Assembly: GCA_965221125.1 (NCBI GenBank) | Contig: CBDCRW010000004.1 | Coordinates: 672,001-736,000 of the forward strand | Direction of reading: 5' to 3' | Length of the DNA stretch: 64,000 nt | DNA from: Alphaproteobacteria bacterium | GTDB lineage: Bacteria > Pseudomonadota > Alphaproteobacteria > UBA828 | Program-made: the position numbers and the translations under genes | Shown: piece by piece, positions 1 to 64,000 of the stretch | Position numbering within the stretch: position 1 is the stretch's first letter | Layout of the letters: the number at the start of each line of letters is the position of its first letter | Notes under the pieces: model-generated | Seen by the model: the letters and a program-made list of their open reading frames with translations, nothing else | Databases searched by the model: none | Told to the model about the DNA's origin: nothing

Positions 1-364
1 TTTGACGTGATCGCTGCCCTGATTTCCCAGATTGCTCGGTCTTTTCCGGATCGAAGCGTAGGAGCTCATGGTCTCTGCGGGCGGTCCGGGGTCGCTGTCT
101 GATTGAGGTTTGGACTGGTGCTTGAGGAGAGCTGACGAGGTGTCGCGCGGCCGTCGGCGCGTCAAGCGGCTGCGCCGCTCCTGCGCTTCGCTTCGGCCCT
201 TCGGGTGACTCGCCACCGTCCACACGACGAAGTGCTGCCATGGCCTGAAGCAAGCTTCCGGCCACGGACTGGCCGCTCACCTGACGTAGTATCCCGGTGG
301 AGGCGCAGCGCCTTCCGGACCGTTGGGGAAGGGTGGTTCCCGACGGCGGTTCCGGCTCGAACCC

Positions 365-1405
365 CTAGGCGTTGGCGGAACCGGGCTCCGGGAACCGCGG
401 GGCCTGCGGCCGACTGCTGCCGTTGGCGGCGGCGGCCGCCGCCCGCTTGTCCGCTGCGCCTGCGACGACGCTGTAGCCGCCCTCGGCGTTGCGCGCGACG
501 CGACCCTCCTGGACGAGCTTTTGCAAGATTACGCCGACGGTCTTGTGCCGGGTCGCGGCGCGTTCCCGGATCTGGCGTTGCGAGAGCGGCGCCCCGGCGT
601 CGGCGAGCGCCTTGAGAACGCGGCATTCGGGTGTTTCGGGCTGAGGCGCCCCGCCGCCGGCCGTGGGCGGCTGGCGCAGCCGGAAGGAGGGCTCCTCTCC
701 GTCTTCCTTGAGCTCGATCTCGATGTCGTCGAGACCGCGTGCGGCGCGATGCTCGACGGTCATGAGGGTCTGCCGGTCCCGGCGGCGCAGGTAGAGGTTC
801 GAGTCCCCCCAGGCGTGCAGCTCACTGCTGCCCCGCAGGGCCTGCCCCGGCCTCGTGGCCCCGCTCTTGCGGGCGTGGTGGACGAGGAGGACGGCGGTCT
901 CGAAGCGGCGTTGCAGGTCGCGCAGGAAGCCGAGGATCGGGGCGACGTCCGCAACCGTGTTCTCGTCCACGCCGTGCAGGCGGACCAGGGGGTCGAGGAC
1001 CACGAGGCGCGGTGCGATGCGCTCCACGGTCTGCTGCAGGCGGCGGCGGTCGTCGAGATGGTCGAGGCGCAGTGTGGGCACGTCGATGACGGCGATGTCG
1101 AGGGTCTCGAAGCGGGCGCCTGCGGCGCGGGCGATCCCCTGCAGGCGCTTGCGCACGAGGTGGCCGGCGTCTTCTGCGGCGAACAGCAGGACCGGGCCAG
1201 GCCGGGCCGGGGCGAAGTGCCGCAGGCATGGGACGCCGGCGGCGACTGCGACCGCGAGGTCCAGCGCCAGGATGGACTTGCCGCACTTCGGCTCGCCGCC
1301 GACGATGCCGACGGCCTGCTCGCCCCATAGCGTGTCCACCAGCCATTGCTGCTCGCGCGGCCGCTCCTCCAGCTCGATCGGGGCGCGGGTCGGGAAGCCG
1401 GTCAT
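365..1405 (-). CDS. AAA_25 / RepA-like (RecA-fold) ATPase-helicase with C-terminal winged helix, ~346 aa
   Basis: Start MTGFPTRAP overlaps the upstream stop (ATGA). Walker A GEPKCGKS, Walker B LVVLDPL, LLVHHARK and LRGSSELHAWGD motifs; wHTH-like tail RVLKALADAGAPLSQRQIRE...GGYSVV. Confidence 0.8.
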   Translation of the reverse strand: MTGFPTRAPIELEERPREQQWLVDTLWGEQAVGIVGGEPKCGKSILALDLAVAVAAGVPCLRHFAPARPGPVLLFAAEDAGHLVRKRLQGIARAAGARFETLDIAVIDVPTLRLDHLDDRRRLQQTVERIAPRLVVLDPLVRLHGVDENTVADVAPILGFLRDLQRRFETAVLLVHHARKSGATRPGQALRGSSELHAWGDSNLYLRRRDRQTLMTVEHRAARGLDDIEIELKEDGEEPSFRLRQPPTAGGGAPQPETPECRVLKALADAGAPLSQRQIRERAATRHKTVGVILQKLVQEGRVARNAEGGYSVVAGAADKRAAAAAANGSSRPQAPRFPEPGSANA

Positions 1406-2205
1406 GGCCGCAGTTCCTCGAGCGCGTGCTGCAGGTGGTCGGCACTGACGGTCCTCGCCTCGTCGAGAGCGGCGGCGGAGAGCGCGTAGTGGGCGATGCG
1501 GTTGATCTGGCGCGGCAGGCCGCGCGCGCCCTGGAACAGGGCCTCGACGGCGGGCTCTTCGAACAGCGGCAGTTCGCATCCCGCGAGCCTGAGGCGGTGC
1601 TTGATGTAAGCGTCGACCTCGTCGCGGTCGAGACCGCTCAGGTGGTGGCGGACGACGAGGCGCTGGCTGAGGGATTCGTGCATGGCCATGGCCAGGCGGC
1701 GCCTGAGCTCGGTCAGACCGACGAGGACGAGGCACAGGCGCTGCTCTGCATCCATGGCGAAGTTGGTGAGCAGGCGCAGGTCCTCAAGGACGTCGTTGCG
1801 CAGATGATGGGCCTCGTCGATGACGAGGACCGGCAGCTGCTTGGCCTCGGTGACGAGGCGGGAGATCTCGTTTCGGATGGCCTGATAGGCCGAGGCGCGG
1901 GAGCGCTCGATGGGCAGGCCGATCTCCCACGCGATCGCCTTGTACATGTCGAGCACGTTGCCCGTGGTCAGCGAGACGTAGTGGACCCGGTAGAGGCCTG
2001 GATGAAGCTGCGCGGTCAGATGCCGGCACACGGTGGTCTTGCCGGAGCCCACCTCGCCGGTGAGCAGGCCGATGCCGCGCAGGTCGATGAGGTGGCCGAG
2101 CCTGGCCTCGGCCTCGCGGCGCGCGTTGGACTCGAACAGCTCGTCGGTCTCTGCCGGGGTCTCGAAGGGCAGGCGGGTGAAGGCGAAGTGGCGCAGGTAC
2201 ATCAC
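1402..2205 (-). CDS. ExeA/TnsC/TniB-like AAA+ transposition ATPase
   Basis: MYLRHFAFTRLPF start, Walker A GEVGSGKT, Walker B VLVIDEAH, GLPRQIN; coupled to the transposase stop. Confidence 0.88.
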   Translation of the reverse strand: MMYLRHFAFTRLPFETPAETDELFESNARREAEARLGHLIDLRGIGLLTGEVGSGKTTVCRHLTAQLHPGLYRVHYVSLTTGNVLDMYKAIAWEIGLPIERSRASAYQAIRNEISRLVTEAKQLPVLVIDEAHHLRNDVLEDLRLLTNFAMDAEQRLCLVLVGLTELRRRLAMAMHESLSQRLVVRHHLSGLDRDEVDAYIKHRLRLAGCELPLFEEPAVEALFQGARGLPRQINRIAHYALSAAALDEARTVSADHLQHALEELRP

Positions 2206-3530
2206 TCGTCCTCCTTCTTGTCCTTGAGGTTGCGCATGGCCAGCGGCGAGGGCGGAGGCTCGGGCGCCGGATCTTCGGCCTCGATCTCCCTGGCCGGGTA
2301 GGTGCGCCTGACGGCGGTATTGGCGTAGGCGTCGAGAGGGCTGGCCTTGCCGGCCGGCTTGCCGTCATGGACCACGTCGAGAGGGCGCGAGGGCGGCGCG
2401 GCCGGGTCGTAGCGCAGGATGACGTTCTGACCCACCAGGAGGGCGTCGACCTCGTAGACGCGGCCGTTCAGACTAACGGTGCGGTCCTTGTAGACACGGC
2501 GCCTGGCCTCGAAGAGGAACAGATCGTCGAGGTCCATGGTGGCGTCGGGATAGCGCACGCCGGCCGAGGCCAGCGCCCACTGCTCAAGCGGGGTGCGCCC
2601 CTCGTCGAGGCCACGATGCGGGCTGTTGTGATACTCCCCCTCGATCCAGGCCCAGAGGCTGCGGTTGAGCGCCTCCAGGCTGTCGACGTCATCGCCGAGG
2701 TGGCGGAGCCAGCCGGCCCGGAGGGTGCGGAAGAAGCGCTCGATCTTACCCTTTCCCGCTGGCTGGAACGCCCTTGCGTGAATCAACGCAACGCCGAGCC
2801 TGGCGCAGACCAGGGAGAGATGACGGGAGCGGTAGGCGCTTCCGTTGTCGACGTACAAGCGGGCCGGGAGGCCGCGCCGGATCAGCGCGTCCTTGAACAC
2901 CGGCAGGAACGCCGCAGTGTTCTCCGCCATGGCGAAGGCGGCGAACGGGATGACGCGGGTGGCGTCGTCGATGAAGGCGATCAGGTAGGTCTTGCGCCGG
3001 GTTCGGCCGTGCCGGACCTTGGGTCCGTGCATGACGTCGCTCATCCACATCTCGCCGGCATGCCGGAAGGCGAAGCGGCGGCGATCCGCCCCGTCGGGCG
3101 GCTTCTTGTCGAACAGGCCCTCGCGGCTGAAGAGGCGGTGCACGGTGGACGAGGCGAGCGGGTGGTCGATACCCTCCTCCTTGACCTTCTGGATGATGGC
3201 GCGAACCGACAATGCGTCGTTCTCGGTCTTCAGCGCGATGAGGCGCTCGGCGACCTCGGGCGGCAGCCGCCGGGGCTTCCCCCGGTCGGTGCGGGGCTTG
3301 GGGTAGAGCGCGTCGAAGCCGCCGTAGCGGTAGTCCTTGATCCAGCGCCGCATGGTCTCGGCGGCGACCCGGGTCCTGGTGGTTCCGGGGATCGTGTAGG
3401 TCTTCTCGGCTTTGGCGCGCATCATCGCGCCGGCACCCGGTGCACCCACGGGCAGATGCACCAGATCGGCGATGACGTCGTATCGGAAGAGCGCGATCTG
3501 TTGGCGAAGGTCGTCGTCTGAGCTGTTCAT
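2202..3530 (-). CDS. DDE transposase/integrase (HTH + rve core + Mu-transposase-like C-terminus)
   Basis: WMSDVMHG (D), LYVDNGSAY (D), GKIERFF (E), EYHNSPHRGL..TP; C-terminal RRVYKDRTVSLNGRVYEV. Confidence 0.92.
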   Translation of the reverse strand: MNSSDDDLRQQIALFRYDVIADLVHLPVGAPGAGAMMRAKAEKTYTIPGTTRTRVAAETMRRWIKDYRYGGFDALYPKPRTDRGKPRRLPPEVAERLIALKTENDALSVRAIIQKVKEEGIDHPLASSTVHRLFSREGLFDKKPPDGADRRRFAFRHAGEMWMSDVMHGPKVRHGRTRRKTYLIAFIDDATRVIPFAAFAMAENTAAFLPVFKDALIRRGLPARLYVDNGSAYRSRHLSLVCARLGVALIHARAFQPAGKGKIERFFRTLRAGWLRHLGDDVDSLEALNRSLWAWIEGEYHNSPHRGLDEGRTPLEQWALASAGVRYPDATMDLDDLFLFEARRRVYKDRTVSLNGRVYEVDALLVGQNVILRYDPAAPPSRPLDVVHDGKPAGKASPLDAYANTAVRRTYPAREIEAEDPAPEPPPSPLAMRNLKDKKEDE

Positions 3531-3575
3531 GGTGCGATCCTCGTTCAGGGACTCCCTGGCCCCGGGATCGTCACG

Positions 3576-4211
3576 CTACGAACTCTCCGGCGGCGGGTCC
3601 GGCCCCGCCCGTTGTTGGAACTGCGGTTTGCGATTCCCCACGTCGATGCCGTGGGGTTGGAAGCCCAGAGGCGCGGGTAGCGTCCGGAGCTGCCCGGCGA
3701 CCAGGCCGCGCAGTTCCATCAACGCGCTGTCGCTCTTCAGACGCTCGCGCACCGCGCTCATGGTGGGCGCGCAGCCCGCGAGCAGGTCGGGGATCAGGCC
3801 GATGACGCGCACAAGCGCGTCGTGCACAAGCTTCAGCCTGCGGCGGATCCAACGCACGGCGCCGGGAAGCTCGATGGCGTCCTCGTCCTCGGGGCAGCGC
3901 ACCTCGTCCGCTGCCTCCTCCAGGCTGCCGGCCTCCTCCGCCACGACAACAACCGCTTCCAGCGCATCGAGCGTGCCCGGCAGCCGCGCCGCCAGACAGT
4001 CGGCCAGCAGGCCGATGGTCGTATGGCTCTCACGGCAATACCAGCGAGGAACCCTTGCGCCGGGCGGGGTCTTCCGCTCGTAGGTGCCGTGGCTTGCCAC
4101 AGAACATCCGCCGTGCGGGTGATTCGGGCAGCGCTCAAGCCTTGCGTCGCGCCACGCCTCGGTCTTAACGTATTCCTCGCTGGTGAGCCCCGTTTCGTAG
4201 CGAAGCTGCAC
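3576..4211 (-). CDS. Cys/His-rich putative Zn-binding transposon protein (DUF6431-like)
   Basis: CPNH..C...HGTYER.....RWYCRESH pattern; first gene of the element operon; GTG start. Confidence 0.6.
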   Translation of the reverse strand: MQLRYETGLTSEEYVKTEAWRDARLERCPNHPHGGCSVASHGTYERKTPPGARVPRWYCRESHTTIGLLADCLAARLPGTLDALEAVVVVAEEAGSLEEAADEVRCPEDEDAIELPGAVRWIRRRLKLVHDALVRVIGLIPDLLAGCAPTMSAVRERLKSDSALMELRGLVAGQLRTLPAPLGFQPHGIDVGNRKPQFQQRAGPDPPPESS

Positions 4212-4300
4212 CGGCCCTGGCCCGGCGGGAGTTCCGTCCCCCGGGCCTCTCTTTGTCGTTCAGTGAGAGGCCAAGATTACGGACGCTCCCCGCCGCCGCC

Positions 4301-4434
4301 AAGCTGTGGAGCCGTGGACGCGTCCTGCGGACCGATCGGCGTCCTGCGGACCGTGTGGACAGCCCGTGGACAAGCTGGCGCTTGCCCACCGCCTGACCAC
4401 ACTCGCCGATCTCGCGCCCACCGCTCCACAGCTT
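4301..4434. other. Long imperfect hairpin in transposon leader (copy A)
   Basis: AAGCTGTGGAGC...GCTCCACAGCTT closing stem with nested stems; mirror of 45033-45166. Confidence 0.7.
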
Positions 4435-4580
4435 CAACAGCAATGAGGATTCTGCTGAGGATCAAAAAAATGCCGCAGGCAGCGTCCTTCCCGCACTCGG
4501 CCACCATCCCGGGAAATCCACCAACCAATCAAAGTGAGAAAAAAACCCGTGCTTCTATCCGGCTAGACCGGAAAACAACA

Positions 4581-4944
4581 CCCCGACATGCGCGAGCCGG
4601 CGCACGCGATGGTGTGCTGGACCGAGGGCGGACGGGTCGAGGGCGGAACCGGGATGGCGATCCGCCTTGCCAGGCACTACCGGATCCCGATTGTCAACCT
4701 TGCCGGAATGGACATGCGCGAGGCGATGGATCGCCTGGACCGAATCGGGCAGTCGCGCGACAGCCCTGACCTGGAGCAGGAGCTTGCGACTTCGGGCGGA
4801 TCCGAGGGCGAAACCCCGTCCGTGACACCGGCGCGGTCCCAGCGCGACAAGAGGGACGAGGACTGGTGGTTGGCCGAAGGCGTGCAGCAGGCGCGGACCG
4901 AAGAGCCACGAAAGATGACCCGGCAGCACTCACTGCATCTCTGA
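4581..4944 (+). pseudogene. 3' half of a split DUF4326-SLOG (DprA/YspA-like) gene
   Basis: PDMREPAHAMVCWTEGGRVEGGTGMAIRLARHYRIPIVNL continues in frame from ...ARNVAILVGP at 49508 (- strand) through the duplicated CCCCG. Confidence 0.88.
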
Positions 4945-5050
4945 CGCGAGCGGGGGTGCCCGTGAGGGAACGGCCCTGGACGCTTCTCTTCTTCGACAAA
5001 TGTCCCGTTAGGTGCTGCGGCTCCCCTTCCCCGCAAATCGTCACCCATAG

Positions 5051-6663
5051 CCCGAATTATTCATGGCAGGTCTGGTTTTGGGGTGGCGGACGTAGCGTAA
5101 GTCGTTGCCATCGGGTAGGAATTCGTTGCCGAGGCGTCTTCCTCTCCGAACAACGAAAATGCCACGCCCGCCATGACCGACGATAGTCTTCTTCCCTTCG
5201 ATCTGCCAAGCGTCCAACGCAAGAAGGTGAGCGCCGCCTTCGACGGCGGCCTGATCTCGTCTGACGGCGGCCTCGTCCTGCTTCGTGAGGCGGAACGCAG
5301 CTTGCGCCTGGCCGAGACCCTGGCCGGCTGCATCCGCGACCGGCGCAAGCAGGCGCAGGTGATCCACTCGCTCTCGGCCATGCTGCGCTTCCGCATGTTC
5401 GCCATTGCGTGTGGCTACGAAGATGCCGACGACTGCGACGCGCTGCGCGCGGACCCTCTGTTCAAGCTGGCCTCAGGCAAGGCGCCGGAGAGCGGCCGCG
5501 CACTCTGCTCCCAGCCGACCATGAGCCGCCTGGAGAACGCGCCGTCTCGTATCGAGGTGGCGCGCATGACGGCGGCGCTGGTCGATCTCTTCTGCCGCAG
5601 CTTCCAAGCCCCTCCCGCCGCCATAACCCTTGACATCGACGACACCTGCGATGCGGTGCACGGCCACCAGCAGCTCTCGCTCTTCAACGCTCATTACGAC
5701 ACGCGCTGCTTCCTGCCCGTCCACGTCTACCATGTGGAAAGCGGCAAGCCGGTGGCGGTCCTCCTGCGCCCGGGCAAGACGCCGTCGGGCCCTGAGGTCC
5801 GCACCCTCATCAAGCATCTGGTCCGCCGCATCCGCCGCCACTGGCCGCACACCCGGATCGTCTTCCGCGGAGACAGCCACTACGGCCGCCCGGAAGCCAT
5901 GGCCTGGTGCGAGGAGAACGGGGTCGACTACATCTTCGGCCTCGCGGGCAACCGCGCGCTGCACGCGCTCGCATACGAGATGGCCGACGATCTCAAGGTG
6001 CGCCGCGCCAAGGCCGGCGCAGACAGGATGCGCAGCTTCACCGCCTTCGACTACGCCGCCCGCTCCTGGAGCTGCGAACGCCGGGTCGTCGCCCGGCTCG
6101 AGGCGAGCACCCGCGGCTTCGATGCCCGCTATGTCGTCACCTCACTCAAGGGCGAGCCCCGCCATCTCTACGAAGACATCTACTGCGCCCGCGGCCAGGC
6201 CGAGAACCTGATCAAGATGCACAAGGGCCAGCTCGCCTCGGACCGCACCTCCTGCCAGAGCCCGCTCGCCAATCAGCTCAGGCTGGTCCTCCACACCGCA
6301 GCCTACTGGCTCATGCTCGCGCTGCGCGACGCCATTCCCCGCGCCGCGCCGCTCGCCCGTGCAGAGTTTGCAACCCTCAGGCTGCGCCTCCTCAAGATCG
6401 GTGCCCGCGTCATCGAGAAGGCCACCCGCATCCGCATCCACTTCGCCTCGGCCTGCCCCGACGCCGCCCTCTTCCGCCTGCTCGCAGGCCGCCTCGCCGC
6501 AGCAGGCCCATGAGCGACGGGGCGGCGTGCCCCAATCACCCAGGCTCCATAAACCATCAACCCGATAACGACCATCCTCAGTTCCCGACGCCAAACCGCG
6601 TCAGGCCCCGACGCGCCCAATCAACCGAGCATCAAGTGCAAGGCAGTCCATGAATAGGTCGGG
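5051..6663 (+). mobile_element. IS1380-family insertion sequence
   Basis: TIRs CCCGAATTATTCATGG / CCATGAATAGGTCGGG (14/16); 4-bp ATAG duplication at 5047-5050 and 6664-6667. Confidence 0.93.
5173..6513 (+). CDS. IS1380-family transposase
   Basis: FDGGLISSDGG, GYEDADDCD, TLDIDDT, FRGDSHY, YCARGQAENLIK motifs. Confidence 0.95.
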   Translation: MTDDSLLPFDLPSVQRKKVSAAFDGGLISSDGGLVLLREAERSLRLAETLAGCIRDRRKQAQVIHSLSAMLRFRMFAIACGYEDADDCDALRADPLFKLASGKAPESGRALCSQPTMSRLENAPSRIEVARMTAALVDLFCRSFQAPPAAITLDIDDTCDAVHGHQQLSLFNAHYDTRCFLPVHVYHVESGKPVAVLLRPGKTPSGPEVRTLIKHLVRRIRRHWPHTRIVFRGDSHYGRPEAMAWCEENGVDYIFGLAGNRALHALAYEMADDLKVRRAKAGADRMRSFTAFDYAARSWSCERRVVARLEASTRGFDARYVVTSLKGEPRHLYEDIYCARGQAENLIKMHKGQLASDRTSCQSPLANQLRLVLHTAAYWLMLALRDAIPRAAPLARAEFATLRLRLLKIGARVIEKATRIRIHFASACPDAALFRLLAGRLAAAGP

Positions 6664-6731
6664 ATAGAGACTTAAGGATCCCTGACGAGGTTTATGTCCC
6701 GTTGAAGCTGACTTCCCGACAAATTGCGTCC

Positions 6732-7385
6732 TCAGCGCCCCAACTTTGTCTTAGCAAACTCTATCGTTGCGCGTGACAGGGCTGCGTATTCGTTACGCGC
6801 CTCCGCCTCGTCGCAGATCTCTTCCCAAAGCAGTCTCTTTAGTTCTCCATTGTTACAGCGCTCTGCTGTATCAACAAGACTCAACAAACTCGCTTGCCTC
6901 TCGGCACGCTTTTCGACAAGCTCCGGTCGATTGAGTTCCAGCAAACGTTCGGTTAGGGCCGCGGCGTCACTTCCTGGCTTTGGGCGCATAATCGGACCAA
7001 GATGCCAAAACTGCTCCTCAGGGTCGACCAAATAGGGATCGACGAATGTTTGTTCATCCACGGGGGTATTGGACTTGTTTGTATTGCACACATCGCATGC
7101 CAACGTTAGATTATTCCAACTAAACCATTTTGACGGTTCATCAGACTTAGGAACTACATGCTCAATATCTCCATAGCTTATGTGCCTAAGTTTACTTTCA
7201 CAGTACGCGCACTTCCCGAAGGTCTCCAAAACTAACGCCTCCTTGACCTCGGGGTGATTGTAACGGCCTTTTTCTGTCTTTGTGGGCACCAATCCGGCGT
7301 TGATCTTGTTAACGACTATATTTGTCCAACGTAGTGCGTTTTGCGACAGTACACCCGGCTCCTCGCCCTTTTCCAGCTTAATCAT
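6732..7385 (-). CDS. HNH endonuclease (PtuB/Septu-like), ~217 aa
   Basis: KCAYCES..GDIEHVVPKS..WNNLTLACDVCNTNK; start MIKLEK overlaps the ATPase stop (ATGA); low GC. Confidence 0.85.
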   Translation of the reverse strand: MIKLEKGEEPGVLSQNALRWTNIVVNKINAGLVPTKTEKGRYNHPEVKEALVLETFGKCAYCESKLRHISYGDIEHVVPKSDEPSKWFSWNNLTLACDVCNTNKSNTPVDEQTFVDPYLVDPEEQFWHLGPIMRPKPGSDAAALTERLLELNRPELVEKRAERQASLLSLVDTAERCNNGELKRLLWEEICDEAEARNEYAALSRATIEFAKTKLGR

Positions 7386-8683
7386 TGCCCCTCCGTCAGC
7401 GCCGCGAGAGCTTCCGGATAGTGGACTTCGTACCCTAAACCGCGAAGTTCCTCCCGAAGTGTTGACAGGGTCTCTCTCGTTATCTCTCTCTGCCGGTACC
7501 GAGCTACGATGTTGGCGAGCTCCACCTCCACCCATTCTGGCATTGTCGCCTTCACTCCTAAAACCTCACGCAATACTGAATTAGCGCTGCCTGCCCTGTT
7601 AACAGTATCTAGTTCTTGGCTGACGACCCGACTGGATTCCGAAGCCTGGATCTGTTCACCGCCTTCGACATCTCCAGTCTCAGTATGAACGTATTGAAGA
7701 ACGTATACGCTCGAATCGCTGACCGAGGAAACCATAAATGGACTATGCGTCGCGATGATAAACTGCGCCTTAGGGAAAGTCTTCAACAGTCTACTCATGA
7801 CTGTTCGTTGCATCGTTGGGTGCAGATGGTTTTCTGGTTCATCAAAGGTGACTACAAACTCCTGGTGCTGCTGGGAAAACAGGTACAATCGCCAAGTTAG
7901 ATCGATGAGTGTCATTACGCCACCGGAAGCGGCGTCGATGATGAACTCGCCTGACTTGGTTACGAGAACAACCTCGGGAGGCCGCACTGAGACTTCGAGA
8001 AAGCCGAGCGATTCTGGCAACATAGATTGAAGAGCCTTAACAAATCCCTGATAGGCACTCAGGACTTGTTGGTTGCCCTGTACTTGACTATTGCCTTCGC
8101 CAAACATTGCCATCGCAATAATGGCTTCTTTCATTCTATAAGTAGGACTGTACCCCGTATGATTGCCTTGGTATCTATTGACAACCTCGCTGTTGTAAAT
8201 GTTATACGCTGTTTGCGGTGTGATGATATTTGTTGGAATCTGAGCGACCTGTTGGAAATGGGAGATGGGAGCATGTGAATCGATATGGATGCCAGGGACG
8301 TTCTGCTGTTGGTGTATTGCGACATTGTAGGAAACCGACGTTTCTTTTTGTACTTGTAGCTCAGACTGTACTCCGTTCGTGTAAGTAAGGGTTCCGACGT
8401 TAGACATATCTGAAGTTGTAGTCCATAGCCTCCGCCACAAATTCGCAATGGTATCTGTGAAAAGTCCCGCCAAGTAGGAATATTGACCGTCGGGTTGCCG
8501 AATGGGTGTGGCCAAAAACGGTTGATTAACACCAAAATGACTATGGAGTATCCTTAGAAGAGAACTCTTTCCAGCCCCGTTTGCGCCCGTTAACACGGTC
8601 AGTCGGGGGTGAAAAGAAATATCTACATGGCCGAACTGCCGCCAGCCTTGAATTTGTATCGAGGCAAATTTTGTGAAGCTCAT
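7382..8683 (-). CDS. ABC-type AAA_15/AAA_21 ATPase (PtuA/Septu-like)
   Basis: LTVLTGANGAGKSS, ASGG signature, FDEPENHLHP, IIATHSPF. Confidence 0.88.
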   Translation of the reverse strand: MSFTKFASIQIQGWRQFGHVDISFHPRLTVLTGANGAGKSSLLRILHSHFGVNQPFLATPIRQPDGQYSYLAGLFTDTIANLWRRLWTTTSDMSNVGTLTYTNGVQSELQVQKETSVSYNVAIHQQQNVPGIHIDSHAPISHFQQVAQIPTNIITPQTAYNIYNSEVVNRYQGNHTGYSPTYRMKEAIIAMAMFGEGNSQVQGNQQVLSAYQGFVKALQSMLPESLGFLEVSVRPPEVVLVTKSGEFIIDAASGGVMTLIDLTWRLYLFSQQHQEFVVTFDEPENHLHPTMQRTVMSRLLKTFPKAQFIIATHSPFMVSSVSDSSVYVLQYVHTETGDVEGGEQIQASESSRVVSQELDTVNRAGSANSVLREVLGVKATMPEWVEVELANIVARYRQREITRETLSTLREELRGLGYEVHYPEALAALTEGQ

Positions 8684-9447
8684 GAAACAAACTCCTGAAG
8701 CAGGTTTTTCTGTTTCGATGGGACCAATTGTACAGGCAAGTGTTTCGTCACAAAATCAACGAGCTGCCAAAGTCCGCGCTGTTGGGTCGAGAAATAGAGA
8801 GTCTGTCACTAGTGTTGGAGATGTAGTCATTGTGGATCGCTTCATGACAGAGTGTTTGATGCGTCTTAGAATAGCGGATGAATCCGTTCCGACTATTGGC
8901 TGCGAAGTTGAAGGAGCACGTTTTCAAAATATCTAACCTCGGCTCGGCTCATTCAATGGCACGCATCAGTCAGTGCGCGGGGGGTTGGTGCCACAAAGTG
9001 AAGGTCGTGCGCCTTTGCTTGAAGGATGTACGGACGATTGACCAGCTGATTCACGAGGTTCGCATTTTCTCTCACCGTTGCGCGGCACTTCGTTCCAGGG
9101 AATTCATGAGGGGCGCGCGTTGGCCCACGCAGAGCGCTGCACATCTGGGACGAGGTCCAGAACTTCTTACCGGAAGCGGTTGGAACTCATCATAGCTTCG
9201 TTCGCATCCGCCGCAACGGGGCCGCGGCATTCACCTTCTACGGCTCGGCTTTTGTGGGGGTCTTGGGCGGCGTCGCGCGCAATTCTGGCGCAGGTCGGGG
9301 CCGTGCGCATGGGCGGGGGCCGCGAAGGAAGACGGCAGGGCGGCTATACATGACCGGCGGACTGGGGTCGTCAAGCCTCGCACAACATTCCGTGAGAAGG
9401 CCATCGCGCCAGCGTGCCTGGAGGTATCCACTATGTTTGGCGAACCC

Positions 9448-12400
9448 CTACAGGTTTCGTGTCGGCCCCCTGTCGCGGCTCTGCAACTGCGTCCGGTGCT
9501 CGGCGGAGAACCCCTCCATGCGGGACACAGCGTCTCGCAGCTGCCGCCGGGCGTCCTCCATGCGGTCGAGGTGGACGCCGTAAGTTCCGGGATCGTCGAG
9601 GATCGCCCTGCCCGCTTGTAGCAGCCGCTCGTTGCGCTCCAGCCAGTCACGGAACGGACGTAGCGTCTGGGGCGCGACGTCGCGATCGTGGGCGCGTCGG
9701 TAGATGCTGTCGTAGCGCTGCCAGTGCCTGTCGGCTTCCTCCAGCCAGGCCTCGAGGCGGGCGCCCGCTTCGAGATGGCGGGTGTAGCGCTGCACGAGGG
9801 CCCGGAGCCGCCGGCGCGGTTCGGCGGGCAGGTTCTCGTTCCCCGCGAACGCGTCGATGCGCCGGATGAGCGCGGCCGCCCCGTCGAGATCGAACGGGGA
9901 CATGCCGGACCGCTCCGCGCGGGCGGCATGACGCTGCCAGTCGATGCGCAGTTGCCGGTATGCGTCTTCCAAATGCTCCCGCGACGGAGAGGCATCGGGC
10001 TCGGCGGAGTTGGGCCGAACCGGGCGCGGCTCCTGCTCGCCCGGCTGCTGTGCTTCCGCGACATGCTCCGTCGGGCGGGCGGGCGTCTCGACGGGGACGT
10101 CGGCCTTCGCGAGCTCCTGCGACCGTTCCGTGTCGGTCTGCCGCTCACGCGCCGCCTTCCCGACGACGGAGCGGCGGTAGCTGCCGGCCCGGGCATGGAC
10201 GTTGTGCAGCTCTTGCAGCTCGCTTTCGCCGATACCGGCGCGCTCGGCCAGCAGGCGCTCATACACCTGCGGTCTGGTACGGAACATTCTTGCCTGTTTC
10301 ATCAGCGCGCCGTGTCTGTCCAGGGTCTCCCGGAAAGCCGGGCTCAACGCCACCGCGTCGCCCTCGTCACGGGTGCGCTCCCGGAGCTCATCCCACGCGG
10401 CCAAAACCTCGGCGCGCTCGGCCGCGAACGCGTCGATCGCCGCGCCGTGGCGCCAGCCGTTGACCGCATGGCGGATTTCCTGGGCGATGCGGATCAGCGC
10501 GTTGTCGTTCGCAGCGGCATGGGCCTCGGCTGTCCCTTGCCTCGCCTCTCCGGCGCCGCGCCCGTGATGCTGCGCGTTCTCCCGCGCATTCCGCCACATG
10601 CCGTCGGAGACGTAATCGAGCGCCGCCTCCTTGGGCTGGGAGCGCGACCAGCGCTCGGCCAGATAGGCCCGGACGTCGCTGTCCAGCACCGGCCGCTCCG
10701 CCTCGTCCTCGGGCCTGTGCTCGGCGATGTCGAAGGCGAGCGGCGCACGGTTGACATAGACGTCGATCCCCTCGCGATGCCGGGTCGCCGCGGGATAGAT
10801 GGTTTCCCGCGCCGGCCTTTCGTCTGCGAGCAGGAAGGCACGATCCACGGTCAGCCCCTGGGCCGAGGCGATGGTCATAGCGTAGCCGTAGTCCAGGCGG
10901 ATGTTGTCGTGCCAGTCGCGGATCTCGTCATGGCGGAACGCGACGTGCCTGCCGTCGTCGGTCCGGGCCGTGATATGGACGGAATACTCGGGCTCGGGAG
11001 CGCCGCTGTCCGGCTCAGGCGTTCGTCCGCCGGTTTGCCGGTTCCGGGCCTTGCGCGACACCGCCGCGTCTTTGGCGCGCTTCACTTCGAGGTCCTCCAC
11101 TGTGACCACGGTGCCGTTGAAGAGCTGCTTCTCCCACTGCGTGGCGCCGATGCGGATGCGGTCTCCGACCGCGATCTCGAGCGGCTCCGTCAGGCGCCCG
11201 TCCAGGTCCCGGCTCACCTCGATGACGGCGCGCTTCGCGTCGGGTGTGCGGGCAAGAACCCGTTGCCGCATCAGCCACGACAGCGCCCGGCCCTCCGCCT
11301 TCGTGCGCGCGAGCACGACGGTGGATGTGCCGGGCTGTGCGCGCACATGGCGCTCCCAGTCGTCCACCAGACGGGTCAGCGTCTTTTCCTCGTCGTGACA
11401 GAGGTGGAGGCGGCCCCGCACATGCCATGCCTCGATCGCCTTCTCCGCCTCCCCGTCCCTGAGCGCTTCCGAGACCGTCACCTGCCACGGCGTGAACAGG
11501 GGCTTGCGATCCATCGCCTCGTAGGCGGCGAGGATGGCATCACGTTCCTGCGGGTTCGTCAGCCCCGCCCGGAAGCGCGCCTGCTCCGGTGTCTCCTTGT
11601 GCACATGGACCAGCACGTCCTCGAGGTCCGCCTTCTGGCGCCTGATGCGGTCGACGCGGACGCTGCCGGCGACGTCGCGGATGAGTCTCAATCCCGGTCC
11701 CGCCTCCACCGGTTGCTGCTGCCGTGTGTCGCCGGCGAACACCACCTTCGCACCGTGGCGCTCGGAGAGCTGGAGAATGTGGTGCGCCTGCCGGGTCGAC
11801 AGCATCCCCGCCTCGTCCACCACGATCAGCGTGCGCTTGCCGATCTCGACCTGCTCCTTGGCCGCGAGCTTCAGCAGCTTGTCGACGCAATAGGCGCGCG
11901 CGTCGCAGTCGTCGCCCAGCGCCACCGCCGTGCGCCAGGCCACGGCCGTCGGCACGATCTCGTAGCCGTGCTCCTTGTGAAGATCCGTGATGGGCCTGAG
12001 CGTGGTGGTCTTGCCCGAGCCCGCCGCGCCCTCGATCACCGCCACGCGGCCGCCCTTTATTGTCGCATGACGGATCGCCAGCGACTGCTCCTGGCTCAGC
12101 GGATATCCCTGCTCCAACAGGGTCTCCACCTTCTCCTTGACCGCCTCTTCCGGCAGGCCGTGGCCGGTATCGGCGGTCATGGCTGCCGTCATGTCCTTGA
12201 CCGCCTGTTCCAGTTCGAGGTTGTGACGGGTGGAATAGACCTCGGTGTGGACCATGCCCGCCCTGGACTCGGCCGTGGGCTTCTTGGGCTCCAGCTGCTC
12301 GATCTCCGGGTTGCGGCGAAGCCGCTCAATGGAAGTCTTCAGCGCTTCGGGACCGATCAGGCCTGCCGCCGCATTCGCCGCCGCCTCCACCATGTCCGGG

Positions 12401-13431
12401 CGGCGGAACACCGCTTCCTCGCGGGCTAGGTGGGCAGGAAGATCGTCGAGCCGGGCCGTCAGCTCCCGGATGGCCTCGCGGCCGATCTCCACGTCGTTGC
12501 CGGTAATGGCGGCGATCAGCTCCTCGCGTTCGACGAAGCCGTCGGCCTCGCCCATCCAGCGCCGGTGCCTGACCTCGGGGTCGTTGTCGTGCGATTTGCC
12601 GGCACGGGTCAGCTTGTTGACGCCGGCCATGCGAGAGGCATTGCCGAGCGAGGGAATGCCCAGCTCACCGGCCTTAGCGACGATCGCCTTGCGACGCTTC
12701 GACCAGAATACCTGCAGGTCCTCCGGCATGCCCTCGATTCGGGTGAACCCGTTGTTGGGACCGTACTGCTCCATGCGGATTCCCAGGCGCTCACGGAGGT
12801 TCCAGGCAAGCGCATTGCGGTAGATCGCGCCCGCAGCCTTGGCCCAGCTGTAGACCGGGTACTGGTGCATGGCCCGCCACTTGCCGTCCTCGTGGGTGCG
12901 GGCCGCGTTGAAGATCACGCAGTGGGTATGAAGCTGCGGGTCGTTGTCCCGGCTGGTGCCGTGCTGGAACATCGCCACCGAGATATCGGCAGGCAGGACC
13001 CTGATGCGCCCCTCCTCGTCCCGGATCCGGGTCCAGGCGCAGTAGCGGAACACGGTCTCTTCCAGAGCCACCCGCGCGGCGTCGTTGTGCGCCTTCTCGA
13101 TCTCACCGCGCAGCTCGGGATCGGCAAGGGCCCAGAGCGTGGACACGCTCTTGTCGGCCGAGAAGGTCATGTCCACGCCGGGCGAGCGCGTCTCGCTGCC
13201 CGCGTTCCTGGTGAGCCTGGTGGAGCCGTCAGGCGCGAAGCCGTTGTAGAGCTTCTGGAAGTCGCTGCTGTCGACCTTGCCGCCGTTCTCCAGCCCGAGC
13301 AGGCTATTGGGGTTGAACCACACCCCGTCCGGCTCTTCGCCTGCCGTGTAGTACTCGTTCGGATGACGGAACGAGCGCTGGCTCTCCAGGTAGTAGGAGG
13401 CCGAGGCGGCCTGGGCGAGGGTGGTTACCAT
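9448..13431 (-). CDS. MobF (TrwC-type) relaxase fused to RecD-like helicase
   Basis: N-terminal YY...YY, DMTFSADKSVS, HGTSRDNDPQLHTH (HUH); helicase GAAGSGKT, VVDEAGM, GDTRQ, AQGLTVDR. Confidence 0.95.
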   Translation of the reverse strand: MVTTLAQAASASYYLESQRSFRHPNEYYTAGEEPDGVWFNPNSLLGLENGGKVDSSDFQKLYNGFAPDGSTRLTRNAGSETRSPGVDMTFSADKSVSTLWALADPELRGEIEKAHNDAARVALEETVFRYCAWTRIRDEEGRIRVLPADISVAMFQHGTSRDNDPQLHTHCVIFNAARTHEDGKWRAMHQYPVYSWAKAAGAIYRNALAWNLRERLGIRMEQYGPNNGFTRIEGMPEDLQVFWSKRRKAIVAKAGELGIPSLGNASRMAGVNKLTRAGKSHDNDPEVRHRRWMGEADGFVEREELIAAITGNDVEIGREAIRELTARLDDLPAHLAREEAVFRRPDMVEAAANAAAGLIGPEALKTSIERLRRNPEIEQLEPKKPTAESRAGMVHTEVYSTRHNLELEQAVKDMTAAMTADTGHGLPEEAVKEKVETLLEQGYPLSQEQSLAIRHATIKGGRVAVIEGAAGSGKTTTLRPITDLHKEHGYEIVPTAVAWRTAVALGDDCDARAYCVDKLLKLAAKEQVEIGKRTLIVVDEAGMLSTRQAHHILQLSERHGAKVVFAGDTRQQQPVEAGPGLRLIRDVAGSVRVDRIRRQKADLEDVLVHVHKETPEQARFRAGLTNPQERDAILAAYEAMDRKPLFTPWQVTVSEALRDGEAEKAIEAWHVRGRLHLCHDEEKTLTRLVDDWERHVRAQPGTSTVVLARTKAEGRALSWLMRQRVLARTPDAKRAVIEVSRDLDGRLTEPLEIAVGDRIRIGATQWEKQLFNGTVVTVEDLEVKRAKDAAVSRKARNRQTGGRTPEPDSGAPEPEYSVHITARTDDGRHVAFRHDEIRDWHDNIRLDYGYAMTIASAQGLTVDRAFLLADERPARETIYPAATRHREGIDVYVNRAPLAFDIAEHRPEDEAERPVLDSDVRAYLAERWSRSQPKEAALDYVSDGMWRNARENAQHHGRGAGEARQGTAEAHAAANDNALIRIAQEIRHAVNGWRHGAAIDAFAAERAEVLAAWDELRERTRDEGDAVALSPAFRETLDRHGALMKQARMFRTRPQVYERLLAERAGIGESELQELHNVHARAGSYRRSVVGKAARERQTDTERSQELAKADVPVETPARPTEHVAEAQQPGEQEPRPVRPNSAEPDASPSREHLEDAYRQLRIDWQRHAARAERSGMSPFDLDGAAALIRRIDAFAGNENLPAEPRRRLRALVQRYTRHLEAGARLEAWLEEADRHWQRYDSIYRRAHDRDVAPQTLRPFRDWLERNERLLQAGRAILDDPGTYGVHLDRMEDARRQLRDAVSRMEGFSAEHRTQLQSRDRGPTRNL

Positions 13432-13792
13432 GGTGCGGCGGCCGTGCTTGCCCGCAGAAACACGGCAGCGAGTGCCGATGGCGCAATCCTCATAGGCTTC
13501 ATATCGTCACACAATGGATTCGTGACATCCATCAGCCGTCGACTGTACCATCGGTCATTCTTCTCGGCAATCCGCACTTTAGTGCATAGGTGTGACACGT
13601 TTCTTTCGCTGTTATGTGGTTTCCATTGGAGAGACTCCGCGCAAGGCGAGGCTTCCACGGCAGGGACGGGGAGAGATCGCACCGGGTGGGGCCCCATCGC
13701 AGGGACCGAACGAGGCGTCCGTTGACATGGTGGGGTGGTCGGGCGATCTTGCGACACACCAGATGTAGTGGTCGGAAGAGGACGGAGACACA
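13432..13792. other. Candidate oriT / divergent promoter region
   Basis: AT-richer gap between the relaxase and a divergent small gene, with short inverted repeats (e.g. GCACTTTAGTGC). Positional inference only; nic site not identified. Confidence 0.4.
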
Positions 13793-14098
13793 ATGGCGGC
13801 AAGACGCTTCAACGAGACGGATATCGACTTCGATGGCATCGACGGCGACCTGGCGAAGCTGGCGCCGCCGAAGCTGAGCCTGAAGGACGTCCTGGACCGT
13901 CTGCGAGACCGCATGGTCGAGCAACGGTCCAAGGGCGTCACGGTGGCGCAGATGCACGAAGTGCTGAAGGCACGAGGCATCGAGATCGGGGAGAGAAGCC
14001 TGAAGGCCTTCCTCGACAAGGGCGAGCTGCCGGGACGGAAGGCCGCGAAGTCCGTGGCGAATGCCACGGCTTCGGGGGAAGGCGGGGACCCGTTCTGA
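13793..14098 (+). CDS. Small protein divergent from relaxase, putative relaxosome accessory factor
   Basis: GGAGA RBS, coding-like codon usage, HTH-like segment KGVTVAQMHEVLKARGIEIGERSLK. Confidence 0.55.
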   Translation: MAARRFNETDIDFDGIDGDLAKLAPPKLSLKDVLDRLRDRMVEQRSKGVTVAQMHEVLKARGIEIGERSLKAFLDKGELPGRKAAKSVANATASGEGGDPF

Positions 14099-15022
14099 AC
14101 GCGCAGGCGCGAAGCGCCGGGCGCGGGAGGGCGATATCGCTCGAAGAGCGATGAGCCGTGGCCGATGTCGGGAAAGAGGGTGAGCAACGGCGAAGGCGCG
14201 TCAGCGCCGAGCCTGTTGCGAGGCTGTAGCGGACCGCGAGCCGCCGAAAGGCGGCGAGAGAGGCAGGAGCGGCGGCGGAGCGAAGCGACGCACCGCGATG
14301 CGCGGATCCACGGAGGAGAGAAGAGCCGCCGGCGAGGGGAGCGGAGCGACCGAGCCACCGCGGCGGCCGTGCACGGGTCTGGCTGCCCGCACCCGCAAGC
14401 GTAGCGCGCAGCGACCGAAGGGAGCGCAGGCGCCAGGGATCGTCACCGGAACGGCGAAGACCGCGCAGCGGGCTTCGTGGAGCCGGGCGGGGCGAAGCCG
14501 CGCCCGGCGGAATAGAGCCCGGCGACCGGTCCGTAGGACCGGGCGGGCGCCCTTACCTTCCGAGCAGAACAGCGGGTGACAAAGGGCCATCATCGGGCAC
14601 GGTCGAGGATGACCAACAGGCTAAGGGCATCGAAAATTCACCGAACGGGACTCGGAGCGATCGCTTGGTGGCGGCGTCGAATGCGATGACGGAAAGAACC
14701 AAGAGGATGGAATGGAAGGCGTCGGCGCGCGAAGCACGGCGGCGATGAGCCGTCCGCAGGACGGCGAGGCGAAGCGCTGAGGATGGAGGGCCGAAGCTGG
14801 GAAGGAAGGAGACCGGCGAGCGTCCGGCGACGGCGCGTCGGCGCCGAGCCGGACGCGAGGCCCGGTCGGGCGGAGCGAGGCGGGATGGCGGCGCCGGGAG
14901 CGCGAGCGGCAGCGGCGCGAAGCGCCGCGCCGCGACGCGCGACACTTGGCACGGAGCAAAAGGGGGGCCGATCCCTCGCCGAAGCGAGGAACCGGCCCTG
15001 AAGGGTCGCGGAAGCGCCGTCG

Positions 15023-15190
15023 TCACGCGGCCACGCTCATGACCGGGATGCCGAGCTGGCGGGCCTTGTCGACCAGGTTCCCGGTGATGCCTGAACCGGG
15101 GAACGCAATGACGCCCTTCGGCAGCAGGTTCAGCAGCTCGTCGTTCCGCCTGAAGGGCGCGGCCTTCCCGTGGGCGGTCCAGTCCGGGCG
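15023..15190 (-). pseudogene. C-terminal fragment of DUF2493/YspA-like SLOG protein
   Basis: PDWTAHGKAAPFRRNDELLNLLPKGVIAFPGSGITGNLVDKARQLGIPV; no N-terminal part. Confidence 0.7.
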
Positions 15191-15470
15191 GCAGCGCGAG
15201 GCGAACGCGGCCGAGATCGACGCGGTGCTTGCCGAGACTGCCGACCGCCCCATCGTCGAGGTCTCGACCCGCGACCCCTGGTGGGGCGCGCGCCCCGTCG
15301 CGGACCGCTTCGAGGGCCACAACGTCCTCGGCCGGCTGTGGATGGAACTGCGCCAGCAGCTCCGCGAGAACGACCCGGCTGCACGCTCCGGCGCCTGGAT
15401 CGGCCGCATCCGCGTCGGCTGCCTCGCCGGCGACGCCCCTCTCGCACAAGCCGCGCCGCAGAACGCCTGA
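15188..15470 (+). pseudogene. C-terminal fragment of NADAR (YbiA-like) protein
   Basis: LAETADRPIVEVSTRDPWWGA....GHNVLGRLWMELR; N-terminus missing. Confidence 0.75.
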
Positions 15471-15605
15471 CCGCATTTGCGCCGACCACCGCAGATCGCG
15501 CCCGCCCATCGCCCCGAGCCGGCGAAAGGGGCGGGCGCTCTGGCTCGGGCGAGGTCGGACGACCGAGAGACGTCCGCGCCGACTCCCCGCATTCAGGAGC
15601 CGCCC

Positions 15606-16631
15606 ATGCCCGACCCCGACACCATCTCCGCCGACTACACGCTGCGCCCCAGCGAGCTCGCCGCCACCCTCAAGATCCTTGTCGAAGCCAGGCAGCCCGT
15701 CATGGTCTGGGGTGGGCCCGGAATCGGCAAGAGCGAGGTCGCGCAGCAGGTCGCCGCCGAAGGCGGCCGCACCTACTACGACGTGCGCGCCTTGCTGCTC
15801 GATCCCGTCGACCTGCGCGGCATCCCCTGGCGCGACGACGACAACCGCACGCGCTGGGCGCCCCCGGACTTTCTGCCACCCACCGACAGCACCGACCTCT
15901 ACCTCGTCAACCTGGAAGAGCTTCCCTCCGGCGTGCCCATGGTGCAGGCGGCGCTCTTCCAGCTCGTCCGCGACCGCAAGTGCGGTGAGTACGAACTGCC
16001 CGAAGGCGCCTCGCTCATGGCCTGCGGCAACCGCGAGGGCGACCGCGGCGTCACCCACCGCATGCCGACCCCGCTGGCATCCCGCTTCGTCCACCTCGAG
16101 ATCAAGGTCGATCCGTCGGACTGGTTGGAATGGGGAGCCGCGCACGGAATCGCGGCCGAGACACTCTTCTTCATCCAGCTCAGGCCGGAGCTTCTGAATG
16201 TGTTCGATCCACAGTCGCGCGAGGCGGCATTCGCGTGTCCCCGCACGTGGGAGTTCGTCTCAAACGTGGTGAACCAGCGCGGCAACCTCGACCCGGCCGC
16301 GGAGCGCGCGCTGTTCCGGGGCGCCGTCGGCGAAGCGGCGGCAGTCGAGTTCTCGGCCTTCCTCAAGGTCTGGCGGGAATTGCCTCACCCGAGGGCCGTC
16401 ATCGACGATCCGGAGAATGCCGACGTGCCCGAGAACGCCAGCGCGCTGATCGCGCTCTGCGGCTCGCTCTACCGCATGGCCGACGACGTCAACCTCGGCT
16501 CGATCGTCTCTTACGCCATGAGGCTCAGGCGCGAGGTGGGCGAGTTCCTCGTGGGCTCCTGCGTGCGCCGCGAGCCCGCGCTCCAGCACACCGACGCCTT
16601 CATCCGCTGGGCCGCCGCACGGACCCAGTGA
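15606..16631 (+). CDS. MoxR-type/AAA_5 ATPase, paralogue 1 (341 aa)
   Basis: AGGAG RBS; GGPGIGKS, NLEEL, ACGNR, PLASRFVH, PRTWE. Confidence 0.88.
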   Translation: MPDPDTISADYTLRPSELAATLKILVEARQPVMVWGGPGIGKSEVAQQVAAEGGRTYYDVRALLLDPVDLRGIPWRDDDNRTRWAPPDFLPPTDSTDLYLVNLEELPSGVPMVQAALFQLVRDRKCGEYELPEGASLMACGNREGDRGVTHRMPTPLASRFVHLEIKVDPSDWLEWGAAHGIAAETLFFIQLRPELLNVFDPQSREAAFACPRTWEFVSNVVNQRGNLDPAAERALFRGAVGEAAAVEFSAFLKVWRELPHPRAVIDDPENADVPENASALIALCGSLYRMADDVNLGSIVSYAMRLRREVGEFLVGSCVRREPALQHTDAFIRWAAARTQ

Positions 16632-17547
16632 CCCCCTGCCTAACCTGGCGCCCTTCGCCGGCGGCCTCGCCCACATCGCCGTCGAGCGCGAGTCCCAGGT
16701 CGGCAAGGAGGAGGGAGGCTCCAACTTCACCACCATCGCCAACCAGCTCGCCTTCCTCAACTACCCGGAGATGGCCGCCAGCACGGCGGCATCGAGCTTC
16801 GATCCCCTGGCGCTTGCCGACGGCGACACCGACCTGTTTGTGGTCGCGCCCGAGGAGACCGTCGAGCACGTCAAGGGCTGGCTCCGCCTCTGGGTCGCCA
16901 TCCCCAACGCCGTCGCCGGCGTCAGGCCGCTGGAGCGCGACATGCTGATCGTGATCGACGAGATGCCGCGTATCGGCTACCTCAAGCCGGTGATGGACGG
17001 CTACACCATGGCCGCCGGGAAGGGGGTGCATTTCTGGTGCTTCGCGCAGTCCATCTCGGCGCTGGACTCGTCATGGGGAAAGGAGCACCGCAGGACCCTG
17101 CTGCACTTGGCCGAGGTGGTGCAGGTGCTGGGCTTCCCGAGGACCGACGCCGAAGGCGCAGAGGAGCTTTCCAAGGCGATCGGCACCGCGACGTTCGTGG
17201 GCAGGACCGAGAGCAAGTCGGGGACCGTGGCCGAGAGCCGTGTCGTCACCGCCAACACACAGTGGCAGGCCGGCGAGTCGACGTCCCTCGTGCGCGAGCG
17301 GCTGGTGACGCCCGACGAGCTAATGACCCTGGGCGCCGACCGCCAGTACGTAATCGCGGCGCCCAAGGACATGCCGCGCGATGCGCTGCACCTCCACCAC
17401 GCCCGCTACTGGCACCGTCCCGACGCAGACCGTCTTGCCGATCCCAACCCCTTCGTCATCCGCAAGGAGCGCGCGGCGGGGGCCGGGGGCGGCGGCACGA
17501 GCCTGCTGGCGGGTGGGCTTCGAAGGTTCCTTCAAGGAGCGGCATGA
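16632..17547 (+). pseudogene. C-terminal part of TraG/VirD4 type IV coupling protein
   Basis: LIVIDEMPRIG, AQSISAL, AEELSKAIG, RERLVTPDEL. The frame is open from ~16630 but lacks TM segments and Walker A. Confidence 0.8.
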
Positions 17548-17833
17548 TCGGACACGGGGTTCCGCCGGCAGGGAGGCCGAGGGGCGCCGCACGTAGCATG
17601 TGCAGGACCGTGGTGCTTTACCGCCCCCGGTATTGTTGGGATGGATACTAAATAGACAGGTCATTGGTCAGTTAATTCACACAAAATACACATGCGATGA
17701 GTTATGCTGCGCAGTAGATTTCCCTTCGTCCGGACGGCGCGAACGCTGGAGTGTGCCGGGCGAGTCGGTAGCGCTAACCGACCTGACATTGTTGCGCTTC
17801 GCGTTGGCGCCCTCAATCGAGGAGTGACGGAAG

Positions 17834-18121
17834 ATGGCGTGCTACCTGGTCGCGGACATGCGCATTTCGGACCCGGGGCTCTTTGCCGAGTTTGCAGAGG
17901 CGGTTCCGGCGACGGTCGAACAATACGGCGGCAGATACCTGATCCGGGGCGGCAAGTTCGAAGTGGCGCAGGGCGACTGGACGCCGGACCGCGTGGTCGT
18001 CATCGAGTTCGGCAGCATGGACCAGGCGAAAGCATGGTACGATTCGCCGGAATTCGAGGGCCCCAGGCAAACGCTGGCACGCTCCAGCAACTCCAATTTC
18101 ATTTTCGTCGAGGGCGTGTAG
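17834..18121 (+). CDS. DUF1330 domain protein
   Basis: YGGRYLIRGG..EV..GDW...RVVVIEF.SMDQAKAWYDSPE. Confidence 0.88.
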   Translation: MACYLVADMRISDPGLFAEFAEAVPATVEQYGGRYLIRGGKFEVAQGDWTPDRVVVIEFGSMDQAKAWYDSPEFEGPRQTLARSSNSNFIFVEGV

Positions 18122-18387
18122 TCCCCACCACAGTGGCTGGCTTGCCTCCCCGATCGGCCGGGTGCGCGCTGCGGCTTGCGTGGAGCGCGCCATGAAAGCG
18201 TCTTTCGGAGCGGAGCGGCAGCCATCCGGCGCCGAACGAGCCGCTATGGCGCCGTTCACCCCGGTCGTCGGGACGTTCGGCATGCGACGCTGAACGAGTC
18301 CGCGCACATGCCCCTGCACGACGGCCGCAACCGGCGACAATTCGAGATCGAACTCGGTTCCGCGCAACGCAGGGTTCCGTCAGGCCA

Positions 18388-20592
18388 ATGAGATCGGCGC
18401 TCATGAACCTGATGTCCGAGCTGCGCGCGGACGTGCTCTCGGGCAACCTGTTCCCTGCGCTGTCGGTCGGCCTGGTCGTGGGCGTAATCGGCTCGGCATA
18501 CCTGATTTCCGTGGGGGCCCTCGTATTCTCAGGCCCGTTGGCGCCGTTTCTGTCCCAGGGCACGATCATGGTGCTGTTCGGCGGATTCGTCGTCTGCCTG
18601 TGGATCGCCCTGACCAGCGGCTACCGCGGCGCGCTCTCGATGACCGCAGTGCCGTCCTCAATGGTGCTGGTCGTGATCGCGTCCACGATCGGCGTGGAGG
18701 GCGATGCGGTCGCGCGCTTCGTGACCACGGCCACGGTCGTGATCATCGGGGCAGTGGCGACGGGCGTCTGCTTTCTGATCGTCGGGCATTTCCGGCTCGC
18801 CAACCTGATCCGGTTCATCCCCTATTCCGTGGCGGGCGGGTTCATCGCCGGGACGGGGGTCCTGCTGTGCGTGGCCGCCCTGTCGCTGATGGGAGTCACG
18901 TCGGAGAGGCAAACCCTCCCCTCGCTCCTGGAGCCCGACGTGCTGTGGAGATGGGCTCCGGGCGTGGCCTACGGTCTCGGCCTCGCCCTAGCCACGAAAC
19001 GTTGGAGCAATCACTTCATTCTGCCGGCGAGCTTCCTGCTCATCGCCGCGCTCTATCATCTGGTCCTGGCCGGCCTCGGCGTCTCTGGAGATGAAGCCAG
19101 GGCGGCGGGCCTGCTGTTCGCCGGCACGGCGGAAGGAGGCCTGTGGCATCCCTTCCAGTCCGACGACGTGACGCGTGTGGATTGGGCCGCGGTAGTCGCT
19201 CAAGTTCCCAACATCCTGACCCTGATCGTGGTGACCCTGATCGCCGTGGCCATGCACCTGAGCGCCCTCGAGCTGGCAGCGAACCTGGAGCTGGAGTGGA
19301 ACAGGGAGTTCAAGGCGGCAGGCGGGGCCGGGGTGCTCGCCGGCCTGGGCGCCGGTCCGGGTGGAAGCCTGATATTCACGTTCTCGATACTCAGCGACAG
19401 GTTTGGGGCGGAAACGCGGCTGACCGGGGTCGTTACCGCTCTGCTGGTGGGTTCCGTCGTCCTCTTGGGCGACTCGATCCTGAACCTGATCCCCGTGCCG
19501 CTCATCGCAGGGATGTTGCTCTTCCTCGGCCTCGGCCTGCTGGATGAGTGGATCGTGAAAGGCCGCCGGCGGCTGCCCTGGACCGAATACGCGATTCTCC
19601 TGCTGATCGCCGCGACTATCGTCTCCCTGGGTTTTCTCGAGGGGGTGGGCGTCGGAATGCTGATCACCATGGTGTTCTTCGCCGTCCGCCTCAGCCGCGT
19701 GGACCTGGTCGAAGCCAGCTATACCGCCCGTGAGCGTCACAGCAACAGGAGCCGTTCCATTCCCGATCGAGCCATCCTGCGGGCGGAGGGAGAGCGGATA
19801 CAGGCGTACCGGCTGCGCGGATACATCTTCTTCGGCAGCGTCGGCCCCCTGCTGGACCGCCTCAGGCAGTCTCTGGACAACACCCCGAGGCCGGCCTGCA
19901 TCCTGCTGGATTTCGGCGCCGTCTCCGGCTTCGATTTCTCGGCCATCAACGGACTGTGCAGGTTCATGCATGCCGCGCAGGCCGTCGGAGCGCGGGTGGT
20001 TCTGAGCGCCGCATCGGAGAAACTCGAGAACGGACTGGAGCGCAACCTTCCCTCCGCCGTTCACGAAAACCTGCTGTTCGAGGCGGACGCGGATCGTGCC
20101 CTGGAAGGCTGCGAGGACATCGTCCTCGCCGCGTGGCGGTCGGTCCCGGACGCGGACAAGGACTCGGGCGACTCGCTGCTGGAGCGCGTGGTCGGCGACA
20201 TGGAGCGCCATCTCGACCGGCAGGTCGTGTTCGAGGACATGGTCGACGAGCTCCGGGACTGGCTGGAGCCTCGCGACTACGACGCCGGCGAGGCCCTCGT
20301 ATCGATTGGCGAGCCGCAGAAGGGCCTGCAACTGCTGATAAAGGGCCAGGCCTCCGCCTTCGATTCCACGGGCGCGCGGCTGTTTCAATGCGGGCCGGGC
20401 GATGCGGTCGAGCCGAGAGCCGCCTTCGGCGCGCATGCGGCCGAGACCGCCATGATCGCGGACCAGCCCTGCCGAACGATGATGCTGACCCCTGCCGCCC
20501 GGCTGTGGCTGGAAGAGAATGAAGAGCAGCTGATCGTGAAGCTCTATCGCTATCTCCTCACCATCGACTCCCGAGGGCACGGACACGCGTGA
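18388..20592 (+). CDS. SulP-family anion transporter with STAS and cNMP-binding domains
   Basis: Multiple TM helices, IRFIPYSVAGGFIAGTG, LRGYIFFGS/LLDFGAVSGFDFSA (STAS), C-terminal YDAGEALVSIGE (cNMP-like). Confidence 0.9.
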   Translation: MRSALMNLMSELRADVLSGNLFPALSVGLVVGVIGSAYLISVGALVFSGPLAPFLSQGTIMVLFGGFVVCLWIALTSGYRGALSMTAVPSSMVLVVIASTIGVEGDAVARFVTTATVVIIGAVATGVCFLIVGHFRLANLIRFIPYSVAGGFIAGTGVLLCVAALSLMGVTSERQTLPSLLEPDVLWRWAPGVAYGLGLALATKRWSNHFILPASFLLIAALYHLVLAGLGVSGDEARAAGLLFAGTAEGGLWHPFQSDDVTRVDWAAVVAQVPNILTLIVVTLIAVAMHLSALELAANLELEWNREFKAAGGAGVLAGLGAGPGGSLIFTFSILSDRFGAETRLTGVVTALLVGSVVLLGDSILNLIPVPLIAGMLLFLGLGLLDEWIVKGRRRLPWTEYAILLLIAATIVSLGFLEGVGVGMLITMVFFAVRLSRVDLVEASYTARERHSNRSRSIPDRAILRAEGERIQAYRLRGYIFFGSVGPLLDRLRQSLDNTPRPACILLDFGAVSGFDFSAINGLCRFMHAAQAVGARVVLSAASEKLENGLERNLPSAVHENLLFEADADRALEGCEDIVLAAWRSVPDADKDSGDSLLERVVGDMERHLDRQVVFEDMVDELRDWLEPRDYDAGEALVSIGEPQKGLQLLIKGQASAFDSTGARLFQCGPGDAVEPRAAFGAHAAETAMIADQPCRTMMLTPAARLWLEENEEQLIVKLYRYLLTIDSRGHGHA

Positions 20593-20731
20593 CGGCTCAG
20601 TTTCTGAAACCGGAGTGTGGCGTATGCATGCTGCCGGGGCAGCTGGATCTCGGCTGGGATGGATCGTGTCCCGAGGAGTGGTGTAAGAGCGTCGCGCTTT
20701 ACGCGGCATCCGGCGGGTAGGGCCGGGTTAT

Positions 20732-21928
20732 TCAGGCTGCCACAGCGGACAGCTTGATCGTGGGATTGTCGCTCAGGGGAGCGATCGATTCCAGCGTCAT
20801 GTACCTCCTTCCGACGGTCCATTCGTCGTTCTGCTCGAGCAGCACGGCGCCGACGAGGCGGGTGATGGCGTCCTCGTTGGGGAAGATGCCGACGACGTTG
20901 GTGCGTCGCTTGATCTCGCCGTTGACGCGTTCGAGCGGGTTGGTCGAGTGAAGCTTGACCCGGTGCTCCTTGGGGAAGCTCATGTAGGCGAGGACGTCGT
21001 GCTGGGCCTCGTCCATGAGGGCCGCCAGCTTGGAGGCCTTGGGCCTGAGCTGGTCGGCGATCAGGCGCCACTGGGCGGCAGCGGCCTCGGCATCGTCCTG
21101 GGCGAAGGCGGTGGCGACGAAGGCGGAGACGACGCGCCGGCCCTGCTTGCCGGCATGGGCCAGCAGGTTGCGCATGAAGTGGACGCGGCATCTCTGCCAG
21201 GTGGCGCCGAGGATCCGGGTGGTGGCGGCCTTCAGGCCCTTGTGGTCGTCGGAGATCACCAGCTGCACGCCGCGCAGGCCGCGCCTGGTCAGCGAGCGCA
21301 GGAACTCGGTCCAGAAGGTCTCGGCCTCGGAGGCGCCGATCGCCATGCCGAGGATCTCGCGCCGGCCCTGGTCGTTGACCGCGACGGCCACGGTGACCGC
21401 GACCGGGACGATGCGCCCGGCCTCGCGCACCTTCACGTAAGTCGCATCCAGCCAGAGATAGGGCCAGTCGCCTTCGAGCGGGCGGTCGAGGAAGCTGCGG
21501 ATCTTGTCGTCTATCTCCCCGCAAAGGCGCGAGACCTGGCTCTTCGATATCCCGCTCATGCCCATGGCCTGAACCAGTTCGTCGACCGAGCGGGTCGATA
21601 CCCCCTGGATGTAGGCCTCCTGGATCACCGCCGTGAGCGCCTTCTCCGCCGTCCGTCGGGGCTCCAGGAAGCCGGGGAAGTAGCTCCCCTTCCTGAGCTT
21701 CGGAATCTTCAGGTCGACCGTGCCGGCCCGGGTCTCCCAAGGCCGATCGCGGTAGCCGTTGCGCTGGTTGATCCGCTCCGGCGTCCGCGCGCCATGCTCG
21801 GCGCCGGTCAGGCCCTCGACTTCCAGCTCCATAAGGCGCTGCGCAGAGAAGGCGATCATCTCACGCAGCAGATCGGCGTCAGAGCTCTTCTCCAACAGCG
21901 TCCGCAGGGTAAGCTTGTCATCGGTCAT
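20732..21928 (-). CDS. IS256-family transposase
   Basis: [49 protein letters not shown]. Confidence 0.96.
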
Positions 21929-21999
21929 CGTGGTTCTCCTTAGGCTCGGGTCGATTCGGATTCACCCAAACCCTAAACCGGAACCGCGATGGCCACCCC

Positions 22000-22068
22000 G
22001 CTGTGGATAACCGGCTTGGCGCCACCAGACTCGAGGGCGGTCGCGGCGCCAAGCCGGTTACCCACAGC
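22000..22068. other. Hairpin in IS256 leader
   Basis: GCTGTGGATAACCGGCTTGGCGCC ... GGCGCCAAGCCGGTTACCCACAGC, 23/24 paired. Confidence 0.75.
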
Positions 22069-22864
22069 TACCGGGGGTAGCGGGAGCTCCTACACCACGT
22101 CTGGGGACACAACCCTGGGATGCGCGAGGGCGCGGTCGATCTATGTGGAACCCGAACGCTGATGACATCTGGCGGTTCCGTTAGCTGCAGCGGACTTCGC
22201 TGCGAGCCGGACCAACGGCCCCGCCGGCGGCAATCGCTTTCGGCCTCGTGAGCGCGCTCCCGGCATCTGACGGTGGTGTAATCAGACCATTTGATGGGCC
22301 TCAAGCGGCCCATCCGGGCGAGCCAGCACGGAGGATCGGGTTGCCAGCCGAAACGCTGAAGCGGAACGGGCACGGCCTACCACGGATGGTCACAAAGGAC
22401 CGCGACAGTGCGTGAGAACTGCGGAACGTGAGGGGTATCCACTACCGGGTGTGGGCCGCGATGCGCAAGTCGGTAGACTGACTGCAGATGTGGCGGTAGC
22501 CGTCGAGCGTCGCGTTGATCCGCGACGAGGCTAACGGCGCCGATTGCAAGCTTCCTTACATCAGATATTTAGTCTGATCCCGATCATGGTCAGGAGATGG
22601 CCTGAGAGATCACGAGATAGATTATTCGGGGTGTGCGCCGCCATCTCCCGGTCGGGAGGGGGCTGGAGGAGTCTCCTGGTTCCATCATCGAAGTACCTAT
22701 AGGGTACCGACCAACTCTCGGGAAATCGGGCGGGCGATAATCGAGAAATTGGGAAATCAAGAGAGTCAATGCGGGGATTTCTGAACAAGCTAGGAACATG
22801 TTTTACTTTTCAATGACCCACATTGCATTGCGGGCTTGGGAAAGAGCAGTGAGGAAGAGTCAGA

Positions 22865-23689
22865 ATGAAGAAGATCCTATCGGGCCGTCAACTGGAGCGT
22901 ACAGTCGCCGTGCTGCTGGAGAAGTCCGATTGGACCGTGGAAGTCCAGAGAGCTTGCCATGGTTTGCTGGTCGATATCTGGGCATCAGACAAGCACGGTG
23001 AAAATCTCATTGTAGAGTGCAAAGCTTATCGAAAGCTCTTAGGTGTCGCTACTGCACGTCAGTTTGTAGCCGCTGTCAGTGTGCTCCGTCAGGAGCAACC
23101 CACACTGGAAGCATGGTTGGTTACGATCTCCGGGTTTACACCGAACGCTCTTGCACTGCTTACGCGATACAACATCACGGGCATGACGCTTGAGGAGGTG
23201 TTCGCGAGACTTGGCAAGAATAGGGAAGAGCTGAAGATAGAGGACGTAGACTTAAGAAAGGAAGATAGCCAAGCGTATTCAGGCAGTACGCGAGTGTTTG
23301 TTATCATGCCGTTCAGCGATGATATGTTGGATGTGTTCATTTTGGGCATTCGTTCCGTTACTGAGAAGCTTGACATGGTTGCTAAACGAGCAGATGACAT
23401 TGATCACAGTGGCCAAATCATTGAAGAAATTCAATCTGCAATTCGAGAGTACGATATTGTTATTGGAGATACTTCAGGTGCGAATCCAAATGTCTGTTAC
23501 GAGGTTGGATTTGCGCACGGAGTGGGTAAGCAATGTATCCTAATTTGTAAGAAGGGGAATAAGCTTCCGTTCGATCTTCAGGGGATGAACCATCTCATCT
23601 ACAAGAATATTCTCGATCTTCGGCCCCAGCTTGAAAACAAACTGAAACAAGTCAGGGAGCACACCGATGGTGGGGAAAAGAAACCTTGA
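22865..23689 (+). CDS. Mrr-like restriction endonuclease domain fused to nucleoside 2-deoxyribosyltransferase-like domain
   Basis: N-term VDIWA..IVECKAY..LVTISGFT; C-term VFVIMPF..RADD..ANPNVCYEVGFAHG..LPFDL; low GC. Confidence 0.75.
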   Translation: MKKILSGRQLERTVAVLLEKSDWTVEVQRACHGLLVDIWASDKHGENLIVECKAYRKLLGVATARQFVAAVSVLRQEQPTLEAWLVTISGFTPNALALLTRYNITGMTLEEVFARLGKNREELKIEDVDLRKEDSQAYSGSTRVFVIMPFSDDMLDVFILGIRSVTEKLDMVAKRADDIDHSGQIIEEIQSAIREYDIVIGDTSGANPNVCYEVGFAHGVGKQCILICKKGNKLPFDLQGMNHLIYKNILDLRPQLENKLKQVREHTDGGEKKP

Positions 23690-23784
23690 AGTGGAAGTTG
23701 CGTGGAATGCTACCATGGCCACCACATTGTTGAGGGGCGGCCGCCGTCGACCAAACGGGACAGAGCATAATTGGAGCATCGGAA

Positions 23785-24135
23785 ATGCCTGAGAATAGCG
23801 GCAATAGCGCGTGGCTTGTGACTTGGGAAAACGCTGGCCAGGACAATCGTTCGGTGGAATTGGTATTACCCGATGAACTGCCGGTGGAGCGAGTGAAGTG
23901 GTTGGTTCAAGAGTTGTATCTTGCCAAGACGGCATCAGACGCCGAGAAGCACGATTCAGGTCTCAATCGACGCGTTGCTTATCCTGCGGAAATATCGAAA
24001 ACGAAACGAGGCAATGATCACATTGTGTGCGGCCATAACCCCTATTTGTTGGCCCGGCGCGTCGAAGGTCTGAGCCTCCAGACGGATGATGACGGGGAGA
24101 GGGCCGAATACCTGGTTTGGACCGAGCTTCATTAG
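23785..24135 (+). CDS. Hypothetical protein
   Basis: 116-aa ORF with GGAG RBS, co-oriented with neighbours. Confidence 0.55.
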   Translation: MPENSGNSAWLVTWENAGQDNRSVELVLPDELPVERVKWLVQELYLAKTASDAEKHDSGLNRRVAYPAEISKTKRGNDHIVCGHNPYLLARRVEGLSLQTDDDGERAEYLVWTELH

Positions 24136-24177
24136 CACGACCTCACCAGCGCTCCTTAGCAGATTCGCGCAGCGCAC

Positions 24178-25005
24178 GTGACAACCCCTGACAGGAAGGT
24201 GCTCACGGTGACAAAGCCGGACAGGGTGTTCAAAGACCCGTTGTATATGACGGCGTGGCTGGAAGTCGCTTTGGAAAAAGAGCAGGAGAAATACAAAAAG
24301 TGCCCGATCGTGCCGGACATGGCTCCCGGCCACAACGAGGCACAGGCCTGGGGATACATTGTCACCGGGTACTTCCTGGCCGAACAGTCGTTGAAGGCGC
24401 TTCTGTACCTGCGTGAAAAGGAGGCGCCGAAGATGCATCCGCTGTCGACGCTATTCGCTTCGCTTGATGACAACGACAAAGAGATCCTCCGTGAGTTCTA
24501 CAGCGATTACCGAGCGACGGTCGGCGGGATCAGGGGAGAGTTCCGATTCGGCTCTCTCGATGAGTTCCTGGTCAACCTCGACGGCGACATGGGGTCGAAT
24601 CAGGGTTCCCTGGCGTGGCGGTACTACCTCATCGAAGAGGTCCCCGAGATGCCGTATGTCAGCGTGGATTACCTGCACGAGGTGGTGTTCGGATGCACCA
24701 AAATTGTCGAACACGCGAGGAACGGCCGGTTCGATCCTGTCCGATACACCCATAGTTGGCGTTTGCGATGGAAGCGCAAGAGGACATATGGCGCCTGGCT
24801 GCGCGGCCGGATGGGCTCCGCCGGGTGGGACGAGCTCGAGGACAGGCTGGAAATACTCTGGGGGCCGGATTATCGCGGGCGGCACGATTTATGGCTTTTC
24901 GAAGGTACGGGAATGACCGCAAGTTTTTCAACGATCCCCGAGTGCAGCGGCGTTGCGGTCGTCGACAAGCGTGAAGATATTATGGCCCTTCTTTCGCGCG
25001 CTTGA
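24178..25005 (+). CDS. Hypothetical protein, possible HEPN-like fold
   Basis: AEQSLKALL....HPLSTLF and WRYY segments resemble HEPN families. Confidence 0.5.
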   Translation: MTTPDRKVLTVTKPDRVFKDPLYMTAWLEVALEKEQEKYKKCPIVPDMAPGHNEAQAWGYIVTGYFLAEQSLKALLYLREKEAPKMHPLSTLFASLDDNDKEILREFYSDYRATVGGIRGEFRFGSLDEFLVNLDGDMGSNQGSLAWRYYLIEEVPEMPYVSVDYLHEVVFGCTKIVEHARNGRFDPVRYTHSWRLRWKRKRTYGAWLRGRMGSAGWDELEDRLEILWGPDYRGRHDLWLFEGTGMTASFSTIPECSGVAVVDKREDIMALLSRA

Positions 25006-25006
25006 G

Positions 25007-25254
25007 CCGTGGTTCCATCGACTGGCGATCCGGAAGGCCCCGGAGCGGCCCGACCGGGTGGCGTCGACGGCCCGCTCGGCGTCGCCGGCCGCGGCGAGGA
25101 TGCGCCGGGCATGGCCGAGAGCGGTCTCGCCGAGCGGGGTGAGCCGCACCCCGTCGGGCAAGCGCTCGAACAGGCGACCGCCGAGACGCGCCTCGAGCCG
25201 GGCGATGTCGCGGGTGAGGGTGGGCTGGGTGACGTTGCAGCGCTCGGCGGCCAA
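25007..25254 (-). pseudogene. LysR-type regulator HTH fragment
   Basis: AAERCNVTQPTLTRDIARLEARLGGRLFER..GVRLTPLG; truncated at both ends. Confidence 0.8.
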
Positions 25255-25506
25255 GCCGATCCTGCCGGTCCCCTGCGCAGCTCATCGAGCTCTTGCCGCG
25301 CCGTCTCCGCATCCGCCCGCGCCGCGTCTTCTGTCTCGGAGAGACCGCCGCATCCCGCGAGCGCAACCACCGCCGCCGCTGCCACGCACCCCGCCGACAG
25401 CCGCAAATCCCGCATTGACACTCGCACCGGCACCGACAATGCTCCGACGCGGTGCCGGAAGGCTCAAAGGACGGCTGCGAGCATCTCGCGCCCCCGCAAC
25501 CAACAA

Positions 25507-25539
25507 AAACGCCGCTGAGACAATATCTTAGCGGCGTTT
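25507..25539. terminator. Hairpin, possible bidirectional terminator
   Basis: AAACGCCGCTGAGA-CAATA-TCTTAGCGGCGTTT. Confidence 0.5.
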
Positions 25540-25855
25540 CTGATTCTTCGCAGTTTCTTCCGAAATGGGTTTCGGAATGTCCTCGGAGCGGACTTTAAGA
25601 GTACTCCAGGCACCTCTAGGCATCTCCCGACGTGTAACCTTTCGGGCTAGCCGAGGAGGAGCCGAGGAGCCCAGATCAGCGGCGATCCGCTGTCCACTCC
25701 GAACCACATAGTGGGCTGTTGCTGCTCTAATCGAAGTTCCAAGGTTCCGAGACTGACAGGTGCAGTCTCACTGGGAGCGCGTCGAAGGCGACGATGCGAT
25801 ACCCTGCCACCACAATCGAAGCAGATCGGCAGGCAGCTCTGGGGAGTGCAACAAA

Positions 25856-25885
25856 TTCGGGACGCGTTCGGGAGACGTTCGGGGA
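25856..25885. repeat. Three TTCGGG repeats at 11-bp spacing (arm-site-like)
   Basis: TTCGGG begins at 25856, 25867 and 25878. Confidence 0.55.
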
Positions 25886-25941
25886 CTGCGTGCTCGTTGC
25901 AGTATTACAGTCCCGCATCTGTTCATGAAGGAGGCGTAATC

Positions 25942-26679
25942 ATGGCTACGATGGATCGGGACTCTGAATTCGTTGCGGAAACACTTCGCGCGTTCCGCAA
26001 GGCCCGCGGCTGGACCCAAGAGAATCTGGCCCACGCGGCAGGACTTAGTGTACGCACCATCGAGAAGGTGGAAAGCGGCAGACACTGTCCAAATGAGCAA
26101 ACGCTACGCTGCATCGCCCGAGCGTTGGGCGTGGATATAGGGTCTTTCGACAAGACTTCGCCGGAGGAAAAGAGCCATGTGAGAGAACAGATAGAACGCT
26201 TGATTAGAAAGACTTTACTGATTTCAGTTAGGCCTGTACGCACACCATCGGAATTTCTGAGTGTTTTCGACCAGCGCCATGCGTTTCGCTTCGATTACTC
26301 CGAGGTTACGGACGAAGAAGACGTCGACACGGTCGCCGAGATGATCGATTGGATCTCCGACCTCTGTGACGTTTGGGTTGAATGCTCAATGTCACAAAGA
26401 TTGGAATACGCGAGTAGTTTCGTCGACCTGTGCAAGAGGCTCGAGGAAAAGAAGTATTACTGCTACATGGGCCATCATAGGCAACAAGAATGTGTTGGAG
26501 GCAAGCGTGGCATGATTTTCGAGGTAGGTGTCATGTCGATACGTCCCATGGACGAGTTAGAAAAGGAGCAATGTCTGATGGTTCAACTTGAAGACGATTG
26601 GGAGACACTGGTGCAAGATCGACCATCACTGGATCAGATTCTCAGGGGAACCGCTTTCCATGAAGAGGCCGCCTCGTAA
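25942..26679 (+). CDS. XRE-family HTH protein with uncharacterised C-terminal domain
   Basis: AAGGAGG RBS; LRAFRKARGWTQENLAHAAGLSVRTIEKVESG. Confidence 0.85.
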   Translation: MATMDRDSEFVAETLRAFRKARGWTQENLAHAAGLSVRTIEKVESGRHCPNEQTLRCIARALGVDIGSFDKTSPEEKSHVREQIERLIRKTLLISVRPVRTPSEFLSVFDQRHAFRFDYSEVTDEEDVDTVAEMIDWISDLCDVWVECSMSQRLEYASSFVDLCKRLEEKKYYCYMGHHRQQECVGGKRGMIFEVGVMSIRPMDELEKEQCLMVQLEDDWETLVQDRPSLDQILRGTAFHEEAAS

Positions 26680-26701
26680 CACAGAGTGCAACCCGAATAT
26701 C

Positions 26702-27152
26702 GGCGAATGACGATCCTCTGAGCCCGAACTCCAACGCCCCGTCGCCGGCAGCCCCCGGCCACGACAGCCTCGGACGTTGGGCCCATCGTCGCCGCGCCCA
26801 CGCCGCGGTTTGGTGCCGCCTCCACGACCACCGACACGAACCGGCCGGCTCGCGAAACAGCTGTCGCCACTTGAACACCTGATTGACGTTGACGTCGTAA
26901 CGCTGCGCGACCACCGCCACCGAAACCCTGGGCTCATAGGTCTCCGCCACGATCTGCCGCTTCTTTCCCTCGCTCCACCGACGACGGCGACGAACCCGCC
27001 CGCCATCCTCCGCGCCCGCCTCTTCCTCTCCAACTGACATCATCAGGTGTCCACCAAGAAATAAGTGGACACTCAGGAAGCGCCCGCTTCCCGATCGCTA
27101 AATCTGCCGAAGCTCACGCGACCGGAACAGGCGGCCTACACCGGATGGTTGC
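26702..27152 (-). pseudogene. IS66 relic (frameshifted tnpA plus degenerate left end)
   Basis: RRRRRWSEGKKRQIVAETYEP.VSVAVVAQRYDVNVNQVFKWR; GCAACCATCCGG on the minus strand at 27152 resembles an IS66 GTAA end. Confidence 0.7.
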
Positions 27153-27176
27153 GGCTAGGGCTCTCTTTGCCATCGA

Positions 27177-27626
27177 TCAAACCCTCCCCTCCTTTCGCAG
27201 GGCGATCAGCACGTCCGCAAGCTTCCCTAGTCGCCGAAGTACCAAGGGGTCGGTTAGCTTCGCCACAAACTCGTCGCGTTCGACTTCGCTATCCGCTTCT
27301 ACAGGCATAGTTTGAGATCCGTTCTGACGTTCAAGGAAATTCGCTGGGAGCGTGACGCAATCTGCGGTGCCTACCTGTGCGACTGTCTCCGCTATTAGAG
27401 CGGTCGTGTCTATACATCGGTGTAGCGGCAACTCTTCGGATTGACGCGACCAGCGATCGCCGGTGTGCCGAAGTATCTTTACCGAGAGCTGGCGTGGATC
27501 ATACTGTGCCCACCCCAAGCTCAAGTACCGACAGTCGGTCCGGTGCTCAGGGCGGTGGCCGTCATGCTGCGCGTAGTCGAGCAAGACGACAGGGCGATGC
27601 TTTAGAGTCCGAGGATTTGGAGGCAT
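27177..27626 (-). CDS. DUF6530-like protein (~149 aa)
   Basis: TLKHRPVV..LSLGWAQY..WSRQSEELPLHR. Confidence 0.7.
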   Translation of the reverse strand: MPPNPRTLKHRPVVLLDYAQHDGHRPEHRTDCRYLSLGWAQYDPRQLSVKILRHTGDRWSRQSEELPLHRCIDTTALIAETVAQVGTADCVTLPANFLERQNGSQTMPVEADSEVERDEFVAKLTDPLVLRRLGKLADVLIALRKEGRV

Positions 27627-27874
27627 GGTCGAATTCCTGTCAGTGCCGTCACTAATATCAGTAAACGCAGTGCGCTTGTCAAGGGCGAGGTAGGGGACTC
27701 GGCTCGTCTGGGGATCAATCAAGAATTGTGATTCGGCGGCTCGGAGGAAGTCGGTCCGAGACGCTACCTCTGCGCTCGGCCCCATGCGGGGTCCCAGCGC
27801 CTCGCGCCGTCCTTCAGTGTCGGCGCCGCCATTTCTTGCGAAAATGGCCGGCTGCGTGCCACCGAGGAGTAGCT

Positions 27875-28432
27875 ATGCCATCAGCGAAACAGGGGAATGC
27901 CGCTACCGGAATGGATACAAGGCTGATGTGTGAGCTGCTCGGACAGGCGGCGGTCAACGACGATGGCAAGCTTCAATTGCTCCGCGAAACGGCCGCCGAT
28001 CCCGGGGTCGCGGCATTGCTCAGATTCCTGGTCGACCAGCGCTGGCTCAGGGAAGACGGCCCCGGGGCTTGGATCGTCACCCCAGCCGGCCGTTTCTGGT
28101 TCCAGAGCCTCGACTACGGCGACACTGTGAAGTTCCACGAGTATGGGGGCGCGGTGTTCCTGCTCCAAGTCAGATTGAACCACGGCGAGACCATCGTCTG
28201 GCACAAGGGCCGGTTCGCCACCATCAACATCGAATTCATACCCCAGCCGGAGCACTTCGAGATCAGGAGAGAGAACGAGTCGACGACCACATCCGGCGGG
28301 GTGGGCATGCGGGAGGCACTGGCCGTGGCGTGCGGGCTCCTGGCGGAGAATCTGGAATCGCCGCAGCCGCCCCAGCCGCCTCAGCGGGAGGAGCTCCGGC
28401 TGCACATGCTGGACTACCTGGAGCGGTTGTGA
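27875..28432 (+). CDS. Hypothetical protein (~185 aa)
   Basis: GAGGAG RBS before ATG 27875; coding-like composition. Confidence 0.55.
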   Translation: MPSAKQGNAATGMDTRLMCELLGQAAVNDDGKLQLLRETAADPGVAALLRFLVDQRWLREDGPGAWIVTPAGRFWFQSLDYGDTVKFHEYGGAVFLLQVRLNHGETIVWHKGRFATINIEFIPQPEHFEIRRENESTTTSGGVGMREALAVACGLLAENLESPQPPQPPQREELRLHMLDYLERL

Positions 28433-28434
28433 AC

Positions 28435-29904
28435 CTACTCGCCCGCACCCGCCGGCTCATCCGGGACATGCGCCTCCCACTCGGCCTCGCTGTTGATCGG
28501 ACCGCGATCGAGCAGCGCGAATAGCGAGCGGCGGGCGAGGCCCTGTCCCGACGCGAGGGCGTCGTCCAGCTCCTTTTCCCGCTTCCGCGGGTGCTTGCTG
28601 ACGGTGCCGTGGACAACCTTCGATCGCGTTCGGTAGAACGACTTCATCGCCTTGGAGACCGCGCGGCGGTCGTCGTCGGATTGGCCCAGGAGCCACGCGG
28701 CGCGCCCGCCGATCTTGCGCCTGATCTCGCCGTCATCGAACGGACCGTAAATGGCCTCCAGGGCAACGCTGGCATCGATGAGCCGGTCCTCCGCGCCGAA
28801 TCTGCCGCCGGCGATGCCCAGGGAGGAGGCGGCGCGGCGGATGGCCAGCTCCGTGCTGCGGTCCCCCTTCCCCGCGCAGAACGCCACCCACCCGCGGGCC
28901 GCAGCCGTGAACTCGCGGAGGTCCGGCACGGATGGTTTGAGGTCCTCGGGCCAAATATCGAACACGCCGATTTGGCTCCCAGCGGAATCGGTGCGGAGAT
29001 TGGGGTTCAACTGCTTCATCCACAGCGGCACCACCGTGAACGCGGTGTGGCTCACCAGTTTCGATCGCACTGCGATGCTCAACAGGTGCAGCAGGGTGTC
29101 GCGTTCGTCGAACATGTCGGTCAATGACTCGATGCGATGGTCCGCCGGGAACCAGTACCTGTGCTGGAGGGAATGGTCCGTGCTGCCGGAATCCTGGCGG
29201 GGCGCTGCCCCGGGGCCCCAGTTGAACCGGCGGACCAGGACGGCGCGCGAGGAAGCGTGGCCAAATCTGCCGGGATGCCGGTCCAGCCCTCCGTCCCTCT
29301 GGTGGACCCACGGCTCCGGATCTTCGGGCAGCCCAAAGCGCTCTCTGACGGCGTCGTAGGAGGCGAGATATGCGCCCCGGCCGAGCGACATCGGCTCGTC
29401 GAACTCGAGGCCGTGGAGCACTGTGATCTCATGGGCGTGCAGGCGCACGTCATTCCCGGCGACGAGGAAGCGGTGCAGCAGCGTCGCCGCGTACGTGCCG
29501 CCGACCCTCGCCGACAACTTGGCGAGGAAGGAAATCAGGAACTTGACGTCACCGGTCGCGCGTCCGTACACGGCTCCAAGACGAAACCCGCCCTCCGATC
29601 CGGAGGACCACGCCTGCGCGATGGCCGGATGCTCGCGCAGCACGTCCAGCACGCCGTCCGGCAAGGCGTCGACCTGGAGATAGTGTTCGTCGAACAGCTT
29701 GGCGGCATAGGCGTCGGTGTTGGCGAGGGCCGCCATTTCCAGGTAGCGGCGGTGCCGTTCCCTCCGGTAGGCGTCTATCTTCATTGATCCGTGCATGTCA
29801 GACGGAACGCGCAGGTGTCGCGCTCCCGCGAGCGTGTCTTCGAGGGCAGTGCCGAATCGGCGGATCCACGCTTTCCGGTCGAACTTCTCAGGGGTCGCGA
29901 TCAT
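28435..29904 (-). CDS. ApeA-like HEPN domain protein (start uncertain)
   Basis: C-terminal RLIDASVALEAI..RAAWLLG..FYRTRSKVVHG (RxxxxH). Confidence 0.78.
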   Translation of the reverse strand: MIATPEKFDRKAWIRRFGTALEDTLAGARHLRVPSDMHGSMKIDAYRRERHRRYLEMAALANTDAYAAKLFDEHYLQVDALPDGVLDVLREHPAIAQAWSSGSEGGFRLGAVYGRATGDVKFLISFLAKLSARVGGTYAATLLHRFLVAGNDVRLHAHEITVLHGLEFDEPMSLGRGAYLASYDAVRERFGLPEDPEPWVHQRDGGLDRHPGRFGHASSRAVLVRRFNWGPGAAPRQDSGSTDHSLQHRYWFPADHRIESLTDMFDERDTLLHLLSIAVRSKLVSHTAFTVVPLWMKQLNPNLRTDSAGSQIGVFDIWPEDLKPSVPDLREFTAAARGWVAFCAGKGDRSTELAIRRAASSLGIAGGRFGAEDRLIDASVALEAIYGPFDDGEIRRKIGGRAAWLLGQSDDDRRAVSKAMKSFYRTRSKVVHGTVSKHPRKREKELDDALASGQGLARRSLFALLDRGPINSEAEWEAHVPDEPAGAGE

Positions 29905-30534
29905 CGAGCTGCGGTCGTGCGAAAGCAGGTAGGATCGGGGCAAGCGTTTGCGGGATGATTCACGAGCCACTGGGAGACGTCGATGGCCCGGCACCGTGGA
30001 GCATTTCCATGTGAAGCTTCCTGGCGGCGTGCCTCCGATTCTGATGTCGGTTTCGTAAGGCAAGTTGTTGCTCGACCATGGCGAGGACCGCGGCTGGTTC
30101 TCCGACTTAAGTCAACGATGCAGTATCGCGTCTGACAAGCTTGGCTCAACCGAGCGCGAGTTGCACCGCTGGCGGATCCCCGCTCCGGCAGACGGTTGGT
30201 CGATCGACTCGACGTTCTCCCCGGACGCGCTGCGCCGCTTGCCTATCGGCCAACACGTCGTCCTTGTCCTGGATCGGAAGAACGTGCGTTCGGCGAGCCA
30301 AGTCGGTGTCGCGGTCGCCATAGCACTTGTCGCCCGGATGATTGTGTTGGCAACGTTGAATGAGTTCGCGCCCCATGCGAAGCTCAGGACCGCCCTGAAC
30401 ATATGGTCACTGACCACTCGAACAGAGCCGTCTCGACAGATTTTCGTCCTGGAGCCACGCCAACGTATTGGGCCAGACTAGGTATTGTGGAGTTCCCCCT
30501 TACTTACTCTGCAGAGAGAGAAAGGACAGCGTAC

Positions 30535-30837
30535 TTGAAAATTAGGAATCGCAATGGAACTGCGGATAACAGGTGCAGTTGCAGAACGTGGAAGCAGCAT
30601 TGGATGAATGTGACTGGCCGTAGGTGGCCGAAAGCGTGTGGCGTCTTGGGCTGCAGGAATCCTGCGGAACTCGGAGCTCATGTGCAGCTCGATGACGGAC
30701 GGTCCAAAGAACGTTGGTACATCCTTCCAATGTGCAGAACCTGCAACGGAAAGAAGCATAACCTAGAGGCCAAAATGGATAGAAGATACTATCTGGCTTG
30801 GGCTCGCAAATCCAAGACGTGTGACAAGTACTTTTAG
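30535..30837 (+). CDS. Small Cys/His-rich protein, possibly HNH-like
   Basis: TTG start after AAAGGA; CSC, CGVLGC, GAHV, WYILPMCRTCN. Confidence 0.55.
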   Translation: MKIRNRNGTADNRCSCRTWKQHWMNVTGRRWPKACGVLGCRNPAELGAHVQLDDGRSKERWYILPMCRTCNGKKHNLEAKMDRRYYLAWARKSKTCDKYF

Positions 30838-30854
30838 TCGTAGAACTCGCTTAT

Positions 30855-32033
30855 TCAGGATCCACCGCCCTTCGAGCCAGGGCGGCCTGTAGCGCGGGGG
30901 GCGATCAGAATGTCGAGCATTTCGCGGGCACAATAAACGCGGTTGCGTCTTGCGTCGCCGACGGGCGAGACGACACCGGCCATCTCCAGCCGGTCGATGG
31001 CGCGTCGAGCCGTCGTATAGGCCACATCCAGCTCTTTCGCGATCCCGCCCACGGTCCAGTAGGGGTTTTCGACGAAGAGGCGTAGCACCTTCTCCGGTCG
31101 CCCGGACTGAATGCCGGCCAGTTCTTCCCGCCAATCCTCGAACAGGCCGTCGATCTCCTCCATGCGATCAATTGCGTCGTCGGCTTGAAGCCGGACGCCG
31201 CACAGGAAATAGATGAGCCACTTCTCCCACGCCCCTTCCCGCGTCACCGCGAGCAGACGGGCATAGTACTCGTCGCGCGTCTCCTCGAAATATGCGCTCA
31301 GATAGAGGAGCGGTGACGGCAGCACTTCACGCTGCACCAGCAGGAGAGTGATGAGCAGGCGGCCGACACGGCCGTTGCCGTCGAGAAACGGATGAATGGC
31401 CTCGAACTGCGCGTGTGCGAGGCCGGCATGGATGAGCGGCGGCAGGGTGTCGTCATGAAGAAACCGCTCCAAGGAGTCGAGGCAGGCCATGAGTTCGTCG
31501 GCGGGCGGTGGCACGTAGCTCGCTTCGCTCAAGCTACAGCCGGGCGGTCCGATCCAGTTCTGGCTGCGCCGGAACTCACCGGGCGTCGCCGTGTCGCCAC
31601 GCACGCCGCGCATGAGACACTCATGGACTTCCCGGATGAGACGCAAGGACAGGGGCAGCGCATCCAGCCGTTCCAATCCGTACTCCAGGGCCTCAACGTA
31701 GTTGACGACCTCTTCGAGATCGTCGGAGGCGGGCCCGACGGTCGCACCCGCCTGGGCGGCCAGCAACTCCTCAAGTGTGGTCCGCGTGCCCTCGATCCGG
31801 CTTGACAGCACCGCTTCCCGGCGAAGGAACGGGCTGATAAAGAGATGCGGATTGGGAAAGCGCCAGCCTTCGCCCGCGAGCCGGCCGATCGCCCGATCCG
31901 CGCCAGAGAGCGCGGCGACGAGTTCTGCGTCCCATGCGATCGGCGGAGCCAGCGGCGCCGGCACGAAGGCGGTGTAGCCGCCGGGGCCTTGCACATTGCG
32001 GCCGTGCGGCCGGCGGCTCGGATCGGAGGCCAT
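30855..32033 (-). CDS. Fic-family protein
   Basis: HPFLDGNGRVGR catalytic motif, SSRIEG autoinhibitory motif, C-terminal HTH. Confidence 0.93.
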   Translation of the reverse strand: MASDPSRRPHGRNVQGPGGYTAFVPAPLAPPIAWDAELVAALSGADRAIGRLAGEGWRFPNPHLFISPFLRREAVLSSRIEGTRTTLEELLAAQAGATVGPASDDLEEVVNYVEALEYGLERLDALPLSLRLIREVHECLMRGVRGDTATPGEFRRSQNWIGPPGCSLSEASYVPPPADELMACLDSLERFLHDDTLPPLIHAGLAHAQFEAIHPFLDGNGRVGRLLITLLLVQREVLPSPLLYLSAYFEETRDEYYARLLAVTREGAWEKWLIYFLCGVRLQADDAIDRMEEIDGLFEDWREELAGIQSGRPEKVLRLFVENPYWTVGGIAKELDVAYTTARRAIDRLEMAGVVSPVGDARRNRVYCAREMLDILIAPRATGRPGSKGGGS

Positions 32034-32318
32034 AGCGACGCGACGCTCCTTGTTTGCGAGAATGAAAACAGCGCCCGCATGTATTATCGTATTGCAGAAG
32101 AATCGCAAATAGGGATGCCGGTTTCATGCGTGTGGCAGATCGGGCGCTGGCGTCGCCGGCGAGAGCGGAATGGCGCTAGGAGGGAAGGGCCACATGGTGA
32201 GACTCGCGGCTTGTTCCTGCTCTGGCCTTGGGCCTCTTCAGCGAGGCCTCTCACGTCGTCGCCGGTCTCCCGCGACCTCGTCAAACGGTCTTGAGGGATC
32301 TAGAGGTTACAAAAAAGC

Positions 32319-32339
32319 GGTACCGATGTGGTACCTGGG
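32319..32339. repeat. GGTACC pair at 11-bp spacing; putative integrase arm sites
   Basis: Reverse complement CCCAGGTACCACATCGGTACC resembles CCCAGGTACCCTATAGGTACC at 55662-55682. Confidence 0.6.
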
Positions 32340-32366
32340 GAATTTCGCTCTATCTGGCTTGAAATG

Positions 32367-32403
32367 AAACACCCCGCTAACTATCTGTGTTAGCGGGGTG
32401 TTT
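32367..32403 (-). terminator. Hairpin downstream of tRNA 3' fragment
   Basis: AAACACCCCGCTAAC-TATCTGT-GTTAGCGGGGTGTTT. Confidence 0.7.
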
Positions 32404-32413
32404 TCGGCCGGTT

Positions 32414-32463
<50 letters not shown>

Positions 32464-32613
32464 CCTAGAACGATTTCGCCATTTCCGGTCCCTTGACGCC
32501 TTTCAGCGCCGGTCATCGTCAATAATGTTATATTACAATGGATTATGTTGGGATTCAAGGCCTGTCAGGCTCGCCAATCGCAAACATCCGCCGTCACCGA
32601 TTTTAGTTTTCGT

Positions 32614-32652
32614 GATTCCCATGCGATTCCCAGTGTGGTAGGGTGATTCCCA
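32614..32652. repeat. GATTCCCA x3; putative arm sites of integrase 1
   Basis: Copies at 32614, 32625 and 32645, between att and the integrase start. Confidence 0.6.
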
Positions 32653-32676
32653 GCAGAGACAGTTGCGGGGATCGCC

Positions 32677-33849
32677 ATGCCGGCGCAGATCAAGATCACC
32701 AAGCGGGTCATCGACAGCATCGAGTGCGACGGAACCGACCGCTTCTACTGGGACCGGGAGCTGCCGGGGTTCGGTATGCGGGTCAGGGCATCGGGCCGCA
32801 AGTATTTTGTCACCCAGTTCCGCGCCAGCGGCCGGCTTCGCCGCATGACCCTGGGCCCGGTCACGGCCATGACCCCGGAGATTGCGCGCAAACGCGCGAT
32901 GGCCCTGCTCTCCGAGGCCAAGTCGGGAGGCGATCCTGCTATGCAGCGGGACGCAGACCGGAAGGCGGCAACCGTCAAGCTGCTCGGACAACGGTTTCTC
33001 AACGAGTACGTCCCCGACCACTGCAAGGAGAGCACGGCCTACGAATACCGGCGTTCGGTCGAGTTGTTCATCGATCCTAGGATCGGCAGCCGCAAGGTGA
33101 CCGAGGTCCAGCGGAAGGACATCGCCGAACTGCATCATGCGATGCGGAAGACGCCCTACCAGGCCAACCGTACCCTCGGTGTGCTCTCGAAGATGTTCAA
33201 CATGGCGGAGGTGTGGGGCCTGCGGCCTGACGGCTCGAACCCCTGCCTGCACGTCAAGCGCTTCAAGGAAGAGAAGCGCGAGCGGTTCCTGAGCACCGAG
33301 GAGTTCCAGCGCCTCGGTGCGGTTCTCGACGAAATCCTCAAGGACGGCTCCGAGACCCGTTCGGCCGTCGTGGCCATCCGCCTGCTGATGCTGACCGGCT
33401 GCCGACTTTCGGAGATCCAGAAGCTGCGATGGGAGCATGTCGACCTGGGCGCCGGGGAGTTGAACCTGCCCGACACGAAAACGGGCGGCAGGGCGGTGCC
33501 GCTGGCGCCTTCGGCGGTGCGGCTTTTGGAGTCTCTCCCCCGCGACGACGACAACCCGTGGGTGATCGCCGGCCGGAAGGCTGATTCCCATCTCACCGAT
33601 CTCCAGCATCCGTGGCGGCGCATCCGAGAGCGCGCTGAACTGCCCAACGTGCGAATTCATGACCTCAGACATTCGTTCGCGTCCAGGGCGCTGGCGCTCG
33701 GCGAAGGGCTGCCTATGATCGGGAAGCTCCTTGGTCACACGCAGGTGCAGACAACCGCCAGATATGCTCACTTGGCCCGGGATACCGTCAAAGCCTCCGC
33801 CGCGCGCATCGGAGATAGCATCGACAACGATCTCGAAGCTACGCCATAA
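32677..33849 (+). CDS. Tyrosine integrase with N-terminal arm-binding domain
   Basis: WDRELPGFGMRV; TGCRLSEI, HDLRHSFAS, LLGH, TARYAH. Confidence 0.95.
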   Translation: MPAQIKITKRVIDSIECDGTDRFYWDRELPGFGMRVRASGRKYFVTQFRASGRLRRMTLGPVTAMTPEIARKRAMALLSEAKSGGDPAMQRDADRKAATVKLLGQRFLNEYVPDHCKESTAYEYRRSVELFIDPRIGSRKVTEVQRKDIAELHHAMRKTPYQANRTLGVLSKMFNMAEVWGLRPDGSNPCLHVKRFKEEKRERFLSTEEFQRLGAVLDEILKDGSETRSAVVAIRLLMLTGCRLSEIQKLRWEHVDLGAGELNLPDTKTGGRAVPLAPSAVRLLESLPRDDDNPWVIAGRKADSHLTDLQHPWRRIRERAELPNVRIHDLRHSFASRALALGEGLPMIGKLLGHTQVQTTARYAHLARDTVKASAARIGDSIDNDLEATP

Positions 33850-33891
33850 GGTGCTTGTTGGATTTCACCGACGATCTCAGACCGTTCCCGA

Positions 33892-35061
33892 TCACTGCAT
33901 CCTATTCATGAATTCGTCGAAGAGCGGAACGGTGAAGGCGGCATAACCATATCTCGGGCTGAAGATCATGCCGTTATGGATCAGCGCTTCGCGGGTGGGG
34001 CCGAGCTGTTGGGATGACTTGCCAAGCTCCTTGGCGATCTGCCCGGTTCGGTGAGGACCAGGGCCGCATCTCGCCATGGCGTGCAGATAAGCCTTCTGTG
34101 GATCCGACAATCGTTCATACCGCGATCTGAAGAAGTTGCGGTCCAGTCGCTCGATCACGGCGGTGCTGGCTTTCTCCAAGTCCTTCACGGTAATGGGAGT
34201 GACTTGTGCGGTATTCCATGCCTGATATCCCCATTCCTGAAGGAAGTAGGGATATCCCTGCGTTGCGGCTATGACCTCGCTAATCGCCTCTTCCTCGAAT
34301 TCGACATCTGCCCGCGCCGCCGGCCTGACCAGCGCACGTCTCGCCTCGACCGGTTCGAGGGGGCCTATATCCGGATACTCGAAGAGGCGCTCCGCATAGG
34401 TTTTCGCTTCGCCCGTGAGTCTGACCACGAGCGGCAGCCCTGCGCCAACGACGAGCAAGGGGAGCCGCTTCTGGTCTACCCGATGCACCGCCATAATCAG
34501 CGCCTCGAACTCCTCTCGCGACAGGTTCTGGATTTCGTCAATGAGGATCACGATGGAAGTGTCGCGGGCCCTGGCCGCCTCACCGGCGGCAATGAAAACT
34601 TCCCCGAGATCACGGCTCAGTGTGCCGCTGTCCGCGATACCCGGTTCGCTATCGATGTCCACGGCGAACTCGATACCCTCCACCTTGATCCTTATCGCCC
34701 CGACGAAGCTCTTCAACACGCGCAACCCGGTCTTTACATGTTCGTTCACTCCCTTGGCCCGGTCGAGCTTCAGCAGAAGCGAGCGCAGGGTTGCGACGAT
34801 TGTCTTCGACAGGGGTTCGTGATTGCCGATTTCGATGAAATCTGACAGCGCACCCTCCTCGTCCGCTATGGCCTGGGCCTCATTCAGCAATACCGTCTTG
34901 CCGACCCCGCGCAGCCCCACGAACATGAGGCTACGAGCCGATTGCCCGGATCTGTTGCGCTGTATGGCGAGCCGGGCATCGGCAAGAACGCCGTCGCGAC
35001 CTGCGAGTTCCGGCGGAGGCGTGCCCGCTCCTGGGGCATACGGGTTCACACGAGGGTCCAT
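33892..35061 (-). CDS. P-loop ATPase (AAA_16-like) with C-terminal wHTH
   Basis: NPYAPGAG..LAGRD, GLRGVGKT, ILIDEIQ, GYPYFLQ. Confidence 0.85.
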   Translation of the reverse strand: MDPRVNPYAPGAGTPPPELAGRDGVLADARLAIQRNRSGQSARSLMFVGLRGVGKTVLLNEAQAIADEEGALSDFIEIGNHEPLSKTIVATLRSLLLKLDRAKGVNEHVKTGLRVLKSFVGAIRIKVEGIEFAVDIDSEPGIADSGTLSRDLGEVFIAAGEAARARDTSIVILIDEIQNLSREEFEALIMAVHRVDQKRLPLLVVGAGLPLVVRLTGEAKTYAERLFEYPDIGPLEPVEARRALVRPAARADVEFEEEAISEVIAATQGYPYFLQEWGYQAWNTAQVTPITVKDLEKASTAVIERLDRNFFRSRYERLSDPQKAYLHAMARCGPGPHRTGQIAKELGKSSQQLGPTREALIHNGMIFSPRYGYAAFTVPLFDEFMNRMQ

Positions 35062-35239
35062 TCAGTCACCTCTAGAATGTTTAGCCATTGCTAGCATAAA
35101 CATTACCGGCGCACACCAGTTTATAGAACATCCCGATAAACTTCCTACAACCTGAGCTCTGTTCGCTCCGGTCACGCGCTCTCCCCTGCCAGACCCTCGG
35201 ATCACCTCCTGTTTCCGAACAAGGTCCTGCACGATTACG

Positions 35240-36151
35240 CTACCCTAAGACCCCTTTGCCCTCACTTTCTTCGGCCCGGATCTGATCCAACTCTTGGGTA
35301 ATTTCACGCCATACCTGTTCCGTCACCTGTTGCACGTCGTGCTTCAAATCGCCTTGGCCCATCCTCTCCAAGACTATGGAATTCGCCTCCACCCTCAGCT
35401 CGCTCATCGATTTCGCAACGGCATCTTCTATCAGCTCACTCACGTACTCCTGCTTGATTACAAAGCCGTAGTCATCGGCAACTAGGCTCCTCGCATACAT
35501 CACTCCAAGCAGACGATAACGCCTGTCGTATGAGACAAATACTGGTCCTCCACTGTTACCTCCCAACACCGTTCCATCGATAGCGATCAGACCTTTTCCA
35601 CTACAATCCATCGAAGGAATCGATGCTATCGACCCCTTGCGCATCAATGCCAAGCCGTTCAGAGTATCCTTCATTCCGTTCGGATATCCTGCATACAATA
35701 CCTTACTACCGACTCCGAACCGGTCATATTCCAACTTATGCAGAAAGCCAGGCCCCAGTATCGGTACATCGTACCCCTTCGTCTCTATTCCTCTCAGGTC
35801 CAAACATGCCAAATCTATTTCTTCATCCTTGTGTCCGGTGTAGCGATGCACGGCCCGATCAATCCTGATCCGATCCTGCTTCCCGAATCTTACTTGTCCG
35901 TTCGAATCCTTCTTATTGAGCAAAATCACCTGAGTGCCCACACCCTCAGCGAGAACATGCTTGTTGGAAATGAGGAGCAGGCAATCAATTCTCGGACCTT
36001 CTTCAAGCTGTCCCAATGCTTGGACAAAGAATCCAGTGCCTGTCCACTGTATTTTATCGTCGAACTCTACCGAAACTTCGATGGCGACGCGGGTTGCATG
36101 ATGATTGAAGTAATCTTGTCCCATATCCGCCTCCTTAAAGGGGCGAGACAT
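35240..36151 (-). CDS. Trypsin-like serine protease
   Basis: GTGFF, SNKHV (His), DLACL (Asp), GGNSGGPV (Ser); low GC. Confidence 0.85.
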   Translation of the reverse strand: MSRPFKEADMGQDYFNHHATRVAIEVSVEFDDKIQWTGTGFFVQALGQLEEGPRIDCLLLISNKHVLAEGVGTQVILLNKKDSNGQVRFGKQDRIRIDRAVHRYTGHKDEEIDLACLDLRGIETKGYDVPILGPGFLHKLEYDRFGVGSKVLYAGYPNGMKDTLNGLALMRKGSIASIPSMDCSGKGLIAIDGTVLGGNSGGPVFVSYDRRYRLLGVMYARSLVADDYGFVIKQEYVSELIEDAVAKSMSELRVEANSIVLERMGQGDLKHDVQQVTEQVWREITQELDQIRAEESEGKGVLG

Positions 36152-36513
36152 GGTCGCCCACTACGAGCAGTCGTGTAACCCATCGCCACGCGAGACTTGC
36201 GCCCAATCAACCAGTACTGTCTTCACGCCCTTGTTGCCTGATGCGCAAGCCCTGACCCCAGCGAACCCCCCGGCCCTCGTGTTCGTCGACCCTCCAGTGA
36301 TCTCCGCATTCAGCCCTGTTCGCGGTCGTCATCGTATCGTAACCAGCCGGTTTCAACCCCAGGCTCGTTGCTGCCGTCCACAAAAGAACCGAATCGCTCG
36401 CACAGGTAGCACAAAGGCCAGCCCTTCGCGATTCCTGACGACCGCGCCTGCCGGCAGGCAGGAGGCGGCCCACCACATCGTGCGAGCCGATCTCCCGCTC
36501 TCCGCCGTCAGTG

Positions 36514-37374
36514 TCAGTGCATGGTGACCTTTCCGATTCCAAACAGGTCGGGATCGAACTGCACGAACCGGTCGAACAGCGGGGTCTTGCGCCACTCGCC
36601 GTGGCCGGTCCGCGTCGCATCCTCGCCGCGGCACTCGACCAGACCGAACCAGCGCAGCGGCCGCAGCAGGCGCAGCACGAACAGCACCGGCGCCACCCAA
36701 TCCGGATTGCGCAGCACCGCCTCGTCCGGCAGCACGCTGAGACGCATCAGCGTCTCGGTGTCCTGCCAGCGGTCCCCGGTCGTCGAGAGAGACCACAGCG
36801 CCAGCCCGATCTGCGGCTGGGGCCAGTTTCCGCATTCGGGCTCGCCGAACAGGCTCAGGCTCACCTCCCAGAAGCAGTTCCGGAAGAAGTTCCGCTGGAC
36901 CCGCTCCTGTGCGCCCTTGAGCACGTGGCGCCCGGTCGCCCCGACCCGGAGCCTGCCGTGCTTTCGTATCAGCAGGCTGTCCATCGTCACCAGCTCCCGG
37001 AGCAGCCGCAGTTCCTCGACGTGACCTTCCCGCAGCCGCTTGCCGGCGCGCCATTTCTCCTCGAACAGACAGCCCGGCCAGTCCATCTCCTGGCACATGG
37101 CCGACACGGTCTCCAGCGTCAGGTTGCCCCGAGCGGTGAGTTCCAGCCCGTCCGCTTCCTCGGCGGCGCGCATCAGCACGAACGCGTTCTGCACCATCGG
37201 CGAGTGCGCGATCTCGTCATCCGTCAGATCGAACGCCAGGCGCAGAGCCCCGTCCTCCCAGGCCGGCATGCCGCGCAGCGCATCGATCCGGTCCGCCTTG
37301 AGGCTGGCCCAGGTCGGCACCACGCCATTCAGCCACCGGTCGTAGACGGGCGGCATTCCCGCAATGTGCAACAT
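36514..37374 (-). CDS. Hypothetical protein (~286 aa)
   Basis: Coding-like ORF from MLHIAGMPP with AAGGGG RBS; GLELTARGNL motif; family not assigned. Confidence 0.6.
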   Translation of the reverse strand: MLHIAGMPPVYDRWLNGVVPTWASLKADRIDALRGMPAWEDGALRLAFDLTDDEIAHSPMVQNAFVLMRAAEEADGLELTARGNLTLETVSAMCQEMDWPGCLFEEKWRAGKRLREGHVEELRLLRELVTMDSLLIRKHGRLRVGATGRHVLKGAQERVQRNFFRNCFWEVSLSLFGEPECGNWPQPQIGLALWSLSTTGDRWQDTETLMRLSVLPDEAVLRNPDWVAPVLFVLRLLRPLRWFGLVECRGEDATRTGHGEWRKTPLFDRFVQFDPDLFGIGKVTMH

Positions 37375-37850
37375 GTCGAACGCCCCCTTGCTTTCTTCGC
37401 GTCCTGTCGGCAACCGATTCGGCCGCACGGGTTGCCACGACCATGTCCCCCATAGACCGGCATTCCTCGACTGTCGGTCCCGCCGCGTCAATCCCCCAGC
37501 CACCACGGCACGGCCTTGCCGATTCTCACCGTGTCGGGCGTGACGCGGGCCCCACCGTATCTTCCTGCCGCACGCAGCGATAGCTGTGACCCAGTCGGGT
37601 TGACGTCCAGGACGGCCGGCTTCAGCCGCTGCTTTCATTCCAGGTCGGGGCGTTATCGTCCCAGGTAGCCACCTCGACCGGCACATTCCCGGTCACCGCG
37701 ACCGTGGTCGGTCATGAACGTCTTCCCGTTCGCGGCATGGATGAGCCGACTCCGGCACCAAACGCCGGCAGGAGGCGGAGGCCGGCGTCTTCCGGGCGAA
37801 GCGGGAGATCCGGGAGCGGTCTCCCGCGCCACCAGCCGGGAGCCCGGTCC

Positions 37851-38659
37851 ATGCCCGCCGAACCTTTCGACATACACCTGCCGCCTCGGTGCGAGGACAT
37901 GATCCGGGCCGGCGTCCTTGTTTCGATTTCGACCAGCGGCGGCAAGGACAGCCAGGCCATGACGATCCTGCTGTCCCGGATCGTCCTCCGCACCCAGCTC
38001 CTCGCCATCCATGCCCCGCTCGGCGAGGTCGAATGGCCGGGGACGGTCGAGCATATCGAGGCGACGCTGCCCTCTGGGGTGCCGCTCATATTCGCACCCG
38101 TCGCGTCCGGCAAGTCGCTGCTCGACCGCGTCGGGGAACGGGGCATGTTTCCGGGGGTCCGGCAGAAATGGTGTACCGCGGGCATAAACGCGGACCGATC
38201 GAGCGCGAGCTGCGCCGCTACCTGAAGGCCCATCCGCGCTTCGGCGGACGCCTGGTGAACTGCCTCGGCATCCGCCGCGACGAGAGCGCCGCGCGCGCCC
38301 GGCGCGTCCCCTGGCGGCGCAACGAGCGCATGAGCGCAGCCGGGCGCGAGGTCTTCGACTGGCTGCCGATCTTCGACCTCTCGACCGAGGACGTATTCCG
38401 CGTCATCCGGGATGCCGGCCAGTCGCCGCACTGGATCTACCGCCACCTGTCGCGGTGCAGCTGCTCGTTCTGCATTTTCTCGTCGCCCGGGGACCTGCGG
38501 ACGGCGGCCGGGCTCCGTCCCGGTCTCTACCGCCGCTATGCCGAGACCGAACGCCGCGTCGGCCACACGCTGTCGCCGACCGGCAGGCCGTTGCCCGAAC
38601 TGACCGGCATCGCGCCGGCCCGCCGCCCGGAAGACCCCACCGGTCCGGACCGCGTCTGA
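37851..38659 (+). pseudogene. PAPS-reductase-family protein, frameshifted near 38183
   Basis: SGGKDS and KWCT in one frame; KRGPI..GIRRDESAAR..RCSCSFC in the other; paralogue at 63522-64000. Confidence 0.8.
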
Positions 38660-38806
38660 CGGACCCGCGGGACGGCGCCCGCCCCGCGTCCCGCGCGCCG
38701 GCGACATGCCCCGAAGCGCAACGAGAGGAGGGCGGCTTCCGCCGGGCGAAGGCCGGGCGCCCGGAGGGTGCCCGCGCCGCCATCCCGCCATTCCGGAGGC
38801 CTGCCC

Positions 38807-39832
38807 ATGACCCAACCCGCCACCATCTCCGCGGACTACACGCTCCGCCCGAGCGAGGTCGCCGCGACCCTCGCCCTGCTCGTCGAAGCCCGCCAGCCGG
38901 CGATGCTATGGGGCGCCCCGGGCACGGCGAAGTCGATGATCGCCCAGCAGGTCGCCGACGACGGCAACCGCCGCTATGTCGACGTCCGGGCGCTGCTTCT
39001 GGACCCCGTCGACCTGCGCGGCATCCCCTGGCGCGACAGCGACGGCCGCACCCGCTGGGCCCCGCCGGTATTCCTGCCCCCCACGAACGACACCGGCCTC
39101 TGGCTCATCAACCTCGAAGAGCTGCCGTCCTGCGTGCCGATGGTGCAGGCGGCGTTGTATCAGCTCGCGCTCGAACGCAAGGTCGGCGAGTACGCGCTCC
39201 CGGAGGGCGCATCGCTGATTGCCTGCGGCAACCGCGAGGGCGACCGCGGCGTGGTCCACCGCATGCCGACCCCGCTGGCGTCGCGCTTCGTCCACCTGGA
39301 GATCCGGGTCGACGCCGATGACTGGCTCGCCTGGGGCGCGGCCAACGGCATCGCGGCCGAGGTGCTGTTCTTCATCCAGCTCGAGCCGACGCTTCTCCAC
39401 CAGTTCGACCCGCAGTCGAAGGAGAAGGCGTTTCCGTGCCCGAGGACGTGGCATTTCACGAGCAACATCGTGCATCGCCGCAACGGCCTCGACCCGTCGG
39501 TCGAGCGCGCGCTGCTGCGCGGCACCATCGGCGAGGCCGCCGCGGTCGAGTTCGCGGCGTTCCTCAAGGTCTGGCGCGAGCTGCCCCATCCCCGCGCCGT
39601 CATCGGCGATCCCGGGAACGCCGACATCCCCGAGAACGCGAGCGCGCTGATGGCGCTCTGCGGCTCGCTCTACCGCATGGCAAGCGACGTCAACTTCGAC
39701 GCCATCGTGACCTATGCGGCGCGGCTCAGGCGCGAGGTGGGCGAGTTCCTCGTCGGCTCCTGCGTGCGCCGGGAGCCGGGGTTGCAGCGCTCGCCCGACT
39801 TCATCCGCTGGGCCGCCGCCAGGACCCAATGA
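38807..39832 (+). CDS. MoxR-type/AAA_5 ATPase, paralogue 2 (341 aa)
   Basis: GAPGTAKS, NLEEL, ACGNR, PLASRFVH; collinear with 15606-16631. Confidence 0.88.
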   Translation: MTQPATISADYTLRPSEVAATLALLVEARQPAMLWGAPGTAKSMIAQQVADDGNRRYVDVRALLLDPVDLRGIPWRDSDGRTRWAPPVFLPPTNDTGLWLINLEELPSCVPMVQAALYQLALERKVGEYALPEGASLIACGNREGDRGVVHRMPTPLASRFVHLEIRVDADDWLAWGAANGIAAEVLFFIQLEPTLLHQFDPQSKEKAFPCPRTWHFTSNIVHRRNGLDPSVERALLRGTIGEAAAVEFAAFLKVWRELPHPRAVIGDPGNADIPENASALMALCGSLYRMASDVNFDAIVTYAARLRREVGEFLVGSCVRREPGLQRSPDFIRWAAARTQ

Positions 39833-39978
39833 GGGAGAAGCCCATGGTCTGGCGCATCGTCCATTACCCCGCCGGCCCCGCGCCGTCGCGCGACTACGCG
39901 GTGCGGGCGCCCACCCTCATTGCAGCGAAGCGGAAGCTCGCCGCCGCCCTCCAAGTCCCCTTGTGGACGCTCCGTTAG
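39829..39978 (+). CDS. Small hypothetical protein (44-49 aa)
   Basis: ATGA overlap with the ATPase stop; fills the operon gap. Confidence 0.45.
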   Translation: MREKPMVWRIVHYPAGPAPSRDYAVRAPTLIAAKRKLAAALQVPLWTLR

Positions 39979-39996
39979 CCCCAGAGGAGAGAGCCC

Positions 39997-40896
39997 ATGA
40001 ACCTCACCGACGACGCCATGCAGGTGTCCTTGCGCATCACCGCCTGGTCCGGCCGGCTCTACGACCGCCAGGCGAGCAACCACGTCGCCGTCCAGCACGA
40101 GGCCTCGACCAGCGCCGGGCGCTACAACAAGCGCCTGCTGCCCAAGGCCGCCCTGGCCGCGCTCACCGCGACGGTCAGCGCATGCAGGACCGCGCATTAC
40201 GAACAGACCCTGCCGTGGGACGACCAGGGCTCGCGGCTGCTGACCGTCGCCAACTACGAGCACTACACGGAGCTCATGGACGGGTTCCGCGAGCGCATGG
40301 TGCGCGACCGCGCCCGTTTCATCGAGGATTACGACAACAATGTCGACCAGGCCCGGCTCGACCTCGGCAAGCTCTTCCGCATCGAGGACTATCCCTCCAA
40401 GGAGGCGCTCCAGGGCAAGTTCTCGATCCGCTACCGCATCACTCCGGTGCAGGACGCCGAGCAGTTCATGGCGAAACTCGCGACCGACGATGTGGACCGG
40501 ATCAGGCGCGACATCGAGTGCCAGATCGAGGAGCGCCTGCACGATGCGGTGGGCGATCTCTACCGCCGCTTCGGCGAAGCGGTCGAGCGGGTCTCGGAGC
40601 GGCTGCGGGAGGACGAGAACGGCAAGCCGCTGGTGTTCCGGGATTCGATGATCTCCAACATCCGCGACCTCGTCGATGTGGTGCCGCGGCTCAACATCTT
40701 CGGCGACGACGAGCTCGCGCGCCTCTGCGAGCAGGTGAAGGAGAAGATCGCGAGCGTCGAGCCCGACGCGCTCCGGCCGTCGAAGTCGTTCGATCCCGTG
40801 GCGCGTGCGCGGGTGAAGCGCGACGCCGACGAGCTGATGGAGAAGTTCGCGGGCTATTTCGCGGCGCCCGCCGAGCCGGTGCGGGAGGCCGCGTGA
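39997..40896 (+). CDS. DUF3150-like helical protein
   Basis: AGGAG RBS; TLPWDDQGSRLL, DYPS, FRDSMISN, LNIFGD; lies between MoxR and VWA genes. Confidence 0.65.
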   Translation: MNLTDDAMQVSLRITAWSGRLYDRQASNHVAVQHEASTSAGRYNKRLLPKAALAALTATVSACRTAHYEQTLPWDDQGSRLLTVANYEHYTELMDGFRERMVRDRARFIEDYDNNVDQARLDLGKLFRIEDYPSKEALQGKFSIRYRITPVQDAEQFMAKLATDDVDRIRRDIECQIEERLHDAVGDLYRRFGEAVERVSERLREDENGKPLVFRDSMISNIRDLVDVVPRLNIFGDDELARLCEQVKEKIASVEPDALRPSKSFDPVARARVKRDADELMEKFAGYFAAPAEPVREAA

Positions 40897-42284
40897 TGAC
40901 CACCCGCGTGATCGAGGAATCCGCGCAGCGCGTGAGCGACGGCGTGACCGAGCTTCTGCGCAAGCAGCCCTTCTTCGGGAGCCTCGCGCTCAGGCTCCCG
41001 CTCAGGGCCGACCCGAGCCGGGAGACGCTGGCGAGCGACGGGCACGAGATCCGCTACTCGCCCCGATGGGTCGCGGCCACCGACGCGCACCTCATCGAGA
41101 CCGCGATAGCGCGCGTGGTGATGGCGTGCGCGCTGAAACACCACACCCGCCGGGGCGAGCGCGACCCCGAGCGCTGGCAGATGGCCTCGCAGCTCGTCAC
41201 CCATGCGCTCATTCGCGACGCGGGCTTCACCCTGCCGCCCGACGCCGAGGCGCTGGAGGGGGTGAGCGTGGAGGAGGCATACGACCGCCTGCCCGAGCCC
41301 CGCGACGACGACCCCGGCAATGACGGCGATTCGCCTCCGCCCGGCGGCCAGCCCTCCGGCGCAGGCGTTGGCGACGGGGCTTCGCCCGACACGGCGGACA
41401 GCGACGGCGCGCCGGATGCCGGTGACGGACAGGGCCAGGACGATGCCGGCGATGACGACCAGGGCGGGAACGGACCCGGCGGGGACGGGCAGGACCGCGA
41501 TGACGGTTCCGATGCGCCGGCAAGCCACGATCCTTCTGGCACCGGGGAGATCATGGATGCGGGCGCCCGGGGCGACGGAGACGGCGATGCCGGTGACGGC
41601 GAGACGCCGGTGGACGTCACCGCCGAAGAGCAGGCGTGGGACGAGGCCATGCACCAGGCCATGAACCTCGCCAGGGCCGAGGGCAAGCTGCCGGGCGGGG
41701 TCGAGGAGACGGTGAAGAACGCCCACGCCAGCACGCTCGACTGGCGGAGCCTCCTGCGCCGCTACATGACCGATGCCGCGCGCCGCGACTACAGCTGGAG
41801 CCTCCCCAACCGGCGCTTCATCGACGGCGGTCTCTATCTTCCCTCCATCCGCTCCGAGGGCATGGAGGCGATCGCGGTCATCATCGACACGTCGGGCTCG
41901 CTGCCGGCCCGGACCCTCGACGAATTCTGGGCCGAACTCCGCGAGATCGCGGCCGAGATCCAGCCGGAGAGCGTCCACGTGCTCCAGGTCGACGCCGCGC
42001 TGCAGGACGCGGCGGAGTACGCGCCGGACGACCTGCCCGAGGAGATCGTCGTCAAGGGCCGGGGCGGCACCGACTTCCGCCCAGGCTTCGAGTGGCTCGA
42101 CGAGCAGGGGATACAGCCCGCCGTCTGCCTCTACTTCACCGACATGGAGTGCTCCGACTACCCCGAGGCCGAGCCCGGCTTCGATGTTATCTGGGCGAAC
42201 TGGGGTCCGCCTCCGTCCGGCTGGAACCGCGAGCCCTGGGGCGAGCGCATCGACATCGCCACCGACCGGGCAGCCCGATCATGA
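40896..42284 (+). CDS. DUF2201-type metallopeptidase-like + acidic linker + VWA-like protein (462 aa)
   Basis: PFFGSLA, LDWRSLLR, IIDTSGS (MIDAS), GRGGTDF, YFTD; TGATG coupling with the upstream gene. Confidence 0.85.
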   Translation: MTTRVIEESAQRVSDGVTELLRKQPFFGSLALRLPLRADPSRETLASDGHEIRYSPRWVAATDAHLIETAIARVVMACALKHHTRRGERDPERWQMASQLVTHALIRDAGFTLPPDAEALEGVSVEEAYDRLPEPRDDDPGNDGDSPPPGGQPSGAGVGDGASPDTADSDGAPDAGDGQGQDDAGDDDQGGNGPGGDGQDRDDGSDAPASHDPSGTGEIMDAGARGDGDGDAGDGETPVDVTAEEQAWDEAMHQAMNLARAEGKLPGGVEETVKNAHASTLDWRSLLRRYMTDAARRDYSWSLPNRRFIDGGLYLPSIRSEGMEAIAVIIDTSGSLPARTLDEFWAELREIAAEIQPESVHVLQVDAALQDAAEYAPDDLPEEIVVKGRGGTDFRPGFEWLDEQGIQPAVCLYFTDMECSDYPEAEPGFDVIWANWGPPPSGWNREPWGERIDIATDRAARS

Positions 42285-42541
42285 CGCGCGCGATCCACGG
42301 CGCCCCCGCCGAGGCGCTCAGGCGCGCGCTGGAAGCGCTGTCGCAACTCTCGTTCTGGATCGCCTGGACGGCCGACCCCGATCTGTACCCCGACGCCCCG
42401 GTCAGCACCCGCTGCCTGCGCGATGCCGCAGGCGGTCTTCGCAAGGCCGCCGGTCTCCTCGACGACGCCGCGGAACAGGTCGAGGCACAATACGAACCCG
42501 GCTTCGACATACGCCATCGTGCGCAAGACGGTCGGCCATGA
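42281..42541 (+). CDS. Hypothetical protein (86 aa)
   Basis: ATGA overlap with the VWA gene stop. Confidence 0.5.
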   Translation: MTRAIHGAPAEALRRALEALSQLSFWIAWTADPDLYPDAPVSTRCLRDAAGGLRKAAGLLDDAAEQVEAQYEPGFDIRHRAQDGRP

Positions 42542-42655
42542 TACGGCGCTTCCGGAGCCGGGCGCCCGGGCGGTTCATGCAACGCGGCGACCAACGCCAC
42601 ATCCATCCGGAGCACGTCGCGGCACGTCGCGGCGTGGACATCGGGCCGACCTCAG

Positions 42656-42668
42656 GCTACATTGTAGC
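42656..42668. promoter_or_regulatory. Palindromic operator of dinJ/relB-yafQ
   Basis: GCTACA-T-TGTAGC just upstream of the antitoxin RBS. Confidence 0.6.
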
Positions 42669-42688
42669 TCAATCAGGAGGATCGACAC

Positions 42689-42946
42689 ATGAGCACCGTC
42701 GTTCGGGCCCGCATCGACGAAAAGACCAAGCAGGAAGCCGCCGCCGTGCTCGACGCGATCGGCCTCACCGTGTCCGACGCCTTCCGCCTGATGATGGTGC
42801 GGATCGCGGCCGAGAAACGCCTGCCGTTCGAGCCCCTGGTGCCGAACGCGGAGACCGTAGCGGCCATGGAGGCCGCGCGGCGGGGCGACCTGGTCACGGT
42901 CGGCGATGTCGACGGCCTGACGGCCGACCTTCATGCGGACGATTAG
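42689..42946 (+). CDS. dinJ: RelB/DinJ antitoxin
   Basis: VVRARIDEKTKQEAAAVL..GLTVSDAFRL....LPFEPLVPNAET. Confidence 0.88.
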   Translation: MSTVVRARIDEKTKQEAAAVLDAIGLTVSDAFRLMMVRIAAEKRLPFEPLVPNAETVAAMEAARRGDLVTVGDVDGLTADLHADD

Positions 42947-43197
42947 ACGGACCGCGGCCTTCAAGCGGGATTACAGGCGCGAGAAGAGGGGCCGCTTCGC
43001 CAGGACCGTCGATGCCGAACTGGCGGAGGCCCGGCCGATCCCGCCGCGCCATCGCAACCACGCGCTTGGCGGGCAATGGAAGGGGGCTTACAAGGAAATG
43101 TCGACGGCGAGGCCATCCGCCGACCGGCCTCTTTCGATGCCTCCATGGCCGTTGCCGTAGAAGCGGGGATGGCTCCATGCCAGGCAAGGGGGTGCCC

Positions 43198-43884
43198 GTG
43201 CAATTCGACATAAATGTGCTCCCCGAGCCGCAGAGACGGCTGTGGGAGGTGCTTGACGGTACGCCGTCGGGCTTCGTTCTTTACGGAGGCACGGCGCTTG
43301 CATTGAGGCTGGGGCATCGTCAGTCCGTCGATTTCGATTTCTTTTCTCGCGACGCCTTCCAGCCCGATGCGCTCCGAAGGAACATTCCCTACTTGAGCGG
43401 AAGCCTGACGATCCGAAGCGAGGAAAACACCTTGTCATGCGTTCTGAACCTGGATGGCGAGGTGATGGTGTCGTTTTTCGGAGGCCTCCGCATGTCCAGC
43501 GTCAACGACCCGGACAAAGCGGACGGATCTGGCATTCTTGTGGCGTCTTTGCCGGATATCGCCGCGACAAAGGCGGCTGCGGTTCAATCGCGCGCCAGCG
43601 CCAAGGACTATATCGACCTGGACGCCCTGCTGCGATCCGGTCTCTCGCTTGAGGAGGCGCTGGGGGCCGCCAATGCCGTATTCGGCCCTGAGTTCAATCC
43701 TCTGGTGACGCTCAAGGCGCTTGCTCATTACGCAGACGGCAATCTGCACCAGGTGCCGAATGAGGTTCGTGAAAACCTGACGAAAGCCGTTGCTGCGGTC
43801 GATGTTCAGAACCTTCCGGTATTCGAGCCGCGCGCACGCCTTTGTCCCGACGAAACAGGAACGGAGCACGACAATGGCTTCTGA
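43198..43884 (+). CDS. AbiEii/AbiGii-family nucleotidyltransferase toxin
   Basis: FVLYGGTALALRLGHRQSVDFDFF, KAAAVQSRASAKDYIDL. Confidence 0.88.
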   Translation: MQFDINVLPEPQRRLWEVLDGTPSGFVLYGGTALALRLGHRQSVDFDFFSRDAFQPDALRRNIPYLSGSLTIRSEENTLSCVLNLDGEVMVSFFGGLRMSSVNDPDKADGSGILVASLPDIAATKAAAVQSRASAKDYIDLDALLRSGLSLEEALGAANAVFGPEFNPLVTLKALAHYADGNLHQVPNEVRENLTKAVAAVDVQNLPVFEPRARLCPDETGTEHDNGF

Positions 43885-44338
43885 GATTTCGGATGACGCC
43901 CCCGGAACAAGGAAGGCGGCCCCGGACTCCGATCCGGGGAGGCAGACGCTGCTTGAGGTTGCGCGGCGGGTGGTATGGTTCCAACCGCCTCACGAGACGC
44001 TGCGCGACGAGGTCCAGTTCCTGAACCATGTGATGATCTACGGCTCCTCGGAGGATACGGCGACGGTCCGCCGCGCCTATGGCGACGAGGCACTGCGCGA
44101 TGCCTTGCGCAATGCCTGGCCCGGGATCTTCGATCCACGCTCCTGGTCCTACTGGCACACGGTTCTCGGGATGCTGCCCGTGCCCCCGATGCGCGTTCGG
44201 CAGTTCCCCGCGGAGCCGGGGGAAGCGGTTCCCGAGGTGAGCCCGGCCATTCAGGGGCATGGCGGCCCTCCAAGAGGCCGGGGGACCGGGGCGCCGGACC
44301 GAAACATGCCTGCTCCGGCTCCAGGCCCGTCCGACTGA
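43874..44338 (+). CDS. Putative partner/antitoxin of the AbiEii-like gene
   Basis: Overlaps the toxin stop; ARRVVWF..FLNHVMIYG..PGIFDPRSWSYWH. Confidence 0.6.
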   Translation: MASEISDDAPGTRKAAPDSDPGRQTLLEVARRVVWFQPPHETLRDEVQFLNHVMIYGSSEDTATVRRAYGDEALRDALRNAWPGIFDPRSWSYWHTVLGMLPVPPMRVRQFPAEPGEAVPEVSPAIQGHGGPPRGRGTGAPDRNMPAPAPGPSD

Positions 44339-45032
44339 TCCCCCTTCTTCGCGGAGTACCCGCTCCCGGCACCGTCTTCCGATGAGCGGGGTTTCGTGTT
44401 TGGGCCGTGGCGCCGAACAGGAATTGGCGCCTTGCTGCTGCGCGCTCCCGCGGCAGGGAGGCGCTCCGCCAACCTTTCCTTGCAAGTCCCAATGGAAGAA
44501 CCACCGGGACTGTCACGTCCGGCCCGATCTGGTCCTGATCTACCGCAAGCCCGACGCCGGACATCTCGATCTCGTGCGTCTCGGCTCGCACAGCCAACTC
44601 GGCCTCTGACCGGCCGCGCCTTCCGGACCCCCGCGATCCCCGCCCTCCAATAGTCGGCCGACGCTCCGGTCCACGACCCGAGGCACTTTCCCCAGGGCCG
44701 GCCGCCGCTCATCCGCCGTCGCCCGCGCGCCGTCTTCCACCGTTTCCGATACCGCCGCACCGCACCGTCCGCCGTTTCCGGCGGCGGCGACGGTCGGGCT
44801 GCGCCTCCCGGAGCCGGAGAGCAGCCGGTCGGGGGCGGGCGTGGGCAGGCGGCGAGAGCCGGCTGCGCCGCGCCGGTGCAACCCTCTGTTGTTTTCCGGT
44901 CTAGCCGGATAGAAGCACGGGTTTTTTTCTCACTTTGATTGGTTGGTGGATTTCCCGGGATGGTGGCCGAGTGCGGGAAGGACGCTGCCTGCGGCATTTT
45001 TTTGATCCTCAGCAGAATCCTCATTGCTGTTG

Positions 45033-45166
45033 AAGCTGTGGAGCGGTGGGCGCGAGATCGGCGAGTGTGGTCAGGCGGTGGGCAAGCGCCAGCTTGTCCA
45101 CGGGCTGTCCACACGGTCCGCAGGACGCCGATCGGTCCGCAGGACGCGTCCACGGCTCCACAGCTT
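45033..45166. other. Long imperfect hairpin in transposon leader (copy B)
   Basis: 12-bp perfect closing stem, nested GATCGGCG/CGCCGATC and GTGGGCAAGC/GCTTGTCCAC stems, CGGTCCGCAGGACGC x2. Confidence 0.7.
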
Positions 45167-45255
45167 GGCGGCGGCGGGGAGCGTCCGTAATCTTGGCCTC
45201 TCACTGAACGACAAAGAGAGGCCCGGGGGACGGAACTCCCGCCGGGCCAGGGCCG

Positions 45256-45891
45256 GTGCAGCTTCGCTACGAAACGGGGCTCACCAGCGAGGAATACGTT
45301 AAGACCGAGGCGTGGCGCGACGCAAGGCTTGAGCGCTGCCCGAATCACCCGCACGGCGGATGTTCTGTGGCAAGCCACGGCACCTACGAGCGGAAGACCC
45401 CGCCCGGCGCAAGGGTTCCTCGCTGGTATTGCCGTGAGAGCCATACGACCATCGGCCTGCTGGCCGACTGTCTGGCGGCGCGGCTGCCGGGCACGCTCGA
45501 TGCGCTGGAAGCGGTTGTTGTCGTGGCGGAGGAGGCCGGCAGCCTGGAGGAGGCAGCGGACGAGGTGCGCTGCCCCGAGGACGAGGACGCCATCGAGCTT
45601 CCCGGCGCCGTGCGTTGGATCCGCCGCAGGCTGAAGCTTGTGCACGACGCGCTTGTGCGCGTCATCGGCCTGATCCCCGACCTGCTCGCGGGCTGCGCGC
45701 CCACCATGAGCGCGGTGCGCGAGCGTCTGAAGAGCGACAGCGCGTTGATGGAACTGCGCGGCCTGGTCGCCGGGCAGCTCCGGACGCTACCCGCGCCTCT
45801 GGGCTTCCAACCCCACGGCATCGACGTGGGGAATCGCAAACCGCAGTTCCAACAACGGGCGGGGCCGGACCCGCCGCCGGAGAGTTCGTAG
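45256..45891 (+). CDS. Cys/His-rich putative Zn-binding transposon protein (DUF6431-like)
   Basis: Identical to 3576-4211. Confidence 0.6.
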   Translation: MQLRYETGLTSEEYVKTEAWRDARLERCPNHPHGGCSVASHGTYERKTPPGARVPRWYCRESHTTIGLLADCLAARLPGTLDALEAVVVVAEEAGSLEEAADEVRCPEDEDAIELPGAVRWIRRRLKLVHDALVRVIGLIPDLLAGCAPTMSAVRERLKSDSALMELRGLVAGQLRTLPAPLGFQPHGIDVGNRKPQFQQRAGPDPPPESS

Positions 45892-45936
45892 CGTGACGAT
45901 CCCGGGGCCAGGGAGTCCCTGAACGAGGATCGCACC

Positions 45937-47265
45937 ATGAACAGCTCAGACGACGACCTTCGCCAACAGATCGCGCTCTTCCGATACGACGTCATCGCCG
46001 ATCTGGTGCATCTGCCCGTGGGTGCACCGGGTGCCGGCGCGATGATGCGCGCCAAAGCCGAGAAGACCTACACGATCCCCGGAACCACCAGGACCCGGGT
46101 CGCCGCCGAGACCATGCGGCGCTGGATCAAGGACTACCGCTACGGCGGCTTCGACGCGCTCTACCCCAAGCCCCGCACCGACCGGGGGAAGCCCCGGCGG
46201 CTGCCGCCCGAGGTCGCCGAGCGCCTCATCGCGCTGAAGACCGAGAACGACGCATTGTCGGTTCGCGCCATCATCCAGAAGGTCAAGGAGGAGGGTATCG
46301 ACCACCCGCTCGCCTCGTCCACCGTGCACCGCCTCTTCAGCCGCGAGGGCCTGTTCGACAAGAAGCCGCCCGACGGGGCGGATCGCCGCCGCTTCGCCTT
46401 CCGGCATGCCGGCGAGATGTGGATGAGCGACGTCATGCACGGACCCAAGGTCCGGCACGGCCGAACCCGGCGCAAGACCTACCTGATCGCCTTCATCGAC
46501 GACGCCACCCGCGTCATCCCGTTCGCCGCCTTCGCCATGGCGGAGAACACTGCGGCGTTCCTGCCGGTGTTCAAGGACGCGCTGATCCGGCGCGGCCTCC
46601 CGGCCCGCTTGTACGTCGACAACGGAAGCGCCTACCGCTCCCGTCATCTCTCCCTGGTCTGCGCCAGGCTCGGCGTTGCGTTGATTCACGCAAGGGCGTT
46701 CCAGCCAGCGGGAAAGGGTAAGATCGAGCGCTTCTTCCGCACCCTCCGGGCCGGCTGGCTCCGCCACCTCGGCGATGACGTCGACAGCCTGGAGGCGCTC
46801 AACCGCAGCCTCTGGGCCTGGATCGAGGGGGAGTATCACAACAGCCCGCATCGTGGCCTCGACGAGGGGCGCACCCCGCTTGAGCAGTGGGCGCTGGCCT
46901 CGGCCGGCGTGCGCTATCCCGACGCCACCATGGACCTCGACGATCTGTTCCTCTTCGAGGCCAGGCGCCGTGTCTACAAGGACCGCACCGTTAGTCTGAA
47001 CGGCCGCGTCTACGAGGTCGACGCCCTCCTGGTGGGTCAGAACGTCATCCTGCGCTACGACCCGGCCGCGCCGCCCTCGCGCCCTCTCGACGTGGTCCAT
47101 GACGGCAAGCCGGCCGGCAAGGCCAGCCCTCTCGACGCCTACGCCAATACCGCCGTCAGGCGCACCTACCCGGCCAGGGAGATCGAGGCCGAAGATCCGG
47201 CGCCCGAGCCTCCGCCCTCGCCGCTGGCCATGCGCAACCTCAAGGACAAGAAGGAGGACGAGTGA
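45937..47265 (+). CDS. DDE transposase (Mu/TnsB-like)
   Basis: Identical to 2202-3530. Confidence 0.92.
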   Translation: MNSSDDDLRQQIALFRYDVIADLVHLPVGAPGAGAMMRAKAEKTYTIPGTTRTRVAAETMRRWIKDYRYGGFDALYPKPRTDRGKPRRLPPEVAERLIALKTENDALSVRAIIQKVKEEGIDHPLASSTVHRLFSREGLFDKKPPDGADRRRFAFRHAGEMWMSDVMHGPKVRHGRTRRKTYLIAFIDDATRVIPFAAFAMAENTAAFLPVFKDALIRRGLPARLYVDNGSAYRSRHLSLVCARLGVALIHARAFQPAGKGKIERFFRTLRAGWLRHLGDDVDSLEALNRSLWAWIEGEYHNSPHRGLDEGRTPLEQWALASAGVRYPDATMDLDDLFLFEARRRVYKDRTVSLNGRVYEVDALLVGQNVILRYDPAAPPSRPLDVVHDGKPAGKASPLDAYANTAVRRTYPAREIEAEDPAPEPPPSPLAMRNLKDKKEDE

Positions 47266-48065
47266 TGTACCTGCGCCACTTCGCCTTCACCCGCCTGCCC
47301 TTCGAGACCCCGGCAGAGACCGACGAGCTGTTCGAGTCCAACGCGCGCCGCGAGGCCGAGGCCAGGCTCGGCCACCTCATCGACCTGCGCGGCATCGGCC
47401 TGCTCACCGGCGAGGTGGGCTCCGGCAAGACCACCGTGTGCCGGCATCTGACCGCGCAGCTTCATCCAGGCCTCTACCGGGTCCACTACGTCTCGCTGAC
47501 CACGGGCAACGTGCTCGACATGTACAAGGCGATCGCGTGGGAGATCGGCCTGCCCATCGAGCGCTCCCGCGCCTCGGCCTATCAGGCCATCCGAAACGAG
47601 ATCTCCCGCCTCGTCACCGAGGCCAAGCAGCTGCCGGTCCTCGTCATCGACGAGGCCCATCATCTGCGCAACGACGTCCTTGAGGACCTGCGCCTGCTCA
47701 CCAACTTCGCCATGGATGCAGAGCAGCGCCTGTGCCTCGTCCTCGTCGGTCTGACCGAGCTCAGGCGCCGCCTGGCCATGGCCATGCACGAATCCCTCAG
47801 CCAGCGCCTCGTCGTCCGCCACCACCTGAGCGGTCTCGACCGCGACGAGGTCGACGCTTACATCAAGCACCGCCTCAGGCTCGCGGGATGCGAACTGCCG
47901 CTGTTCGAAGAGCCCGCCGTCGAGGCCCTGTTCCAGGGCGCGCGCGGCCTGCCGCGCCAGATCAACCGCATCGCCCACTACGCGCTCTCCGCCGCCGCTC
48001 TCGACGAGGCGAGGACCGTCAGTGCCGACCACCTGCAGCACGCGCTCGAGGAACTGCGGCCATGA
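47262..48065 (+). CDS. ExeA/TnsC-like AAA+ ATPase
   Basis: Identical to 1402-2205. Confidence 0.88.
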   Translation: MMYLRHFAFTRLPFETPAETDELFESNARREAEARLGHLIDLRGIGLLTGEVGSGKTTVCRHLTAQLHPGLYRVHYVSLTTGNVLDMYKAIAWEIGLPIERSRASAYQAIRNEISRLVTEAKQLPVLVIDEAHHLRNDVLEDLRLLTNFAMDAEQRLCLVLVGLTELRRRLAMAMHESLSQRLVVRHHLSGLDRDEVDAYIKHRLRLAGCELPLFEEPAVEALFQGARGLPRQINRIAHYALSAAALDEARTVSADHLQHALEELRP

Positions 48066-49102
48066 CCGGCTTCCCGACCCGCGCCCCGATCGAGCTGGAG
48101 GAGCGGCCGCGCGAGCAGCAATGGCTGGTGGACACGCTATGGGGCGAGCAGGCCGTCGGCATCGTCGGCGGCGAGCCGAAGTGCGGCAAGTCCATCCTGG
48201 CGCTGGACCTCGCGGTCGCAGTCGCCGCCGGCGTCCCATGCCTGCGGCACTTCGCCCCGGCCCGGCCTGGCCCGGTCCTGCTGTTCGCCGCAGAAGACGC
48301 CGGCCACCTCGTGCGCAAGCGCCTGCAGGGGATCGCCCGCGCCGCAGGCGCCCGCTTCGAGACCCTCGACATCGCCGTCATCGACGTGCCCACACTGCGC
48401 CTCGACCATCTCGACGACCGCCGCCGCCTGCAGCAGACCGTGGAGCGCATCGCACCGCGCCTCGTGGTCCTCGACCCCCTGGTCCGCCTGCACGGCGTGG
48501 ACGAGAACACGGTTGCGGACGTCGCCCCGATCCTCGGCTTCCTGCGCGACCTGCAACGCCGCTTCGAGACCGCCGTCCTCCTCGTCCACCACGCCCGCAA
48601 GAGCGGGGCCACGAGGCCGGGGCAGGCCCTGCGGGGCAGCAGTGAGCTGCACGCCTGGGGGGACTCGAACCTCTACCTGCGCCGCCGGGACCGGCAGACC
48701 CTCATGACCGTCGAGCATCGCGCCGCACGCGGTCTCGACGACATCGAGATCGAGCTCAAGGAAGACGGAGAGGAGCCCTCCTTCCGGCTGCGCCAGCCGC
48801 CCACGGCCGGCGGCGGGGCGCCTCAGCCCGAAACACCCGAATGCCGCGTTCTCAAGGCGCTCGCCGACGCCGGGGCGCCGCTCTCGCAACGCCAGATCCG
48901 GGAACGCGCCGCGACCCGGCACAAGACCGTCGGCGTAATCTTGCAAAAGCTCGTCCAGGAGGGTCGCGTCGCGCGCAACGCCGAGGGCGGCTACAGCGTC
49001 GTCGCAGGCGCAGCGGACAAGCGGGCGGCGGCCGCCGCCGCCAACGGCAGCAGTCGGCCGCAGGCCCCGCGGTTCCCGGAGCCCGGTTCCGCCAACGCCT
49101 AG
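48062..49102 (+). CDS. AAA_25 / RepA-like ATPase-helicase with wHTH
   Basis: Identical to 365-1405. Confidence 0.8.
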   Translation: MTGFPTRAPIELEERPREQQWLVDTLWGEQAVGIVGGEPKCGKSILALDLAVAVAAGVPCLRHFAPARPGPVLLFAAEDAGHLVRKRLQGIARAAGARFETLDIAVIDVPTLRLDHLDDRRRLQQTVERIAPRLVVLDPLVRLHGVDENTVADVAPILGFLRDLQRRFETAVLLVHHARKSGATRPGQALRGSSELHAWGDSNLYLRRRDRQTLMTVEHRAARGLDDIEIELKEDGEEPSFRLRQPPTAGGGAPQPETPECRVLKALADAGAPLSQRQIRERAATRHKTVGVILQKLVQEGRVARNAEGGYSVVAGAADKRAAAAAANGSSRPQAPRFPEPGSANA

Positions 49103-49507
49103 GGGTTCGAGCCGGAACCGCCGTCGGGAACCACCCTTCCCCAACGGTCCGGAAGGCGCTGCGCCTCCACCGGGATACTACGTCAGGTGAGCGGCCAGTC
49201 CGTGGCCGGAAGCTTGCTTCAGGCCATGGCAGCACTTCGTCGTGTGGACGGTGGCGAGTCACCCGAAGGGCCGAAGCGAAGCGCAGGAGCGGCGCAGCCG
49301 CTTGACGCGCCGACGGCCGCGCGACACCTCGTCAGCTCTCCTCAAGCACCAGTCCAAACCTCAATCAGACAGCGACCCCGGACCGCCCGCAGAGACCATG
49401 AGCTCCTACGCTTCGATCCGGAAAAGACCGAGCAATCTGGGAAATCAGGGCAGCGATCACGTCAAATAATCTGGGAGATTCGGCGTCAAATAACGTGCGA
49501 AACAACA

Positions 49508-50231
49508 CGGGGCCGACCAGGATAGCCACGTTGCGCGCATGCAGGTCCCGGACCTTGGCCGGACACCTCTGCCACGCCGGGTGGTGGGGCTCTGCCGCGG
49601 CCCGGAGCTTCCGCAACTCCTGCGCCTTCAACGCGCGACCCTCGGTCTCGCTCCAGCCGTTGTAGCCGCGCCAGGGTAGGTAAACGGTCCGCCGCTCGGC
49701 GGGCGCGGCGCGGGCGAAGGCATCGTCGGCGCCCTTCGCGCCGCCGGTGCGCAGGAACCAGCCGCGCCCGGCCAGGTTGGTGGCCATATCCCTCATCACG
49801 TTGAGCACGGGTTCGGGCGTCTTGCGCGCGCCGACGCCGGCATAGATCGGCGTCGGCCCGATCGGCGCCTCAATCTTCTCCCCCGGCTGCCAGGTCCTGT
49901 CGGCAGCCAGCCGCGCATGAGCCCACGACGCGGCCTTCGCGAGAATGTCCCCGTGACAAGGCAGCGGATGGCAATGACAGGCCAGGGTCTTTCCGTTCAG
50001 CGCCGCGAGCTCCGCCAGGGGAATCCCGCCGCTCTTCACCTTGCCCCAGAGCCAGTTGCGGTAGCGCTCGATGACCTCCTCGCGATTGCCGTGTCTGCCG
50101 ATCACGAAGGGATTGCCCCAGCGCGTGCGGCGATCGATCCGCACCACATCGCCATGCTCGTTCGTGCCCTCCAGAGCCGCGCGCAGATCGGGCCGGTCCT
50201 TCATGTTGACGACGGTGGCCATGCCGCTCAT
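49508..50231 (-). pseudogene. 5' half of split DUF4326-SLOG gene
   Basis: VRIDRRTRWGNPF..LNGKTLACHCHPLPCHGDIL (DUF4326), then YAGVGARKTP..LRTGGAKGADDAF (SLOG/DprA-like); cut at ARNVAILVGP by the transposon. Confidence 0.88.
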
Positions 50232-50256
50232 CTCGATATCACCCTTTCCGCCAGCA

Positions 50257-50994
50257 TCACGGCTTGCGGACCACGAGCGGGCAGTTCACCTCTTCTCCGC
50301 TCGCCATCGCTTCCACAGTGCAATCGAAGATCCTGCGGCCGTAATGCTCCCCCACGTGGCCTCGCCAGCCTCCGGTGGGATCGTGAATGGGGATGACTTG
50401 GTAGTGCTGCTCGATCAGCACGCCGAGCACCAGCGCAGCGGGCACGGCGATCCCCGCCGCCGCGACAGACACCCATCGCCGCCCGCGCCGTTCCCTCTCG
50501 ACCCATCGGTGAAAGTCCTCGGTGTGGACCCTGATCCGGTCCTCGATCTGGCCGGCGCGGTTGGCGGCCTTCGGATTGTCCAGCAAGCCCTCGGTCATCC
50601 TCTCCAGCATCGATCGAGAGTCCGCGCCGTCCGCCGCGAGCCCGTCCATCGTGACCAGCAGTTGCTCGATGTTCTGGTTCAACCGCTTGAGGCCTTTCGG
50701 CGGCTCCTCGTCGGAGTCCTCGTCTTCGGGCGTCTCCGGCTCGAACATCTCATCTGTGCCGGGCAGGGCGTCGCCAGACTCCTCTTCCATCTCGGCTTCG
50801 TCGCCGGGTTCCCACTCGACCCCTTCATCCGAAGGGGCGGGCCCGGCTTGATCTCCCGCACTCGTCGTCTCCGGTTGCCTGGCCTCGAACAGCGGTCCGT
50901 CTGCCTGGACCTGCCCGGTAGGCGCTTCTGCAGGCGCACCGGCCTTGGTTTCGTCGTTCGCCGCCACCTTGTCCTCAGTCATACGCACCTCCAC
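50257..50994 (-). CDS. Hypothetical protein with acidic N-terminus and one TM helix
   Basis: 245-aa ORF; hydrophobic WVSVAAAGIAVPAALVLGVLI. Confidence 0.6.
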   Translation of the reverse strand: MEVRMTEDKVAANDETKAGAPAEAPTGQVQADGPLFEARQPETTSAGDQAGPAPSDEGVEWEPGDEAEMEEESGDALPGTDEMFEPETPEDEDSDEEPPKGLKRLNQNIEQLLVTMDGLAADGADSRSMLERMTEGLLDNPKAANRAGQIEDRIRVHTEDFHRWVERERRGRRWVSVAAAGIAVPAALVLGVLIEQHYQVIPIHDPTGGWRGHVGEHYGRRIFDCTVEAMASGEEVNCPLVVRKP

Positions 50995-51498
50995 CGCGGC
51001 CGGCGACCTTCACGCCGCCATGCCGCAGTCCAAGAGCACGAACCCGCAATGCAGCACCGTCGTCAGCCCCCCGGCAGCTCATCGCCGGATGCGGCCTAGC
51101 CGACCCCAAGCCGAGAATTGCAGTACATACGAGAGCGGAATTGCTTCCTGCCAGCATCGCTGCGACGCCTGCTGCGGACTATTCAAGGAGTGCAGCAGAA
51201 CGTGCGAAGATACGACTGTCAACAGGAATAATCGGCTTATATCAATACGTTAGTAACCTCCAGCCATCTCCCGGTACAACCGTGACACTCCATGCACCTC
51301 GCGACCACGAGTAATATTTCTCACCGGAGGGCATTCCTCAGCTCCTTGCACAGTCTCAGACCATTGACCCACCTACCCAAGGCTGCGCACCATTCGATGC
51401 TGACCTATGTTGCTTCCATGAGACAAACCAAGGTCGACGAGCCCATGCTGGCGTTCTGCGGAGCCGAAGCCGCTCCATGCGCCACGGATGAGGCCTGA

Positions 51499-51741
51499 AT
51501 GCCGGTCGTCTTTCGGCATCGAAACGTGCGCTTTCACTTCTTCTCCAACGAAGGAGCGCCCCGAGAGCCTGTTCATATCCACGCGGAGAGCAGTGACGGC
51601 GAGGCGAAATTCTGGTTGTATCCAGAGGTGAGGGTCGCTCGAAGCGCGGGCTACAGCCGGAGGCAACTCTTGGAACTGGCCGAACTGGTCGGCCAACGCC
51701 GGGATCAGATCGAGAGAGCGTGGAATGAGCATTTCGGTTAG
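51499..51741 (+). CDS. DUF4160 protein (putative toxin)
   Basis: MPVVFR..FHFFSNE..EPVHIH..EAKFWL..WNEHFG. Confidence 0.85.
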   Translation: MPVVFRHRNVRFHFFSNEGAPREPVHIHAESSDGEAKFWLYPEVRVARSAGYSRRQLLELAELVGQRRDQIERAWNEHFG

Positions 51742-51985
51742 AGCAACGAAGCTCGCCTTCGACCGCGACACGATGTGGGTCGAACTGGACGACGGCAGAT
51801 CGCTCGGCGTACCCTTGGCGTGGTTTCCACGCCTGATGCACGCAACCTCCGAGCAACGGGAGAACTACCGGATCGGCCATTCCGGCAATGGACTGCACTG
51901 GCACGATCTCGACGAGGACATCTCCGTCGAAGGTCTGCTGATGGGGCGGGGAGACGAGACCAGAGCGGGATCGCAGGCAGCCTGA
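51725..51985 (+). CDS. DUF2442 protein (putative antitoxin)
   Basis: VELDDGR.LGVPLAWFPRL.HAT..GLHW.DLDEDIS; overlaps DUF4160. Confidence 0.85.
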   Translation: MSISVRATKLAFDRDTMWVELDDGRSLGVPLAWFPRLMHATSEQRENYRIGHSGNGLHWHDLDEDISVEGLLMGRGDETRAGSQAA

Positions 51986-52088
51986 CTCCCACACCGGCGA
52001 ACAGGGTCCGCCGTTCTATCCGTCTATACCTTTCCTGCCCGGCCAAATGCGCAAGCTGTCTGGATACTGAAAATAGCTGCGCCTCCTC

Positions 52089-54353
52089 ATGAACCTGAAG
52101 AAGGTAATATCCTCTGCCGTTTCAAGAGCGAGGAGGAACATTCGGCAAAGAATTTCGGCTCTGTGGATCTACGCGCATCGCGCTCAATACAAGCTGGGAC
52201 AGTATCGGCTTCGCTATGCCGCGATCGTAGTATTTGCCGTTTTGGTACTTCTCGTACTAGCCAGTTTCTATCTGTTGCCGCACTTGCAGGCAGCTCTCGA
52301 GGCCCACTACGCGACAGAAGAAGCCTTCCACGGGCTGCAACGACTGATGCTGAACGTGGGAACGGCACTAATCGGCGCTGCCGCCATCGTTACCTCGCTC
52401 GTGCTGTTCGCCATGCAAGTGAATATCGAGCGCATGCCCCACGGACTCTTTCGGCGCCTGAGCACGGACCGCCGCTTGCTCGGTGCATTTGGCGGCGCAT
52501 TTCTCCTTGCAATCGGCATCGCCACGTTCTCTACCGTTCCGGAGCAGAACTGGTCGGCGTATGTCCTCCTCTCAGCCGCATGGGCGGTCTTGTTAATTCT
52601 CCTGTTGTTCCTTTATGCCTATCGACGCGCCCTGATTCTCATCAACCCGTTACAGCAGTTGGGAATACTCCTTCAAGACACTCGCAACGACCTACGAATC
52701 TGGGATCGACGGGCCCGACGTGCGATGCCCCTCCTTGAGCCCGAAGAGACCGAAGCGGCCGATCCGTCGCACGATGGCCCCACGCATGACCTTGCCCGTA
52801 TAGCTTTCTTCCGGATTAACAGCCGTTGGTCGGATGGAGCAGCGCGGGGTGTCCGACATGCGATGTCGTTCGCCCGGCGCTATGCCGAACACGGAGACTA
52901 CGAAATTTCAGCCACCGCACTGAGCGCCGTCGTTGGCATCAACCGCGCGTATATAACGGCCAAGGGAAAGACGTTCTATGCCAACCCCCCGTTCATGGAC
53001 GATCCCCGTTCGAGAGACTCGTTCATTACAGACACCCTGGAGTACATCCGCCAAAACGTTCAAATCGGAATTGTACGGCGAGATGAGCAACAGTTGCAGC
53101 AGGCCTTGTGGACTCTAGGGGCGCTCGTTCGCTTATATCAGACTATCGACTACTCCAGTCCATATGCCACGAAGAACCATGCCCATCTTGCAGCGGGATA
53201 CCTGTCGCACGCGGTGCAGTCCATGGTTCCTCACGATATGGCCGATGTGCTTATGGAGGGAGTGCGGCTCATGGGGCAATCAGCCCAGCACTTCGTCGCC
53301 CACGGAGAGCCAAATGAAATAGCGACGCTCACACAGAAGATCGCCTCTATCGCTCGTACCGGCTGTGTGAGAGAGGACTACCGCCCAGTCACGATGGAAG
53401 GCATGACCCAGCTCGCGACTCTCACCCTCGATGTCATTCGCTCCAAAAACAGCAACACCGGATTCGCGCTGGGAGAAATCAGCCGGAACGTTGCTCTCAT
53501 TTCGGAGCCGTTTCTCACCGTGCCCGATCCCCCCATGTCCAACATCCACAGCACATTTCTAGGACCATACTACTCGTCGACGAGTACAGAGAGCTTGAGG
53601 TTTCGAATGACGGATTTAGTCAACGCTCTCTCCCAGGAACAAGAAGATCATGAGGGTGCCCAGTCCATCATTTGGAACATTGAGCAATGGGCAGATGACC
53701 TTCACCAACCGACGAAGGCGCTCCTGCTCGCGGCTATAAGAGCGAGGTCTCACTTCACCATCACTGTGTTCCAATGGATTGCAGGCGTAACGGAACTCCT
53801 ACTGTTCCTGTCGAATGCGCCCGCATGCGACCCTCACACTCGTGAAAAGCTTCGGAAGCACGCCCGTGGGTTGATCGCGACCTTGACATGGATTCCTGAC
53901 GACAAGGAATCGGTGACATTCGCGGAGAACCTCATGTTGACCGAGACCATGTTCAAAGCCGGGATCGACGCACGCGACCAAGGCTGTATAGAAGTTGCAA
54001 AGGTGATCGAACAAGATCTCCTGTCGTGGACGTTTAAGGGCGGCAGATACAATAGCGGATGGAGAGTGCTCGAGCGAGGATTGTGTGCATGTGCTGCACT
54101 TGTGTTGATTGGAGAAGATGGCAGCATCGATGCACTCAAGACCAAAATTTGCGTGTGTCTCCGGGACGACCGGGCACCGGAGAAGGAAGTGCTGGATAGC
54201 GCTGCGAGGGGAATTCGTGAAAAGGCCGGTAACCTCCGAATGGATGCCCATTGGTCGTCGAGTATTGATAGAGTTATGTCACAGCTGGATTACAAAAAAC
54301 TTTCGCCGCTATTGCACGATATTGCAGATATCCTATCTCCGCCAGTTCAATAA
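52089..54353 (+). CDS. Large hypothetical membrane protein (about 4 N-terminal TM helices plus helical domain)
   Basis: 754-aa ORF, hydrophobic segments in the first ~180 aa, lower GC. Confidence 0.75.
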   Translation: MNLKKVISSAVSRARRNIRQRISALWIYAHRAQYKLGQYRLRYAAIVVFAVLVLLVLASFYLLPHLQAALEAHYATEEAFHGLQRLMLNVGTALIGAAAIVTSLVLFAMQVNIERMPHGLFRRLSTDRRLLGAFGGAFLLAIGIATFSTVPEQNWSAYVLLSAAWAVLLILLLFLYAYRRALILINPLQQLGILLQDTRNDLRIWDRRARRAMPLLEPEETEAADPSHDGPTHDLARIAFFRINSRWSDGAARGVRHAMSFARRYAEHGDYEISATALSAVVGINRAYITAKGKTFYANPPFMDDPRSRDSFITDTLEYIRQNVQIGIVRRDEQQLQQALWTLGALVRLYQTIDYSSPYATKNHAHLAAGYLSHAVQSMVPHDMADVLMEGVRLMGQSAQHFVAHGEPNEIATLTQKIASIARTGCVREDYRPVTMEGMTQLATLTLDVIRSKNSNTGFALGEISRNVALISEPFLTVPDPPMSNIHSTFLGPYYSSTSTESLRFRMTDLVNALSQEQEDHEGAQSIIWNIEQWADDLHQPTKALLLAAIRARSHFTITVFQWIAGVTELLLFLSNAPACDPHTREKLRKHARGLIATLTWIPDDKESVTFAENLMLTETMFKAGIDARDQGCIEVAKVIEQDLLSWTFKGGRYNSGWRVLERGLCACAALVLIGEDGSIDALKTKICVCLRDDRAPEKEVLDSAARGIREKAGNLRMDAHWSSSIDRVMSQLDYKKLSPLLHDIADILSPPVQ

Positions 54354-54492
54354 TTTCGGTTTGAGGGACTCTCTGCTGCGCTTGGGACTCTTGCCTGGTT
54401 TGCTGGGCGAAGTAGCCGGTGCACCCACACTTGAGGCCATCGTGCCGGAACAACCTGTGCTTCAAGACCTGCCTTGAAAATGATTTGCCCGT

Positions 54493-55638
54493 TTATCCCG
54501 CCACCTCGGCAATGCGGCTGGCGATCCGGTTTGCGGCCGACTTGACGGGATCGTTGGCGAGGTGGGCATAGCGGGCGGTGGTCTGGACCTGCGTGTGGCC
54601 CAAGAGCTTTCCGATCATCGGCAGGCCCTCACCGACCAACAGCCCTCCGCTGGCGAAGCTGTGCCGCAGGTCATGGATCCGCACGTCACTCAGTCCGGCA
54701 CGCTCTCTGATACGCCTCCACGGGTGCTGCAGGTCGGTGAGATGGCTCCCCGGCTTGCGTCCCGCGATCACCCACGGGTTATCTTTCTGCCTGCCGATCC
54801 CGCGCAGCACCGCGATCGCAGGTTCCCCGAGATGCACGACCTTGGCTCCAGTCTTCGTGTCCGGCAGCCTCAGCTCCCCGGCGTCGAGTTCCACATGCTC
54901 CCATTTCAGCTTCTGGATCTCCGACAACCGGCAGCCGGTCAGCATCAGAAGGCGGACCGCCGCGATGGCGGCGGCCGTCTCCGAGCGCTCCTGCTCGATC
55001 TCTTTCAAAGCGGCGCCCAGGCGCTGGTACTCCTCGTCCGACAGAAAGCGCTCCCGCTTCTCCTCCTTGAACCGCTTCACATGCCGGCACGGGTTCGAGC
55101 CGTCAGGCCGAATCTCCCATAGCTCTGCGAGATTCATCATCTTCGACAGCACGCCCAGCGTCCGGTTGGCCTGATAGGGGGTGTCGCGCATGTTGTGGTG
55201 GAGTGCGGCGATGTCGCTCCGCTGAACGTCCGGCACCCGCAGCTTGCCGATGCGGGGGTCGATGAACAGCTCGATCGAGCGGCGGTACTCCTCTGCCGTG
55301 CTCGCCTTGCAGTGGTCGGGGACGTACTCCTTGAGGAACCGTTTCCCGAGATCACGCATGGTCGGCGCCCCGGACCTGCGCCCCGAAGGGTTCTTTCCGG
55401 CCCTCGCGTCCGTGATGATCTCGGCGGCCCGCACGCGGGCATACGTGGTGGAAACAGCCGTGCAGGGCCCGATGGTCATCTTGATGACCCGCCCGCGATG
55501 GCGCGTCTTGACGATGAAGACCTTGCGCCCCGAGGGATGGATCCTCACGCCGAAGCCCTTGAGGTCGTCGTCCCAGACCACGCGCTCGCGTTCTTTGGGC
55601 TTGAGGGCATCGACGGTGCGCTTGGTGATCTTGGGCAT
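54493..55638 (-). CDS. Tyrosine integrase, paralogue of 32677-33849
   Basis: TGCRLSEI, HDLRHSFAS, LLGH, TARYAH; shares TPYQANRTLGVLSKM and HLTDLQHPWRRIRERA with integrase 1. Confidence 0.95.
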   Translation of the reverse strand: MPKITKRTVDALKPKERERVVWDDDLKGFGVRIHPSGRKVFIVKTRHRGRVIKMTIGPCTAVSTTYARVRAAEIITDARAGKNPSGRRSGAPTMRDLGKRFLKEYVPDHCKASTAEEYRRSIELFIDPRIGKLRVPDVQRSDIAALHHNMRDTPYQANRTLGVLSKMMNLAELWEIRPDGSNPCRHVKRFKEEKRERFLSDEEYQRLGAALKEIEQERSETAAAIAAVRLLMLTGCRLSEIQKLKWEHVELDAGELRLPDTKTGAKVVHLGEPAIAVLRGIGRQKDNPWVIAGRKPGSHLTDLQHPWRRIRERAGLSDVRIHDLRHSFASGGLLVGEGLPMIGKLLGHTQVQTTARYAHLANDPVKSAANRIASRIAEVAG

Positions 55639-55661
55639 GGCGATTGTCCTTGCGTCCTAAT

Positions 55662-55682
55662 CCCAGGTACCCTATAGGTACC
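55662..55682. repeat. GGTACC pair at 11-bp spacing; putative arm sites of integrase 2
   Basis: CCCAGGTACCCTATAGGTACC. Confidence 0.6.
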
Positions 55683-55798
55683 TGGAGGGAGTAACTTCGG
55701 GGTTATTCTAGAGCCGTCTTGAACACGAAGGAAGCGTGAAATACAAGGAAAATCAACCTCCTGATCCTTTATGATCTCTCCTGACCACGAACCTAGAC

Positions 55799-55847
<49 letters not shown>

Positions 55848-55850
55848 CTG

Positions 55851-55885
55851 AAAGCCCTTGAAAACATTGCGTTTTCGAGGGCTTT
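55851..55885 (+). terminator. Hairpin downstream of tRNA 3' fragment
   Basis: AAAGCCCTTGAAAAC-ATTGC-GTTTTCGAGGGCTTT followed by further Ts. Confidence 0.7.
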
Positions 55886-55908
55886 TTCATTTTGGTCAGG
55901 TGGCCGGT

Positions 55909-55935
55909 TTGGCAAGTTGGCAAACTATTGGCAAA
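55909..55935. repeat. TTGGCAA(A) x3; putative arm sites of a third element
   Basis: Copies at 55909, 55917 and 55928. Confidence 0.55.
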
Positions 55936-56034
55936 CATTTTGATTCGAACGAGAGGCGACGCACGCGCTGCCCTGGTCGTGACTGGCACCCCGTTGGTTT
56001 TCGTTCGGTCACCGGGTGACGCGGGCGGATAATG

Positions 56035-56916
56035 TCACCGGTTTAGAGTTCGCCGCCAGTCTCTTCTGAGGGGCCGGAGCCAGACGTCTTTCCTGGGCTG
56101 ATCCCGTTTGGTGTGCCTGTCGTATCGGCCGCGTCCCTGGGTGGTTCCGACGTGGGTCCAGCCCGATGCCCTGTAGAGCGCGCCGGTGAAGCGCGGGGTC
56201 TCGACGAAGGTCTCGATGAGCACGGGCGTGACGTTGTAGCGCTGGGTCCAGTCGCCGGGTAGTTGTCGGCGCACGAGCGAGAGGATGTGCGAGCCGAGGT
56301 TGGGGATCGCGATCCAGGGCAGGATCAGGAACCTCGGGTTGTCGATCACGAGGGGCAGGTTCTTTTCCCGCAGTTGCGGCGTCCATCCGATGAAGCGGTC
56401 GCGGGGTGCGAGCTTCCGTGCCGCGGTGCTGAAGCCGAGCATGGCCAGCGGCCAGCCGTTTCGGTCGTGGACGGCGTAGCGCATCTGGGCGCCGACCAGG
56501 GTCTTGTAACCGAGATAGTGGTAGCGGGCGACGAACTCGTTCCACAGCTTGCCCTCGCGGCTGTAGCGGACGGCAGGCCGTAGATCGAGCGGGCGAACCG
56601 CGTCGAGGGATGTGGGAGCCGGATGTGCCGGCGGCTCGGTGTCGGGTCCGAACACCATGGGCCGGCGCGGCGGGCGCGGCCATTTCGGCGGCGGCAGGAC
56701 GATCACCCCGTCCTTGTGCATGGCCAGCATGGTCACCCTGGCCATCATGTCCTTGAGGCCGCCGTCGGGCTTGAACCAGCCGATGCGCTGGCAGAACTCC
56801 CTCGACAGGGCATGGCGGTTGGGTGGCGGGTCGGCGGCGATCAGCGCGCGCAGGAGCGCCATTTCCCCGGCGGTGAAGTCGCGCCCGTAATAGCGGCACT
56901 CGACGGCAGCCGTCAT
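56035..56916 (-). CDS. DUF4338 (DruA-like) protein, 293 aa
   Basis: HYLGY..LVGAQMRY, RDRFIGW, NPRFLILPW, ETFVE..GALYRASGW..GTTQGRG; ATGA-coupled to the transposase. Confidence 0.85.
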   Translation of the reverse strand: MTAAVECRYYGRDFTAGEMALLRALIAADPPPNRHALSREFCQRIGWFKPDGGLKDMMARVTMLAMHKDGVIVLPPPKWPRPPRRPMVFGPDTEPPAHPAPTSLDAVRPLDLRPAVRYSREGKLWNEFVARYHYLGYKTLVGAQMRYAVHDRNGWPLAMLGFSTAARKLAPRDRFIGWTPQLREKNLPLVIDNPRFLILPWIAIPNLGSHILSLVRRQLPGDWTQRYNVTPVLIETFVETPRFTGALYRASGWTHVGTTQGRGRYDRHTKRDQPRKDVWLRPLRRDWRRTLNR

Positions 56917-59375
56917 CCCGGCGCCATCAGCGCGCGCCTGCGTTCCTCGCTCATCGACCACGGCAGCCAAGGCGACGGTTCGTCCGGCGGTCGGCCGCCG
57001 TTTTCAGCGCAGGCTTGAAGCCATGCCTCCAGCCAGCGCCGGACATCGATGCCGTTCGTCGCCAGCGTGGCGATGACGGAGTACATCAGCGCCGTGAACC
57101 GGGCGCCGGTCTCGCTGTCGGAGCCGAACGAGAGCCGTCGTCCGATGACGGGGCCTCTGAGCGCCCTCTCCGCGGCGTTATTGTCCATGGGGACCTGGGG
57201 CTCGCTGACGAAGACGCTCAGCCCACTGCGATGGTTGAGCAGCGAGCGCAGCGCCTTGGTCTCGCGCGCTCCGGCCGGCAAGGCGCCGAGTTCCTGCTGG
57301 GCGTCCGCGAACAGGCGCTCGACCTCCGCTTCCAACGCGGCCTGCGCGACGGCATACGCCGGCGTCTGGGGTTCGAGAGCGGGGTCGTAATGTGCCAGCC
57401 TCGCCTCGTTCAGCTTGTAGATCGACGCGATGCGTTCGATCCATTTCTGGCACCAGTGGGTCAGCCGCGCCTGACCGGCCGCGCCGTGGATGAAGTCGCG
57501 GCGCTGATGCGCCCAGCACCAACAGAGAATCACCGCACCGTCGAGTTCGCGCGCCATCGTCTTGTAGGTCGAGAGGCGGTCGCAGACGAGGAACAGGGTG
57601 CACGCGGTGGCGCCGAACAAGCGGTGGGCGACCTTGGCGCTACGCGAGGGGTCGATGTGGAAGTAGACCGCGTCGTCGCTCACCGAGGTCCACAGCCAGG
57701 CGCGGCTGGTGCGGTCCGCCTCGCTCAGGGACTGGACGCGCCAGCCGGTCTCGTCGCCATGGCGCACCGCCGCCGCGTTCTGGTGCGCGCGGATCGCCTG
57801 GTCGAATGGCTCGAACAGCGGCAGGAAGCGCGGCACGCTGTCGGCCAGCGTCCCGACGGAGATCGGCAACCCCTGGTCCGACATCCATGCGGAGACCCTG
57901 TGCAGCGGCCGCAGGCAGGCGTAGCGCTCGAACAGAACGCTCGCCCACACGCTGGTTCCGTAGGGCGTCCTGGGGAACAGTCTCGGCACCGGGGGAGCCG
58001 ACACCTCCAGAGGCGACGACGCACAGCCGCAACTCCGGCGCCATCGGGGACGCACGATCCTGCGGGTGTGGGCCTTGACGGCGATCTCGATGATGGTGGA
58101 GGAGCGCTCGCCGTTCATCACGTAGGGCTTCCCGCAACAGGAACACATGCGAGCATTCCTCGGCGGGTTGCGTTCTTCCTTCTTCTCCTCAAGCGCGGGC
58201 CGCTGCGTGCGTCCGTGGCCGGGAGCGCCGGGCTGCTGGCCGCGCTTGCGCTCCGAGCGCGGCTTCTTCTGCTGTTCGCTCCTGCTGCCGAAGAGGGCCT
58301 TCTGCAGTACGGCCGCGCTCGCACGGAGCCTGGCATACTGCATTTCCAGCTTCTCGATCCGGCTCTGTGATGCCTTCGCGTTCTTGCGCAGCCGGCGGAG
58401 CCCCTTCAAGAGCGCCCTGATCGTATTCTTCTGACGCCGCGATCTTCTGAGCGCCACACGCAGCTCGGTGGTCCGGTTGGACACGGCCCTGCGCAGTTGG
58501 CGGATCTCTCTCGACTGCGACCTGATCGTCTGCTTCTGGCGCCATGATCTCCAGAGCGCCGCACGCAACTGAGGGCCTGCGATGGGCCCGGGAAGCGTTT
58601 TCTTCTCCGCGAGAAGCTTGGCGAACTTGGCCTTCATGGCCGCCTTCCCGGCCTCGGCCACGTCCAGCGCGAACCGCAGCCCGGACACCTCGTCCGAGAG
58701 CGACCGAACCCTGTCCGATTGATCGCGCAGCCGTCTCAGCGTCGCGCGCAGCTCAATGTCCCGGTCGAACTGTTGGCGTATCGTCGCCTTGTGCCTCTCC
58801 GTCGCCTGTTCCTCGCGGACCAGCCGCTTGCTCAAACGGTCGACCTCCCTGTTGAGCCGGGTCACCTCCTTGCGCAGCTCGCCGCGTTCCGTGCGCAAGG
58901 CGTCGATCGTGGCCTTCCGGTGCTCCATCGGCCCCGGGGCCACACGCAGCCCGCGGCTCTCCTTGTCGACCTTTGTGATCGGCCGGGGCCTGGACGTCTC
59001 GATGCCGGCTTCGGAAAGCAGCTTCTCCAGGCGCGTGACTTCCGCTTGCAGGGAAAGAGCGTTCTTCGCCGTGCGGCGGACGCTCTCCGTCTCCTCGCGG
59101 GCAGCCTTCAACTTGGCCCGGTTCGAGTCGGCCTGCCACTTCAGGGAACCCACCTTGGCGCGGGCGTCCACCTCCGCTCGGCGCAACTCTTCGCAGCACG
59201 CTTCGGCCGTGTCCGCTCGCGAGCGCTCCCGTTCCGCGCGGGCATGTTCCTGCTCGTACAGGGACCGCCAGTCACGTGCCTCGCGTGTCAGGGCCGATGC
59301 GGAGGACGACAAGATCCCGTCGTCCCCCTCGATCAGCGCCAGGTCTGCCCCGAAATCCTCGTCACGGCTCGCCAT
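56913..59375 (-). CDS. IS66-family transposase (TnpC) with extended N-terminal coiled coil
   Basis: LFGSRSEQ, GQQPGAPGH, CSCCG, HGDETGW, VCDR, CWAHQRRDF, DNNAAERALR. Confidence 0.92.
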   Translation of the reverse strand: MASRDEDFGADLALIEGDDGILSSSASALTREARDWRSLYEQEHARAERERSRADTAEACCEELRRAEVDARAKVGSLKWQADSNRAKLKAAREETESVRRTAKNALSLQAEVTRLEKLLSEAGIETSRPRPITKVDKESRGLRVAPGPMEHRKATIDALRTERGELRKEVTRLNREVDRLSKRLVREEQATERHKATIRQQFDRDIELRATLRRLRDQSDRVRSLSDEVSGLRFALDVAEAGKAAMKAKFAKLLAEKKTLPGPIAGPQLRAALWRSWRQKQTIRSQSREIRQLRRAVSNRTTELRVALRRSRRQKNTIRALLKGLRRLRKNAKASQSRIEKLEMQYARLRASAAVLQKALFGSRSEQQKKPRSERKRGQQPGAPGHGRTQRPALEEKKEERNPPRNARMCSCCGKPYVMNGERSSTIIEIAVKAHTRRIVRPRWRRSCGCASSPLEVSAPPVPRLFPRTPYGTSVWASVLFERYACLRPLHRVSAWMSDQGLPISVGTLADSVPRFLPLFEPFDQAIRAHQNAAAVRHGDETGWRVQSLSEADRTSRAWLWTSVSDDAVYFHIDPSRSAKVAHRLFGATACTLFLVCDRLSTYKTMARELDGAVILCWCWAHQRRDFIHGAAGQARLTHWCQKWIERIASIYKLNEARLAHYDPALEPQTPAYAVAQAALEAEVERLFADAQQELGALPAGARETKALRSLLNHRSGLSVFVSEPQVPMDNNAAERALRGPVIGRRLSFGSDSETGARFTALMYSVIATLATNGIDVRRWLEAWLQACAENGGRPPDEPSPWLPWSMSEERRRALMAPG

Positions 59376-59781
59376 GCGCGGAAGCTAGCGCATGTCGAAT
59401 CGCGTTACCAGTCCCGAATTGCTACATGTGGTGGTGTGGACGAAGGCAGCCCCAGCATCTGCCCCATAACCCGGTAACCGAACAATTACCCCCGTTGGGT
59501 ACCGAACCTAAAGGTGGAGAGGCGGGCAGGACGACCGGCGCGTCGGGCTCGCGGGAATACGGCTCCACGATGGCCGCCATGCGTATCCCTTATGAGGGGC
59601 CGGCCTTGGGCGAGGGCCTGACCATGATCGGGAAATGGCCTTGCTGCTGTAACGGGTCAGGGTCTGGAAGCGATTCGCCGGGTTGCAGGTGCACGACTTC
59701 CATTGTTCGCAAAGGGCGCCGTAGATTGGATTCTTGCGCTCGCGCGTGGAAGTTCCGTCATTCTTCGAGGGATTCCCTGTC

Positions 59782-61137
59782 ATGACGACTTGCGATTGGA
59801 GCAGAGAAGACTGGTTGGAGGGCATGGTTCGCGCCCTGACCCCCTTAGTGGAAACCGTTTCCGCGGCGCCTTATGGCGTCGATCCCATTCCAAATGCGCG
59901 TTACCGGCAATTGGCGGAACTGGCGACGACCGATGAACGTGCAAGAGCGTATTTTGATCAACTACGTCCCAAGCTCGATGAGATACCCGGCGATTTGATC
60001 GATCTGGTGTGTCAGCATCCGGTAATGAAGCCCAACATAGGTGGAACCGGCGACGACCTCGCAACATTCATCCGAATGCCGTCCCACGGCAGCCGCTTAC
60101 AGTTGAGTACTCTGGTCTGCTTCTTGACAAAGAATGCCGCGCAGCATGGGTGCCTGGGAGCCGTCCGACACCTCGACCGCTTCCTGATGCTCAGCTCTGA
60201 AGGTCGCGTGCCCGGCTATCAAATTGCCGTTTTCCGCGGGTTGACCATGGCGGGCGAAATCGAGGTCGCACCGGGACTTGAAATCCTCGAATACGGGCGC
60301 GCGGTGGAGCGTGGCCTGGTGCCGAACGAGTCCTTCGGTCCGGCGGACATCACGCCCGACTATGGCGGCATGGGCGCACTGGTCTTGGCCCGCCAGATGA
60401 CGTGGGGTCCATGCATTGTGCCTCCGCCGACGTCCAAAGACCTTTTCAGAGACGAATTCGAAGGAGCGGCACCTACGTTTCGATGGAGCCCTGGACGCAG
60501 TACAGGCATCGTCTTCGACCTTCTTTCGGTATGTGCTTCTCACACCGTTGAGCCGCTCCGGATATCGTACAGCGCTCCGGAGTTCATCGACGTGTATCCC
60601 GGGCTGGTTTCGGGATCCGGCTCCGGCTTCTCCCATGGAGAGCGATGGTCGAAGCAAGACCTTACCGAGGACCAAGTCCGCCAACTTCGGGAGCTGCTGC
60701 ACCTGTGGGAGAATTTCAGTGCGGCCAAGCACGAAATCCTGGAGTTGGCGGTCAGTCGCCTGTTGTCGGCCACGGGAAGAAATCGGGGCCGGTTTTGGGT
60801 GCCGGATCGTATTCTCGACGCGGCGATCGCCCTTGAAATCATGTACGAATTGAATCCGCCCGAGCTGGCCAACAAACTGGCGACTCGAGCGGCGCACCTG
60901 CTTGCGAAGGAAACGGACGAGCGAATCGAAATATTCGATCGGGTAACCATGTTCTACGAGGCGCGGTCGAAAATCGCGCATGGCGACACCGGCAAACGTC
61001 AAAAGAAGAAAAAGAAGGAGACGATTGATTTCAAGCACGCCGCCGACTCGGGTTTTGCGCTGGCATCCGAGACCCTGCGTGCATTGCTCGACAGAGGTGA
61101 ATTCCCGAATTGGAAAGAATTGGTCTTGTCGCCCTAG
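59782..61137 (+). CDS. ApeA-like HEPN domain protein, paralogue of 28435-29904
   Basis: RILDAAIALEIMY..RAAHLL..FYEARSKIAHG. Confidence 0.78.
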   Translation: MTTCDWSREDWLEGMVRALTPLVETVSAAPYGVDPIPNARYRQLAELATTDERARAYFDQLRPKLDEIPGDLIDLVCQHPVMKPNIGGTGDDLATFIRMPSHGSRLQLSTLVCFLTKNAAQHGCLGAVRHLDRFLMLSSEGRVPGYQIAVFRGLTMAGEIEVAPGLEILEYGRAVERGLVPNESFGPADITPDYGGMGALVLARQMTWGPCIVPPPTSKDLFRDEFEGAAPTFRWSPGRSTGIVFDLLSVCASHTVEPLRISYSAPEFIDVYPGLVSGSGSGFSHGERWSKQDLTEDQVRQLRELLHLWENFSAAKHEILELAVSRLLSATGRNRGRFWVPDRILDAAIALEIMYELNPPELANKLATRAAHLLAKETDERIEIFDRVTMFYEARSKIAHGDTGKRQKKKKKETIDFKHAADSGFALASETLRALLDRGEFPNWKELVLSP

Positions 61138-61264
61138 CGGATCGTCGGAATAGCTGTCCAGCCGGTTCACTCTCCGTTAGGGAACTACAGATGATCGGAG
61201 TAACACGGTGGTGAGCACGTTCGGCCACTGGTGTCCGCAGTGGGCGACAGAAGAATGCGGCTGA

Positions 61265-63370
61265 TCAGAGGCTGGCAGGGGACTGGATGCCGGAGCCGGC
61301 CTGTTGGCCGGTACCATTGCCGTCACCGACAACGGCGGGAGCGCCCGAGTTGGCGGTGTCGGTATCGACCGGCATGTCCTCGGGCTTCACCAGGCCGTTC
61401 ACGACCTGGAGCGTCCCGTCGCTGCCGACCGTGACGATGCAGCCGGCGATGGCGATATCCTCGGGTTTGAAGATCGCGCGGGCCTTGATGGCATCCTGGA
61501 TCTGCTCGAGGCGCGGCTCGATGGTCTCGGCCTCCTCGATCAGCTCGTCGGTCCAGGCGTCCTCGTCCATGTTGACGAGCTCGTCGTGGCGGGTATGCAG
61601 CCGCTCGATCTCGGCCTTTTCCTCGTCGGTGGGCTCGGCCGGGGTGGGATGCACGCGCCCGAAGCGGGCGAGGTCGGACCATTCGACGTCGAGCCTGGCC
61701 TCGGCCCACTTCCAGCGGGTGGCGAGCTCATCCGCCGCCACCTTGAGCCGGTCCATGGCGAGCTGCATCAACAGCGCGGGGTCCTCCAGCCAGACGCCAT
61801 TCTCGTACTCGTCGGCGAAGAGGTCGCGCAGCACCGGACCCCCCGCCGCCTCGTAGGCGTCGATGCCGACATAGCGGGCGAGCATGGCGCCGGCGGGGAT
61901 GCGGTCCTCGGTGAGCATACGCTTGATCTGCCAGCCGGTGGGCCGGTAGCCCTGGTCCTTGACCTGTTCCCATACGGCCACCTGGCGCACGGTGTCGGTG
62001 GTGACGGCGAAGGCCTTCAGGGTCTCCAGGTCGATGGCGTTCTCCCGGTAGGCGTCCAGCAGCTCGGGCGCGGCGTGGCCGAGGCGCAGGCGCTGCTCGA
62101 CGATGCGCTCGGAGACGCCGAAGCGGGCGGCGATGTCGGCGACGGTGGCGCCGGCGAGCGCGAGCGCGCCGAAGGCCTGCACCTGATCGGCCGGGTGCAT
62201 TGCGACGCGCACCACGTTCTCGGCGAGCGAGATCTCGCCGTCGGCGGCGCCGTTGTCGACGATGCGGCAGGGGACGGGATGGTTGGGCTCGCGGCGCACG
62301 CAGGAGCCGACGAGGAACTCGCCCACCTCGCGCCTCAGCCGCATGGCGTAGGAAACGATGGAGCCGAGGTTGACGTCGTCGGCCATGCGGTAGAGCGAGC
62401 CGCAGAGGGCGATCAGCGCGCTCGCGTTCTCGGGCACGGCCGCGTTCTCGGGATCGTCGATGACGGCCCTGGGGTGGGGCAGCTCCCGCCAGACCTTGAG
62501 GAAGGCGGAGAACTCCACCGCCGCGGCCTCGCCGACGGTGCCCCGGAACAGCGCCCGCTCGACGGACGGATCGAGCCCGTTCCGGTGCTTGAGGATGTTG
62601 GAAACGAAGTGCCAGGTGCGGGGACAGGGAAACGCTGCCTCGCGCGACTGGGGATCGAACACATGCAGAAGCTCCGGGCGGAGCTGGATGAAGAAAAGAG
62701 TCTCCGGGGCGATTCCGTTGGCGGCTCCCCATTCGCACCAGTCCGAGGCGTCGACCTTGATCTCGAGGTGGACGAAGCGCGAGGCCAGGGGCGTCGGCAT
62801 GCGGTGAGTGACGCCGCGATCGCTCTCGCGGTTGCCGCAGGCGACCAGCGAGGCGCCTTCGGGGAGCTCGTACTCGCCGACCCGGCGGTCGAGAACGAGC
62901 TGGTACAACGCGGCCTGGACCATGGGCACCGCGGACGGGAGCTCCTCGAGGTTGATGAGGAACCGTTCGTCGGAGTGCGAGGGGGGCAGGAACGACGGGG
63001 GCGCCCAGTGGGTGCGCTGGTCGAGCAGCTCGGCGACCGCCTGGTAGCGCCGGACGATGGCGGGCACGTCGGTGGCGATGCCCTCGTCGCGGCACTGCTG
63101 CAGGATGACCTCGACCAGCATGCGCTCCAGCACGTTCATCGAGCGCCAGGGGATGCCGCGCAGATCCACGGTGTCGAGCAGCAGCGCGCGCACGTCGATG
63201 TAGATGCACCGGAGAGCCGCGGCGACTTGGCTGACGATGTCGCTCTTGGCGGAGCCGGGCGGCCCCCAGACCATGACCGGCTGCCTGGCTTCGACAAGGA
63301 TCTTGAGGGTGGCGGCGAGCTCGCTGGGGCGTAGCGTGTAGTCGGCGGAGATGGTCTGAGGCAAGGTCAT
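61265..63370 (-). CDS. In-frame chimera: MoxR-type ATPase (paralogue 3) fused to a truncated ParB-like protein
   Basis: MTLPQTISADY..GSCVRREP joined near 62284 to NHPVPCRIV..EISLAENVVRVAMHPADQ..IAARFGVSERIVEQRLRLG. Confidence 0.8.
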   Translation of the reverse strand: MTLPQTISADYTLRPSELAATLKILVEARQPVMVWGPPGSAKSDIVSQVAAALRCIYIDVRALLLDTVDLRGIPWRSMNVLERMLVEVILQQCRDEGIATDVPAIVRRYQAVAELLDQRTHWAPPSFLPPSHSDERFLINLEELPSAVPMVQAALYQLVLDRRVGEYELPEGASLVACGNRESDRGVTHRMPTPLASRFVHLEIKVDASDWCEWGAANGIAPETLFFIQLRPELLHVFDPQSREAAFPCPRTWHFVSNILKHRNGLDPSVERALFRGTVGEAAAVEFSAFLKVWRELPHPRAVIDDPENAAVPENASALIALCGSLYRMADDVNLGSIVSYAMRLRREVGEFLVGSCVRREPNHPVPCRIVDNGAADGEISLAENVVRVAMHPADQVQAFGALALAGATVADIAARFGVSERIVEQRLRLGHAAPELLDAYRENAIDLETLKAFAVTTDTVRQVAVWEQVKDQGYRPTGWQIKRMLTEDRIPAGAMLARYVGIDAYEAAGGPVLRDLFADEYENGVWLEDPALLMQLAMDRLKVAADELATRWKWAEARLDVEWSDLARFGRVHPTPAEPTDEEKAEIERLHTRHDELVNMDEDAWTDELIEEAETIEPRLEQIQDAIKARAIFKPEDIAIAGCIVTVGSDGTLQVVNGLVKPEDMPVDTDTANSGAPAVVGDGNGTGQQAGSGIQSPASL

Positions 63371-63521
63371 GGGCATGCTCCGGATGGCGGATGGACGGCG
63401 CGGGTCACGCCCTCCGGGCGCCCGGCCTTCGCCCTGCCGGCAGCGCCGCTCCACTCGTCGTGTCCGGAGGCAGGGGGCGGAAGCCTGCCGCCGGGTGGCG
63501 GCGGGGTGCGCGGTGCCGAAA

Positions 63522-64000
63522 TCAGGCGCAGTCAAGGCCGGTCGGGTCGTCGCAACGGATGGCGGCCGGGGACACGCCGGTCAGTTCCGGCAGGGGGATG
63601 CGGGAAGGCGACAGGGTGTGACGGATGCGGCGCTCAAGCTCCACGTAGGTGCGGTAGAGCGCCGGGCGGAGCTCGGCCGCGCGGCGAAGGTCGGCGCGGG
63701 ACGCCAGGATGCAGAAGCTGCAGCTCAGCCTCGACATGCCGGCGGCATAGGCCCAGTGCGGCGACTGGCCGGCGGTGCGAATGACGCGGAAGACGTCCTC
63801 GGTCGAAAGATCGAAGACGGGCAGCCAATCGAAAACTTCGCGGCCCGCCACGCTCATCCGGTCGTTGCGCTGCCACGGCGCCTTCCTGGCGCGCGCCGGG
63901 CTTTCCTCCGCGCGCATGCCCATGGCATTGACGAGGCGGCCGCCGAAGCGCGGATGGGCCTTGAGCCAGCGTCGCAGCTCGCGCTGGATCGGTCCGGATT
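63522..64000 (-). CDS. PAPS-reductase-family protein, 3' part (runs off the window)
   Basis: GMRAEESPARAR, DWLPVFD, HWAY..GMSRLSCSFC. Confidence 0.85.
   Translation of the reverse strand, partial: SGPIQRELRRWLKAHPRFGGRLVNAMGMRAEESPARARKAPWQRNDRMSVAGREVFDWLPVFDLSTEDVFRVIRTAGQSPHWAYAAGMSRLSCSFCILASRADLRRAAELRPALYRTYVELERRIRHTLSPSRIPLPELTGVSPAAIRCDDPTGLDCA

Follow-up and report, generated by a model that had tools for sequence, protein, structure and literature searches.

A 40,306-bp inversion between two identical copies of a Mu/Tn7-type transposon in an alphaproteobacterial chromosome as assembled

Recombination between inverted repeats, such as copies of insertion sequences (IS), rrn operons or prophages, leads to chromosomal inversions. 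Such cases combine long identical inverted repeats around the flipped segment with reciprocal exchange and potential reversibility, and the locus described here is alike in these respects. It differs from the usual inverted-repeat inversions in that target duplications, together with empty sites in two relatives, allow the pre-inversion state to be rebuilt at single-base resolution. As a rearrangement type, inversion is ordinary and well documented, and we regard the present example as a solid case with the textbook signature.

Such inversions have been detected by sub-alignment of long reads (PMC6044046). A product similar to the one reported here is described, in passages of He et al. (2015, PMC4471558), for the inversions generated in trans by IS26 and Tn4401: the element copies end up inverted, and each carries a single target-duplication copy, likewise inverted. 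As far as those passages go, the present locus shares with them the inverted copies without an abutting direct duplication, the inverted matched flanks, the target gene in two inverted halves and, with Tn4401, the 5-bp length of the duplication. It differs in that the transposon is unrelated to IS6 or Tn3 and has a Mu/Tn7-type DDE transposase together with an AAA+ ATPase, and in that it is chromosomal and present in 20 copies, mostly simple insertions, with a replicative mode that is presumed here.

Exchanged flanks of the two transposon copies

We analyzed a window of 64,000 nucleotides on contig C4 of an alphaproteobacterial genome (G000). The arms of a repeat in the window, 1-4580 and 44887-49466, are 100% complementary and lie 40,306 nt apart. 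They belong to two copies, A and B, of a transposon with a full length of 4,621 bp (Table 1), copy A being the reverse complement of copy B, base for base. On the forward strand, the order is GAGGG / A / CCCCG ... CCCTC / B / CGGGG. Read in the orientation of the element, the flanks are CGGGG/CCCTC for A and CCCTC/CGGGG for B, a reciprocal swap that leaves neither copy with a direct duplication of its own. The earlier note had interpreted CCCCG at A and CGGGG at B as a split target site duplication (TSD), and had predicted GAGGG at 42-46 bases before base 1 of the window. The split was confirmed and proved to be reciprocal, the only such pair among the 20 copies in the genome, and GAGGG was present at the predicted place when looked up.

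We conclude that the chromosome, as assembled, carries a real and recent 40,306-bp inversion with breakpoints within two identical, inverted 4,621-bp copies of a Mu/Tn7-type transposon. The inverted segment contains an IS1380-type IS, a TrwC relaxase, a T4CP fragment, an IS256-family IS, Fic, an integrase with its att site (Int1/att1) and a RelB/YafQ pair.

Table 1. Features of the locus, in window coordinates except where a contig position (C4) is given.
Feature	Position	Strand	Remarks
Transposon copy A	G000:C4:671960-676580 (41 nt before base 1 to window 4580)	-	window start cuts copy; left (L) end at 4580
AAA_25/wHTH gene, copy A	365-1405	-	
AAA+ ATPase gene, copy A	1402-2205	-	
DDE transposase gene, copy A	2202-3530	-	
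orf211, copy A	3576-4211	-	
CCCCG, one half of CGGGG/CCCCG target duplication	4581-4585		adjoins L end of copy A
Inverted segment	4581-44886		40,306 bp
3' part of split DUF4326/DprA-like gene	4586-4944	+	finishes codon 242, then codons 243-360 and stop
att1	32415-32463	-	49-nt fragment resembling 3' part of tRNA-Met(CAT) gene; perfect inverted copy of att2
Tyrosine integrase Int1	32677-33846	+	Phage_integrase and Arm-DNA-bind_3; within inverted segment
CCCTC, one half of second target duplication	44882-44886		adjoins L end of copy B; partner GAGGG at C4:671955-671959
Transposon copy B	44887-49507	+	complete, 4,621 bp, ends TGTTGTTT...AAACAACA
orf211, copy B	45256-45891	+	
DDE transposase gene, copy B	45937-47265	+	
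AAA+ ATPase gene, copy B	47262-48065	+	
AAA_25/wHTH gene, copy B	48062-49102	+	
CGGGG, other half of CGGGG target duplication	49508-49512		adjoins right (R) end of copy B
5' part of split DUF4326/DprA-like gene	49508-50231	-	724 nt (241 codons and 1 nt); DUF4326 and start of DprA-like domain
Tyrosine integrase Int2	54496-55638	-	outside segment; 66% identical to Int1
att2	55799-55847	+	49-nt tRNA-Met-like 3' fragment
Int3, third int-att module	85119-86240	-	beyond window; same orientation as Int2/att2 module
tRNA-like fragment of third module	ends ~86486	+	beyond window

Perfect 5-bp target duplications flank 15 of the 20 transposon copies in the genome and 4-bp duplications another 3, and only A and B have swapped flanks. 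Matches between the flanks of different copies were likewise confined to the reciprocal A/B pair. With 5-mers drawn from the same genome, the chance of one cross-match is P = 0.0023 and that of a reciprocal pair ~5e-6, and ~0.001 reciprocal matches are expected by chance over the 190 pairs of copies. A coincidental match of the flanks, with a joined frame that happens to be open and with no rearrangement at all, could appeal to the shortness of the 5-mers and to nothing else. Such a coincidence is refuted by this low expectation and by the two relatives described below, which hold both junctions uninterrupted, and we consider its probability negligible.

Ancestral junctions in relatives and orientation of the integrase-att modules

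The halves of the DUF4326/DprA-like gene now lie 45 kb apart on opposite strands. Joining positions 50231 to 49508 (minus strand) in silico to 4586-4944 gives a 360-aa frame across the joint (RNVAILVGP / D / MREPAHAMVCW), with 724 nt before the joint. An intact 360-aa orthologue exists in G008, a genome of the same genus. The 5' part aligns to residues 1-240 of the G008 protein with 90% identity and the 3' part to residues 243-360 with 80% identity; the two alignments leave neither gap nor overlap, and the surrounding DNA is collinear. The previously proposed split gene with a 360-aa frame on joining was therefore upheld, both by the frame spanning the joint and by the intact orthologue. The inversion accounts for a gene that seemed to be truncated twice.

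The other junction is found in a further genome of the same genus (G009, L094), where the upstream flank and the end of the segment are adjacent, with a single CCTTC in place of the two CCCTC of G000. G008 lacks positions 42281-44886, the final 2.6 kb of the segment, and thus supports this junction by wider collinearity only. Undoing the inversion yields continuous target sequence at both junctions, as judged from G008 for the first and from G009 for the second. A second gene split at the CCCTC site was considered and found to be unsupported: the sole coding-like frame across the junction has its start 6 nt past it, and the in-frame ATGs of the frame at the CCCTC junction fall inside the upstream flank.

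In the assembled sequence att1 and att2, separated by 23,335 nt, form inverted repeats. Reversal of the segment makes both the att pair and the integrase pair direct, in agreement with what had been noted for 4581-44886, and also gives the Int1/att1 module the orientation of the third module, beyond the window, so that all three are co-oriented. The three integrase-att modules share the geometry of tandem tRNA-gene-targeting integrative elements; in those elements the att copies are direct, whereas att1 and att2 are direct only after the segment has been reversed. Between the anticodon loop and the CCA, 43 of 45 positions in the att fragments agree with the tRNA-Met(CAT) of this genome. Rfam and ARAGORN detected no RNA genes in the window, and no intact tRNA gene was found either there or in C4:600001-800000. 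Inversion by an integrase was rejected as an explanation, with breakpoints at the transposon ends and not at the att sites. The inversion between the transposon copies shows why the relaxase-bearing integrative element has inverted att sites. Integrase recombination between att1 and att2 should now invert rather than excise, and the element is probably immobilised.

Together, the flank swap, the split gene, the empty site in G009 and the int-att modules, which regain a common orientation on reversal, support the reading of this locus as an inversion, and by the same four lines the 40.3-kb inversion of 4581-44886 put forward in the earlier note is borne out. The history of a mobile-element-rich region is fixed to the base for this genome, and the locus neatly illustrates how an inversion can be recognised from swapped target duplications together with empty sites in relatives.

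Assembly order and origin of the inversion

The order and orientation of the segment are given by the assembly alone, and the public runs take the form of Logan contigs. All four junctions between a flank and an element end are the same in either orientation, so that a decision between the two orders takes reads longer than 4.6 kb. An assembly artefact or a mixed population is a conceivable reading on these grounds: the true or majority state would be two simple insertions without inversion, with a wrong assembly path taken through the identical inverted repeats, or both orientations would coexist with one of them reported. It can draw on the four junctions being shared by both orders, on the fact that no listed contig piece spans a copy, on the state of the genome (7 contigs, 92% completeness, 5.8% contamination), and on variant contigs near 44560-44847 in a source-like run. 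An artefact would, however, require two coordinated wrong joins in an assembly in which the 18 other transposon copies are threaded with matching duplications (15 perfect, 3 of four bp). Moreover, a 1,453-bp IS has a perfect 8-bp TSD in 13 of its 14 copies, and the flanks occur nowhere else in the assembly, with no alternative flank contig, which indicates that repeats are traversed consistently elsewhere. We therefore regard an artefact or a mixed population as very unlikely.

Public contigs of four runs (X15, X1, X12 and X19, out of 20 listed runs) were aligned to positions 40000-56000. Among the listed pieces of these four runs, none spans copy B, which says nothing on orientation. A contig from X15 covers 49482-50754 with 0 differences, as expected in either orientation. 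For record 14 of X12 (from 49512) and record 3 of X1 (at 44886), the matching ends lie at most 4 nt from the element boundaries, with unaligned letters beyond; these two records might represent empty sites in relatives. An exact scan of metagenome_contigs gave 0 matches for a 27-mer from the upstream flank and 0 matches for a 29-mer from the segment end. Runs labelled as sponge or marine metagenome had a word share of ~0.5, and X1 is the one of them that was aligned.

With regard to origin, we lean towards a history of two insertions followed by homologous recombination, in which the sequence of steps, the enzyme system responsible and the reversibility are our inferences. A recent burst would have produced the 20 copies, among them two independent simple insertions 40 kb apart. 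One of these would have entered codon 241/242 of the DUF4326/DprA-like gene, which belongs to an integrated mobilisable element, and duplicated CGGGG; the other would have landed upstream of a ParB-like gene, no more than 10 bp from its start, and duplicated CCCTC. RecA-type homologous recombination between the 4.6-kb copies would then have flipped the intervening DNA, whereby the flanks would have been exchanged reciprocally, the gene halves separated, and one of the three int-att modules turned round. This history is supported by the 18 of 20 copies that are simple insertions, and by the large substrate that 4.6 kb at 100% identity provide. Two simple insertions close together are not unusual in this genome, since three further pairs of neighbours, at distances of 19-42 kb, retain intact TSDs (C3 275619/310470, C5 72345/119015 and C4 716887/740485). 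It counts against recombination that the other close inverted pair, formed by copy B and the copy at C4:740485 over a distance of 19 kb, has not undergone it.

Intramolecular replicative transposition in trans would reach the same arrangement in one step. One copy already in place, flanked by its own 5-bp duplication, would attack a site on the same molecule at a distance of 40 kb, and replication of the strand-transfer intermediate would generate a second, inverted copy, invert the intervening DNA and halve the duplications between the copies. The product is exactly as described for IS26 and Tn4401 in the passages of PMC4471558 referred to above, and one event is needed, versus three for two insertions plus recombination. 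The proteins point in the same direction, with an rve and Mu-transpos_C transposase, a putative MuB/TniB-like AAA+ partner ATPase, and no TnsA or resolvase detected in the transposon; parts of PMC11406308 describe TnsA-less Tn7 relatives as transposing replicatively and forming cointegrates. On the other hand, simple insertion is the usual outcome (18 of 20 copies, including the three neighbour pairs), solo copies without a TSD, which would be the signature of a deletion, are absent among the 20 copies of the genome, and replicative chemistry would be attributed to this family by analogy. We hold the replicative route to be possible rather than probable. The copies have no sequence differences that could mark a crossover and the two routes give the same product, so that recombination and replicative transposition are inseparable here, and the earlier note was right in leaving the cause open between them. 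More generally, the signature of exchanged duplications alone cannot tell one from the other.

It is plausible that the segment may still flip between orientations. In a bolder version, which we think unlikely, flipping via the transposon copies would continue as an accidental two-state switch, built by a widespread, undescribed three-gene Mu/Tn7-like family without TnsA or resolvase. If flipping were true, att1 and att2 would be direct in state one and the ~34-kb relaxase-bearing integrative element could excise, while in state two the element would be locked and the region upstream of the ParB-like gene exchanged.

The transposon and its relatives

The transposon is the more interesting by-product of the analysis, with 20 identical copies in one genome. 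Its four genes occupy 45256-49102 in copy B. The DDE transposase matches PF00665 (rve, E = 1.2e-10) and PF09299 (Mu-transpos_C, E = 1.7e-7), both above the cut-off, as well as phrog_310 (E = 3e-49); its best NCBIfam match, IS481, is below the cut-off (201.9 versus 224 bits). The ATPase matches AAA_22 with 95 bits and phrog_296, annotated as 'DNA transposition protein', with E = 1.4e-29, and scores 20.8 bits for the TniB family of Pfam (cut-off 22.4 bits). A scan of 11 ORFs, covering both strands, gave no match to any nuclease or recombinase family, so neither TnsA nor a resolvase was found, and the opposite-strand ORFs have zero Pfam matches. At its ends the transposon reads TGT...ACA, and its subterminal repeats are asymmetric.

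By its predicted transposase, its TG...CA termini and its 5-bp target duplication, the transposon is of the Mu/Tn7 type. It shares with the Mu/Tn7/Tn5053-Tn402 group the rve core with Mu-transpos_C, an overlapping adjacent AAA+ gene, the TGT...ACA termini with asymmetric repeats next to them, and the 5-bp duplication. It differs from Tn7 proper in having no detected TnsA, and from Tn5053 and Tn552 in having no detected site-specific resolvase. In contrast to the group as a whole, it gave no Pfam TniQ match and instead encodes the conserved 211-aa protein orf211 with an invariant C-C-H-C pattern (C28, C36, H41 and C59, invariant in 28 of 28 aligned sequences). This protein has zero matches in Pfam (including TniQ), NCBIfam and PHROGs. 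Its AF2 model has a pLDDT of 82.8, and no solved structural relative was found, the top Foldseek match having E = 0.26 and the top VIA match Z = 4.2, the latter for the helical part only. The orf211 product appears to be a conserved protein of zinc-binding type with no clear fold match in the PDB.

No relative of the transposon was found in a plasmid collection, where 2 records gave short matches with 1-3% cover. In the copies of relatives, target duplications scored by script were 5 bp long in 13 of 28 cases and 4 bp long in 6, with none in the other 9, at least 3 of which are boundary artefacts as judged by eye on the printed flanks. The closest relatives also have the AAA_25/wHTH helicase-like gene. 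Relatives of the transposon occur in genomes from many phyla.

Flanks of the two transposon copies and their uninterrupted sites

The inversion between transposon copies A and B is a well-supported example of a familiar type of rearrangement; its reconstruction is exact to the base and agrees with empty sites in two relatives. The repeat search returned one long inverted repeat in the window, with 100% complementary arms (1-4580 and 44887-49466) separated by 40,306 nt. On the + strand the order is GAGGG, A, CCCCG ... CCCTC, B, CGGGG; read in element orientation, CGGGG precedes A and CCCTC follows it, and for B the two are swapped. The flanks of A and B are a reciprocal exchange. The GAGGG had been predicted in the earlier note to lie 42-46 bases before base 1, in sequence its author had not seen, and the contig has it exactly there; the note was also right that the same 5-mer stands at opposite element ends, as CCCCG after A and CGGGG after B.

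The source genome (G000; 4.58 Mb in 7 contigs, 68-70% G+C) carries the element in 20 copies that are 100% identical to one another; 17 are uninterrupted and 3 have a 1,453-bp IS inside. A perfect 5-bp direct duplication was found at 15 of the 20 copies and a 4-bp duplication (CCTT, CTGC or GGGC) at 3 of them, and only A and B are without a duplication of their own. Among all 20 copies compared, the sole flank cross-matches between different copies were the two reciprocal ones of A and B. Using 5-mers drawn from G000, a single cross-match has P = 0.0023, and one would expect ~0.001 reciprocal pairs by chance over the 190 copy pairs.

One breakpoint lies in a DUF4326/DprA-like gene. The piece at 50231..49508(-), 241 codons plus one base, encodes DUF4326 and the start of the DprA-like domain. 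When the pieces were joined in silico by a script, one 360-aa frame ran over the joint, as the earlier note had claimed, with 724 nt ahead of it and coding-type codon-position G+C. An uninterrupted 360-aa orthologue in the same-genus genome G008 (L002, 1501-2583) bears this out. Residues 1-240 of that orthologue are matched by the 5' piece at 90% identity, and residues 243-360 by the 3' piece at 80%; the two abut on it with neither gap nor overlap. On either side of the split gene, the DNA is collinear with that of G008 when read in the uninverted order.

The other breakpoint, the CCCTC site, lies between genes and precedes, by at most 10 bp, the start region of a ~800-aa ParB-like gene in the upstream flank. 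G008 is missing 2.6 kb at this end of the segment. In G009, also of the same genus, the segment end directly adjoins the upstream flank in the predicted relative orientation, and the junction reads ...GCAAC CTTC CATGGAGAC..., with a single CCTTC as against CCCTC once per side in G000. With the intact G008 gene and the G009 empty site, both ancestral junctions are thus seen uninterrupted in relatives.

The window and its surroundings contain four occurrences of ParB-related genes (~750-820 aa) and shorter paralogues (76-84% nucleotide identity over 230-740 nt), and these recurrences probably mark repeated related integrative elements. In G008, a transposon related to this one at 87% identity (L010/L011, G008:C5:42520-46670) is found ~160 bp downstream of the intact orthologue, so one short stretch of a shared mobile element has twice been hit by related elements.

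Origin of the inversion

Flank-to-end junctions are alike in both orientations, so that orientation is decided only by molecules longer than 4.6 kb; the public runs with the region consist of contigs broken at repeats. That the assembly is in error, or reports a minority orientation, is nevertheless improbable, as the 18 other element copies and 13 of the 14 copies of the 1,453-bp IS were threaded with matching duplications, and the flanks are unique in the assembly.

The earlier note had left the cause between replicative transposition and homologous recombination, and this stands, both routes giving exactly this product. We lean slightly towards two simple insertions, after which the inverted copies would have undergone homologous recombination with each other. 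A single intramolecular replicative transposition in trans, making the second inverted copy and the inversion together, appears appreciably less probable. Such a route, with the same flank pattern, is described for IS26 and Tn4401 in passages of PMC4471558, and it stays a serious candidate because TnsA-less Tn7 relatives are replicative and form cointegrates, according to parts of PMC11406308. Against it, and in favour of recombination, simple insertions account for 18 of the 20 copies, and among these are three further pairs of neighbours at distances of 19-42 kb. Recombination is also favoured because perfectly matching copies of 4.6 kb offer it a large substrate. At typical rates, roughly taken, such a pair would be expected to recombine before substitutions appear in 92 kb of element DNA, which again favours recombination. 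As the copies are identical, a crossover leaves no trace. Both gene halves keep intact reading frames and all copies are identical, which indicates that the events are recent.

In X15, the public run that best covers the region, the contig over 44560-44847 departs from the window in two substitutions (44560, G>A; 44842, T>C) and an additional GGC after 44847. Neighbouring unique pieces match the window perfectly, and the differences may represent a second strain in that run.

Integrase modules and the integrative element

Two tyrosine integrases, mutually 66% identical, are each accompanied, at a distance of 160-215 nt, by an arm of a perfect 49-nt inverted repeat (att1/att2). A third integrase and att fragment, ~30 kb past the second module and outside the window, have the same geometry as the second. 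In a tandem array of integrated elements, modules are expected in one orientation. Reversing 4581-44886 co-orients all three; the earlier note had reported this for the two att sites and integrases of the window, and the third module agrees.

The repeat is similar to the 3' portion of a tRNA-Met(CAT) gene. Compared with the tRNA-Met of G000 (C4:571416-571492, presumably of the initiator type, judging by its end features), it differs from the anticodon loop to CCA in two bases, a compensatory T-stem pair, and on this ground the tRNA-Met fragments were probably brought in by the elements. An intact tRNA gene was not found within C4:600001-800000, despite three tRNA-Met(CAT) 3' fragments beside integrases.

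In the assembly, att1 and att2 form an inverted repeat with 23,335 nt between the arms. The ~34-kb element between them carries a TrwC relaxase, a coupling-protein fragment and the split gene, and we infer that its own integrase can no longer excise it. This locking of an integrative element and the transposon family are the parts worth a closer look.

The transposon family and neighbouring insertions

Coordinates of the features (window coordinates unless a contig is named; the window is G000:C4:672001-736000)
Feature	Coordinates	Strand	Remarks
Copy A	C4:671960-676580 (first 41 nt ahead of base 1; ends at window 4580)		contig read past window start; reverse complement of B base for base
Copy B	44887-49507		4,621 bp, full element
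Third copy near window	68485-73105
orf211	45256-45891; 3576-4211	second on -	first gene of transposon
DDE transposase			442 aa; HTH_32, rve, Mu-transpos_C; phrog_310 match
AAA+ ATPase			267 aa, overlaps transposase gene; AAA_22; phrog_296 'DNA transposition protein'
AAA_25 helicase-like protein			346 aa; MarR-type winged helix
IS copies inside transposon	C7:276233-277685; C6:194952-196404; C5:758404-759856
Free IS copy	20662-22114
RelB/YafQ pair	42689-42943 and about 44493-44613		~1.48 kb between (43013-44493)
Tyrosine integrase	32677-33846	+	inside segment
Tyrosine integrase	54496-55638	-	outside segment
att1/att2	32415-32463 / 55799-55847		perfect 49-nt inverted repeat
Third tRNA-Met(CAT) 3' fragment	about 86441-86486		outside window
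ParB-related family	61268-63535; 15477-16628; 38768-39829; flank upstream of copy A	-; +; +

Four genes occupy 45256-49102 of copy B, between the element ends TGTTGTTT...AAACAACA, which have asymmetric subterminal repeats. The best NCBIfam match of the transposase, IS481, is below cut-off, and the TniB Pfam model falls just below it on the 267-aa ATPase. Neither a TnsA-like nuclease nor a resolvase was found in the element. It works like the Mu/Tn7/Tn5053 group, but several of the features that define each named family are absent from it or uncertain.

Across 79 related loci in public genomes, the first three genes are kept down to ~35-50% identity, and the fourth (AAA_25/winged helix) in the closest relatives only. 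The product of orf211 has no Pfam, NCBIfam or PHROG match, and structure searches with its model (pLDDT 82.8) gave no convincing solved relative. Its C28, C36, H41 and C59 are invariant in 28 of 28 aligned sequences and its C-terminal half is helical; it may serve the element as target selector or DNA-binding subunit. For multi-copy relatives, a script scored 5-bp duplications at 13 of 28 copies, 4-bp at 6 and none at 9, where, judged by eye from the flanks, at least three of the nine are boundary artefacts and about four are truly without duplication.

Transposase relatives (L014-L092) show 34-98% identity, often with several identical copies per genome. Their hosts, by genome labels, include Alpha- and Gammaproteobacteria, Spirochaetia, Bryobacterales, Acidobacteria, Gemmatimonadetes and others, with Ectothiorhodospira and Desulfosarcina among the cultured ones. 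Runs labelled as sponge or marine metagenome contain about half of the words sampled from a 9-kb stretch, half of which is element; the one such run aligned (X1) gave pieces on the element and on the segment-end flank. In G000, copies are spread over 6 of the 7 contigs, with a cluster of three in a 73-kb stretch here, one pair on C3 (30 kb between the copies) and one on C5 (42 kb). Twenty copies at 100% identity, several of them clustered, point to a very recent burst.

The 1,453-bp IS belongs to the IS256 family (Transposase_mut) and has 14 copies in G000, 13 with a perfect 8-bp TSD. Three sit in the transposon, all in non-coding ends within ~180 bp of a terminus, versus 0.047 expected by size (P ~2e-5), and the IS may prefer transposon ends. 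In at least nine genus genomes (including the second locus of G000, on C7), a RelB-type antitoxin gene and YafQ-type toxin sequence lie ~86 bp apart; the far wider gap here suggests an insertion into this toxin-antitoxin pair.

Follow-up and report, generated by a model that had tools for sequence, protein, structure and literature searches.

A transposase-less IS1595-family cassette carrying a nucleotidyltransferase gene pair in yafQ of an alphaproteobacterium

What carries a small pair of toxin-like genes to a new site when no transposase travels with it? MIC231, reportedly described by De Palmenaer et al. in 2004 as a mobile insertion cassette (MIC) derived from IS231, offers one precedent. 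Like other MICs, it places insertion sequence (IS)-type repeats and a target duplication around passenger genes and has no transposase, an anatomy shared by the element that we report here. Our element differs in its parent (IS1595 rather than IS4/IS231), in its cargo (a toxin-like nucleotidyltransferase pair), and in being known from sequence alone. On the side of the cargo, the closest described systems are AbiE (AbiEi plus AbiEii), a type IV toxin–antitoxin (TA) system in which toxin and antitoxin do not contact each other, and the MenAT toxins (MenT1, MenT3/TglT, and MenT4) together with JHP933. The passages of PMC3129680 that deal with MICs treat such passenger-only cassettes as an established class, and the preliminary description of this DNA, which had called them rare, was to that extent overstated; the same passages state that MIC structures can be activated by the cognate transposase of a related IS, and they cite Siguier, Gagnevin and Chandler (2009) for IS1595-family members with passenger genes, the “transporter IS.” TA pairs are also known to ride as passengers of Tn3-family transposons (PMC7157771), another case of a TA-like module inside a transposable element. 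Those transposons, however, are autonomous and carry classical type II pairs, whereas the case described here is a 1.4-kb transposase-less IS1595 derivative.

The window—the whole 64-kb stretch of alphaproteobacterial DNA that we analyzed—contains an insert of 1408 bp in the toxin gene of a dinJ-yafQ pair (Table 1). Its 25-bp terminal inverted repeats match at 20 of 25 positions, i.e., with five mismatches by hand count. Inverted-repeat detection returned a 40-nt pair (I2, 70% complementary) whose outer edges fall exactly on 43083 and 44490, and two identical copies of the octamer AATGGAAG abut the outer edges of the two repeats. The preliminary description had proposed just this anatomy, with a perfect 8-bp duplication, and a content of one nucleotidyltransferase gene and one overlapping downstream partner, and the sequence agrees on each point: the cassette consists of a leader of 94 bp, two ORFs that overlap by 11 nt, and a tail of 152 bp.

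Table 1. Features of the interrupted dinJ-yafQ locus and of the cassette (window coordinates)
Feature	Position	Strand	Basis
Sigma-70-like promoter candidate upstream of dinJ, TGGACA-17-TACATT	42635..42663	+	Consensus match only
dinJ/relB-type antitoxin gene, intact, 85 aa	42689..42946	+	RelB PF04221 67 bits; TIGR02384 71.8 bits (cut-off 45.65 bits)
yafQ 5' fragment, codons 1-50	42933..43082	+	YafQ_toxin PF15738 profile positions 1-53
Left copy of 8-bp target-site duplication, AATGGAAG	43075..43082	.	Sequence; one copy at the G009 empty site
Non-autonomous IS1595-family cassette (mobile insertion cassette)	43083..44490	+	Repeats, duplication, relatives, no transposase
Left terminal inverted repeat, GGGGCTTACAAGGAAATGTCGACGG	43083..43107	+	Sequence, inverted-repeat detection, core scan
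Nucleotidyltransferase gene, 235 aa, AbiEii/MenT (DUF1814) type	43177..43884	+	PF08843, motif, structure model
Partner gene, 154 aa; conserved helical core at residues ~21-110	43874..44338	+	ORF, alignment, fold prediction
Terminator-like hairpin with T-rich tail, past the 3' end of the partner gene	44377..44401	+	Consensus scan only
Right terminal inverted repeat, reverse complement GGGACTTGCAAGGAAAGGTTGGCGG	44466..44490	-	Sequence, inverted-repeat detection, core scan
Right copy of 8-bp target-site duplication, AATGGAAG	44491..44498	.	Sequence
yafQ 3' fragment, 36 codons and stop	44499..44609	+	PF15738 profile positions 54-86, E 7.6e-11

Could the repeats and the duplication be coincidental, or could site-specific recombination have brought the DNA in, either as a gene cassette or through an island integrase? 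Two tyrosine integrase genes in the neighborhood (32677-33846 and 54493-55635) would suit the second idea. However, the 16-nt core of the repeats occurs at two places in the 64-kb window, both of them cassette ends and in inverted orientation, against a chance expectation of 0.13 matches, and two or more matches appeared in 0 of 100 shuffles. The exact duplication lies directly against the repeats, and a whole family of elements is built in this way; we give this explanation almost no credence.

A degenerate transposase inside the insert would have counted against the preliminary description by its own criterion; tblastn of three IS1595-family transposases against the cassette interior gave no remnant (best E 0.42-0.45). 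A candidate TnpB remnant (tblastn, E 0.007) was rejected; the match stems from an arginine-rich stretch antisense to the partner gene, and with the low-complexity filter it falls to E 0.075 over 29 residues. Rfam gave no match at E ≤ 0.1 in the window region or in the one TnpB cassette searched. Whereas the IS1595 family proper encodes a DDE_Tnp_IS1595 transposase, the window element lacks one and is therefore a derivative of that family rather than an IS of it.

Where do the ends come from? IS256, IS1595, and IS66 had been proposed as candidate families, and autonomous relatives in other genomes, which have closely related repeats (19-23 of 25 positions) and perfect 8-bp duplications, bear out IS1595. 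Two of these relatives lie in genome G047, one of 1773 bp (L212, 759-2531; repeats 23/25, duplication CATCGAAA) and one of 2251 bp (L211, 9288-11538; duplication TTTGTCCC), and a third, of 1724 bp, in G062 (L222, 1439-3162; duplication AAAAAATA). The L212 and L211 transposases match DDE_Tnp_IS1595 (PF12762; 140 and 116 bits) and the Zn-ribbon PF12760, while the 346-aa transposase of L222, an open frame, was assigned by its 77% identity to the L212 protein and not by Pfam scan. Both G047 elements encode passenger ORFs beside the transposase, as members of the IS1595 family may. By hand count, the window ends are identical to those of the G047 IS1595 elements at 19-20 of 25 positions, and the right end of a sister copy of the cassette (L026) at 22-23 of 25. 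Among annotated plasmid transposases, the closest share only ~40% identity with that of G047, and no named IS was matched there.

The same ends also enclose other cargo, or none. We found three TnpB-only elements (1317-1351 bp, two with a perfect 8-bp duplication), three empty miniature elements (272, 387, and 623 bp, all of them flanked by perfect 8-bp duplications), and a DUF1353 cassette of 1144 bp without recognizable duplication. Across the family, the target octamers are unrelated and mostly A+T-rich (ATAATTCC, TTTTTCAT, AAATGAAA, AATCCATC, TATTCATG, AAAAAATA, CATCGAAA, and TTTGTCCC). The repeats, whose confinement to this one locus would have refuted the preliminary description, thus surround five further copies of the cassette (L025-L029) as well as TnpB, DUF1353, empty, and autonomous IS1595 elements. 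A pattern scan of 401 genomes across the class gave matches in the host genome (G000), G047, G287, and G319 (the genome of L028) only. The insert is an IS1595-family mobile insertion cassette.

Has the cassette itself moved? Four of the five sister copies (L025 and L027-L029) occupy the same yafQ position in other genomes, which with the window's makes five genomes. The sole copy at another site, L026, has unrelated flanks on both sides and is 87.5% identical over the aligned cassette; its target duplication is not recognizable (4/8 at best, by eye). All copies but this one sit in yafQ, so a single locus is the evidence that this particular cassette moves independently. An alternative history would have the element arrive as a complete IS1595-type IS with passengers, lose its transposase by deletion in place, and never be mobilized in trans, and autonomous relatives with transposase and passenger ORFs (L212 and L211) do exist. 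Yet L026 shows the same transposase-free content at its unrelated site, the cassette holds no transposase remnant, and perfect 8-bp duplications flank many other elements that have these ends but no transposase, which implies that such elements do transpose. We regard deletion in place as improbable.

The cassette splits yafQ exactly between positions 53 and 54 of the PF15738 profile, i.e., between codons 50 and 51, so the toxin gene is broken and the antitoxin gene intact; the 5' fragment stays open into the cassette end, giving an ORF of 75 aa (42933-43160). As proposed in the preliminary description, the resident toxin is disabled. The further proposal that excision restores an 86-aa YafQ was half right: the join is seamless, since the two halves match profile positions 1-53 and 54-86, but 86 aa is not the normal length, since the window copy lacks seven codons present in all compared homologues. 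The YafQ toxin of this pair is thus both split and shortened, and its antitoxin is intact.

Empty yafQ alleles, which the preliminary description had suggested looking for, do exist. At 12 loci in 10 related genomes, and in one paralogue (G000:C7), the matches to the two flanks adjoin without an insert; the congener G009 has the exact empty junction (...GGCGGGCAATGGAAGGACCACCGGGAC...), with a single AATGGAAG and an intact 93-aa YafQ. Uninterrupted dinJ-yafQ alleles with one AATGGAAG occur in congeners and in one metagenome. In DNA run X4, one contig reads across both junctions (42992-44558) and another joins 43083 to 44500, skipping 1416 bases (1408 + 8).

Was yafQ targeted or selected, in the sense that the cassette preferentially disarms resident toxins? 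The five genomes with the cassette at the same position might suggest so, as might G287, whose homologous dinJ-yafQ locus likewise has IS1595-family pieces at its borders. G287 is empty at the yafQ target, however, and the copies at the yafQ site share their left junction and flanking homology, which points to one ancestral insertion followed by rearrangement rather than to repeated choice of the site. Other family members lie at unrelated, mostly A+T-rich octamers, and the host window is 64.6% G+C. Targeting therefore seems very improbable to us, and the loss of yafQ looks accidental, the result of an AT-rich target.

The yafQ insertion is old, with later decay among the genomes that share it. 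The enzyme gene is seemingly frameshifted in L028 and L029, through decay or assembly error. The insertion is probably now fixed, and the cassette is probably immobile in its host genome, where it is present as a single copy with no matching IS. Genes for IS1595-family transposases with 59% identity to that of G047 are present in the host genome (one at C5:3758-4738), but a search beside them that allowed up to 8/25 mismatches gave no related repeats; the two copies lie within identical repeated DNA of 3981 bp or more, so the borders of these elements cannot be set. Since no cognate IS was found in this genome, mobilization in trans is historical at best. A plasmid collection searched with the cassette DNA gave no match, and metagenome contigs scanned with the enzyme gave only relatives of ≤55% identity and no further cassette copy.

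What does the cassette carry? The first gene product matches AbiEii (PF08843) over residues 31-166 with 61.5 bits (cut-off 22.5). Among 46 sequences, G37 and G38 are nearly invariant and D52, F53, and D54 invariant, which we take to be the catalytic G-G/S ... D-x-D motif of nucleotidyltransferases. The structure model (pLDDT 94) has its best PDB match in MenT1 (8an4; E 1.6e-5, TM 0.46/0.53), followed by JHP933, MenT3 (6.6e-5), and MenT4 (1.6e-3), with modest TM values of about 0.4-0.5; the fold also resembles antibiotic nucleotidyltransferases, with weaker scores. The enzyme thus shares with the MenAT toxins and JHP933 a small DUF1814-type nucleotidyltransferase fold, but it differs from them in its partner family and in sequence, with no match to the solved chains at E ≤ 1. 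It has no match in NCBIfam, and the AbiEii models of PADLOC match it weakly, at most 23.5 bits.

The second gene product departs from AbiE. Its core of ~96 aa is all-helical, and it has no AbiEi match in Pfam, NCBIfam, or PADLOC and no match to any antitoxin family; of the AbiEii-like pair named in the preliminary description, the enzyme fits the name, and the partner is not an AbiEi antitoxin. The window protein itself does not match DUF6922 (PF21956) at E ≤ 1, and 11 of its 53 aligned relatives do (best E 1.6e-4); its Atlas feature score to a DUF6922 cluster is 0.92. By these comparisons, the partner appears distantly DUF6922-like. A full-text literature search for DUF6922 found no paper. 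Fold searches with the partner returned no known fold (Foldseek best E 1.6; VIA-align wide best Z 4.8), and a likeness to the C-terminal helix of MenT1 was set aside as within noise (Z 3.6).

Enzyme and partner genes are adjacent in 153 of 160 related loci; in the other seven, at most 107 nt of contig is left on the partner side. The enzyme gene comes first in 129 of the 153, an order atypical for AbiE, in which AbiEi is encoded upstream, and the order is swapped in 24. Against the sister copies, dN/dS of the cargo is 0.17-0.38. Complex prediction for the two proteins scored 0.74, a mark reached by 116/157 solved complexes and 2/215 mismatched pairs, against 0.02 for the best control. At least 97% of contacts are common to the runs, the partner pLDDT is at least 86, and the predicted interface comprises the most conserved residues of both proteins, docking the invariant R-S-W-x-Y-W motif of the partner onto conserved C-terminal helices of the enzyme. 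It places enzyme residues 174-187 and 202-211 against partner residues 57-63 and 88-103. The two proteins are thus predicted to bind each other directly, unlike the components of type IV AbiE, and we infer a toxin with a directly binding antitoxin.

Alternatively, the two proteins might be the subunits of one constitutive enzyme, or sensor and effector; a defense or modification enzyme with its specificity subunit would be an example. The partner's lack of kinship with antitoxin families would be natural under such a reading, as would the prevalence of enzyme-first loci, a predicted contact on the C-terminal helical domain that is not obviously over the active site, and the weaker resemblance to antibiotic nucleotidyltransferases. 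Against this, the best structural matches (MenT1, MenT3, and MenT4) are all TA nucleotidyltransferase toxins, Pfam assigns the enzyme to AbiEii, and the module has TA-like traits: tight linkage in either order, overlapping frames, and a scattered distribution across many phyla. We consider the non-TA reading doubtful, though a serious candidate, and prefer the TA module.

How might the cargo be expressed? A promoter scan of 42450-44750 found a single promoter-like site, the candidate upstream of dinJ, and none recognizable in the 94-bp leader. One RNA-library contig (X13, 43035-43686) spans the left junction; such contigs may contain DNA and do not reveal where transcripts begin. The coverage by X13 and X14 has gaps in this region (e.g., 43939-44343 in X13), and these gaps carry no information on transcription. 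Use of the dinJ promoter by the cassette genes is only hinted at, by the leader in which no promoter is recognizable and by the one contig over the left junction.

Taken together, these observations make the following account likely in our view. An IS1595-type DDE transposase from an autonomous relative would have recognized the cassette repeats, as their anatomy and relatives suggest, and placed the cassette at the AT-rich octamer AATGGAAG in yafQ, presumably making the 8-bp duplication typical of the family. As a TA module, the cargo pair may help the cassette to be retained or protect against phage; transcription may enter from the co-oriented dinJ promoter and end at the hairpin before the right repeat; and the insertion would now be fixed. 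The cassette is real, and as bacterial hitch-hiker DNA goes it is fairly unremarkable. Its interest lies in being a clean and fully delimited transposase-less IS1595 derivative, for which occupied and empty sites, autonomous relatives, and sisters with other cargo have all been found. It may serve as a model for the spread of small defense or addiction modules by nonautonomous cassettes, and it points to a very common, uncharacterized two-gene module of a MenT/AbiEii-like nucleotidyltransferase and a DUF6922-like partner. That module normally lies outside such a cassette: when 155 more distant loci with the pair (L030-L184) were scanned for the repeats, one weak match appeared, with five mismatches, against 0 in reversed controls.

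A bolder joint reading, which we consider less likely than not, is that IS1595-type ends form a swappable chassis in these alphaproteobacteria, in which the same 25-bp repeats and 8-bp duplications would carry a DDE transposase, the RNA-guided nuclease TnpB alone, DUF1353, nothing, or the nucleotidyltransferase pair. The pair would then be a new, directly binding TA family under an orphaned antitoxin: it would keep a nonautonomous cassette in place and, lying behind dinJ, be controlled by the antitoxin whose toxin was lost. If TnpB rides alone in inverted-repeat elements of DDE type, this would be a bacterial counterpart of Fanzor genes in eukaryotic DDE transposons. A literature search found no paper with a title on TnpB inside IS1595-type ends, and TnpB-only cassettes with DDE-type ends merit separate attention; in one of them (L189), 29 nt separate the tnpB stop codon from the end of the element.

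Is the insert in yafQ a discrete mobile element? An insertion with 25-bp terminal inverted repeats and a perfect 8-bp target duplication had been proposed here from a first reading, and the sequence, the inverted-repeat listing (pair I2, placed exactly at 43083 and 44490), and the Pfam matches of the two gene halves all confirm it. The two end repeats are identical at 20/25 positions and differ at 5/25 (hand count). Within the 64-kb window, the 16-nt repeat core (≤2 mismatches) occurs only at the two ends of the cassette; 0.13 matches are expected by chance, and two matches arose in 0/100 shuffles. The upstream dinJ is intact. Excision had been expected to restore an 86-aa YafQ: the halves do join (at Pfam positions 53/54) and sum to 86 aa, but homologues have 93 aa, and seven codons (21 bp, in-frame; window 42990-43040) are missing here. 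Those codons are present in G009 (a related genome), in a paralogue on another contig of the window's own genome (G000:C7), and in the yafQ fragments of three sister copies (L027-L029). Because the sister fragments kept them, the deletion postdates the insertion and belongs to the window's lineage; it is additional decay of yafQ once the cassette had arrived.

We traced the family of the ends by repeat search in the genomes with sister copies, then by reading the element ends. This recovered both autonomous elements and sister cassettes that carry other cargo (TnpB or DUF1353) or are empty. The transposases of L212 and L211 were typed by Pfam and that of L222 by similarity to the L212 protein. 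The window's ends are identical to those of the G047 insertion sequences at 19-20/25 positions, as is the right end of a sister copy, L026, at 22-23/25 (hand counts). A search of the window's cassette that extended to degenerate transposases found nothing transposase-like. By these sequence comparisons—ends closely related to those of IS1595 elements and no transposase-like content—the insert can be classed as an IS1595-family mobile insertion cassette, which supports the preliminary description and supplies the family. Targets in this family are mostly A+T-rich octamers, versus a G+C content of 64.6% for the window. Passenger ORFs also occur in the autonomous L212 and L211; that of L212 (1889-2479; 196 aa), beside the transposase gene, has no Pfam match and, by eye, hydrophobic stretches.

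Features of the yafQ cassette, its surroundings, and related elements (window coordinates unless a locus is named)
Feature	Position	Length	Target duplication	Content or basis
Cassette	43083-44490	1408 bp	AATGGAAG	enzyme and partner genes
Left terminal repeat	43083-43107			GGGGCTTACAAGGAAATGTCGACGG; sequence
Right terminal repeat	44466-44490			reverse complement of GGGACTTGCAAGGAAAGGTTGGCGG; sequence
Target duplication, directly outside repeats	43075-43082 and 44491-44498		AATGGAAG	sequence
dinJ	42689-42943			
yafQ 5′ half	42933-43082			Pfam YafQ_toxin 1-53
yafQ 3′ half	44499-44606			Pfam YafQ_toxin 54-86
Enzyme gene (+)	43177-43884	235 aa		AbiEii/MenT-like nucleotidyltransferase
Partner gene (+)	43874-44338	154 aa		
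Promoter candidate upstream of dinJ	42635-42663			TGGACA-17-TACATT; simple promoter scan, only site found
Hairpin and T-rich tail ahead of right repeat	44377-44401			consensus-type scan
Tyrosine integrase genes bracketing the region	32677-33846 and 54493-55635			
DUF2201 protein gene	39714-42281			
Mu/TniA-like (rve) transposase gene, 1.3 kb downstream of yafQ	45937-47262			
AAA_22 (TniB-like) ATPase gene, directly after it	47262-48062			
Autonomous element, G047	L212 759-2531	1773 bp	CATCGAAA	transposase 331 aa; PF12762 (140 bits) and PF12760
Autonomous element, G047	L211 9288-11538	2251 bp	TTTGTCCC	transposase 311 aa; PF12762 (116 bits) and PF12760
Autonomous element, G062	L222 1439-3162	1724 bp	AAAAAATA	transposase 346 aa, open; 77% identical to L212 protein
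Transposase-less, G062	L189 1501-2844	1344 bp	ATAATTCC	TnpB only
Transposase-less, G062	L196 1501-2851	1351 bp	TTTTTCAT	TnpB only, apparently frameshifted
Transposase-less, G062	L201 1501-2817	1317 bp	none	TnpB only
Transposase-less, G061	L195 1501-2644	1144 bp	none recognisable	DUF1353 ORF, 275 aa
Transposase-less, G047	L209 1501-2449	949 bp	imperfect	no clear gene
Transposase-less, G062	L198 1501-2123	623 bp	AAATGAAA	no cargo
Transposase-less, G047	L211 19102-19488	387 bp	TATTCATG	no cargo
Transposase-less, G061	L193 1254-1525	272 bp	AATCCATC	no cargo

Mobile insertion cassettes, like IS1595 members with passenger genes, are already described (PMC3129680), and toxin-antitoxin passengers of transposons are known for Tn3 (PMC7157771). 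The window's cassette thus adds another member to an established class; the more interesting leads are its nucleotidyltransferase/DUF6922-like module, as yet uncharacterised, and TnpB-only cassettes with DDE-type ends. In the latter, a TnpB/OrfB_IS605 protein (418-425 aa; PF07282 and PF01385 matched in L189 and L201) is the only product of elements of 1317-1351 bp with IS1595-type repeats, two of the three flanked by perfect 8-bp duplications. In L189, 29 nt separate the tnpB stop from the end of the element, and L194 is a truncated copy. In these loci, TnpB appears to be carried alone within DDE-type inverted repeats; no title from a literature search on TnpB plus IS1595 pointed to such an arrangement.

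Did the cassette enter yafQ once or repeatedly? When 60 related genomes and G000 (the genome that contains the window) were searched at the DNA level, the insert matched only in G000, besides one 36-bp match (E 6e-4), and the two flanks matched side by side at 12 loci from 10 further genomes, as well as at the G000:C7 paralogue. The empty yafQ alleles anticipated earlier therefore exist: in G009, the flank matches overlap by 10 bp and the site reads ...GGCGGGCAATGGAAGGACCACCGGGAC..., where AATGGAAG occurs once and YafQ is intact (93 aa). Five close copies of the cassette (L025-L029) turned up in other genomes when these were scanned with the cargo enzyme. L025 is 98% identical to the window's cassette, flanks included, and is therefore the same insertion. 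L027-L029 (85-86% identical overall; 86-88% in BLAST segments) retain the yafQ 5′ fragment with exactly the same left junction, and a higA-like gene precedes it. Of these three, only L028 still has the right repeat, with different DNA after it; L027 and L029 lack it. L026 (87.5% overall; best BLAST segment 90%) has unrelated flanks on both sides. A yafQ junction common to five genomes, with later rearrangement on both sides, indicates a single old insertion rather than repeated targeting. L028 (~4222-4422) and L029 (~2765-2953) also contain nested, A+T-richer inserts of ~200 bp—in L028 with its own short inverted ends and TAAGTAG on each side—that resemble miniature elements from a different family.

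In public DNA run X4, a single contig spans both junctions (42992-44558) and another links 43083 to 44500, omitting 1416 = 1408 + 8 bases; the sample therefore contains the occupied form alongside either the empty form or the intact gene of a close relative. DNA runs labelled as sponge metagenomes, from three studies (among X4, X6-X11), contained 73-90% of the sampled words of window 42400-44800, and two metatranscriptome libraries contained part of it. The G000:C7 paralogue (L024, 701453-702023) is an intact dinJ-yafQ pair with a 93-aa YafQ and ~79% DNA identity, so loss of the window's yafQ leaves this toxin type in the cell. A homologue close to the window's pair, in G287 (L213, G287:C143, 1984-3700), is empty at the cassette target and truncated at the dinJ 5′ and yafQ 3′ ends. 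Next to it, on the opposite strand, is the N-terminal portion of a transposase gene of the IS1595 family, with other pieces of the family nearby and a cassette-type repeat 700 bp upstream; we treat this arrangement as a coincidence in an IS-rich region.

Can the cassette still move? No second copy of it or of its ends was found in G000. That genome has two identical open IS1595-family transposases (343 aa, 59% identical to the G047 protein), beside whose genes no repeats related to the cassette's were found at ≤8/25 mismatches. The single copy and diverged ends favor a fixed relic that is probably immobile. The two transposase genes, each beside tRNA-like sequence, lie in 3981-bp loci (L214, G000:C5:2258-6238; L215, G000:C7:84651-88631) that do not differ at any position, which gives a minimum length of 3981 bp for the repeat.

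What does the cassette encode? The enzyme matches AbiEii (PF08843) at 61.5 bits (cut-off 22.5), has no NCBIfam match, and matches PADLOC AbiEii models only weakly. Across 46 aligned homologues, D52, F53, D54, D144, and D147 never vary and G37 and G38 hardly do, which fits the G-G...D-x-D motif of nucleotidyltransferases. The best PDB matches of its AlphaFold model (pLDDT 94) are nucleotidyltransferase toxins: MenT1 (8an4; E 1.6e-5, TM 0.46/0.53), JHP933 (4ok0; E 3.1e-5), MenT3/TglT (6y5u; E 6.6e-5), and MenT4 (6y56; E 1.6e-3). Its sequence matched no solved chain at E ≤ 1.

The partner ORF overlaps the enzyme ORF by 11 nt and adjoins enzyme relatives in 153/160 loci (80 genomic and 80 metagenomic; downstream in 129, upstream in 24); in the other seven, the sequence ends ≤107 nt from the enzyme gene. 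It matched nothing in Pfam, NCBIfam, or PADLOC, and 11/53 aligned relatives matched DUF6922 weakly (best E 1.6e-4); the protein Atlas likewise pointed to a DUF6922 cluster (0.92). A full-text literature search for the name DUF6922 found no paper. Homologues are typically ~96 aa. In the window's copy, N- and C-terminal extensions, modelled with low confidence, surround a five-helix domain (core pLDDT > 94), for which fold searches gave no convincing match. Complex prediction scored 0.74 for enzyme and partner versus 0.02 for the best control, a level reached by 116/157 solved complexes and 2/215 mismatched pairs. Contacts agreed at ≥97% between runs (partner pLDDT ≥86) and set the partner's invariant R89, S90, W91, Y93 stretch against the enzyme's conserved F173-N174-P175...K180 helix. 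The modelling supports binding between the two, and we infer that they are a toxin and an antitoxin that binds it directly; the chief rival reading is a two-subunit enzyme. Between the window and sister copies, dN/dS is 0.17-0.38 for both genes. In L028 and L029 the enzyme gene is apparently frameshifted, possibly a long-read assembly error, and the partner gene is open.

How might the cassette be expressed? The simple promoter scan found no promoter-like site in its 94-bp leader. At the corresponding position, the left repeat of autonomous relatives reads TTGACA or TTGACG and the window's TCGACG; in L222, TATATT follows 17 nt later, and by eye we read these boxes as the transposase promoter. 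Two RNA libraries yielded contigs over the enzyme gene: an X13 contig (43035-43686) spans the left junction and another contig (44408-44571) the right. Since such contigs give neither starts nor strands and DNA may be present in an RNA library, they offer only a hint of the suggested read-through from dinJ. Immediately ahead of the promoter candidate, GCACGTCGCG occurs twice as a tandem direct repeat (42611-42630) that may be an operator. With its integrase, Mu/TniA-like, and TniB-like genes, the wider neighbourhood resembles a mobile island that has integrated into the genome.

What the first reader, a model, noticed from the sequence alone, without database searches (positions are those of the whole stretch)
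44887..49507. Four-gene TG..CA transposon encoding its own RepA-like helicase-wHTH protein and no TniQ
Seen: a 4621-bp element with TGTTGTTT termini and 5-bp target duplication. It carries Zn-binding ORF > DDE transposase > AAA+ ATPase > AAA_25/RepA-like ATPase with wHTH, the last three translationally coupled, and occurs as two apparently identical copies. Known: TG..CA ends, 5-bp TSD and a transposase/ATPase pair typify Mu, Tn7 and Tn5053 relatives, which pick targets through TniQ/TnsD/TnsE or Cas. Inference: the coupled fourth gene is core machinery, acting as a target selector or a helicase for replicative transposition. The adjacent inversion is the product expected from intramolecular replicative transposition. 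I do not recognise this architecture as a named family.
Basis: partly seen in the sequence, partly recalled or inferred. Interest (0 to 1): 0.85.

Follow-up and report, generated by a model that had tools for sequence, protein, structure and literature searches.

The report
Tn6049-type transposon carrying a helicase module
This is a real, recently active jumping gene of the little-studied Tn6049 type in which the family's usual small fourth gene has been swapped for a replication-helicase-like gene plus a conserved folded DNA/RNA segment, hinting that this slot links transposition to DNA replication.

Summary
The 4621-bp element (window 44887-49507) has TGTTGTTT tips and occurs as 20 copies at 100% identity in this genome, 15 with an exact 5-bp duplication.

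The claim of an unnamed architecture is only partly right. Genes 1-3 are a Zn-Cys/His protein, an IS481/Mu/TnsB-like DDE transposase and a MuB/ExeA-like AAA+ ATPase. This is the layout of Tn6049 of Cupriavidus metallidurans, whose transposition module is described in print as uncategorised.

ORF4 (AAA_25, nearest solved relative the RSF1010 RepA helicase, plus a winged helix) is not universal. Among 26 evaluable relatives found through ORF1:
- 21 carry a ~70-aa acidic ORF in that slot
- 2 carry an AAA_25 gene
- 3 carry something else or nothing

A further relative, present in 15 copies, carries a DUF3991-Toprim primase-like gene in the slot.

ORF4 travels with about 226 bp of downstream non-coding DNA. 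That stretch includes a ~130-nt element whose fold is supported by covariation. The same module sits on two backbones that share only 25-32% transposase identity.

My best reading is that the slot holds a replication-coupling accessory, here a helicase. This is inferred, not shown. The adjacent inversion is equally explained by homologous recombination. New variant of a known kind.

The parts
44887..44894 (+). Left terminal inverted repeat tip, TGTTGTTT. The 26 bases from here occur twice in the window.
45256..45891 (+). ORF1, 211 aa. A Cys/His (probable Zn-binding) protein with no Pfam hit of its own and a remote link to DUF6431. The family is large: 961 cluster representatives.
45937..47265 (+). 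ORF2, 442 aa. A DDE transposase with HTH_32, rve and Mu-transpos_C domains. It is IS481-like but below the NCBIfam cut-off. Its nearest solved relative is type V-K TnsB, and it matches the transposase phrog_310.
47262..48065 (+). ORF3, 266-267 aa. An AAA+ ATPase of the AAA_22/ExeA type. Its nearest solved relative is MuB, and it matches phrog_296 'DNA transposition protein'. Its start overlaps the ORF2 stop.
48062..49102 (+). ORF4, 346 aa. An AAA_25 RecA-fold ATPase (residues 11-182) like the RSF1010 RepA helicase, plus a C-terminal winged helix (about 259-313). It overlaps ORF3 as ATGA.
49198..49323 (+). Conserved non-coding element with a fold supported by covariation: a hairpin at 49198-49233 and a branched domain at 49241-49323. 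It is inherited together with ORF4 on both backbones.
49460..49493 (+). Two direct copies of CGTCAAATAA (49460-49469 and 49484-49493) just inside the right tip. They are probable transposase-binding sites, and similar repeats occur in relatives.
49500..49507 (+). Right terminal inverted repeat tip, AAACAACA.
1..4580 (-). Second, inverted copy of the element, cut by the window edge. The full copy is G000:C4:671960-676580. Its flanks are swapped with those of the first copy.

Best explanation
The element is an active, high-copy member of the Tn6049-type superfamily of small transposons.

Proposed roles of the first three genes (inferred from family membership):
- ORF2, a DDE transposase with a Mu-type C-terminal domain, binds the subterminal repeats. 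It nicks the TG..CA tips and joins them to a target with a 5-bp (sometimes 4-bp) stagger.
- ORF3, a MuB/TnsC-like AAA+ ATPase, prepares or delivers the target DNA.
- ORF1 is a Zn-binding DNA-binding or regulatory partner.

The position after ORF3 is a conserved but exchangeable accessory slot (shown by comparison). Most relatives hold a ~70-aa acidic protein there. One lineage holds a DUF3991-Toprim primase-like protein. This element holds a RepA-like hexameric-helicase-type ATPase with a winged helix, together with a ~130-nt structured segment.

The element has no 5'-end nuclease (TnsA) and no resolvase. I therefore infer that strand transfer leaves forked joints that must be replicated or repaired. 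I further infer that the slot supplies the link to replication, with ORF4 loading at these forks or at its own structured site and unwinding the DNA so that the element is copied.

Shown: the anatomy, the recent activity, the module exchange and the variability of the slot. Inferred: helicase activity, replicative transposition and the role of the structured segment.
For: Activity:
- 20 copies at 100% identity, 15 with an exact 5-bp duplication.
- 10-51+ ORF4 matches in each of five genus-mate genomes (G005 14, G008 27, G009 51, G011 10, G013 28).

Family placement:
- Tn6049 on pMOL30 has a 181-aa ORF, a 479-aa IS481-family transposase, a 277-aa AAA ATPase and a 71-aa ORF.
- Lineage-B proteins are 41%, 50% and 51% identical to the first three. 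The window's ORF2 and ORF3 are 26% and 28% identical.
- ORF2 and ORF3 match the Mu-type families phrog_310 (3.2e-49) and phrog_296 (1.4e-29).

ORF4 identity:
- AAA_25 at 127 bits.
- RSF1010 RepA (1g8y) at 2.9e-12. The GKS, AED, VLD, HHA-K and RGSS stretches align.
- It matches the helicase parts of phage primase/helicase families.
- It has no PADLOC match.

The slot:
- 21 of 26 evaluable ORF1-seeded relatives have the small ORF, 2 have an AAA_25 gene and 3 have something else.
- The small ORF was not found in the window element or in any ORF4-bearing locus.
- A ~4.0-kb relative with TGTTG ends has DUF3991 (9e-10) and Toprim_2 (6.8e-9) in the slot. It has 15 identical copies in its genome. That fourth protein matches phage DNA primase families.

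The module:
- DNA homology to L112, which lacks ORF4, stops at the ORF3 stop codon.
- Homology to lineage-B elements covers only ORF4 plus about 226 bp.
- ORF2 and ORF3 are 25-33% identical between the lineages, against 64-80% for ORF4.
- ORF4 genes linked to lineage A form one clade with SH-aLRT 99.

The structured segment:
- 97.1% of cells are paired.
- 8 pairs show two-sided changes, against 2.6 in shuffles. None of 500 shuffles reached the observed value, and slid controls gave 1-3.
- 1-nt indels argue against coding.
Against: - No activity of ORF4 is shown. AAA_25 also contains ATPases that are not helicases.
- The winged helix would equally suit an initiator, a regulator or a target-binding protein.
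- Most relatives do without ORF4, so it is not needed for transposition in the family.
- No cointegrate, circle junction or solo end was seen in the assembly. Nothing shows that transposition is replicative.
- The inversion between the two window copies is equally explained by homologous recombination.
- The single-sequence folding energy of the structured segment is unremarkable (z = -0.85), and it matches no Rfam family.
- The structure models were too poor to use: pLDDT 46 for ORF1 and 53 for ORF4.
- The reading of the small ORF's Qx[DE]LF tail as a sliding-clamp-binding motif rests on my recall of the published consensus and was not tested.
Confidence: 0.45

Rival explanations
1. ORF4 is a target selector or adaptor, playing a role like TnsE, TniQ or TnsD. 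On this reading its winged helix and RecA-fold ATPase recognise a DNA structure or a replication-fork feature and pass the signal to the ORF3 AAA+ ATPase, which recruits the transposase.
For: - ORF4 is translationally coupled to ORF3.
- No TniQ, TnsD or TnsE was found in the element.
- It occupies the position of a small protein whose Qx[DE]LF tail resembles clamp-binding peptides (the motif is recalled). By my recall, TnsE of Tn7 selects targets through the clamp.
- One 597-aa ORF3-ORF4 fusion protein is on record, from a single contig.
Against: - Insertion sites show no attachment site, only a weak CCNGG-like preference in the 5-bp duplication: C at position 2 in 11 of 15 sites.
- The same ORF4 works with ATPases that are only 25-33% identical to each other. 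That fits poorly with a co-evolved selector-ATPase contact.
- The Toprim occupant of the slot in a relative is hard to read as a selector.
- GC skew in this genome is too weak to test for orientation bias.
Confidence: 0.2
2. ORF4 and the structured segment form a passenger or selfish module, for example a remnant of a plasmid, ICE or satellite replication cassette. On this reading it rides on the transposon and plays no part in transposition.
For: - It is absent from most relatives.
- It is a discrete block that has moved between backbones.
- AAA_25 proteins are common in plasmid and phage replication modules.
Against: - It always sits in the same slot with an ATGA overlap to ORF3 on both backbones.
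- It replaces the family's small ORF rather than being added to it. Elements without that ORF still reach 20 to 51+ copies.
- No other cargo is present.
- ORF4 is strongly conserved, with 77% mean column identity over 15 sequences from several phyla.
Confidence: 0.15
3. ORF4 and the structured segment form a mini-replicon. On this reading excised transposon circles, the copy-out intermediates known from IS481/IS3 relatives, are amplified as episomes before they reintegrate.
For: - The transposase is IS481-like, scoring 201.9 bits on the NCBIfam model. IS481 members are thought to copy-paste (PMC6794481, passages seen).
- A helicase-type gene plus an adjacent conserved structured non-coding site looks like a replication cassette.
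- Copy numbers are very high.
Against: - No abutted right-left end junction exists in the genome assembly.
- No initiator or primase is present in this element.
- The AAA+ ATPase and the Mu-type C-terminal domain point to Mu/Tn7-like direct strand transfer.
Confidence: 0.1

Closest known systems
Tn6049 (Cupriavidus metallidurans CH34; also on Pseudomonas aeruginosa pHS87a)
   Same: - The gene order matches: small Cys-rich/HTH ORF, IS481-family DDE transposase, GspA/ExeA-like AAA ATPase.
- It has TG..CA imperfect inverted repeats and a 4-5-bp duplication (passages of PMC4739549).
- It is multi-copy, with 12 copies in CH34 (passages of PMC2864759).
- The lineage-B relatives of the window's element are 41-51% identical to it.
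   Different: - Tn6049 is 3.5 kb and has a 71-aa ORF in the fourth slot, not an AAA_25 gene.
- The window's own backbone is only 26-28% identical in ORF2 and ORF3, and its ORF1 gives no BLAST match.
- No mechanism is published in what I read. One paper says the module 'could not be categorized' (PMC6210171, passage).
Unnamed DUF6431-transposase-AAA sets on plasmids (Geobacillus pGS18, Pandoraea, Streptomyces)
   Same: - They are the nearest annotated relatives of the window's backbone. ORF2 is 38-39% identical and ORF3 33-36%.
- The first gene is annotated DUF6431, which agrees with the Atlas lead for ORF1.
   Different: - They have no AAA_25 gene.
- They are annotated only as separate genes, not as an element.
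Tn7, Tn5053/Tn402 and CRISPR-associated transposons
   Same: - They have a TnsB-like transposase. V-K TnsB 7svw matches at 5.2e-7 and PADLOC TnsB at 2.6e-7.
- They use an AAA+ regulator.
- From recall, they have TG..CA ends, a 5-bp duplication and subterminal repeats.
   Different: - This element has no TnsA, TniQ/TnsD, TnsE, Cas or resolvase.
- Its ATPase is of the ExeA/AAA_22 type. The TniB Pfam model scores 20.8 bits, below its cut-off of 22.4.
- It carries no cargo.
Phage Mu transposition (MuA/MuB)
   Same: - ORF2 has the Mu-transpos_C domain and matches phrog_310. ORF3 matches phrog_296, and MuB is its nearest solved relative.
- The weak palindromic preference in the 5-bp target resembles Mu's (recalled).
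   Different: - This element is not a phage.
- By my recall, Mu relies on the host restart primosome to load the helicase after strand transfer. Here a helicase-type gene lies on the element itself.
RSF1010 RepA hexameric helicase and phage primase-helicases
   Same: - ORF4 shares the AAA_25 fold and the aligned nucleotide-binding and sensor stretches.
- It matches the helicase parts of phage primase/helicase families.
   Different: - ORF4 has an added C-terminal winged helix.
- It sits inside a DDE transposon, not a replicon.
Self-replicating transposons (Helitrons, casposons, Polintons). Functional analogy only, from recall.
   Same: These elements encode their own replication proteins.
   Different: - Their recombinases are unrelated: HUH Rep, Cas1, or an integrase with PolB.
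- There is no sequence relationship to this element.

Membership tests
Tn6049-type transposons | Gene order: small Cys-rich/HTH ORF, then IS481-family DDE transposase, then GspA/ExeA-like AAA ATPase | tested here: met
   for the window. for Tn6049 on pMOL30.
Tn6049-type transposons | Sequence relatedness of the three proteins to Tn6049 | tested here: inconclusive
   Window ORF2 is 26% identical and ORF3 28%, and ORF1 gives no hit. The sister lineage B is 41%, 50% and 51% identical. hhalign of the ORF1(A) family against the ORF1(B)/Tn6049 family gives E = 0.3.
Tn6049-type transposons | About 3.5 kb, with a small (~70-aa) fourth ORF after the ATPase | tested here: not met
   The window element is 4621 bp. 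The small-ORF profile finds nothing in it. ORF4 and about 226 bp of downstream DNA take that place.
Tn6049-type transposons | TG..CA imperfect terminal repeats and a 4-5-bp duplication | tested here: met
   Tn6049 itself: passage of PMC4739549 and the pMOL30 ends.
Tn7 family | TnsA endonuclease, TnsB, TnsC and a TniQ/TnsD, TnsE or Cas target selector | tested here: not met
   Only a distant TnsB-like transposase and a weak TnsC_V-K match at 9.5e-4 were found. There is no TnsA or TniQ hit at E<=0.1. None of 40 ORF1 relatives hit TniQ.
Tn5053/Tn402 family | TniA, TniB, TniQ and the TniR resolvase with a res site | tested here: not met
   The TniB model scores 20.8 bits, below its cut-off of 22.4. 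There is no TniQ or resolvase hit.
IS481 family | A single-gene IS whose transposase passes the family model, with TGT ends | tested here: not met
   The NCBIfam IS481 model scores 201.9 bits against a cut-off of 224. The element has four genes and 4.6 kb. The ends do begin with TGT. The family's usual size and ends are recalled.
IS21 family | IstA transposase plus an IstB (DnaC-like) ATPase | tested here: not met
   The NCBIfam IS21 model scores 43.1 bits against a cut-off of 160. No IstB family appears among the 25 best of 29 Pfam hits listed for ORF3.
AAA_25 / RepA-type helicases (ORF4) | The Pfam model is passed, and the nucleotide-binding and sensor motifs of RSF1010 RepA are conserved | tested here: met
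   AAA_25 scores 127 bits against a cut-off of 27. The residues are invariant in 15 homologues. The roles of these residues are recalled.
AAA_25 / RepA-type helicases (ORF4) | Hexamer formation and DNA unwinding | not testable with these tools
   The AlphaFold2 model is poor, with pLDDT 53.

The most novel reading that the evidence does not exclude
The position after the AAA+ gene in Tn6049-type transposons is a general replisome-coupling slot. It is filled in different lineages by a clamp-binding mini-protein, a primase-like Toprim protein or a RepA-type helicase. The helicase version, as here, brings its own structured loading site. The element can then start the replication that completes transposition without the host's restart primosome. 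This self-sufficiency would explain why it has spread to 20-50 copies per genome in bacteria labelled as six different phyla.
Probability: 0.25. Interest if true: 0.85.

Novelty: new variant of a known kind. Interest (0 to 1): 0.62.

Why it matters
DDE transposons with an AAA+ partner (Mu, Tn7, Tn5053, IS21) are the best-understood transposition machines and the basis of CRISPR-guided insertion tools. By my recall, all of them are thought to leave the replication or repair of the joined product to the host.

This family offers a natural experiment on how strand transfer is handed over to replication. Its last gene is exchangeable between a small acidic protein, a primase-like protein and a helicase-like protein. 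The helicase cassette has also been moved between backbones whose transposases share only a quarter of their residues.

It also gives a first functional handle on Tn6049-type elements, which are named but uncategorised. It flags a conserved structured non-coding element of unknown role.

I found no paper describing a DDE transposon with a RepA-type helicase. Searches, and a term search inside PMC10293859, returned none. The library does not cover most subscription journals, ISfinder or TnCentral.

Tried and rejected
- Structure route. AlphaFold2 on ORF1 (25-row alignment) gave pLDDT 46 and on ORF4 (15 rows) gave 53. Both are too poor for a fold search, so none was run. Only the ORF4 winged helix (about 259-313) was confident.
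- Complex prediction on ORF3 with ORF4 gave no answer, score 0.00. This is not evidence either way.
- Profile searches of ORF1 against PDB sequences found nothing meaningful, best E = 1.6. hhalign of the ORF1(A) family against the ORF1(B)/Tn6049 family gave E = 0.3, so homology of the two first genes is not shown.
- Plasmid collection. DNA of the element gave only two trivial hits. ORF4 by tblastn gave no match, which I cannot explain given how common AAA_25 is on plasmids.
- A 400-genome even sample of the phylum gave 0 of 400 other genomes with an ORF1-family match. Only 7 candidates per genome were scored.
- Orientation bias relative to replication could not be tested. GC skew in the seven contigs is within about +/-0.05 and patchy.
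- Inversion. I looked for the uninterrupted flank in 20 relatives and found no orthologous site. The best match was 72% identical and stopped 15 bp short. An ORF-continuity test on flanks joined inside a script was inconclusive in this 69% GC DNA. I reject the inversion as evidence for replicative transposition because homologous recombination gives identical flanks.
- RNA evidence. Contigs of four RNA-library runs cover relatives of the whole element, mostly at under 95% likeness. Contigs cannot show transcription, ends or strand, and DNA carry-over is possible, so I make no claim of expression. Parts without cover are not interpreted.
- Rfam at E<=1 found no family in the element, apart from a chance-level 0.92 hit. 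The single-sequence folding z-scores were -0.85 and -0.72.
- TnRErm46/ISRe46 (PMC6794481, passages seen) was considered and rejected as a relative of the architecture. It is a single-transposase IS481 element with a CTAG target.
- Tn552 was considered because 408 Staphylococcus plasmids match ORF2. No Staphylococcus is among the ten commonest genera of the 122 plasmid records matching ORF3 or in the 30 rows shown, so the ATPases are not close. The gene content of Tn552 is recalled.
- Supplementary files of papers were not opened. Tables of the CH34 mobilome papers may hold more on Tn6049.

Full report
**1. The observation**

The element runs from TGTTGTTT at window 44887 to AAACAACA at 49507, 4621 bp. 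It holds four co-directional ORFs:
- ORF1 45256-45891
- ORF2 45937-47265
- ORF3 47262/47265-48065
- ORF4 48062-49102

The window is G000:C4:672001-736000.

blastn of the element against the 4.58-Mb, 7-contig genome finds 20 copies, all at 100% identity. Seventeen are uninterrupted and three are split by a 1453-bp insertion.

Flanks of the 20 copies:
- 15 have an exact 5-bp direct repeat
- 2 fit a 4-bp repeat
- 1 has a one-base mismatch
- the 2 window copies have exchanged flanks

For the two window copies, copy 1 has CCCTC on the left and CGGGG on the right. The inverted copy at window 1-4580, cut by the window edge, has CGGGG on the left and CCCTC on the right.

The genome holds 20 left and 20 right ends, with no solo ends and no abutted end-to-end junction. 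The element is therefore real and recently active, and far more abundant than 'two copies'.

**2. The four proteins**

- ORF2 has HTH_32, rve and Mu-transpos_C domains. It scores 201.9 bits on the NCBIfam IS481 model, below the cut-off of 224. Its nearest solved relative is TnsB of a type V-K CRISPR transposon, at 5.2e-7. It matches the transposase family phrog_310 at 3.2e-49.
- ORF3 is an AAA_22 ATPase, at 5.6e-27. The TniB model scores only 20.8 bits, under its cut-off of 22.4. It resembles ExeA/PEP-CTERM-type ATPases. Its nearest solved relative is MuB, at 1e-3. It matches phrog_296 'DNA transposition protein' at 1.4e-29.
- ORF4 is AAA_25 (127 bits, residues 11-182) with a C-terminal winged helix (MarR_2, 2.5e-5).
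  - A 15-sequence profile finds the RSF1010 RepA helicase (1g8y) at 2.9e-12. The GKS, AED, VLD, HHA-K and RGSS stretches align, and these are invariant in the alignment. That they are the Walker A, catalytic Glu, Walker B, sensor His and Arg finger of RepA is my recall.
  - ORF4 also matches the helicase parts of phage primase/helicase families.
  - It has no match in the defence-system library.
- ORF1 has no Pfam or NCBIfam hit but belongs to a large family.
  - The family has 1297 hits in one search and 961 cluster representatives at E<=1e-3 in the exhaustive one.
  - It has conserved Cys/His residues.
  - The ESM Atlas places it next to DUF6431 clusters, with a score of 0.98.
  - 5 of 40 diverse family members hit DUF6431 weakly, best E = 0.0023, and none hit TniQ.

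**3. The core is a known, if obscure, kind**

tblastn of ORF2 against annotated plasmids finds the same three-gene set at 38-39% identity. It occurs on Geobacillus pGS18 (annotated DUF6431 protein, IS481-family transposase, AAA ATPase) and on Pandoraea and Streptomyces plasmids.

ORF3 also hits Cupriavidus metallidurans plasmids. The pMOL30 hit lies in Tn6049, which has a 181-aa ORF, a 479-aa IS481-family transposase, a 277-aa AAA ATPase and a 71-aa ORF, with TGTGC..GCACA ends and a duplicated CTATC.

From passages of three papers:
- Tn6049 is 3.5 kb, has 12 copies in CH34 and always carries a 'gspA' ATPase gene (PMC2864759).
- It has 12-bp imperfect inverted repeats and 4-bp direct repeats (PMC4739549).
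- Its 'transposition module could not be categorized' (PMC6210171).

**4. Two backbones, one ORF4**

ORF4 has thousands of close homologues: 7882 proteins at E<=1e-3 among the 8000 candidates scored. In 40 relatives' genomes, 13 had a match. Five genus-mates had 10 to 51+ matches each.

A scan of one genome per species returned 80 loci. Their record titles name metagenome-assembled genomes of Alphaproteobacteria, Dehalococcoidia/Chloroflexota, Poribacteria, Acidobacteria, Gemmatimonadota and Acidimicrobiales.

In these loci I counted ORF4 copies with enough upstream DNA:
- 77 of 79 have an ORF3-like gene directly upstream
- 71 of 75 have a transposase
- 63 of 71 have a first gene

The misses are truncated copies. 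The copies are not independent, with 39 distinct ORF4 sequences.

The loci fall into two lineages:
- Lineage A resembles the window. Its ends are TGTTG and ORF1-3 are at least 72% identical to the window's.
- Lineage B is typified by L089:3908-8316, 4409 bp. Its ends are TGAGCG and its duplication is 4-5 bp. Its transposase and ATPase are only 25-33% identical to the window's, while its ORF4 is 64-80% identical. Lineage B is the closer kin of Tn6049, at 41-51%.

Within lineage A, ORF4 diverges about as fast as ORF2 and ORF3. In L033 the four genes are 81, 79, 84 and 80% identical to the window's, and in L042 they are 72, 79, 85 and 77%. The contrast between lineages is therefore not a difference in rate.

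In a quick maximum-likelihood tree of 45 distinct ORF4 sequences, the 17 linked to lineage A form one clade (SH-aLRT 99) beside the 28 linked to lineage B. The careful search did not finish, and the root is the midpoint only. This fits a single exchange of the gene between backbones. The direction is unknown.

**5. The module and its borders**

L112 is a metagenome contig whose ORF1, ORF2 and ORF3 are 80%, 77% and 85% identical to the window's. It holds a 3515-bp element with the same TGTTGTTT tips but no ORF4. Its DNA aligns with the window element at 81.6% over element positions 277-3179, ending exactly at the ORF3 stop codon.

Conversely, lineage-B elements align with the window element only over positions 3171-4442, which is ORF4 plus about 226 bp downstream (window 48057-49328). 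The last ~180 bp do not align. The window element is therefore a mosaic of three parts: the lineage-A left end with ORF1-3, a shared ORF4 cassette, and the lineage-A right end.

**6. A structured non-coding segment travels with ORF4**

The part of the cassette after ORF4 is more conserved than ORF4 itself. In L043, positions 4304-4442 are 86% identical, against 78% for the gene.

An alignment of 18 distinct versions from both lineages has 83% mean column identity and contains 1-nt indels, which argues against coding.

RNAalifold predicts a hairpin (window 49198-49233) and a branched domain (49241-49323). The pair-count controls give:
- 97.1% of cells paired
- 8 of 49 pairs with changes on both sides, against 2.6 in column shuffles
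- 0 of 500 shuffles reaching any of the five measures
- 1-3 such pairs when the partners are slid by 1-3 columns

Several pairs vary through G-U, which favours the ORF4-sense strand.

Against this, the single-sequence energy is ordinary (z = -0.85) and there is no Rfam match. The structure was derived from the same alignment, so the slid control flatters it. I cannot tell whether it acts as RNA or as single-stranded DNA.

**7. The fourth slot in relatives**

A metagenome scan seeded with a diverse ORF1 alignment returned the best 80 of 549 confirmed loci, at 46-80% ORF1 identity. Its search pattern does not match the window's own ORF1, so the nearest kin are under-sampled.

Twenty-six loci have a complete ORF3 and at least 250 bp beyond it. 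Their fourth slot holds:
- in 21, a 63-78-aa acidic ORF starting at or near the ORF3 stop
- in 2, an AAA_25 gene (L114 at 84%; L129 at 49%, also with a winged helix)
- in 3, neither

The small ORF has a conserved W[TS][PA]EQALAV core and a C-terminal Qx[DE]LF ... DDP[LI]PF tail, and no Pfam family. A profile of it also finds the 71-aa ORF of Tn6049, at 3.5e-7. It finds nothing in the window element or in any ORF4-bearing locus. So ORF4 replaces the small ORF rather than joining it.

The Qx[DE]LF tail resembles the published sliding-clamp-binding pentapeptide. That is recall and is untested.

A third occupant appeared by chance in L102. This is a ~4.0-kb element at 8048-12052 with TGTTG ends, whose ORF1, ORF2 and ORF3 are 44%, 53% and 58% identical to the window's. 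Its fourth gene is DUF3991 (9e-10) plus Toprim_2 (6.8e-9), and it matches phage DNA primases. It has 15 identical full copies and 2 deletion derivatives in its genome.

**8. How it most likely works**

Shown:
- a Mu/Tn7-like transposase-ATPase pair
- TG..CA tips with subterminal repeats (two CGTCAAATAA copies at 49460-49493)
- a 5-bp, occasionally 4-bp, stagger
- no attachment site, only a weak CCNGG-like preference in the duplication: C at position 1 in 8 of 15 sites, C at position 2 in 11 of 15, G at position 4 in 8 of 15 and G at position 5 in 9 of 15
- no TnsA-like nuclease and no resolvase

Inferred: the transposase cuts only the 3' ends, and strand transfer leaves forked joints that need replication or repair.

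The three kinds of slot occupant are a helicase-type ATPase, a primase-type Toprim protein and a mini-protein with a clamp-like tail. They are most simply united by a link to replication. I therefore favour ORF4 as an element-borne helicase for that step, perhaps loaded through its winged helix at the co-inherited structured segment. My confidence in this mechanism is about 0.45. My confidence that the element is a Tn6049-type transposon with a swapped-in cassette is about 0.9.

The rivals, set out in their own section, are a target selector or adaptor (0.2), a passenger cassette (0.15) and amplification of excised circles (0.1).

The inversion between the two window copies does not discriminate. 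Both intramolecular replicative transposition and recombination between two inverted copies, each with its own duplication, give L=x,R=y and L=y,R=x (reasoned).

**9. Novelty and verdict**

I found no paper that describes a DDE transposon with a RepA-type helicase or a Toprim protein in this position. The searches were made, and a term search within the Tn7 target-selector survey PMC10293859 found no RepA, AAA_25, RecA, ExeA or DnaB. ISfinder and TnCentral could not be consulted, and the paper library lacks most subscription journals.

I rate it a new variant of a known kind. The backbone is Tn6049-like. What I did not find described are the helicase cassette, its structured companion, its transfer between backbones, and the pattern of exchangeable replication-type genes in the slot.

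Interest is 0.62. Specialists would find the slot pattern surprising and directly testable, but the mechanism is inferred.

Noticed in passing
window 20662-22114; also G000:C7:276233-277685, C6:194952-196404, C5:758404-759856: A 1453-bp IS encodes a 409-aa IS256/Mutator-like transposase (family name from recall of its motifs). It has 14 identical copies in the genome. Three of them sit inside copies of the 4.6-kb element near its ends, and two more lie within about 0.7 kb of other copies.
   Followed up: partly
L160:3147-3380, L175:3547-3756, L195:5247-5459 (Tn6049) and 20 further loci: A family of 63-78-aa acidic proteins is encoded right after the AAA+ gene of Tn6049-type elements. It has a W[TS]PEQALAV core and a Qx[DE]LF..DDP[LI]PF tail, and no Pfam family. 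The tail looks like a sliding-clamp-binding peptide (recalled consensus).
   Followed up: partly
L102:8048-12052 (genome G441): A ~4.0-kb relative carries a DUF3991-Toprim primase-like gene in the fourth slot. It has 15 identical copies plus two internally deleted derivatives (G441:C1:1108991-1109434 and C3:38477-38920). In L102 it lies directly beside a helicase-bearing element.
   Followed up: partly
L025-L104 (record titles): Elements 64-99% identical in ORF4 occur in metagenome-assembled genomes labelled as six phyla. Run labels for near-identical DNA include sponge, marine and coral metagenomes. This could be transfer across phyla within one habitat, or mis-binning of a high-copy repeat.
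   Followed up: no
P0296 (638 aa) and P0004 (597 aa): Single database proteins fuse ORF1 with the transposase and ORF3 with ORF4. Each comes from one contig, so a frameshift or a lost stop codon cannot be excluded.
   Followed up: partly
window 7001-9000, 23001-24000, 35001-36000: These stretches have 47-52% G+C in a window that is otherwise 60-73% G+C. They may be foreign islands. They lie inside the ~40-kb segment between the two inverted element copies.
   Followed up: no
window 49508-50231 (minus strand): A 288-aa open frame runs from the right flank into the element's end, so the insertion may have cut or extended a host gene. Reading frames in this G+C-rich DNA are unreliable.
   Followed up: no
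plasmid collection: tblastn of ORF4 against 72,556 plasmids returned no match at 1e-5, although AAA_25 RepA-like genes are common on plasmids. Unexplained; it may be a filter effect.
   Followed up: no
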